The notes under the pieces are model-generated. The model was not told the origin of the DNA. It was given only the letters and a program-made list of their open reading frames with translations, and ran no database searches. This document shows, piece after piece, positions 1 through 27,873 of a stretch of DNA of 27,873 nucleotides. The stretch lies in IMG/VR virus record IMGVR_UViG_3300022719_000398, positions 1-27,873 of that record. One strand, 5' to 3'. Positions within the stretch are counted from its first letter, which is position 1, and each line of letters starts with the position of its first letter. A program made the position numbers and the translations under genes. This stretch comes from a virus (lineage: Duplodnaviria; Caudoviricetes).

Positions 1-1
1 G

Positions 2-166
2 ATCCAGCGGCTGCGCGGCGCCGGCCGCCCGCCGGCGGAGATCGTCATCGGCAGCGCGCTGTTCGAGGAGCTAGGTCGGCCCGTGTCGATCGACGACGTG
101 CCGTGCGTCTGCGCGGATGCCGAGTTCGATCGGGTCCTCGGCGACAACGTCGTGGCGGCGCGCTGA
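2..166 (+). CDS. hypothetical protein, 5'-truncated by window edge
   Basis: Own translation IQRLRGAGRPPAEIVIGSALFEELG...VVAAR*, GC3-rich codons; TGA 164-166 abuts next ATG at 167. Confidence 0.6.
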   Translation: MQRLRGAGRPPAEIVIGSALFEELGRPVSIDDVPCVCADAEFDRVLGDNVVAAR

Positions 167-289
167 ATGGCCGGTGTCTGCGCCTGCGGTCACGTCGTCG
201 ACGAGCACGACCCCGGCGCGCTCATGCGCTGCCTCGTTGAGGGCTGCGGCTGCGTCGCCTTCGACGAGCTGCTCGAGGAGGAGTCCTAG
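167..289 (+). CDS. 40-aa Cys/His-rich (putative Zn-binding) protein
   Basis: Own translation MAGVCACGHVVDEHDPGALMRCLVEGCGCVAFDELLEEES*; abuts both neighbours. Confidence 0.6.
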   Translation: MAGVCACGHVVDEHDPGALMRCLVEGCGCVAFDELLEEES

Positions 290-517
290 GTGCTCGAGCG
301 CGAAGGCGTCTGTCGGTCGTGCAACGCCAAGCTGGTGTTCCTGCGAAACCCGGAGACGGGCTCCTGGATTCCGTGCCAGCGCGTCCGGACCATCTACCGG
401 CAGGCGCCGGGTGGCTCGCAGGCGGAGCTGGAGAAGCTCGGCTCGGGCGCGTACCTGATCTCTCACTTCGAGACGTGCCCGAGCGCCTCGTCTCACTCGC
501 GGAGGAAGAAGTCATGA
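290..517 (+). CDS. small Zn-ribbon phage protein
   Basis: CRSC...WIP...SHFETC pattern; RBS GAGGAGGAG upstream; ATGA overlap with next gene. Confidence 0.7.
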   Translation: MLEREGVCRSCNAKLVFLRNPETGSWIPCQRVRTIYRQAPGGSQAELEKLGSGAYLISHFETCPSASSHSRRKKS

Positions 518-897
518 AGTTCCGTGCCACCGAGTCGTTCGAGTCGAAGCAGACCCGCACCGTGCGCGTGCCCGTTGCGGATGACCGGGGCGTGGCTCTC
601 GGGCAGATCGTGAAGCGCCAGCACGCGGCGTCCGGTTCAGGCCACGCCGGGATCGAGCAGCACTCGTCGATCGTCATCGAGCGGACGTTCGAGCCAGGCG
701 GCAAGCCTGCGAAGTTCCGGCTCGGCTCGCTCGAGCACGCCGAGGCCATCGCGATCGCGATCCTCGAGGCGATCCACGAGGCGGCCGTCACCACGATGGC
801 GTGGCGAGAGGGCGCTGCGATAGACGGCTCCGCGCCGGGCGTCGGCGCGTCGGCCGCGGCTGTGCCCGAGCAGCCGAACGACCAGGAGCGCTCGTGA
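514..897 (+). CDS. hypothetical protein
   Basis: MKFRATESFESKQ...; ATG at 514 in ATGA overlap, GGAGG upstream. Confidence 0.65.
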   Translation: MKFRATESFESKQTRTVRVPVADDRGVALGQIVKRQHAASGSGHAGIEQHSSIVIERTFEPGGKPAKFRLGSLEHAEAIAIAILEAIHEAAVTTMAWREGAAIDGSAPGVGASAAAVPEQPNDQERS

Positions 898-1193
898 TCG
901 AGTTCTGGACGTGGGCAGGGCTGGGCGCCTTCATCGGGCAGCGGCTTCGGGAGTCGCTTGAGGCCGGCTGTCCGTTCTGCGCGGCCAACGCCTCGGCGTT
1001 GCTCGCGGCGCTAGTTCGGACGGATGCCGGTCATCTCGAGGGTGTCGCTCAGCATGACGGTCGCGCGAATCTCTGGAATCGCGACCACTGGGCGGTGCGG
1101 CGGTCGCTCGCGGTGCAGGCCATGATCATGCAGGCGGTCAACCACGCTGCCCCGATGCCGGCGCCTGCGCCGCAGGGACGGAGGCTGCACTGA
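894..1193 (+). CDS. hypothetical protein
   Basis: GTG at 894 (GTGA overlap, CAGGAG upstream); MIEFWTWAGLG...CPFC. Confidence 0.55.
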   Translation: MIEFWTWAGLGAFIGQRLRESLEAGCPFCAANASALLAALVRTDAGHLEGVAQHDGRANLWNRDHWAVRRSLAVQAMIMQAVNHAAPMPAPAPQGRRLH

Positions 1194-1390
1194 TGCCGCT
1201 GCTCGGCTTCAAGCGCCGCGCCCTGCACGGTGACGATCCCATCCCGTACACCGATGCGCTCGAGCTGGCGCAGCGCGACGGCTTCGACACGCCCGCCGAG
1301 CTGGCGTCGTGGTTCGAGGTCGTTCACGGCCTGCCGTTTCGCGGCGAACCGTTCCGCGGGACGCTGATCCGCTGGCACCTGCAGCGATGA
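1193..1390 (+). CDS. short ASCH/PUA-like phage protein, probably internally deleted
   Basis: Start MPLLGFKRR and end LAQRDGF...F...HGLPF.G.LIRW resemble the two ends of phage ASCH-like proteins as I recall them, but the ORF is only 65 aa. Confidence 0.5.
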   Translation: MPLLGFKRRALHGDDPIPYTDALELAQRDGFDTPAELASWFEVVHGLPFRGEPFRGTLIRWHLQR

Positions 1391-1575
1391 CTGTGGAGCT
1401 GCTCCGTCGCGGATCGTGCTGGACGGTGGTGGTCGATGGCCAGGTCGCTGTCTCCCGCGAGTCGTACCAGGTCGCGTCGAACGTCGTCGACCACCTCGAG
1501 CATCCGGAGCGGTTCGACGCTTCCGAGTCGGCTTCCGTCGCGGCGTCGATCCGGTCCTGGCGGGAGCGCCCCTGA
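1387..1575 (+). CDS. hypothetical protein
   Basis: MTVELLRRGSCWTVVVDGQ...; overlapping start/stop at both ends. Confidence 0.6.
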   Translation: MTVELLRRGSCWTVVVDGQVAVSRESYQVASNVVDHLEHPERFDASESASVAASIRSWRERP

Positions 1576-1994
1576 TGGCATGGCATGGTGGCGCGAAGGA
1601 CCCGACGTCGTCGCCGGCGGAGCGCAATCGGGCGACGCGCTATCTGCGCCGACACCAGGCGCTCGTCGATCGGGTGGCTGCTGAGGTCGCCAAGGTGCTC
1701 GAGGTCTACCGCGCGGCGGATCTCGAGATCGCTGCGGACGCGCGCGCGCCGTCCGCGGTTGCGACCGCGGTCGTGAATGCACTCGAGCGCGAGTTCACGT
1801 TCGTGCGGCGCCGGGGTCAGCGCCTCGGCCATCAGCACGACCGGTCAACGCGCGACCAGGTCCTGCTCGGGCTCCGCCTGCAGGGCTGGTCGTGGAATGC
1901 GATCGCGGCGGCCGCGTCGATCACCCGCGCGAACGCGGAGACGTCCGTCCGTCGTCGTGCTCGACGGATCGGCGTGTCACTTCGCGTCGGCTAG
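1575..1994 (+). CDS. putative DNA-binding protein with C-terminal sigma-region-4-like HTH
   Basis: TGATG overlap; C-terminal RDQVLLGLRLQGWSWNAIAAAASITRANAETSVRR. Confidence 0.6.
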   Translation: MAWHGGAKDPTSSPAERNRATRYLRRHQALVDRVAAEVAKVLEVYRAADLEIAADARAPSAVATAVVNALEREFTFVRRRGQRLGHQHDRSTRDQVLLGLRLQGWSWNAIAAAASITRANAETSVRRRARRIGVSLRVG

Positions 1995-2059
1995 GCTTCC
2001 CGGCGCGGCCGGTCCCGGTCGCGAACCCCAACATCCCAAGGCCAAGAGGAGGTCACGCC

Positions 2060-2353
2060 ATGCGTGTCCGCGGGAAGATGTATGTCGAGGGCAAGCGCTT
2101 CAGCCACACCGACCACATGGAGCACGGCCGGACCCGGAGTGCGTTCGAGGTGACCTTGAAGCCGGTCACGAAGGTGTGCGGGCCGATGGGTGGCGGTCCG
2201 CCGCCCCAGCCGGACCCGGAGGACGAGGACTCGATCTTCGGCGACGCAACGCCGTCGGGTGAGTGCAAGCTGCTCATCTACGGCGACCCAGGGATGTTCC
2301 CGGAGGTCGGCGGTTGCGTCTACGTCGACTTCACGCCGGTGCCGACGCGGTAG
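2060..2353 (+). CDS. conserved hypothetical phage protein
   Basis: Strong RBS AAGAGGAGG; ...FGDATPSGECKL...VYVDFTP resembles a common small phage family. Confidence 0.7.
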   Translation: MRVRGKMYVEGKRFSHTDHMEHGRTRSAFEVTLKPVTKVCGPMGGGPPPQPDPEDEDSIFGDATPSGECKLLIYGDPGMFPEVGGCVYVDFTPVPTR

Positions 2354-2467
2354 ACTGCCCGACGAGCTGGGGGTGTCTGGCTTGCTTGCCCGGCCACTCT
2401 CTCGTTCACACCCCGCCGGCCCCGGGCGCAGCTTGCTCGGGGCCGGTCCCTCGGGAGGGCTTTCGAC

Positions 2468-3226
2468 ATGGCTTCGCTGATCCGCGCGTTCGTGCTCATC
2501 CTGGCGCTGGCGCCACCGGCGGGCGCTGCCCGCGTCGCGTGTCTCGGAGACTCGTGGTCGCTCCGGGTGTGCGAGCATCTCGAGGTCCTGCTGGGCGAGC
2601 CGGTCGCGAACGCCGCGATCGGCGGCACCACCGCCGGCGTGCTCGCCAGCTCGAGCCAGGTCGCAGACCTGCTCGCGGCCAACCCGGACCTGCAGGTCAT
2701 CCATCTGTCGGTTGGCATCCTCGACGCGGTCGCCGTCGGTGCTCCGCCCGAGGACATCACCCCCTACGTCGACGCGATCGTCAGCCAGGCCGCCGCCGGC
2801 GGCGTCGTCGTCTCGCACGTCGGCTACGACTACCTGCCGAACGAGAATCCGGCCGCGGTGGCGGCGAGCGACGCCTGGCATGCCGCCATGGCGGCGGCGG
2901 CCAGCGCGAACCCGGCGTGGCGCTTCGAGGACACCCTCGGCTACTGGTGCCAGCTCGTGCTTCAAGGCGCGTCCGTGGTCGTCCCCGAGCCGTGCCCGCC
3001 CGAGGGCTACGCCGACTGGATCCACCTCACCGGCGCCGGCTACGAGGCGCTCGCCGTGCCTTCGGCGGCGGCCGTGCCCGCGGCTGCGCCCGTGCTCGAG
3101 CTGCTCGCCGGTGGTTGCGTGCTCGGGCTCCTGGCACGATGCGACTCTCGCGGGCCGGCAACTTCACAGGCTCGCGTACGCAAGAGCACACGCTCGCGAA
3201 CGCAGGAAATGCGCATGCGCAGCTAG
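2468..3226 (+). CDS. secreted SGNH/GDSL-family hydrolase with sorting-signal-like hydrophobic tail; last ~28 codons run through repeat element A
   Basis: Signal peptide MASLIRAFVLILALAPPAGA; block I LGDSW, block II NAAIGG, block III SVGILD, block V DWIH; tail VPAAAPVLELLAGGCVLGLLAR. Confidence 0.75.
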   Translation: MASLIRAFVLILALAPPAGAARVACLGDSWSLRVCEHLEVLLGEPVANAAIGGTTAGVLASSSQVADLLAANPDLQVIHLSVGILDAVAVGAPPEDITPYVDAIVSQAAAGGVVVSHVGYDYLPNENPAAVAASDAWHAAMAAAASANPAWRFEDTLGYWCQLVLQGASVVVPEPCPPEGYADWIHLTGAGYEALAVPSAAAVPAAAPVLELLAGGCVLGLLARCDSRGPATSQARVRKSTRSRTQEMRMRS

Positions 3227-3287
3227 TCGGCAAGTCGCCCACCGTCCGACCCGCAGGTCGACACACACCAGCCGGCAAGCTCGCGCA
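3137..3287 (+). repeat. phased-GCA element A
   Basis: GCA anchors end at 3160, 3182, 3204, 3221, 3232, 3255, 3277, 3287 (spacing 22,22,17,11,23,22,10); shares a 44-bp and a 28-bp block with element B. Confidence 0.85.
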
Positions 3288-3727
3288 GCGCGGCTCGCTC
3301 TCGGAGAAGCAGGTCGCGGTCGCTCTCCGCGTCGCGGCCGAGGCGGCTGAGCGCGCGGAAGCGCCGGAGCCCGAGAAGGTTCCGGTGCCGGAAGGCCGCC
3401 TCGAGGTTGAGGGCGTGGTCCTGTCCGTGAAGGAGCGCGAGGGCTACATGGGCGGCGTGGTCCTCAAGATGGTCGTCGACGGCGGCGGCTTCCGCGTCTG
3501 GGGCACGGTGCCCGCGGACATCGAGGACGACATCGAGCGGGGCTCGCGGGTGCGCTTCACGGCCACCCTCACCCGCGCCGACGACGATCCGTCGTTCGGT
3601 TTCTTCAAGCGCCCGGCGAAGGCCGTGCTCGTGCAGGCCGACCCGGAGCCGGCAGACGCCGCCGCGGGAGGACGACGAGGTTCCGTCGAGCTTCCAGTCG
3701 TCGATGCTCGAGCAGGTGCGCTCGTGA
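3139..3727 (+). pseudogene. OB-fold-like phage protein, N-terminus apparently replaced by element A, probable +1 indel near 3652
   Basis: KLAQRGSLSEKQ...VEGVVLSVK...KMVV...GFRVWGTVP...RGSRVRFTATL...FGFFKRP; first ~45 codons are repeat-element sequence; a codon-typical tail (..REDDEVPSSFQSSMLEQVRS*) lies in the +1 frame ending TGA 3725-3727. Confidence 0.5.
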
Positions 3728-4146
3728 ACCCCTACGTCCGGTACCTGGCCGACGAGCTGGCCGCCCTCCGCGCTGTCTCGGCCGAGGACGTCGCGTGGTT
3801 CGATGCGGAACGGCTCGAGCGCCGGCTGCACGACCTGCTGCGCGACGTCGCCCGCGAGATCCGGTCGAACGGTCCGACGCTCGGCGCCGCCCGCCGCCGG
3901 TGCGCGAAGCCGCTGTCGGTGTTCCTGCCGGTCGAGATGCGGTCGCGTCACCACGCCTCGCGTAGCGCGCGTCTGGCTGCGCTCGAGGCGGATCAGGCGG
4001 CGCTGCGGGCCATGCGCGTCGAGCTGTCGGAGGGCCTCGCTGCGCTCGACGCCTGGCGGTCCTGGGAGCGCGAGCAGCTCGCTCGGCGCCTCGAGGCCCA
4101 CCGTCGGTACCAGCAGGCTGTCGCCCACGCGCGCGGCAGGGGGTGA
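3724..4146 (+). CDS. hypothetical coiled-coil protein (currently in frame with the upstream ORF)
   Basis: GTG at 3724 in GTGA context; VNPYVRYLADELAALR... Confidence 0.55.
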   Translation: MNPYVRYLADELAALRAVSAEDVAWFDAERLERRLHDLLRDVAREIRSNGPTLGAARRRCAKPLSVFLPVEMRSRHHASRSARLAALEADQAALRAMRVELSEGLAALDAWRSWEREQLARRLEAHRRYQQAVAHARGRG

Positions 4147-4202
4147 ATTCGAGCTCCAGCGGAACCTTCCAGTCACGCGCGCGACTTTCGGTGTTCGGCC
4201 TC

Positions 4203-4262
4203 GCATTTTCCTCATGTATTTCGGGCAGATGCCGTAGAGCAAGGGTGAGAGGAGACTGGAAC
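4203..4262 (+). promoter_or_regulatory. repeated promoter+RBS cassette 1 (sigma-28-like spacing)
   Basis: TTTCC-TCAT-N15-GCCGTAGAGCAA, then GAGAGGAG and ATG 4263. Confidence 0.7.
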
Positions 4263-4469
4263 ATGGCCTACCGAACGACGAACCCCGCGGTTGAACGAGC
4301 AGCGAAGCGCGTCGCCGAGCGCAAGGCGCGGGTCGCCCGCCTCGAGCGCGAGCGCGCTGGCGAGCCGGCGCCCGAGGGCATGAGCACCTGCTGCTGCGTC
4401 TGCGAGCGCGGCCTGCCGAAGCCGATGCCCCGCGACTACGCGGTGTGCAGCGACTGCGAGGTGGAGTGA
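4263..4469 (+). CDS. small Zn-finger protein
   Basis: MAYRTTNP...CCCVC...CSDC; strong RBS. Confidence 0.7.
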   Translation: MAYRTTNPAVERAAKRVAERKARVARLERERAGEPAPEGMSTCCCVCERGLPKPMPRDYAVCSDCEVE

Positions 4470-4624
4470 TGCCCGTCTGCGGGAACTGCCTCGAGGATCC
4501 CGGCGCGACGATCGACGCCGAGGCGCCCGATCAGCCCGCGTGGCTGTGCGCGGTGTGCGCCGACGACCGCTTCGGTCGCGGCCGGTGGTCGCCGGTCGCT
4601 TCCGCGCCCGCCGAAGAATCGTAG
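4469..4624 (+). CDS. 51-aa CxxC/CxxC protein
   Basis: Own translation MPVCGNCLEDPGATIDAEAPDQPAWLCAVCADDRFGRGRWSPVASAPAEES*; TGATG overlap. Confidence 0.6.
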   Translation: MPVCGNCLEDPGATIDAEAPDQPAWLCAVCADDRFGRGRWSPVASAPAEES

Positions 4625-4634
4625 GCCGGTCCTC

Positions 4635-4692
4635 CGAATTTCCTCAGGTTTCACGGCGACATGCCGTAGAGCAACCATGAAAGGGGACAGCG
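4635..4692 (+). promoter_or_regulatory. repeated promoter+RBS cassette 2
   Basis: CGAATTTCC-TCAG-N15-GCCGTAGAGCAA, then TGAAAGGGGA and ATG 4693. Confidence 0.7.
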
Positions 4693-4902
4693 ATGCAGAG
4701 CACGAAGGACGCAGAGGGCACGGAGCTGAAGGTGGGCGATCCGGTGTTCTTCAAGGCCGACGTCGAGCAGTACGGCACGGTCGCGGAGATCGACGGCGAG
4801 AAGGTCGTCCTCGAGGGCCACTTCACCGGCGGCTACATCGGCGGCCAGACGCGCACGACGATGCGCGCCTCGGACGTCTACTACGACGGTCCGGCCCGCT
4901 GA
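4693..4902 (+). CDS. small SH3/KOW-like beta-barrel protein
   Basis: ELKVGDPVFFKADVEQYGTVAEIDGEKVVL; strong RBS. Confidence 0.7.
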   Translation: MQSTKDAEGTELKVGDPVFFKADVEQYGTVAEIDGEKVVLEGHFTGGYIGGQTRTTMRASDVYYDGPAR

Positions 4903-4921
4903 GAAAGATCGGCCGCCCGGT

Positions 4922-4979
4922 CGAATTTCCTCAGGTTCTACGCGCGGTTGCCGTAGAGCAAGGTTGAAAGGGGAACACG
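4922..4979 (+). promoter_or_regulatory. repeated promoter+RBS cassette 3
   Basis: CGAATTTCC-TCAG-N15-GCCGTAGAGCAA, then TGAAAGGGGA and ATG 4980. Confidence 0.7.
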
Positions 4980-5156
4980 ATGAACAGCCTCACTTCCTGG
5001 ATCCAGCTCGGCGAGCAGTACGCCAGCCACGAGATCCCCCGCGCGCAGCTCCGCGACGAGCTGGTGCGCGACGGCGTCTCGCGTCTCAACCGCCAGCGCG
5101 CCCTCCGCGGGTACGACCAGCAGGTCGCTCGCGCTTCGATGCCGGCGGCGCGCTAG
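4980..5156 (+). CDS. 58-aa hypothetical protein
   Basis: Own translation MNSLTSWIQLGEQYASHEIPRAQLRDELVRDGVSRLNRQRALRGYDQQVARASMPAAR*; follows the cassette-3 RBS. Confidence 0.7.
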   Translation: MNSLTSWIQLGEQYASHEIPRAQLRDELVRDGVSRLNRQRALRGYDQQVARASMPAAR

Positions 5157-5158
5157 CC

Positions 5159-5635
5159 ATGGGCACCCCGAGGAAGCGCCACGCCGGCGAGGCCGGCTAC
5201 ATCGCCGAGCGCATGAACCCGTTCGTGCCGGGCACCAAGGTCGTGATCTACGAGGCCGAGGCCCAGGGGGTCGACGTGGGCGGCGATCGCTACGCCGTCG
5301 TCTGCGACGCGCACAGCACGCTGATCGGCGCTCGCTCTCAGCGCGACGCCCGTCTCGTGATGAAGCGCCCCGACAACTTCTGCGAGGAGTGCATCGCGCT
5401 CGAGCAGGCCACCCGGCCCTCGAAGCCCGCGTCCGCGCTCGTCGCGACCGCCCTGTACCTCGGCGACAACGGCCGCGCGTTCTGCGGCGGCTGCGCCGGC
5501 GCGACCGCCAGGGCGTCGGGCTGCGATCTCTCCGGACAGCCCGTCCTGCGCGTCACGGCCGCCGACTTCCGGGCCGAGGGCCTCCCGGTCCCGTCCTGCG
5601 AGACCTGCGGGCGGCCGCCGGAGCCGGGCCAGTGA
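5159..5635 (+). CDS. Cys-rich hypothetical protein (two putative Zn-binding modules)
   Basis: MGTPRKRH...VVCDAH...FCEEC...FCGGC...CETC. Confidence 0.7.
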   Translation: MGTPRKRHAGEAGYIAERMNPFVPGTKVVIYEAEAQGVDVGGDRYAVVCDAHSTLIGARSQRDARLVMKRPDNFCEECIALEQATRPSKPASALVATALYLGDNGRAFCGGCAGATARASGCDLSGQPVLRVTAADFRAEGLPVPSCETCGRPPEPGQ

Positions 5636-5888
5636 GCCGGTACCGGGGGCGCGCTCGCCCGCCGCGGCCCGCGGACTACGAGGCCGTGGCGAGTGCCCGC
5701 ATCGGCACACCTGGCGGTGCTCCGTCACCTGGAAGTGGGCGCGCGGCTACCTCGCGTCGTGCATCCGACGCGCGCAGCCGTGGCTGTGGATCCGCGTTCT
5801 GTCGGTCGAGCGCTGCCCGACCTGCGCAAATCGCTGGAGTCGGCTCGTGCCGGTCGCCGCGCTCGAGGAAGGCGCGCCCCAGGGCTGA
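5632..5888 (+). pseudogene. possible frameshifted small Zn-ribbon gene
   Basis: GTG 5632 frame gives SRYRGRARPPRPADYEAVA; the -1 frame continues ECPHRHTWRCSVTWKW...ERCPTCANRW...PQG* (TGA 5886-5888) with no start of its own. Confidence 0.35.
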
Positions 5889-6092
5889 GAGGCGCAGCCC
5901 CAGGGCGCGGTCCTCGAGGCCCCCCGAGCATCCAGGCGCCGGCCGGCGTCGGCCCCGGGTGTCCCGGTCGCAGCGGGGCTCGCGGACCCCGCAACCCTAC
6001 CGCCGCCGGGCGTCGCCTGCCGGGCAACGTTGCCGGTTTCGCCCGCTCGTCTGAGGCGCGAAAACCGGAAGCGCCGCTCGGGCTCTCCCCGG

Positions 6093-6107
6093 GGTAGACT
6101 CGGCGGC
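6093..6107 (+). promoter_or_regulatory. putative -10 element for a leaderless transcript
   Basis: TAGACT at 6095-6100, 7 nt before ATG 6108, no SD. Confidence 0.45.
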
Positions 6108-7508
6108 ATGGCACGGAAGACTCCGCGGAAGGCCGCCTCCGGCAAAGGCTCCCCCGCTCGCGGCCGGAAGCGGCCCTCACGGCCGTCGAACGCGCTCCCC
6201 CGCCCGTCGTGGCGGCGGGTCGCCGATCTCCGTCCCTCGCGCAACGCGCGGCTCCACCCGGCCGAGCAGGTCGAGCGGATCGCGCGCTCGATCGACGAGT
6301 TCGGCTTCCTGAACCCGGCGCTCGTGGACGAGCGCGGCTTCATCCTGGCCGGCCACGGCCGCTGGCAGGCCGCCAAGCTCCGCTCGCTCGACGAGATCCC
6401 GGTGCTCGAGGTGGCGCACCTGTCGGCCGCGCAGAAGCGGGCCTACATCCTGGCCGACAACCGGCTGGCCGAGCTGTCCGGCTGGGACTCCGAGATTCTG
6501 GCGTCCGAGCTGTCGGCGCTCCGCGACGTCGAGGGCTGGGACCTGTCGCTGATCGGTTTCGACCCGGACTCCGTGCGCGACGCGCTCGCGGACGCCGCGC
6601 GCCGAACCCGGGCGGCCACCTCGCCCGATGCCGCTCCGGCTGCGCCGGACGTCGTCGTCTCGAGGCCCGGTGACGTCTGGTTGTGCGGCCCGCACCGGGT
6701 GACGTGCGGCGACGCGACGAAGCCCGAGGACGTCGCCCGGGTCCTCGACGGCGCGACCCCCGAACTGTGCGTGACGGATCCGCCGTACGGGATCGAGTAC
6801 GACCCCGTCTGGCGCGCCAAGCTCTCCCGGACCGGGAAGCGGCCGCCCCGCGATCGCGCCGTCGCGAACGACGACCGGGCCGACTGGCGCGAGGCATGGG
6901 CGCTGTTCCCGGGCTCCGTGGTCTACGCGTGGACCGGCGGCGCCGGTGCGCTGATCATCGCCGGCCAGGCGCTCGAGGCGTCGGGCTTCCCGCTCCGCGC
7001 GCAGATCATCTGGCGCAAGCCCCACTTCCCGCTCTCCCGCGGCGCGTACACGTTCCAGCACGAGTCGTGCTGGTACGGCATGCGCGAGGACCACGAGGCG
7101 TGCTGGTACGGCGTCCGGAAGGGCGGGAAGGCCGGCTGGACGGGGCCCTCGAGCGCCTCGACGATCTGGGAGGCGTCGCTCGACGAGACCGTCTCGCGGC
7201 ACTCGACTCAGAAGCCCGTCGAGCTGTTCCGCCTGGCGCTCGAGCATCACCGGGGCGACCTGTACGAGCCGTTCCTCGGGTCGGGCACCGGGCTGATCGC
7301 GGCGGAGATGACGGGGCGAACGTGCTACGGCCTCGAGCTGGATCCGTCGTTCGTCGACGTGGTCGTGCGTCGGTGGCAGGACTTCACGGAAGCCACCGCG
7401 CGTCTCGAGGGCGACGGGTCGTCGTTCTCGGAGGTCGCTCAGGAGCGAGGCAATGCCGCAGCGAAGACGAAGGGCCGCCGCCGGAAGCGCGCGCGGTCGA
7501 AGGCGTGA
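6108..7508 (+). CDS. ParB/Srx N-terminal domain fused to an N6A/N4C DNA methyltransferase (beta-class motif order)
   Basis: NARLH..EQVERIARSIDEFGFLNPALVD...ILAGHGRWQAA...ADNRLAE; catalytic TDPPY; HSTQKPVEL; YEPFLGSGT; typical position upstream of terminase. Confidence 0.92.
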   Translation: MARKTPRKAASGKGSPARGRKRPSRPSNALPRPSWRRVADLRPSRNARLHPAEQVERIARSIDEFGFLNPALVDERGFILAGHGRWQAAKLRSLDEIPVLEVAHLSAAQKRAYILADNRLAELSGWDSEILASELSALRDVEGWDLSLIGFDPDSVRDALADAARRTRAATSPDAAPAAPDVVVSRPGDVWLCGPHRVTCGDATKPEDVARVLDGATPELCVTDPPYGIEYDPVWRAKLSRTGKRPPRDRAVANDDRADWREAWALFPGSVVYAWTGGAGALIIAGQALEASGFPLRAQIIWRKPHFPLSRGAYTFQHESCWYGMREDHEACWYGVRKGGKAGWTGPSSASTIWEASLDETVSRHSTQKPVELFRLALEHHRGDLYEPFLGSGTGLIAAEMTGRTCYGLELDPSFVDVVVRRWQDFTEATARLEGDGSSFSEVAQERGNAAAKTKGRRRKRARSKA

Positions 7509-8100
7509 GTGGTCCGACGAGGACCGGATCCGGGTTCGGAAGCTCGCCCAGGCAGGGGCGACCCGCGCCGAGCTGGCGCGCATGCTCGACATCTCCGAGC
7601 GGTCGCTCGCGCGCCACTTCCGGGAGGTGCTCGTCGGGCTGCGGCCCGGGGGCGTCGAGGCCGACCGCGAGTGGCGGGACGAGGAGCGGCAGCTAGTTCG
7701 GTGCGGCGTCGCCATGGGCATCCCCCAGGACGACATCGCGCGCGTCCTCAAGATCTCGCCCGTCCGGCTGCGCGAGGACTTCCCCGAGGAGCTTTCGTCC
7801 GGCGCGGCCGAGGCGAACATCGCCGTCGGCAACGCGCTCTACCGCCAGGCCACGGTCGCCGGCAACGTCCGCGCGCAGATGTTCTGGCTCCGGGCGAAGT
7901 GCGGCTGGCGGGAGGGCGGCGTGTTCCGTCCCGAGGGCTCGATCGACGAGGCCGACATGCTCGACGAGCTGCGCGCGCTCGACGATCGCGGCCTCGAGGC
8001 TCTCGACGTCCTCATGCGGTTCTACGAGGCCACGGACGATGAGTCGGCGGAGCCCCGGCTCTCCGCGGTGGCGCGGAAGCCGGGCGACCGGCTTCAGTAG
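7453..8100 (+). CDS. terS: terminase small subunit (two HTH-like repeats)
   Basis: GATRAELARMLDISERSLARHF and GIPQDDIARVLKISPVRLREDF; ALYRQAT..GNVRAQMFWLRAKCGWRE; position before terL. Confidence 0.78.
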   Translation: MPQRRRRAAAGSARGRRREWSDEDRIRVRKLAQAGATRAELARMLDISERSLARHFREVLVGLRPGGVEADREWRDEERQLVRCGVAMGIPQDDIARVLKISPVRLREDFPEELSSGAAEANIAVGNALYRQATVAGNVRAQMFWLRAKCGWREGGVFRPEGSIDEADMLDELRALDDRGLEALDVLMRFYEATDDESAEPRLSAVARKPGDRLQ

Positions 8101-8312
8101 GACCAGATGGCTCGGCACGCAGCTCATCGGCAGCGACTAAGGCTCGCGTGCGCAAGTCCTCAGTCTCGCGAACGCAGGAAATGTGCATGCGCAGCTAGCC
8201 GGCAAGTCAGGCAGTGTCCGACCGGCAACTTCACACGCTCGCGTACGCAGGCGGCATACCGTCCAGAACGCGGGCGCTGCGCATGGAACGCGCAGGAGCC
8301 TTGCAGCCACAC
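8101..8312 (+). repeat. phased-GCA element B
   Basis: Anchors end at 8121, 8132, 8154, 8176, 8193, 8204, 8227, 8249, 8272 (GCG variant), 8283, 8294, 8305 (spacing 11,22,22,17,11,23,22,23,11,11,11). Confidence 0.85.
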
Positions 8313-8340
8313 CAGCCGAGACCAGCCGGGCAGGGACGGT

Positions 8341-8733
8341 GAGCCTCGGCGCGAGCCTCGAGCCTTCGCGCGAGCCTTCAGCCTGGCCGAAGCCTTCAGC
8401 CTCCGCGCGACCCTCGAGTCGGCCGCGAACCGCGAGCCGGCGGTCGAGCCTTCACGGAGTCTCAGCTTCCAGGGACCTGCGCAGTCGGCGCGAGCGTTCT
8501 TCCAGCGACCTGCGAGCCGGGCCTGCCCCGCTCGGGCGAGCTGCCAGCAAGCTGCTAGCGCCGCCGGCTCCGCCGGCTCGAGCTGCCAGCGACCTGCGAG
8601 CGGCTCCGCCTCCGCCTCTGCCTCCGCTGGAGGCAGTCCGCGCTGCGGACGACTTGCGGGTCGGCGTCCAGCGTTCTTCCAGCGACCTGCGAGTACGTTT
8701 CCAGCGTTCTTCCAGCGACTTGCTACCGGTCCG
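8341..8733 (+). repeat. degenerate minisatellite between terS and terL (AGCCT cluster, then 11-bp units)
   Basis: AGCCT at 8342, 8354, 8361, 8373, 8380, 8391, 8398; CCAGCGACCTG/CCAGCGTTCTT-type 11-mers at 8469, 8491, 8502, 8544, 8586, 8668, 8679, 8701, 8712. Confidence 0.8.
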
Positions 8734-8735
8734 CA

Positions 8736-10367
8736 GTGACCGCGGCCGCGCTCCCGCCGCAGCTCGAGGGCATCGCTCAGAACCCGCGCCTCGGGCGGGA
8801 CATGGTTCGCGTCCTCCGGGCCGAGCGTCGGTGGTCGGACTACGCGCGGTTCGTCTGGCACCGGCTGGAGCCGAACCACGCGCTCGTCTGGAACTGGCAC
8901 CTCGACTGCATCGGCGAGCATCTCGAGGCGGTCACCGCCGGCGAGATCCGGCGCCTCGTGATCAACGTGCCGCCCGGGTTCTCGAAGTCTCTCTCGGTGA
9001 ACGTGCTGTGGCCGACCTGGGAGTGGGGCCCGCGCGATCTCTCGTACATGCGGTACCTGAGCTTCGCCTACTCCTCGCTCCTGACCGAGCGCGACAACCA
9101 GCGCTCGCTCCGGCTGCTGCAGTCGGACGTCTACCAGCGCTGGTGGGGCGACCGGTTTCGGCTGCTCACGTCGGGCGTGAAGCGCTTCGACAACGACGAG
9201 ACCGGCTTCCGGATCGCGTCGTCGGTGTCCGGCACTGGCACCGGCGAGCGCGGCGATCGCGTGCTCATCGACGACCCCAACAACGTCAAGGAGGCCGAGT
9301 CGAAGCTGATCACCGAGGGCACGATCCGGTGGTTCGCCGAGGTGGTGCCGTCGCGCGTGAACGACATCCGGACGTCCGCGATCGTCTGCATCCAGCAGCG
9401 CACGGGCGTCAACGACGTCACGGGCCACATCCTGAAGAGCGATCTCGGCTACGAGTGGGTGTGCCTGCCGATGGAGTTCGAGCCGGACCGGCCCTGCTAC
9501 ACGTCGCTCCCTCGCCCCGACGTCGCGCCACGCCGCATGCGCCTGGTGAAGCCGTCCGACGACACGACGCCGCGGTGGGTCGCCGAGGGCGAAGACCACG
9601 ACGGCCCGGTCGAGTGGGAGCGCGAGGTCCGCGAGGTCACGCTCCAGGATCGGCGTGTCGAAGAGGGCGAGATGCTCGACCCCGAGCGCTTCCCGGCCGA
9701 GAACGTCGAGAACGACCTGAAGAAGCCGCTTCGCTCGCAGGGCGGCGAGGCCGCCGTCGCCGGGCAGCTCCAGCAGCGCCCGACGCCTCGAGGCGGCACC
9801 CTGTTCCGGCGCGAGGACTTCCGCTTCATCGACGCCTCCGACCTGCCGCCCCACCTGCGGTGGGCCCGGGGTTACGACCTGGGCGGCTCGGCGAAGAAGA
9901 AGTCTGCCTATTCCGCCGCAGCGAAGGTGGCGGTCGATGGCGAGCGGGTGTTCATCGGCGACGTCGCAAGGGTCCAGCGCGACCCGACGGAGGCGCAGGC
10001 ATGGATCCAGGCGATCGCTGAGCTGGACGGCGCCGACGTCGCCATCGACTTCCCGAACGATCCTGGCCAGGCGGGAAACTGGCAGGTGCAGTCGCTCGCG
10101 GGTCAGCTCCAGGGCTTCCGCGTCCACTCGTCGCCGGAGTCAGGCGACAAGGAAGACCGGGCTGGTCCCTGGGCGGCGCAGGTGAAGCACCACAACGTCT
10201 ACCTGGTGCGCGCCGAGTGGAATGCCCCGTTCATCGCCGAGGCTGTTACGTTCCCGGGCGGCGACTTCAAGGACCAGGTGGACGCGACGTCGCGAGCCTA
10301 CGCGCGGGCGCTGCTGCTGGCGAAGCAGGTGGGCTCGATCCCGATGGCGCCGAAGGTGATCCGCTAG
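8736..10367 (+). CDS. terL: terminase large subunit
   Basis: Walker A LVINVPPGFSKS, Walker B VLIDDP, IQQR motif, nuclease RGYDLG...KDQVDA; start uncertain (GTG 8736 or ATG 8802). Confidence 0.95.
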   Translation: MTAAALPPQLEGIAQNPRLGRDMVRVLRAERRWSDYARFVWHRLEPNHALVWNWHLDCIGEHLEAVTAGEIRRLVINVPPGFSKSLSVNVLWPTWEWGPRDLSYMRYLSFAYSSLLTERDNQRSLRLLQSDVYQRWWGDRFRLLTSGVKRFDNDETGFRIASSVSGTGTGERGDRVLIDDPNNVKEAESKLITEGTIRWFAEVVPSRVNDIRTSAIVCIQQRTGVNDVTGHILKSDLGYEWVCLPMEFEPDRPCYTSLPRPDVAPRRMRLVKPSDDTTPRWVAEGEDHDGPVEWEREVREVTLQDRRVEEGEMLDPERFPAENVENDLKKPLRSQGGEAAVAGQLQQRPTPRGGTLFRREDFRFIDASDLPPHLRWARGYDLGGSAKKKSAYSAAAKVAVDGERVFIGDVARVQRDPTEAQAWIQAIAELDGADVAIDFPNDPGQAGNWQVQSLAGQLQGFRVHSSPESGDKEDRAGPWAAQVKHHNVYLVRAEWNAPFIAEAVTFPGGDFKDQVDATSRAYARALLLAKQVGSIPMAPKVIR

Positions 10368-10382
10368 GAGGAGGGGCCCGGC

Positions 10383-11804
10383 ATGGGCGGCGGTGGACGA
10401 GGCGGGATCGGCCAGGGGCTGTTCGGCGCGCTGTTCCGTCGCGGGCCCGATCCGCCGCCGACGGAGGAGGTGGGCACGACCGCCGCCTTCACGACGTCGG
10501 GCTACCTCGTATCGACCGAGCGCAACGTCAACCTCCGCGGCCGCGAGCGGTACGTCACGTTCTCGAACCTGCTCGCGAACGTGGCGATCGTCGCCGCCGG
10601 CACCCGCGCCTACCTGAACCTCGCCAGTGGCGCCGAGTGGAACATCGAGCCCGCCGACGAGAGCCGCGCTGCGCAGGAGGTCGCCGATCTCGTCGAGAAC
10701 GCGATCCACGACATGGCGCGCCCGTGGAAGCGCGTCGTCCGGCGCGCGGCGGCCTACCGGTTCTACGGGTTCGTCGTCCTCGAGTGGGTCGCCGAGAACA
10801 AGCCCGACGGCACGATCGGGTTCTTCGATGTCGCCTCGCGCCCGCAGTCGACGATCGAGCGCTGGGATCTCGACGCGAACGGCCGCGTCCGTGGCTGCAC
10901 GCAGCGCATCCCGTCCTCGTCGGTCGAGGTGTTCCTCCCGCGGTCGAAGATCGTGCACATCGTCGACGACTCGCTGTCCGACTCGCCGGAGGGCGTGGGG
11001 CTGTTTCGCCATCTCGTCGACGCCAACCAGCGGTTGCAGCGGTACCAGCTCCTCGAGGCGTTCGGCTTCGAGTCGGACCTGCGCGGCATCCCGGTCGGCC
11101 GTGCGCCGTACGGGAAGCTGCGCGACCTGGTGCAGTCGCAGAAGCTGTCGGCGCAGCAGGCCAGCGCGATCACCCAGCCGCTCGAGGACTTCATCCGGAA
11201 GCACATCAAGAGCCCCGAGCTGGGCTTCGTGCTCGACTCGACGCCCTACCGAGATCTCGGCGACAAGCAGGCCCCGAGCGCGACCATGGAGTGGGGCCTC
11301 GAGATCATGCAGGGCTCGCCGCAGGGCCAGGAGGAGGTCGGCTCGGCGATCGAGCGCCTGACCCGCGAGATGTCGGTGGTCCTCGGCGTGCAGTGGCTGC
11401 TGCTCGGTGGCGATGGCTCCGGATCGATGGCGCTCGGCCGCACCTTCACCGAGCAGTTTGCGCTCATGGTGAACGCTGGGCTCGGCGAGCTGAGCGAGGC
11501 GTTCGAGCACGACCTGGTGCCGCCGCTGCTGGCGCTGAACGGCATCGACGAGGAGCTGGCGCCGACGCTCCGCGCCGAGGAGGTCCAGTACCGGACCGTC
11601 GATCAGGTGACGGCCGCGCTGAAGGACCTGGCCGATGCCGGCGCGCCGCTGCTCTCGAGCGACCCGGCGGTGAACACGGTGCGCGACATGCTCGGTGTGC
11701 CTCGGCTCGACCCGGACATGATCGCGGCCGACGCCTCGCTGCTCGGAGAGCCCGAGCCCGTGCCGGATCCCACGGTCCCGGATCCGACGGAGATCGACGA
11801 GTGA
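10383..11804 (+). CDS. portal protein (DUF935/Mu gp29-like)
   Basis: Follows terL; FYGFVVLEWV, SPEGVGLFRHL, GFESDLRGIPVGRAP, LLGGDGSGSMALG; RBS AGGAGGAGG. Confidence 0.88.
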   Translation: MGGGGRGGIGQGLFGALFRRGPDPPPTEEVGTTAAFTTSGYLVSTERNVNLRGRERYVTFSNLLANVAIVAAGTRAYLNLASGAEWNIEPADESRAAQEVADLVENAIHDMARPWKRVVRRAAAYRFYGFVVLEWVAENKPDGTIGFFDVASRPQSTIERWDLDANGRVRGCTQRIPSSSVEVFLPRSKIVHIVDDSLSDSPEGVGLFRHLVDANQRLQRYQLLEAFGFESDLRGIPVGRAPYGKLRDLVQSQKLSAQQASAITQPLEDFIRKHIKSPELGFVLDSTPYRDLGDKQAPSATMEWGLEIMQGSPQGQEEVGSAIERLTREMSVVLGVQWLLLGGDGSGSMALGRTFTEQFALMVNAGLGELSEAFEHDLVPPLLALNGIDEELAPTLRAEEVQYRTVDQVTAALKDLADAGAPLLSSDPAVNTVRDMLGVPRLDPDMIAADASLLGEPEPVPDPTVPDPTEIDE

Positions 11805-13501
11805 GCGGGCCTGTCGTCCACGCGTTCCCGTCGGGCGCGCCGCTCGACGAGTCGCAGTTCGCGCTGCTGGCCGGTCGCGTCGGTGGCCAGACGCTGAACG
11901 GCGGTGTCGACCCGACGGACGAGCTGACCCTGCGCGGGACCGCCGATGCGGCGCGCGGCTTCATCAACCTCGACTCGCGAGTGGTGATCGGCGACGTCCA
12001 CCCCGCTACGTCGAGCGCCACGATCCTGTCGTGGACCCAGGCTTACAGCCAGGTCACCGGTGGGCTCGGGCAGGACCGGGCGCTCGATCTGTCGCCGTCG
12101 GTCACGATCAACGACATCGCGTACATCTGGAACACGGTCCGCAGCTCGGGGACGTACACTCAGTCGGCCGCGCCGAACCCGTTCTTCAGCGCGTTCATCC
12201 TGTTCGCGGCCGAGCCGCTGCTCGAGTCAGACGACGTGGCGTTCGGGACGCTGAGCCCTGTCGCCATGTTCGCCGGTCCGCATATCCAGGTCGACGGCAT
12301 CGGCGCGCAGCCGGCCACGCCGTTCATCCACGGCATCCAGTTCAACCCGCGGCTCAGCGCCCTGCAAGCTGGCGACACCGTCACCGCGACGGACATCTGC
12401 GCGCTCGAGGTGAACCCCTACTTCACCACCGGCAACGCGACCGCGACGGCCGCGTTCGGCACGATCACGGGACTCCGCTGCGAGAACATCGTCGTGTTCC
12501 CGTTTGCCAGCAATCTGGGCACCGAGACGCTCGCCAACTACTTCGGCCTCGACTTCGCGAACCAGACGCTGACGGCCTCGGGCACCATCGCTGCGGTTCG
12601 CAGCGCACTCACCGCGGGCACCGGTCGCTACTTCCTCTACGACACCGGTGGCGCGCAGTCGCTGCTGCAGGGCTCCCTGTTCCTCGGAGCCACGAACCCG
12701 ATCGAGCTGCGGTGGAACGGAACCGGGCTGCGGTTCGATCCGCCCGCAGCGGTGAGCGGCCAGAATTTCCTGATGGAGTTCGGCACCGGGACTGGCTCGA
12801 CGCTGCGCATGTATCACACGGGCGGCGTCCGGTTCCAAGCATCGCGCTATTCGATGGGTGTCCAGCCGGCGAATCCGACAGACCCGTATTGGTTCGCTGT
12901 CAGCCCGCTCGAGCGATCGACGCAGCTCGGCCAGAACGCGTTCTCGGATCTCGAGGTCGACGGCTCGATCGAGCAGCTCACGCTGTTCGACGACGCCACG
13001 CGCGTCGAGTCGATCTACTCCGTGATCCCGGACATGCAGGGCAACGCCAACGTCATCGACGACTTCTCGGGCATCCACGTCGTCGGCGACGACAAGAACA
13101 TCGACGTCACCCGGCAGCAGACGCTGTGGGTGGAAGACGGTCGCGCGCGCTTCGACGCCGTTCTGAATCTGGGGCCGGCCTCGCCGTCGCAGATCACCGC
13201 GAACCAGAACGACTACGCCATCCCGGTCGGCGCCGCGGCGCGCTGTCTGCTCCGGCTCTCGACCGACGCCAGCCGGACCATCACCGGGATCGTCCCCGAG
13301 CAGGACGCCGATCTGATCGTGGTGGTGAACGTCGGCTCGAACGACCTGGTGCTCGCCCACGAGAATGCCAGCTCGGCGGCCGCGAACCGCATCATCTCCC
13401 CGACCGGGGCGAACTACACCCTCGGCGCCAACGAGTCGGCGACGCTGTGGCACGATGCCACCACCAGCCGCTGGCGCATTCTCCAGGGCACAGGAGCCTG
13501 A
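11801..13501 (+). CDS. 566-aa fibre/receptor-binding-like virion protein
   Basis: GTG 11801 (GTGA overlap); T/S/G/N-rich beta composition; FALLAGRVGGQTLNGG..ELTL near the N-terminus and QITANQNDY..LRLSTDASRTITGI..NVGS..ENASSAAANR..SRWR at the C-terminus, both reminiscent of phage fibre proteins. Confidence 0.65.
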   Translation: MSGPVVHAFPSGAPLDESQFALLAGRVGGQTLNGGVDPTDELTLRGTADAARGFINLDSRVVIGDVHPATSSATILSWTQAYSQVTGGLGQDRALDLSPSVTINDIAYIWNTVRSSGTYTQSAAPNPFFSAFILFAAEPLLESDDVAFGTLSPVAMFAGPHIQVDGIGAQPATPFIHGIQFNPRLSALQAGDTVTATDICALEVNPYFTTGNATATAAFGTITGLRCENIVVFPFASNLGTETLANYFGLDFANQTLTASGTIAAVRSALTAGTGRYFLYDTGGAQSLLQGSLFLGATNPIELRWNGTGLRFDPPAAVSGQNFLMEFGTGTGSTLRMYHTGGVRFQASRYSMGVQPANPTDPYWFAVSPLERSTQLGQNAFSDLEVDGSIEQLTLFDDATRVESIYSVIPDMQGNANVIDDFSGIHVVGDDKNIDVTRQQTLWVEDGRARFDAVLNLGPASPSQITANQNDYAIPVGAAARCLLRLSTDASRTITGIVPEQDADLIVVVNVGSNDLVLAHENASSAAANRIISPTGANYTLGANESATLWHDATTSRWRILQGTGA

Positions 13502-13507
13502 CCCCCT

Positions 13508-13759
13508 ATGTCGAAGCCGAACGGCCATGACGTCGCGCCCGCGGCGGCCACTCCCGCCCCGCAGCAGGCACCGCCGGCGCCGCAGCCTCAGGAGTGGACC
13601 CACGCGATGGTGCCGCGGGACACGTTCCTCGCGCTGCAGCGCTTCCTGACGCGCGTTGCCGTCGACGGGGCCGAGGCCGGCGCGCTGGCGCAGCAGCTCG
13701 GCGCGGCGCAGCCCGCGGTCGTCCCCCCGCCTGGTGAGCCGCGGGACGATCCGGAATGA
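13508..13759 (+). CDS. small hypothetical protein (possible fibre-associated chaperone)
   Basis: RBS CAGGAG; ATGA overlap with next gene. Confidence 0.6.
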   Translation: MSKPNGHDVAPAAATPAPQQAPPAPQPQEWTHAMVPRDTFLALQRFLTRVAVDGAEAGALAQQLGAAQPAVVPPPGEPRDDPE

Positions 13760-14673
13760 CGGTCGCGCTCCGCCTGACGACGTTCGTCACGAATCTCGGG
13801 ACGCCGCTCACCGGGCTCGCGGGCGCGAACATCCCCGAGGTGGAGATCCGGAACGCGGCAACCGGCGCCGTCGTCCAGGCGGCCATCGACGGCACGGAGA
13901 TCGGGTCGGGTTTCTGGGGCTTCGACTTCACCCCGACGCCGGGGCTGCGCTACGTCGCTCGGTGGGACCATGATCCGGCCGGCATCGGCCAGGTGACGCC
14001 TCAGGAGCGCTACGCGTCGGCTGGCTTCGCCGAGTTCTTCGACGACGTCGTGCCCGAGGGCGGTAGCGACGACTACGGCACGCTCGTGCAGCGCCTCGAC
14101 GCTGCTGTCTCGAGCCGTGCGTCGCAGGCCGACATCCTGTCGGACGGAACCCCGTTTCCGGGCGCGCGGATCGACGCCGATGTCTCGAGCCGTGCCTCGC
14201 AGGTGTCCGTCGACGGCCTCAACGACCTGTCGCAGGCCGAGATCCTGAGCGACGCCACCCCGTTCCCGGGTGGCTCCATCGACGCCGCGATCTCCTCGCG
14301 CGCAGTCGCCGGCGATGCAATGGCGCTCACCGGAGCGGCGGTGGATGCCATCTGGGACGAGCCGGTGGCGGGCCACGAGTCTGCCGGCACCGTCGGGAAG
14401 GCCCTCACGCGGCTGTTCCTCGAGCACACCCGGACCCTGCTGTTCTTCGCGTCCGGGGCCATCACCGGTGGCGGACGCGAGGTTCCGGACGGTGCGATCT
14501 CGCACATGGAGGTCCAGGTGCGCGACCAGGGCGGCGCGTTCCCTGGCTCGAGCTACTTCGTGGTGTTCAACTACGAGGCGTCGGACAGCGCTTCGACGCC
14601 CCCGCGAACATCGACAACCCAGGCCGCCGCGCCAGTCGACGGGTCGTTCACCTCGACGGGGTTCCCGTCGTGA
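13756..14673 (+). CDS. putative virion protein with internal repeats
   Basis: Three D-A-x-[VI]-S-S-R-A and two ILSDxTPFPGxxID repeats, plus AVDAIWDEPVAGHESAGTVGKAL. Confidence 0.7.
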   Translation: MTVALRLTTFVTNLGTPLTGLAGANIPEVEIRNAATGAVVQAAIDGTEIGSGFWGFDFTPTPGLRYVARWDHDPAGIGQVTPQERYASAGFAEFFDDVVPEGGSDDYGTLVQRLDAAVSSRASQADILSDGTPFPGARIDADVSSRASQVSVDGLNDLSQAEILSDATPFPGGSIDAAISSRAVAGDAMALTGAAVDAIWDEPVAGHESAGTVGKALTRLFLEHTRTLLFFASGAITGGGREVPDGAISHMEVQVRDQGGAFPGSSYFVVFNYEASDSASTPPRTSTTQAAAPVDGSFTSTGFPS

Positions 14674-14855
14674 GCGTCGTGCTCGGCTACCACTCCGCGG
14701 GCCGCCACTACCTCGAGACGGGCGGTAGCGTCACCGTCATCGTTCAGGGCCCGGTCACGGTGGACGTCGTCGACGCCGAGGTGTCGGCTGCCGTGACGGA
14801 GCCGGGCGCGGTGTCCGTGTCCGTGTTCCCCGACTCCATCGTCCTGGACAGCTAG
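14670..14855 (+). CDS. 61-aa Val-rich hypothetical protein
   Basis: GTGA overlap; fills the operon gap. Confidence 0.55.
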   Translation: MSVVLGYHSAGRHYLETGGSVTVIVQGPVTVDVVDAEVSAAVTEPGAVSVSVFPDSIVLDS

Positions 14856-14866
14856 GAGCTGCGGCC

Positions 14867-15247
14867 ATGCCTTCATCCACCGTCGCTGCCGTAGACGTCG
14901 ACCTGCGCGGCGTCGAGATCAATCTGTGCTTCAAGCGGGCGGACGCGTTCACGTTCGGCTTCCTGCTGCAGCAGGGTGGCTCCGCGATCGACGTGACCGG
15001 CTACACGTTCGCGTTCGCTGTGTCGACGTCGCCCGATGGCCAGGCGACGCCCTCGCCGATCCTGTTCACGCTGGCAGCCTCGAACACGCCGGGGGCGTCG
15101 GGCATCGTCACGTTCCTGCCGACCACGAACCAGATGGACCAGGCGCCCGGCAGCTACTTCTACGACCTGCAGTGGACGACGCCCGGTGGCGAGGTGCGAA
15201 CGCTTGCCTACGGTTCGTTCCAGATCGACCTGGACGTCACCGCCTAG
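14867..15247 (+). CDS. Ig-like/BppU-like virion protein
   Basis: KRADAF...IDVTGYT...GSYFYDLQWTTPGGEVRTLAYGSFQI..DVT; RBS AGGAG. Confidence 0.65.
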   Translation: MPSSTVAAVDVDLRGVEINLCFKRADAFTFGFLLQQGGSAIDVTGYTFAFAVSTSPDGQATPSPILFTLAASNTPGASGIVTFLPTTNQMDQAPGSYFYDLQWTTPGGEVRTLAYGSFQIDLDVTA

Positions 15248-15257
15248 GAGCCCGCTC

Positions 15258-15872
15258 ATGGCCACCGTCTCGATCAACGGCGTCGCCTACGACATCTACG
15301 GAACCTCCGCCGGCGCCGACGCCTACCACGCCGCGAATCCGAAGGCCGACGCCTGGCGCGCCGCGGGCGTCACCGACAAGAACCGCGCGCTCGTCGAGGC
15401 TGCCCGGTCGTTCAATCGCCAGTCGTGGGTCGGCGATGCCACCGATCCTGTCACGCCGCAGCCGCTCGCTTGGCCGCGCACCGGCGTCGTCGATCGGAAC
15501 GGCCAGGCGGTGTCCGACGCGGTGGTGCCTCAGGACGTCGTCGATGCCTCGTACGAGTGGGCGCTGGTGATCCTCGGGGATGCCGACGTCGCGGCCGCGA
15601 CTCCCGGGACGAACACGAAGCGGACCCGCGAGCTGAAGCGCGTCGAGGGTGCCGTCACGACGGACGTCGAGACGGAGCTGTTCCGGCCGACGATCGGCCA
15701 GGCCGGTCGGTTCCCGCTCGACATCCTCGAGCTGCTCGCCCCGTTCCTGCAGGGCGCCTCGAGCGTCGGGCTCGCCTACGCGTCCGGGACGGACGTCAGC
15801 TCGGGCTTCACGACGGCGGACCGGGACTTCGGTTTCTCCGAGCCGGGCCTCGACGGCGGGAGCAACTCGTAA
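15258..15872 (+). CDS. head-tail adaptor-like protein (family often labelled 'DnaT-like')
   Basis: ADAYHA...AW...KNRALVEAAR...W.G...QPLAWPRTGV...VPQDVVDASYEWAL; RBS AGGAG. Confidence 0.75.
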   Translation: MATVSINGVAYDIYGTSAGADAYHAANPKADAWRAAGVTDKNRALVEAARSFNRQSWVGDATDPVTPQPLAWPRTGVVDRNGQAVSDAVVPQDVVDASYEWALVILGDADVAAATPGTNTKRTRELKRVEGAVTTDVETELFRPTIGQAGRFPLDILELLAPFLQGASSVGLAYASGTDVSSGFTTADRDFGFSEPGLDGGSNS

Positions 15873-16054
15873 CACCGACCGGCAGCTCACCAGACGTTGC
15901 CGATGCAAGAGCACACGCTCCAGCACGCAGCTCATGTGCATGCGCAGGCGATCGGCAGCTCGGAAAGAGCTCGGCGCGCAACTCGACACTCTCCCGTGCG
16001 CAGGTCGCACACCGTTCCGAATGCAGCGAATGCGCGCCGCGTCGGCAGCCACAC
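15865..16054 (+). repeat. phased-GCA element C
   Basis: Anchors end at 15884, 15907, 15929, 15946, 15957, 15980, 16002, 16025, 16047 (spacing 23,22,17,11,23,22,23,22). Confidence 0.85.
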
Positions 16055-16128
16055 GGTGTCGAAAGCGCCTGGGCGGTATGCCACCTTTCCCGCCGGGTGC
16101 CCGCCACCACCATCAAGGAGAATCCGCC

Positions 16129-16496
16129 ATGCGCCGCCTGTCCGTGCTCGCCCTGTTCGTCCTGTCCGTCATCCCGTTCCCCGCCCTCGCGCTTGACGCT
16201 GCGATCGACCCGGTGCTCGAGCCGCTGCTCGAGGGCCAGTCCTTCGACGCCCGCCTCGGGTCCCGTTGCCGACCCGCATCCAGCTCGCGCTCGAGGTGGA
16301 GGAGAACCCGGTGATCGCGGGCGAGATGCAGCTTCTCGCGCTCACCTCGACCGAAGCTCACGACAGCCCGACGTGTCTCGGCGGTGTCGAGGCGCCGGCG
16401 TCGGATCGCATCGTCGGGTACGTGCCGGAGCCGTCTGCCGCACTGTCGCTCCTCGCCGGCGGAACGCTGCTCGCGCTCCTCGGCCGCCGCCGATGA
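16129..16496 (+). pseudogene. PEP-CTERM protein split by a -1 frameshift near 16260
   Basis: RBS AAGGAG; signal peptide MRRLSVLALFVLSVIPFPALA; the -1 frame ends VPEPSAALSLLAGGTLLALLGRRR*; one extra G in GGG 16258-16260 restores a 122-aa ORF. Confidence 0.75.
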
Positions 16497-16726
16497 GCCG
16501 GCGTGGCTTCATCCTCGAGACGCGCGACGGGGACGAGTACTACCGCGGCTGGCTGGCGGCCGTGCTGAAGACCGGTCCTGTCGAGCCCGGCGAGTTCGAG
16601 CGGGGCTTCAACCACGCCACCGCGATCGGCTCGGGCGCGCTGGCGCACCTGGCCGAGCTGATCGACCACGGCGTCGTCAAGGTCCTGCCGTTCGAGTCCG
16701 CCGAGCGCCCGGATCCGGACGACTGA
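16493..16726 (+). CDS. hypothetical protein
   Basis: MSRRGFILETRDGDEYYRGW...; ATGA overlap. Confidence 0.65.
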   Translation: MSRRGFILETRDGDEYYRGWLAAVLKTGPVEPGEFERGFNHATAIGSGALAHLAELIDHGVVKVLPFESAERPDPDD

Positions 16727-16968
16727 TGCTCGGGTCGCTCACGGGCCGAGAGGCCCGCGAGATCGTGCGCCAGGCGGAGGTGTCGCTCGCGCCATCCCCG
16801 ATCCTGTCCCGAGAGGAGTGGGAGCGCGTAGAGCCGCTCACGTTCCGCCTGGCGCGCGACGATCGCGAGGTCGTGGAGATCGTTTCGCGGTGCGACTCCG
16901 CGGTGGTCGACCGCGTCTCCCTCGGGTTCTTCCATGCCTGGTGGGATTCACCGGTGTTCTGGGCATGA
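16726..16968 (+). CDS. hypothetical protein
   Basis: MLGSLTGREAREIVRQ...; TGATG overlap. Confidence 0.55.
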   Translation: MLGSLTGREAREIVRQAEVSLAPSPILSREEWERVEPLTFRLARDDREVVEIVSRCDSAVVDRVSLGFFHAWWDSPVFWA

Positions 16969-17035
16969 TCCGGGAGGTCTGGCTGTAGCGCCTTCGCTAC
17001 GCTAGGCGGCGCCGCACCACAGGAGGCCCGCCGCC

Positions 17036-18040
17036 ATGAGTGCTCCCGAGATCCTCGTCGCGCCCTCGGAGGCGCTCGACCACGCCGGTCGGCTCGTCGC
17101 CCTGATCGAGCGACAGGAGGGCCGCGTCCGTCGCCGGTACCTCGAGCTGCTCCGCCAGTCGCGGCAGCTCGCGACGCTCGAGGAGCTGGCGGCGCTGCTC
17201 GAGCGGGGCCGCGTGGCCGAGGCGCTGCAGATCTTCGACGACGTGGGCAACGCGCTCACTCAGGAGGTGTTTGCCGCGTACGCCGCGGCGGGCTACTCGG
17301 CGGCCGAGTTCCTGCGGTCCGAGGTCGACACGGTGTTCGACTTCAACCTGGCGAACGAGCGGGCGTCGCTGTTCGTGCGGAACGAGCGGGCTCGCCTGAT
17401 CCGTGAGCTGTCGCAGCAGCAGCGCCTGGCGACGGCCGAGTTCCTCGCGGACGCCTTTCAGCGTGGACTGGCGCCGATCGAGCAGGCCCGCGCGCTGAAG
17501 CGCTCGCTCGGCCTCACGCAGTACCAGGCGCAGATCATCCGGAACTACCGCCGGAACCTCGAGCAGCGCGACGTGCGCGCGCTCGGCCGCGCGCTCCGCG
17601 ATCGGCGCTTCGACTCGACGATCCGACGCGCGATCGACACCGACACGCCGCTCTCGGCCGCTCAGATCGACCGCATGGTCGAGCGCTATCGCGAGCGCTG
17701 GATCCAGTACCGCGCCCGCACGATCGCGCGCACCGAGACGCTGCGCGCCGCTTCGGCCGCCGACGAGGAGCTGTTCCAGCAGGCAATCGACGACGGGGTC
17801 ATCGCGGCTGCCGACCTGCAGAACCAGTGGGTCGCGCGGCTGCGGAACACGCGCGACTCGCACGAGGCCCCGCTCCATCTGCAGATCCAGCCGTTCGGCG
17901 TCCCCTTCCGATCGGGCGCGGGGAATCTGCTGCGGTACCCGGGCGATCCGAACGCGCCGGCGTCGGAGACGATCAACTGCCAGTGCGTCGTCGCGCGGAT
18001 CCTGAACAGCGAAACGGCGCGCGGCCGGCGGGCGGCCTGA
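17036..18040 (+). CDS. minor head / head morphogenesis protein (Mu gpF/SPP1 gp7-like)
   Basis: YRARTIARTE...W...RDSH...LRYPGDPNAPASETINCQC; RBS CAGGAGG. Confidence 0.88.
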   Translation: MSAPEILVAPSEALDHAGRLVALIERQEGRVRRRYLELLRQSRQLATLEELAALLERGRVAEALQIFDDVGNALTQEVFAAYAAAGYSAAEFLRSEVDTVFDFNLANERASLFVRNERARLIRELSQQQRLATAEFLADAFQRGLAPIEQARALKRSLGLTQYQAQIIRNYRRNLEQRDVRALGRALRDRRFDSTIRRAIDTDTPLSAAQIDRMVERYRERWIQYRARTIARTETLRAASAADEELFQQAIDDGVIAAADLQNQWVARLRNTRDSHEAPLHLQIQPFGVPFRSGAGNLLRYPGDPNAPASETINCQCVVARILNSETARGRRAA

Positions 18041-18044
18041 ACGC

Positions 18045-18269
18045 GTGGCCCTCGCTCATCTCGATGTAAGGGTCCGGGTCACCAAGGGTTTCCGGCTCCT
18101 GGTGCTGGTGCTCTGGCTGCTGAACCGCTCCCGCATCCGGCTGCCAGAGCGCCTATCGGACGCGCTCGCCGGCTGGCTCGCCAGGCGAATGCGGCTCGCC
18201 ATCGTTCCTCGTGGAACCGGTGGCCCGCGTCGTCGTCGCCGGCGCCATCGCGACAATTCACCGGCGTAG
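18045..18269 (+). CDS. small basic/hydrophobic hypothetical protein
   Basis: Fills the gap; no clear RBS. Confidence 0.4.
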   Translation: MALAHLDVRVRVTKGFRLLVLVLWLLNRSRIRLPERLSDALAGWLARRMRLAIVPRGTGGPRRRRRRHRDNSPA

Positions 18270-18343
18270 GTGGACGGTTCCGGTCCGCGTGGTATAGGCT
18301 CCCGCCCATCGCGCGCCGCCACGCGAACCGGAGGTGACCCCTG

Positions 18344-18784
18344 GTGGCGGGCTCAACGCGTCGTCGGCGGCAGAAGCGCAAGCCCTACCTGGCGACCACC
18401 AAGGTCCTGAAGGTCGACGAGGGCCTCGGGCTCGTGTTCGGCTGGGGCATGATCTGCACCGACGCCGACGGCCAGTACCTCGACGCCGACGACGAGGGCG
18501 TCTCGACGACCGAGATGCTGAAGGCGGTCACCGACTTCTCGGCGCAGGCCGTCTCCCCCACCGACGACGCCCACGACGAAGTGCCCGACGGGACGGTGGT
18601 GTTCTCGTTCCCGCTCACGAAGGAGATCGCCGAGCAGTTCGACATCGACTGCCCGGTCGAGGGCTGGATGGTCGCGGTGCGGCCGTCGCCCGAGGTCCTC
18701 AAGAAGTTCGCCGACGGCACGTACACCGGGTTCTCCGTCGGCGGCTCCGTCGGCGCCTGGGACCCGTACGGGGAGGCCGCCTGA
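18344..18784 (+). CDS. XkdF-like putative prohead serine protease domain
   Basis: KVDEGLGLVFGWG...D.DDE....EMLKA..DF...H...VVFSFPLT...GW...GTYTGFSVGG; RBS GGAGGTG. Confidence 0.8.
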   Translation: MAGSTRRRRQKRKPYLATTKVLKVDEGLGLVFGWGMICTDADGQYLDADDEGVSTTEMLKAVTDFSAQAVSPTDDAHDEVPDGTVVFSFPLTKEIAEQFDIDCPVEGWMVAVRPSPEVLKKFADGTYTGFSVGGSVGAWDPYGEAA

Positions 18785-20007
18785 TGCGCACCGCACCCCG
18801 CGAGCTAGGCAGCGTGCTGCTGAAGGATCTCGAGATCGACTTCCTGTCGCCGGTTCCAAAGCCCGCCCATCGCGGCGCGGTCGCCGTGCTGATGAAGCGC
18901 GACGGCACCGACGACGAGGTGAAGATCCCGAAGGCGGAGCGCGCGGTCGACGACGACTCCGCCGAGCCCGTCACGAAGCGGCGCGCGTTCAAGTACTACG
19001 ACGCCGACGGCGACACCCCGGTGGTGATGACGTCGAACGTCGACGGTCATGCCCACCTGATCGGTGTCCGCGGTCGCGCGGGCGAGACCACCTGGCAGAC
19101 GTCCGAGGACGCCGAGTCGGGGCACAGCCACCCGTGGATCCTCGCCTTCGACGGCGATGGCTCCATGACCCTGGTGATCGGCGAGTCGGAAGGTCACTCG
19201 CACGAGATCGAGAACGCAGCTCTCACCGCGGCCTTCGCCGCGGCCATGGCCAAGGGGGCAGAGCCCCCGGACCCGGAGGACGACCCGATGCCCAAGCCCA
19301 AGACCGACGACGTCACGGCCGAGGACTCCCTCGCGCTGGCGCGGCTCATCCTGCCGATGGGCGACGACGAGCGCGGCTACTTCGAGACCCTCGACGCTCC
19401 CGGCAAGGCGTCGTTCGTGCAGAAGAGCGCGGACGACCGCAAGCCGCTCGTGAAGGCGTGGGTCGAGAAGAAGGCCGCCGAGGCCATCGACGCCGACCCG
19501 GTCGTGCACACCGGTCGGGACGGCACCGTGTACCGGAAGAGCGCCGATCCGGCAGTCGTCGCCCTCGCGAAGAGCAACGACGAGCTGGCCGCGCGTCTCG
19601 AGAAGGCCGAGGACGACGCCGTGCGCGCCCGGCTCGAGAAGCGCGCGGGCACCGAGCTGGGCTCGCTTCCGGGCACCGTCGACGCGAAGGTCGAGCTGCT
19701 GAAGGCCCTCGACAAGATCCCGGACGAGGCCGTGCGCAAGCAGGCGCTCGCCGCGGTGCGGGCGGGCAACCTCGCGCTCGCGAAGGGGCTGACCGAGCTG
19801 GGCAGCTCCGATCTCGAGGACCTGGGCCTCGAGGGAGACGGGCAGGAGGGTGCCGGCCAGAGCGAGCTGACGAAGCTCGTCGCCGAGTACCAGAAGGGCC
19901 ACCCGGAGGCGTCGGAGGCACAGGCGCACGCGGCGGTGCTCAAGACGTCGGCCGGTCGGGCGGCGTGGAAGAAGATGCGCGAAGAGGACGGGATCTCCGT
20001 CCAGTAG
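18784..20007 (+). CDS. scaffolding protein with protease-like N-terminal strand and His-rich segment
   Basis: LKDLEIDFLSPVPKPAHRGA; GHAH/GHSH/GHSH; helical Lys/Ala/Glu-rich C-terminal half; position before decoration and capsid genes. Confidence 0.7.
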   Translation: MRTAPRELGSVLLKDLEIDFLSPVPKPAHRGAVAVLMKRDGTDDEVKIPKAERAVDDDSAEPVTKRRAFKYYDADGDTPVVMTSNVDGHAHLIGVRGRAGETTWQTSEDAESGHSHPWILAFDGDGSMTLVIGESEGHSHEIENAALTAAFAAAMAKGAEPPDPEDDPMPKPKTDDVTAEDSLALARLILPMGDDERGYFETLDAPGKASFVQKSADDRKPLVKAWVEKKAAEAIDADPVVHTGRDGTVYRKSADPAVVALAKSNDELAARLEKAEDDAVRARLEKRAGTELGSLPGTVDAKVELLKALDKIPDEAVRKQALAAVRAGNLALAKGLTELGSSDLEDLGLEGDGQEGAGQSELTKLVAEYQKGHPEASEAQAHAAVLKTSAGRAAWKKMREEDGISVQ

Positions 20008-20067
20008 TTCGCGCGCCAGAACTGCGCGGGCGGGCAACGACCCGTCGCGCGCGCCAGGGGGAGCCCG

Positions 20068-20439
20068 ATGGCTTTCAGCGATCACCCGATGTACATCAGC
20101 CTCGTCGCCGGCGAGGCCCTGACGCGCGGTCGCATCGCGCAGTTCTCCGCGGGCACCGCGATCGAGGCGAACAACGCGACGACGGCCCCGATCGGGATCG
20201 TCGGCGAGTCGGTCGACTCGGGCGACGAGGTGCCGATCATGAGCTTCTCCGGCGCGGTGCACGAGGTCGAGCTGGGCGCCACGCTCGCGGCCGGTGCCGA
20301 GGTGATGAGCAACGGGTCCGGGCAGGCGATCGCGCTCGCCGGCGTCGACGTGATCGGCGCGGGCATCCTGCTCGAAGGCGGCGACTCGGGTGAGATCGTC
20401 GCGATGCTGTACCAGCCGAAGCGGGGCGTGTCCGCCTAG
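20068..20439 (+). CDS. capsid cement/decoration protein (DUF2190-like)
   Basis: AGEAL...PIGIV....SGDEV...G...VELGATLAAGAEVMSNGSGQA...GILLEGG.SGEIV. Confidence 0.8.
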   Translation: MAFSDHPMYISLVAGEALTRGRIAQFSAGTAIEANNATTAPIGIVGESVDSGDEVPIMSFSGAVHEVELGATLAAGAEVMSNGSGQAIALAGVDVIGAGILLEGGDSGEIVAMLYQPKRGVSA

Positions 20440-20504
20440 CACGTTCGCTTCGCGGCACGGCGTTGATCTCGACGTCGTGCAGCCACTCAGAGGGGAGGGG
20501 CCCG

Positions 20505-21545
20505 ATGCCCGTTCAGCCGTCCCGTTCGCAGGTCCACATCGATGGGCCGCTCACACAGATCAGCCTCGCGTTCTTCCAGAACGCCGAGAACTTCGTGGCC
20601 GATCGCGTGTTCCCGGACATCCCGGTCAGCAAGCAGTCCGACGCCTACTTCACGATCCCGCGCGGCGACTTCAACCGCGACGAGATGCGGCGGAAGGCTC
20701 CGGGCGCTCGGCCGGCGATGGGCGGCTACGACGTCGGGAACGACACGTACCAGTGCGACGTGTTCGCCTTCGGTCACCCGATCCCGGACGAGGTGCGCGC
20801 CAACGCCGACGACCCGCTCGATCTCGATCGGCAGGGCTCGGAGTTCGTGTCGCACAAGGCGCTGATCCAGCGCGAGGTGTCCTGGGCCGCGGGCTTCCTG
20901 CCCGCCGGCACGAACCCGGGCAACATCTGGTCGTTCGCCCTCGACGGTGCGGCGTCGCGCTCGGCCTCGCTCGACCCGTCGGACGGCACCGGCACGAACA
21001 ACGACGTCATCTTCTGGAACCGCACGGCCTCGACGCCGATCGAGGACGTCCGGCTCGGGAAGCGGACGGTCCAGGCGAGCACCGGCTATCGGCCGAACGT
21101 CATGACGATCGGCCGGCCGGCCTACGACGTGCTGCTCGACCACCCGGACATCGTCGGGCGCCTCGATCGCGGCCAGACCCCGGGCGGTCCCGCGATGGCG
21201 AAGCGCGACGCGCTCGCCGCGCTGTTCGAGCTGGACGAGATCCTGGTGATGGACGGCATCGTGAACACGGCCGCGAAGGGCGCGACCGCGGCCCACTCGT
21301 TCATCTCCGGGAACCACGCGCTCCTCACCTACCGCCCGCAGAACCCGGGCATCCTGGTGCCGTCGGCGGGCTACACGTTCACCTGGACCGGCTTCGTCGG
21401 CGGTGGCGCCACGAACGCCGGGACTCGGATCCGCACGAAGCGGATGGATCTCGAGGACTCGGACCTGGTGCAGATCGACTCCGCGTACGACCACAAGCTC
21501 GTCGCGGGCGATCTCGGGTTCTTCTTCGACGGGATCGTCGAGTAG
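20505..21545 (+). CDS. major capsid protein (lambda gpE-like, HK97 fold)
   Basis: HIDGPLTQISLAF.Q....FVADRVFP.IPVSKQSD.Y; TGYRPNVMTIG...L.DHPDI; PSAGYTFTW; RBS GAGGGGAGGGG. Confidence 0.92.
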   Translation: MPVQPSRSQVHIDGPLTQISLAFFQNAENFVADRVFPDIPVSKQSDAYFTIPRGDFNRDEMRRKAPGARPAMGGYDVGNDTYQCDVFAFGHPIPDEVRANADDPLDLDRQGSEFVSHKALIQREVSWAAGFLPAGTNPGNIWSFALDGAASRSASLDPSDGTGTNNDVIFWNRTASTPIEDVRLGKRTVQASTGYRPNVMTIGRPAYDVLLDHPDIVGRLDRGQTPGGPAMAKRDALAALFELDEILVMDGIVNTAAKGATAAHSFISGNHALLTYRPQNPGILVPSAGYTFTWTGFVGGGATNAGTRIRTKRMDLEDSDLVQIDSAYDHKLVAGDLGFFFDGIVE

Positions 21546-21647
21546 CGGTTCTGGGGGGTTGCGGCTCGTCGGCGCGTAGCCCAGGACCGGGAGGCGCGCC
21601 GAGGTTCGCCACCCGGGCAGCCGGCACGGGGTCGGCTGCCCATCTTC
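21546..21647 (+). terminator. two GC-rich hairpins after the capsid gene (attenuator or mRNA stabiliser)
   Basis: CGGTTCTGGG 21546-55 / CCCAGGACCG 21580-89; GGGCAGCCGG 21615-24 / TCGGCTGCCC 21632-41 followed by ATCTTC (weak U tract). Confidence 0.45.
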
Positions 21648-21659
21648 ACGGGGGGAGCG

Positions 21660-22667
21660 ATGGACGAGACGACGGCAGCGGGTGAGGCGGTGGTCGTCGT
21701 CGGGCCCCGCAAGCTCCGGGAGTTCGCGCCTGCGCTGCAGCGGCAGGTCCTCGAGCGGGCAGCCGCGGTGGCGCGCGAGACCGGCGAACGGCCTGCGGTC
21801 GTGATCGTCGTCGGGGACGCGGTCGCCGAGGGCGAGGCGCTCGAGGCTGCCGTGGCGCTCCTGCAGGCGCGTGCCGACGGGACCGCTCCGGCCGACGTCG
21901 AGTCCTGGCCGGTCGAGGTCGAGGTGCCAGAGGTCCTGGCGTTCGCGTCTCTGCCCGCGGCGGATCGCGTCGCCCTCGAGCAGTGGTCCGCCGAGCGCCA
22001 CCGTGCGCGCGAGGCCGTGCCGCCCCTGGCGGAGCTGGAAGACGAGGCCGGCAACGTCGATCTGGTGCTCCTGCCCGCCGGGTTGACGGATCCCCCGCGC
22101 GTTCGGCCTCCGGAGCCCGCGCAGCCGCCGTCGGCCCCCTACCACGGCGTCTCGCGCCGCCAGATGGCGATCGACGCGGCGCCGGACGACGACATCGACC
22201 CCGAGACCGGTCGGCCGCGGGTGCTCAAGGCCATCCGGAAGCTGCGTCACTGGAAGCAGCGCTTCCTGCCGAACGCCGCGTTCTGCTGGCGCAAGAACGC
22301 TCAGTGGCCGCGCTACGACGCCAACGGGCAGTTCGTCGAGAGCGTCGACTTCCCGGCAGGCTCCGCCCTGCCGCGGTGGGTGCTCGAGCAGATGCCGGGC
22401 GCCAAGCTCGAGCGGTTCTGGGAGTCCGGCTTCATCGAGCTGCTCCAGTTCGAGGAGCCGGACGTCGCCTCGGGCCAGCTCGAGGAGCGGCCGCCGGAGC
22501 CGGGTGTCCCGATCCGCGGTCGGCGTGCGGCCCCCCGCGTCGTCGATCCCGACGATCCGACCGGTGTCCGCAAGGCGCGGCCCAAGAAGAAGCGGTCCCG
22601 TCGACCGCGTCGCGCTTCGGGCGACGAGAAGGCGAACCCGCAGACGTCTGCGGGCGCCGGGAAGTAG
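21660..22667 (+). CDS. hypothetical protein downstream of the capsid gene
   Basis: 335 aa, GC3-rich, RBS GGGGGAG; conserved-looking core RHWKQRF...LERFWESGFIEL and basic tail. Confidence 0.7.
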   Translation: MDETTAAGEAVVVVGPRKLREFAPALQRQVLERAAAVARETGERPAVVIVVGDAVAEGEALEAAVALLQARADGTAPADVESWPVEVEVPEVLAFASLPAADRVALEQWSAERHRAREAVPPLAELEDEAGNVDLVLLPAGLTDPPRVRPPEPAQPPSAPYHGVSRRQMAIDAAPDDDIDPETGRPRVLKAIRKLRHWKQRFLPNAAFCWRKNAQWPRYDANGQFVESVDFPAGSALPRWVLEQMPGAKLERFWESGFIELLQFEEPDVASGQLEERPPEPGVPIRGRRAAPRVVDPDDPTGVRKARPKKKRSRRPRRASGDEKANPQTSAGAGK

Positions 22668-22673
22668 CGCGCC

Positions 22674-23048
22674 ATGGGCCTCGAGAACGTTCCGCGGCAG
22701 CGCCTCGCAGGGCTGTGGACGCCCACGCTCACGATCGTCGCGACCCTCGACGCGGTCACGCTCAACCGCGCGTTCTACTCCGTCTCGGGCAACCTGGTGT
22801 CCTGCTTCCTGTCGGTCCAGTGCGATCCAAGCTCGACGGCCGAATGGCGCTTCAGGGTTTCGCTCCCGATCGCGACTCCGCTGGCAGCGATCGGCGACAT
22901 CGCCGGTGCCGGTGGAATCCTCGGCAGCGCCGGCTTCGGCGCCGGCGTCGTGGCGGACGTCGCGAACGACGAGGCGCTGTGCTTCGGCGCCCACAGCGCG
23001 GCCGAGGAGACCGCGACGTTCTCGTTCGGCTACCTGGTAGGTCCGTGA
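22674..23048 (+). CDS. small beta-rich virion protein (fibre-tip-like)
   Basis: GLWTPTLT...AFYSVSGNLVSC...FRVSLPI. Confidence 0.6.
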   Translation: MGLENVPRQRLAGLWTPTLTIVATLDAVTLNRAFYSVSGNLVSCFLSVQCDPSSTAEWRFRVSLPIATPLAAIGDIAGAGGILGSAGFGAGVVADVANDEALCFGAHSAAEETATFSFGYLVGP

Positions 23049-23452
23049 GTGAGGCCGCAGGGCTCGCGTTCTATGCCGAGATGGTCGAGGTCGCGGCGGA
23101 GCTGCTCCTCGAGTTCGGCCGAGACGCAACCCTCGAGCGCGCTGCGCGGCTGACGGCGACCGACCCCGCGAAGCCCTGGCGCGCCGTCCAGGGGCCTGCC
23201 GCGGCGGCCCCGGCGCAGTCGTTCACGGTCCGCGCGGTCATCACTTCGGACACCCGGGAAGCCCGCGAGGGCACGACGCTGAAGGCCAACGAGCGCGTGA
23301 TGTTCCTGCAGTCCGCGACGGCGCTCCCGGAGATCGCCGACGACGAGTGGGAGGTCGTCGATGCCGACGGCACCCGGCTCGGGGTCCGGACGATGACGCC
23401 GATCCAGCCTGGCCAGGTTCTGATCCTCTACCGCGCGGTGGTGACGGTGTGA
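23045..23452 (+). CDS. head closure / head-tail joining protein
   Basis: GTG 23045; YAEMVEVAAELLLEFGRDATL...DPAKPW...GTTLKANE...PIQPGQVLILY. Confidence 0.7.
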   Translation: MSEAAGLAFYAEMVEVAAELLLEFGRDATLERAARLTATDPAKPWRAVQGPAAAAPAQSFTVRAVITSDTREAREGTTLKANERVMFLQSATALPEIADDEWEVVDADGTRLGVRTMTPIQPGQVLILYRAVVTV

Positions 23453-23880
23453 GCACGAACATCACCGATCTCGACTTCCGGAACGCACTGTTCACGTCGT
23501 TCGCCGCGGCCTGGGCGGACGCGACGCCAATCGCGACCCAGAACGACACGTTCGATCCGGCGAAGGTGTCGGGCGATGCCTTCGTCCGCCTGGTGCTCAC
23601 CGGTCAGGCGGAGGGCGAGACCGCGCTCTCGAGTTCGGTGGCTCGAGACCACGTGCAGCGCGAGGGCACGCTGACGGTGCAGGTCTACGTCCGCGAGGGG
23701 ACGGACATGGACCAGACGTTCACCCTGCTCGAGGCCGTCAAGGCCTGGGCGAAGCATCCAGGCGCGGCGGAGACGCTGCTGCGCTCGATCGGCACGCCGG
23801 TCCCCATCGGCTCGGATGGCGCGTGGTTCCAGACCGACCTGTCGATGACCTGGCTTTACTGGAGTTCGCGCGCGGCGTAG
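23449..23880 (+). CDS. tail terminator-like protein
   Basis: GTG 23449; PIATQNDTFDP...FVRL...REGTLTVQVYVREG...GAWFQ; precedes the tail tube gene. Confidence 0.72.
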   Translation: MSTNITDLDFRNALFTSFAAAWADATPIATQNDTFDPAKVSGDAFVRLVLTGQAEGETALSSSVARDHVQREGTLTVQVYVREGTDMDQTFTLLEAVKAWAKHPGAAETLLRSIGTPVPIGSDGAWFQTDLSMTWLYWSSRAA

Positions 23881-23919
23881 CCTTCGGGCCGTCGCCGCCG
23901 CGCGTAGGGAGGGGTTCTC

Positions 23920-25050
23920 ATGCCCGTCGAAGCACGACCGGACGACCAGTTCTCGCGAGTCAACCTGCTGCTCGGCTTCCCGGTGGTCGAGTTCACGCCG
24001 CGGCTCGCCGACGGCTCGCTCGGCGCGGTGGTGCCGATGGGCATCATCGAAGGGTTCTCGCTGCAGAAGGTCGTCGAGAACCTCGAGCTGGAGCGCGGCG
24101 ACTCGGGGCTGCTGACCGTCGACCGCGAGATCATCAGCAAGTTCAAGCCGTCGTTCCAGATCTCGACGTTCAACCTGCGGTCCGACGTCGCTCGCCTGAT
24201 CCTCGGCTCGGACGTAGCGACCGCCGTCGTCGCGGATCCGGCGGCCCAGATCACGAACGAGGCGCTGCAGGTTCCGACCGGCGCCGACGCCGCGCGGACG
24301 TTCATCGATCTCGCGCGGGCCGACGTCGACGAGACGCCGGCGAACCTGACGCTCACCTGCGCCACGATCACCGGCGAGACCGTCGAGAACGTGACCGGCG
24401 ACGGCACGACGCTCGGCGACTACAAGCTCGCCTTCAAGCCGTTCATCCTCGGCGACGTGACGTCGCTGCAGGAGGTCGACTCGAGCGGCGCCGTCGTGCG
24501 CACGTTCACGGTGCAGGCGGGTGCGCCCGCCGGCGCGACCGAGGCGCAGCTTACAGTCGGCACCGGAACCGGCTCGGGCGAGCTGGAGTTCTTTCAGGCC
24601 GTCGGCGCCGGCAACTCGATCATCGCGACCTACACCCCGTCGCACGCGCTCGAGGAGGACGAGGCAGCGGCGAACAACGACATGATCCTCGATCCGCTGC
24701 TCGGCCGGATCCGCTTCCCGTACCTGACCGTGGCGGGCGCCGCGCTTCGCCCCGGCCAGAACGTCGAGCTGGACTACCAGTACGTGCGGCGCGCCTCGAC
24801 GACGCTGCAGCCGTTCCGCCAGGGCGGGCTCGCCTTCGAAGGCGTCGCCTCGGTAAAGCAGCTCACCGACATCGGCGTGAACTTCACGTGGTCGGTGCCG
24901 TCGGTGACCCTGCTGCTGACCGACGACGATCTCACGTTCGGGGCGGAGAACTTCGCGACTGGTACGCTCCGCATGAACCTGAACGATGCCGGTGGGTCGA
25001 CGCGCTACGGCACGATCGCGTGGAGCAGCGAGACCGAGGCCAACGCCTAG
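23920..25050 (+). CDS. major tail tube protein with inserted beta-rich domain(s)
   Basis: 376 aa between terminator and chaperone genes; NLLLG...F...MG.IEGFSL at the N-terminus; RBS AGGGAGGGG. Confidence 0.75.
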   Translation: MPVEARPDDQFSRVNLLLGFPVVEFTPRLADGSLGAVVPMGIIEGFSLQKVVENLELERGDSGLLTVDREIISKFKPSFQISTFNLRSDVARLILGSDVATAVVADPAAQITNEALQVPTGADAARTFIDLARADVDETPANLTLTCATITGETVENVTGDGTTLGDYKLAFKPFILGDVTSLQEVDSSGAVVRTFTVQAGAPAGATEAQLTVGTGTGSGELEFFQAVGAGNSIIATYTPSHALEEDEAAANNDMILDPLLGRIRFPYLTVAGAALRPGQNVELDYQYVRRASTTLQPFRQGGLAFEGVASVKQLTDIGVNFTWSVPSVTLLLTDDDLTFGAENFATGTLRMNLNDAGGSTRYGTIAWSSETEANA

Positions 25051-25069
25051 GCCCGCCCCGGAGGAGCCA

Positions 25070-25660
25070 ATGTCCGAAGCCGCTGCCGACACCGCCTACG
25101 CCGGCGTCGCTCACCCCCCGACGCGCGAGGTCACGGCCGCGGGCCGGACGTTCGTCCTGAAGCCGTGGACCATGGCCCAGCGCCGCGAGCTGCGGCCGGC
25201 GCTCGCCGCCCTGCTCGAGCAGATCGAGCAGGCCAGCCAGGCCGGCACGAAGATCCCGGCCAACCTCGCTGGGCTGTTCCTCGGGTTCGAGGAGCAGGTG
25301 GCCGCCGTCGTGCGAGCCTCGGTGCCGCGCACGGAGATCTCCGACGACGCCTGGGAGTCGATGGCGTGGGAGGACCTGCCCGTGCTCGCGCAGGCCGTCT
25401 GGGAGCTGAACGTGCAGCGGGGGCCGGTGGGAAAACTGATCGCCGGGCTGCAGGGTCGTCTCCAGGAGGCGATGCGGTCCGCAGCGGAGAAGGCGGCCGC
25501 AGCGGGCGAGCAGCAGCTCGGCGCGGATCCGGCGCCGCCGTCCTCCGCCGCCTCCGAACCGGAGAGCCCGACCCCGACGTCGACCGGGCCGAGGCAGCCG
25601 GCCTCGCCTTCCTCGGGCGCCGGTGGGGCGCCGATCCCGAACGCCTCCGCCATGCCCTGA
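25070..25660 (+). CDS. tail assembly chaperone (gpG-like, 0 frame)
   Basis: RBS GGAGGAG; follows the tail tube gene; in-frame slippery G-GGA-AAA at 25429-25435. Confidence 0.8.
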   Translation: MSEAAADTAYAGVAHPPTREVTAAGRTFVLKPWTMAQRRELRPALAALLEQIEQASQAGTKIPANLAGLFLGFEEQVAAVVRASVPRTEISDDAWESMAWEDLPVLAQAVWELNVQRGPVGKLIAGLQGRLQEAMRSAAEKAAAAGEQQLGADPAPPSSAASEPESPTPTSTGPRQPASPSSGAGGAPIPNASAMP

Positions 25661-25935
25661 CGGACGTCCAGTTCGCCGGCTACGTGCGGCTCGAGGCGGA
25701 GGCCCAGCGCAACGAGATGGTGATCGCCGCGACCGGTACCCTGGCGGCGATCGCCCACGCGTTCGCTCCGAAGACGAAGCCCATGGAGCGCTTCCGGCGC
25801 TCGCTGCAGGCCGGACAGGGCGACGATCCCTCGGCGCTGGACGGCCCGGCGATGGCCGAGATCCGGCGGCGGCTGGCGCCCTACGTCCAGGAGCGCCGCG
25901 TGGCGCTGGTGCGCGACGAGGAGGCAGCGCCGTGA
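25070..25935 (+). CDS. tail assembly chaperone gpGT-like product via programmed -1 frameshift (about 288 aa)
   Basis: GGGAAAA heptamer; the -1 frame is open to TGA 25933-25935 and reads as protein-like (LAFLGRRWGADPERLRHALTDVQF...). Confidence 0.72.
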
Positions 25936-26381
25936 ACATCCCGGGCGACGCTCTCGGCTCGACGCGACGGCTGAACCTGCGGTTCGAGTACTTCGATCCG
26001 CCGCTCACGCTGTCGGTGCTTCCGGCCGTCGGCGACCTGAACCCGCTCTACATCGCGGCCGCGGCGCGACTGGCGCCCTACGAGCTGTCGGCGGCGCTCC
26101 CGGAGGACCACCCGCGTCGTCTCACCGAAGAGCGCGCCGAGGAGCTGCTCCTGCCGGTGTTCGCCGAGGCGGTGATCGCCGGCTCCGACGATCCGGCTCA
26201 CGAGGGCTGGGGCCCCGACGAGTGGGTCGCGTGGCTCGCGGCGCACCGCGACGAGTTCCGGTCGATCCGCGAGGTGGCCGAGCACCGCCGAAACTTCGTC
26301 ACGGAGGCCGAAGACCAGGCCAGGGAGGCCGCTTCGGCCGAGCTGGGGCTCCTGCGTCGGGCGTTCGGCGGAGCGGCCTGA
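25932..26381 (+). CDS. second tail-assembly-chaperone-like protein
   Basis: GTG 25932; G..NPLY...R...PY...ELLLPVFAEAVIAG...F..I...A....NF. Confidence 0.55.
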   Translation: MNIPGDALGSTRRLNLRFEYFDPPLTLSVLPAVGDLNPLYIAAAARLAPYELSAALPEDHPRRLTEERAEELLLPVFAEAVIAGSDDPAHEGWGPDEWVAWLAAHRDEFRSIREVAEHRRNFVTEAEDQAREAASAELGLLRRAFGGAA

Positions 26382-26382
26382 C

Positions 26383-26805
26383 GTGGCGACCCTGGCGTCC
26401 CTCGAGCGGCGCTTGAACCGCGCTGCCGACTCGCTCGACCGGTCGCTGCGCACGATCGTCGGGGAGGTCATCGCCTCGATCGGCGAGGAGGTGGTGCCTG
26501 CGACGCCGGTCGACACCGGCTTTGCTCGGGCGAACTGGCGGCCCTCGCTCAACGTGGCCGCCGAGTCGCCGATCTCGTTCCTCGATCCGACCGGCGCAGC
26601 GACGGTCGCGAAGATCCGCGTCGTGTCCATGCGGTGGCGACCGGGCGACGTGTTCTTCCTGCGCAACAACGCCGAGTACATCGGCGACCTGAACCGCGGC
26701 TCCTCGCCGCAGGCCCCGCCCGGCTTCGTTCAGGCGAGCGCGCGGCGCGGCGCCGAGCGCGCGATCGCCAGCTTCCAGTCCGGCCGGCTCCTGGCGATCC
26801 GGTGA
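26383..26805 (+). CDS. HK97 gp10-like tail completion protein
   Basis: ATPVDTGFARANW...NNAEYIGDLNRGSSPQAPPGFV. Confidence 0.85.
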   Translation: MATLASLERRLNRAADSLDRSLRTIVGEVIASIGEEVVPATPVDTGFARANWRPSLNVAAESPISFLDPTGAATVAKIRVVSMRWRPGDVFFLRNNAEYIGDLNRGSSPQAPPGFVQASARRGAERAIASFQSGRLLAIR

Positions 26806-26962
26806 TGACGGTCGACCGGCAAGATCAGACGCTCGTGTATGCAAGAGCACAGGCTCTAGAACGCAGCCGATCGGCAACTCGGGTCGGGCGGCAACTCGTC
26901 GGCAGGCGACCAGACGTTTCGTACGCAGCTCAGATAGAGCTCCAGACGCAGGCAACCGGCAG
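26806..26962 (+). repeat. phased-GCA element D
   Basis: Anchors end at 26821, 26843, 26865, 26876, 26893, 26904, 26927, 26950, 26961 (spacing 22,22,11,17,11,23,23,11). Confidence 0.85.
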
Positions 26963-26979
26963 CGAAAGGATCCCGTCAG

Positions 26980-27873
26980 GTGGTCACTGAGACCGTCACC
27001 ATCGTCGTCCGGGAGCGCGGCGCGCGCGCGACGTCCGACTCCATCCGGCGGGTCGGTCGCTCGAGCCGCACGGCGGCCGGCTCGGTTCGGCTGCTGACCG
27101 GTGCGCTCGTCGCGCTCGGCGGCGCGCTCTCTGCGCGCGAGCTGCTCCGCCTGGCCGACGCCGCGACCACGGTCACGAACCGGATCCGCACGACCACCGA
27201 CTCCTCGGCCGAGTACCTGGGCGTCACGCGCGAGCTGCTCGACATCTCGAACCGCACGCGCACGTCGCTCGACGACAACGCGCGCCTGTTCCAGCGGTTG
27301 CGGAACGCGACCGACACCCTGGGCGTCTCGACCGATCGCGTCCTCGCCACCACCGAGGGCCTGAACGCCGCGATCGCCGTGTCTGGCTCCGAGGTGTCGG
27401 AGGCCACCGCGGGCCTGCTGCAGCTCGGCCAGGGCCTAGCGTCGAACAAGTTCGCCGGCGACGAGCTGCGGTCGGTCCTCGAGAATCTGCCGGAGCTAGG
27501 CAAGGCGATCGCCGCCGAGCTGGGCCTCACGACCGGCCAGCTTCGCGAGTTCGGTGCTCAGGGTCGCCTGACCGCCGACCAGCTTTTCCCGGCTCTCGAG
27601 CGGGCCGCGGCTGGCTTCACGGGTCGCCTCGACGACGTCAACTTCACCACGGCGCAGACGTTCAACATCTTCCGGAACTCGCTCCTGATCGCCGTCGGTG
27701 CCATCAACAACACGATCGGCGCGACCGACTTCCTGAACCGCTCGATCGGGACGGTCGCCGAGACGATCGGCTTGACGCTCGTCTCGGGCGCTGCGCGTGG
27801 CGCGGAGGTTCTGGGCGGCGTGGGCGACGCCGGCGCGGCCGTGCTCGACATCGTCGACGACGCGAACGTGGCG
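26980..27873 (+). CDS. tape measure protein, N-terminal part (runs off the window)
   Basis: Not in the ORF track because it has no stop. GTG 26980 after GAAAGGA; own translation MVTETVTIVVRERG...LADAATTVTNRI...LLQLGQGLASNKFAGDELRSVLENLPELGKAIAAELGLTTGQLREFGAQGRLTAD. Confidence 0.9.
   Translation, partial: MVTETVTIVVRERGARATSDSIRRVGRSSRTAAGSVRLLTGALVALGGALSARELLRLADAATTVTNRIRTTTDSSAEYLGVTRELLDISNRTRTSLDDNARLFQRLRNATDTLGVSTDRVLATTEGLNAAIAVSGSEVSEATAGLLQLGQGLASNKFAGDELRSVLENLPELGKAIAAELGLTTGQLREFGAQGRLTADQLFPALERAAAGFTGRLDDVNFTTAQTFNIFRNSLLIAVGAINNTIGATDFLNRSIGTVAETIGLTLVSGAARGAEVLGGVGDAGAAVLDIVDDANVA

Follow-up and report, generated by a model that had tools for sequence, protein, structure and literature searches.

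The closest described systems, as given in sections of four published reports, are short DNA words repeated at about one helical turn. In phages of Alphaproteobacteria, CtrA boxes (TTAA-N7-TTAA) cluster in gap regions (phage Delta has 30 TTAA repeats within 1.3 kb) and have at least five independent origins (PMC9437464). ArcA operators consist of two to five direct repeats on the same helix face, spaced 11 bp apart or, in some cases, 22 bp (PMC3798270), and the CarH/CarA operators of myxobacteria are tandem 11-bp direct repeats of the form nnnnTnnACAn (PMC9304148). CdbA, a nucleoid protein of Myxococcus, recognizes a one-turn direct repeat that is enriched between genes, and bends DNA; its mutagenesis oligonucleotides hint at TGT as the core, at 10 bp (PMC7156744). 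Literature searches with limited coverage of subscription papers returned nothing relevant to the element reported here, in agreement with the preliminary description of this DNA, which knew no named element with such a grammar; the accessible part of preprint 10.64898/2026.09.14.751636 does not mention it.

Here we report five clusters of phased GCA trimers in a 27,873-nucleotide stretch of a Caudoviricetes genome (IMG/VR record IMGVR_UViG_3300022719_000398), hereafter the window (Table 1). The array word is GCA, mostly followed by A or G and recurring with a period of 11 bp, about once per helical turn, and T stands three bases 5′ of the trimer at 49% of window anchors. Related phages carry these clusters too, and so do regions 5′ of genes in a single class of uncultured Myxococcota. 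It is therefore likely, on balance, that the phage arrays serve as docking sites for a host regulator that the phage recruits or soaks up.

Table 1 Phased-GCA arrays and neighbouring genes in the window
Feature	Positions	Strand	Remarks
GDSL-hydrolase gene with PEP-CTERM-like tail	2468..3226	+	Tail assigned by eye; frame continues into island A
Island A, phased GCA array	3139..3287	+	Anchor ends 3160, 3182, 3204, 3215, 3221, 3232, 3255, 3277, 3287
Phage gene of unknown function	3295..4146	+	phrog_18425/4750/4265
ParB-N6/N4 methyltransferase	6108..7508	+	Candidate reader, rejected
Terminase small subunit (TerS), tandem HTH type	7453..8100	+	Candidate reader, disfavoured
Island B, phased GCA array	8111..8305	+	Directly 3′ of terS stop
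Island B′, array	8340..8725	-	GCA/GAA anchors in 11 and 33 bp steps, 8478-8721
Terminase large subunit (TerL)	8736..10367	+	Query for collecting relatives
Island C, phased GCA array	15873..16047	+	3′ of head-tail adaptor stop, 5′ of PEP-CTERM-tailed gene
Small PEP-CTERM-tailed gene	16130..16496	+	Pfam 19.6 bits, slightly below cut-off; host clue
Island D, phased GCA array	26808..26961	+	Between Neck1 and tape measure gene
Tape measure protein, 5′ part	26980..27873	+	

The units and coordinates of islands A, C, and D are exactly those first described, and the original unit list for island B holds overall, the one discrepancy being the second 23-mer, whose last three bases are GCG rather than GCA. 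The 17-bp step once read as a separate unit in A–C resolves into an in-phase GCA at +11 and then TGCGCA (+6). Islands A–D share one strand as proposed, whereas the fifth array, B′, is reversed. B′, which also holds reversed copies of a word from within the 22-mers at 8340-8460, was absent from the original list; it adjoins B, and the two face each other. The islands are richer in A (22–24%) than the window as a whole (14.5%), while GC content runs at 66–72% per 500 bp throughout, with no AT-rich tract beside the arrays. They are flanked by structural genes or genes of unknown function, and scans for tRNAs, sigma-70 promoters, and terminators found nothing at the islands.

Phasing in A–D is far beyond chance. 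We counted 31 GCA pairs at lags 11, 22, and 33, against 4.8±2.3 in dinucleotide shuffles and 8.6±2.8 after random placement of an equal number of GCAs, and none of 5000 trials of either null reached 31, even when any period between 4 and 23 could be picked as the best. A window-wide scan placed the four islands on top (scores 16, 16, 13, and 12; next on the plus strand, 3). The islands are also present in public assembly data: A–D are spanned, with zero differences inside them, by Logan contigs from run X1, which may be the source sample itself, and contigs of run X3 cover most of island C.

Since islands A–D are homologous copies (61–79% identity over 109 nt), their common spacing is partly shared descent, and within the window the arrays spread as copies of one cassette. 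That they are nothing more than a neutral or selfish repeat, copied by recombination and spaced by descent only, we consider quite improbable. The common inner word of the 22-mers and the lack of a recognized transposase in the window are in keeping with such copying, as is island A, which occupies the place of the upstream gene's stop and the 5′ third of the downstream gene, so that parts of two genes are missing; homologues of the downstream gene have an additional N-terminal region at this position (Cys-pair motif in 2/3), and a search with the GDSL protein matched only itself. Against this, all nine anchor bases are identical in all six island pairs while spacers are 48–74% identical (55-nt shared core, anchors chosen by eye). 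Moreover, the same phase and spacer preference appear in unrelated phage DNA, coding DNA included, and in bacteria. None of the 25 longest inverted repeats listed forms a terminal pair around an island.

A sense-strand RNA signal, either antitermination or a structured RNA, had been raised as an alternative. In its favor, A–D lie on the late-gene strand and begin directly after stop codons. We regard it as extremely improbable: Rfam returned no match, folding showed no excess (z from -1.9 to +0.5), pairing around GCA, including in GNA-triloop hairpins, was not enriched, both strands are used in relatives, and the helical period is strict. Selected, helically phased double-stranded DNA sites are thus favored, and this part of the original interpretation stands.

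Among 281 loci, lag-11 GCA periodicity reached z≥4 in ten, representing six distinct phages (one of which, L039, was found via the pattern itself), compared to 0/281 for a control trimer. The signal falls in three separate terminase lineages, the window's and two others, and array-bearing branches need at least three changes on a quick TerL tree; one gain followed by losses may also fit the distribution. The two other lineages show it as a dense terS-terL array and as ~140 GCA-N8-GCA pairs spread across an early region of 8.5 kb, also within coding DNA. The complete genome G006 has 164 pairs (vs. ~45 at other off-frame lags) confined to ~58–68 kb, densest over early genes and on both strands, and G001 has 143 (vs. 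24 for the control). In early coding sequences, the pair counts were 41 and 50 (other lags, ≤15); late coding sequences of G006 gave only one. A spaced-pattern scan yielded 19 loci, mainly simple repeats, with about six in initiator-like genes and one true relative (L039). The nearest cultured relative, S0112, shows no signal, the exact island word has no match among viral contigs, and neither island B nor the L095 array matches cultured phages. In G007, dinucleotides account for the avoidance of GCA.

Dense arrays lie beside or between terS and terL in the window, L095, L210, L182, L171, L039, and L004, and island B matches those of relatives in position and orientation. Together with the facing orientation of B and B′, this would suit a packaging signal, with the sites wrapped or recognized by TerS, B/B′ acting as a pac-like pair in inverted orientation, and A, C, and D serving as spare copies. 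We assign this reading a low probability, as TerS families do not track the arrays: the window type occurs in the closest TerL relatives, L136 and L137 (59–61% identity), which have no array in the DNA examined, and the L004 type, which the array-rich relatives use and which is unrelated to the window's, occurs also in array-free G008 and G010. The signal also spans 8.5 kb of early genes, and bacterial chromosomes carry like arrays 5′ of ordinary genes.

These bacterial arrays were reached by starting from a phage-linked metagenome-assembled genome (MAG). In 121 genomes of the class of G011, we found 507 four-GCA arrays, compared to 181 for a reversed control and 242 at lag 10, whereas 81 genomes of the class of G012 gave 259 vs. 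238. Five-GCA arrays occur in 72 of 225 class genomes, with a longest run of 10. A stricter pattern was present in 29/37 class genomes vs. 44/164 other Myxococcota (counted by hand), and in 39/151 and 19/151 genomes of two other phyla, these three groups forming the outside comparison. Of the non-tandem host arrays, 71/80 are intergenic; an early impression that they lie between convergent genes proved wrong (2/65 classed). Genome-wide pairwise GCA periodicity was absent in 800 kb of host DNA.

The sharing extends to the spacers. A matrix built from bacterial array spacers and then scored on phage arrays gave 1.00 for the window islands (shuffled -0.53±0.36), 0.69 for G006, and 0.63 for L210, compared to -0.38 for non-host prophage loci; it fits L004 and L039 weakly (0.02 and 0.15). 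From these patterns, we hold it probable that the arrays are regulator sites shared with the host. It is very doubtful that they are replication-origin iterons for a winged-helix initiator, even though 11-bp-phase GCAs occur inside initiator-like genes (identified by eye) of the unrelated L037, L052, L213, and L276, and the L095 clade has an A-tract 3′ of its array. Unlike the islands, those iterons score -0.50 on the matrix, no initiator was recognized in G006, which has its own primase-helicase, and the window has five scattered copies with no adjoining AT-rich tract.

The host of these phages is probably a member of this one class of uncultured Myxococcota. G006 is tied to it by a common helix-turn-helix (HTH) domain, and the window only by the matrix score and PEP-CTERM-like genes, which both phages encode. 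A relative of the capsid protein is found in just 2/225 class genomes, the best (G011 contig 31, 43% identity) being array-free, and a TerL sister group contains a contig binned in a Polyangiales MAG.

The -24 and -12 boxes of sigma-54 promoters each contain GCA, 11 bp apart. The arrays could thus be degenerate sites that decoy sigma-54 polymerase, a reading in line with the identical spacing and with 14 of 52 lag-11 pairs in flagellin upstream regions being sigma-54 promoters. We judge it highly improbable, and disfavor sigma-54 itself as reader, because the GGCAC..TGCA asymmetry occurs in just 4/140, 5/120, and 0/15 phage pairs, C after GCA is disfavored, and the window has one sigma-54-like site (8896, inside terL) and G006 none. 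The count of 52 flagellin pairs (vs. ~12) falls to 38 once sigma-54 promoters are dropped, and recA regions gave 3. A partial link to sigma-54 does exist in the host: 6/17 sigma-54 flagellin promoters have a GCA pair 92–105 bp upstream, and 15/81 arrays vs. 17/260 background gaps are associated with such promoters, although 7 of the 15 are orthologues. A small composite test of this link gave 7 vs. 2 vs. 2 in five genomes; a GCA pair with a sigma-54 site was seen in 49/225 genomes, a count that has no valid control and lends no support. No sigma-54 promoter lies 80–150 bp from a phage array, the spacing of an enhancer, in the window or G006.

That the motif lies ahead of genes in a Myxococcota class indicates a reader encoded by the host. 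The original proposal of a phage-private system read by TerS, the ParB-methyltransferase, or the HTH protein at 1575 is not borne out, as the candidates do not track the arrays and the motif is also bacterial. The ParB-methyltransferase is found as well in L136, which has no array in the DNA examined, and the 1575 protein has no Pfam match and no homologue among the loci examined. CdbA is likewise disfavored, its family TIGR04563 being found in 0/61 genomes of the array-bearing class vs. 4/5 outside controls.

Our best candidate, advanced tentatively, is a short GlrR-like enhancer-binding protein, encoded beside mutL and present in 8/8 class genomes examined. It has no receiver domain, and its best NCBIfam match, GlrR (E 4.5e-44), is far below the cut-off. 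Canonical sigma-54 activators have a GAFTGA loop and an intact Walker A motif; here the former is absent in 8/8 and the latter intact in only 4/8, while the Fis-type HTH is near-invariant. In 7/8 orthologues, GCAA precedes the GAC of the gene's own -35 box by 11 or 22 bp, and no comparable short orthologue was found in five outside genomes. Fis-type HTHs usually read inverted rather than direct repeats. G006 encodes a stand-alone 61-aa HTH that is 50–54% identical to that of the host protein (E ~1e-16 in 8/8 class genomes).

This HTH, and the densest signal lying over early genes on both strands, could also mean that a small phage-encoded DNA-binding protein, captured or from the missing genome half, serves as main reader, coating the early region or the gene junctions, its host likeness reflecting the host origin of the domain. 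We think this distinctly unlikely: no such gene is present in the examined parts of the window or of the 62%-complete G001, both fragments, and array-bearing phages have no small DNA-binding protein in common.

With a host regulator as reader, one protein would assemble head-to-tail on one helix face, the 22- and 33-bp steps representing skipped turns. As no sigma-54 promoter lies beside the phage arrays, a role as enhancers is less likely than one as high-avidity decoys or as a protein coat. A decoy would draw the regulator off flagellar and surface-protein promoters while phage DNA multiplies; alternatively, phage transcription could be gated by host state. In its fullest form, which is speculative and as a whole rather unlikely, a disarmed enhancer-binding protein would have become, in this CdbA-less class, a global regulator polymerizing on 11-bp GCA repeats, and phages would hijack it through up to ~140 sites in the early region, at gene junctions, and even in coding DNA, as coat or sponge, with a stolen HTH as stand-alone competitor. 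Because all the proteins are small, the central claim is testable in vitro with no need for host culture. An uncultured bacterial class would gain its first regulatory motif and a candidate global regulator, both deduced from its phages, with GCA as a possible host marker for metagenomic phages. Phage use of host regulators would also widen, from a few CtrA promoter boxes to kilobase-scale site loading with a captured DNA-binding domain.

Some host arrays resemble sites of GlrR/NtrC-family activators in lying ~95–105 bp before sigma-54 promoters, although the candidate has no receiver domain and its repeats are direct rather than inverted. ArcA is an E. coli response regulator with a different motif. 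Its repeats, in the part of the source considered, are host operators only, whereas GCA runs reach 10. CarH/CarA operators, as excerpted, share the T three bases before the trimer, which is ACA instead of GCA, and are limited to a few carotenoid promoters. The CdbA site is likewise a one-turn direct repeat of Myxococcota enriched between genes, for a protein missing from the array-bearing class. As far as the cited part of the CtrA report extends, CtrA boxes and GCA arrays share an 11-bp period, clustering in part of the genome, occurrence in several unrelated phage lineages, and a motif common to phage and host regulatory regions. They differ in word, host, and protein class; unlike CtrA boxes, GCA sites also extend through 8.5 kb of coding DNA, on either strand, and the DNA-binding domain of the candidate reader is encoded by one GCA phage.

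We show here that a selected 11-bp GCA code is common to several phage lineages and to upstream regions in one bacterial class. In the window, a 27.9-kb siphophage fragment of 71% GC encoding a ParB-methyltransferase, TerS, TerL, portal, head and tail proteins and, in its 5′ part, the tape measure protein, four islands (A–D) contain 31 GCA pairs at 11, 22 and 33 bp, compared to 4.8±2.3 when dinucleotides are shuffled and 8.6±2.8 when GCAs are placed at random; 0 of 5000 trials matched this number, whatever period was tried. The periodicity put forward in the preliminary description therefore holds, and the islands occupy the top four positions of a window-wide scan. They are real, and a public assembly contains them unchanged. 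Neither an Rfam match nor a folding excess was found in them.

The islands are copies of a single cassette whose spacing is conserved while the interiors have diverged, as originally described, with anchors invariant across islands and spacer identity of 48–74%. The unit lists given there are correct except for one anchor in B, which is GCG, and the 17-bp unit is in A–C really 11+6. All four co-oriented islands are present, but they are accompanied by a fifth, reversed array (B′). Island A occupies the place of a stop codon and also that of an N-terminal region which the next gene lacks but its three homologues possess, a pattern suggestive of recombinational insertion. An open frame across B and B′ has no Pfam or PHROG match, and its 33-bp repeats preserve reading frame and helical phase together.

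Arrays and other features by location (window coordinates unless a locus is named)
Feature	Location	Orientation	Remarks
Island A	3139..3287	+	
Island B	8111..8305	+	
Island C	15873..16047	+	
Island D	26808..26961	+	
Fifth array (B′)	8478-8721	reversed	GCA/GAA anchors
Open frame	8107-8739		210 codons; crosses B and B′, overlaps terL start
Three-copy promoter-like repeat	4199-4256, 4631-4688, 4918-4975		TTTCCTCA, then TGCCGTAGAGCAA about 17 bp on, then purine-rich RBS; small gene after each copy
PEP-CTERM-tailed proteins, window	2468-3226, 16130-16496		first is a GDSL hydrolase
PEP-CTERM-tailed proteins, phage G006	L299:13252-14016, 14420-14923		
Stand-alone GlrR-like Fis-type HTH, phage G006	L299:2175-2357		61 residues; P0007
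Small four-GCA array, phage G006	L301:10366-10401	opposite to late-gene strand	structural gene junction
Weak phased GCA array, G003	L449:3938-4110		gap preceding small genes
ArdC gene, phage relative L004	L004:641-1573		within early cassette
Acb2/Tad1-like gene, phage relative L004	L004:9771-9992		directly precedes terL
Degenerate enhancer-binding protein, bacterial	L510-L512, L543-L547		the GlrR-like candidate reader; near-invariant HTH, conserved sigma-70-like promoter

We scanned 281 loci related through TerL or capsid, with duplicates and the window among them. An excess of GCA copies 11 bp apart (lag 11) with z of at least 4 was found in 10, from six phages, and in none for the control ACG. 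L039, picked up from its DNA pattern alone, is a terL/portal relative with an array between terS and terL, and dense arrays lie immediately upstream of terL in four further relatives (L095, L210, L182 and L171), on the late-gene strand as in B. In the complete relative G006, the signal fills the stretch from about 58 to 68 kb on both strands, comprising a terS–terL array and a divergent cassette of small genes that we read as early genes. It continues within coding sequences (41 pairs in G006 and 50 in L004, versus 1 in the G006 late genes), and the flanking preferences of the phased anchors are common to the relatives and the window. A quick TerL tree with 64 rows places L004, the L095 clade and the window apart from one another; L136 and L137, the window's TerL sisters, have no array in the 4–6 kb upstream examined. 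TerS, initially proposed as a reader, loses ground since the signal is not tracked by TerS families. GCAs at 11-bp phase also occur within initiator-like genes of unrelated phages (L037, L043, L048, L052-L054, L213 and L276), where they are probably origin iterons. Separately, CA/TG (0.48) and GC (0.69) dinucleotides are strongly depleted in G007 (L445, L446 and L060).

The Myxococcota MAG G011 contains one TerL relative. In 121 genomes of its class, which we take to be UBA9160, four-GCA arrays number 507, whereas the reversed pattern gives 181 and lag 10 gives 242; for the class to which G012 belongs (81 genomes), the count is 259 versus 238. A stricter pattern occurs in 29 of 37 class genomes versus 44 of 164 other Myxococcota and, outside Myxococcota, in 39/151 from the phylum of Methylobacterium and 19/151 from that of Desulfocapsa. 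We inspected 81 distinct bacterial arrays, leaving out one perfect tandem repeat: 71 lie between genes and nine within ORFs, and the 65 with both flanks comprise 28 divergent, 35 tandem and 2 convergent layouts (background 86/204/37). Among the 66 flanking proteins scanned, out of 134, are flagellins, PEP-CTERM proteins, an exosortase and a sigma factor. No genome-wide GCA periodicity was found in 800 kb of host DNA, indicating that the bacterial arrays are discrete sites. Distinct GCA repeat families of 10-bp period also occur in the class, for example in many copies in contigs C21-C29 of G036. When scored with a host-spacer matrix, the window islands and G006 are on par with host arrays, whereas scores are weak for L004 and L039 and near background for both initiator iterons and non-host prophage loci.

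The upstream regions of 30 flagellins hold 52 lag-11 pairs (29 recA regions hold 3), of which 14 are the sigma-54 promoter itself. Of the 17 flagellin promoters that have a sigma-54 site, 6 carry a second pair 92–105 bp upstream, where activators usually sit. Over all arrays the link to sigma-54 is weaker (15/81 vs. 17/260, seven of the 15 being orthologous), and a five-genome test gave 7 versus 2 and 2. Sigma-54 itself is an unlikely reader because its asymmetry is absent from the phage pairs. CdbA is likewise unlikely, its family being found in 0/61 class genomes and 4/5 outside controls.

The best candidate reader, from sequence comparison, is a GlrR-like protein of the class. The stand-alone HTH of G006, which has one other stand-alone homologue (73% identical), best matches the C-terminus of this 320–350-residue protein in 8/8 class genomes (50–54% identity), with a comparable match in 0/5 outside genomes, which ties G006 to the class. 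The protein lacks a receiver domain and GAFTGA, and its Walker A is decayed, while its HTH is almost invariant; its gene is divergent from mutL at the three loci read. In 7/8 orthologues, GCAA in 11-bp phase directly precedes the gene's own -35 box, as expected under autoregulation. The stand-alone HTH gene is absent from the window and G001 sequences, both fragments.

We infer that one host regulator would bind the arrays cooperatively, head-to-tail. Phage arrays may then act as a decoy or coat, which we favour over an enhancer because no sigma-54 promoter lies beside them. Placing the window phage's host in the class, on the basis of PEP-CTERM-like genes and the matrix score, is the weakest link; bins of the class include a single related phage contig, and it carries no arrays. 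The PEP-CTERM-tailed phage proteins are possibly sorted to the host surface.

Searches of the available literature found no description of this GCA element. ArcA (PMC3798270) and CarH (PMC9304148) sites have an 11/22-bp grammar like that of the arrays, CdbA is a nucleoid analogue (PMC7156744), and the closest known system is the CtrA boxes of alphaproteobacterial phages (PMC9437464).
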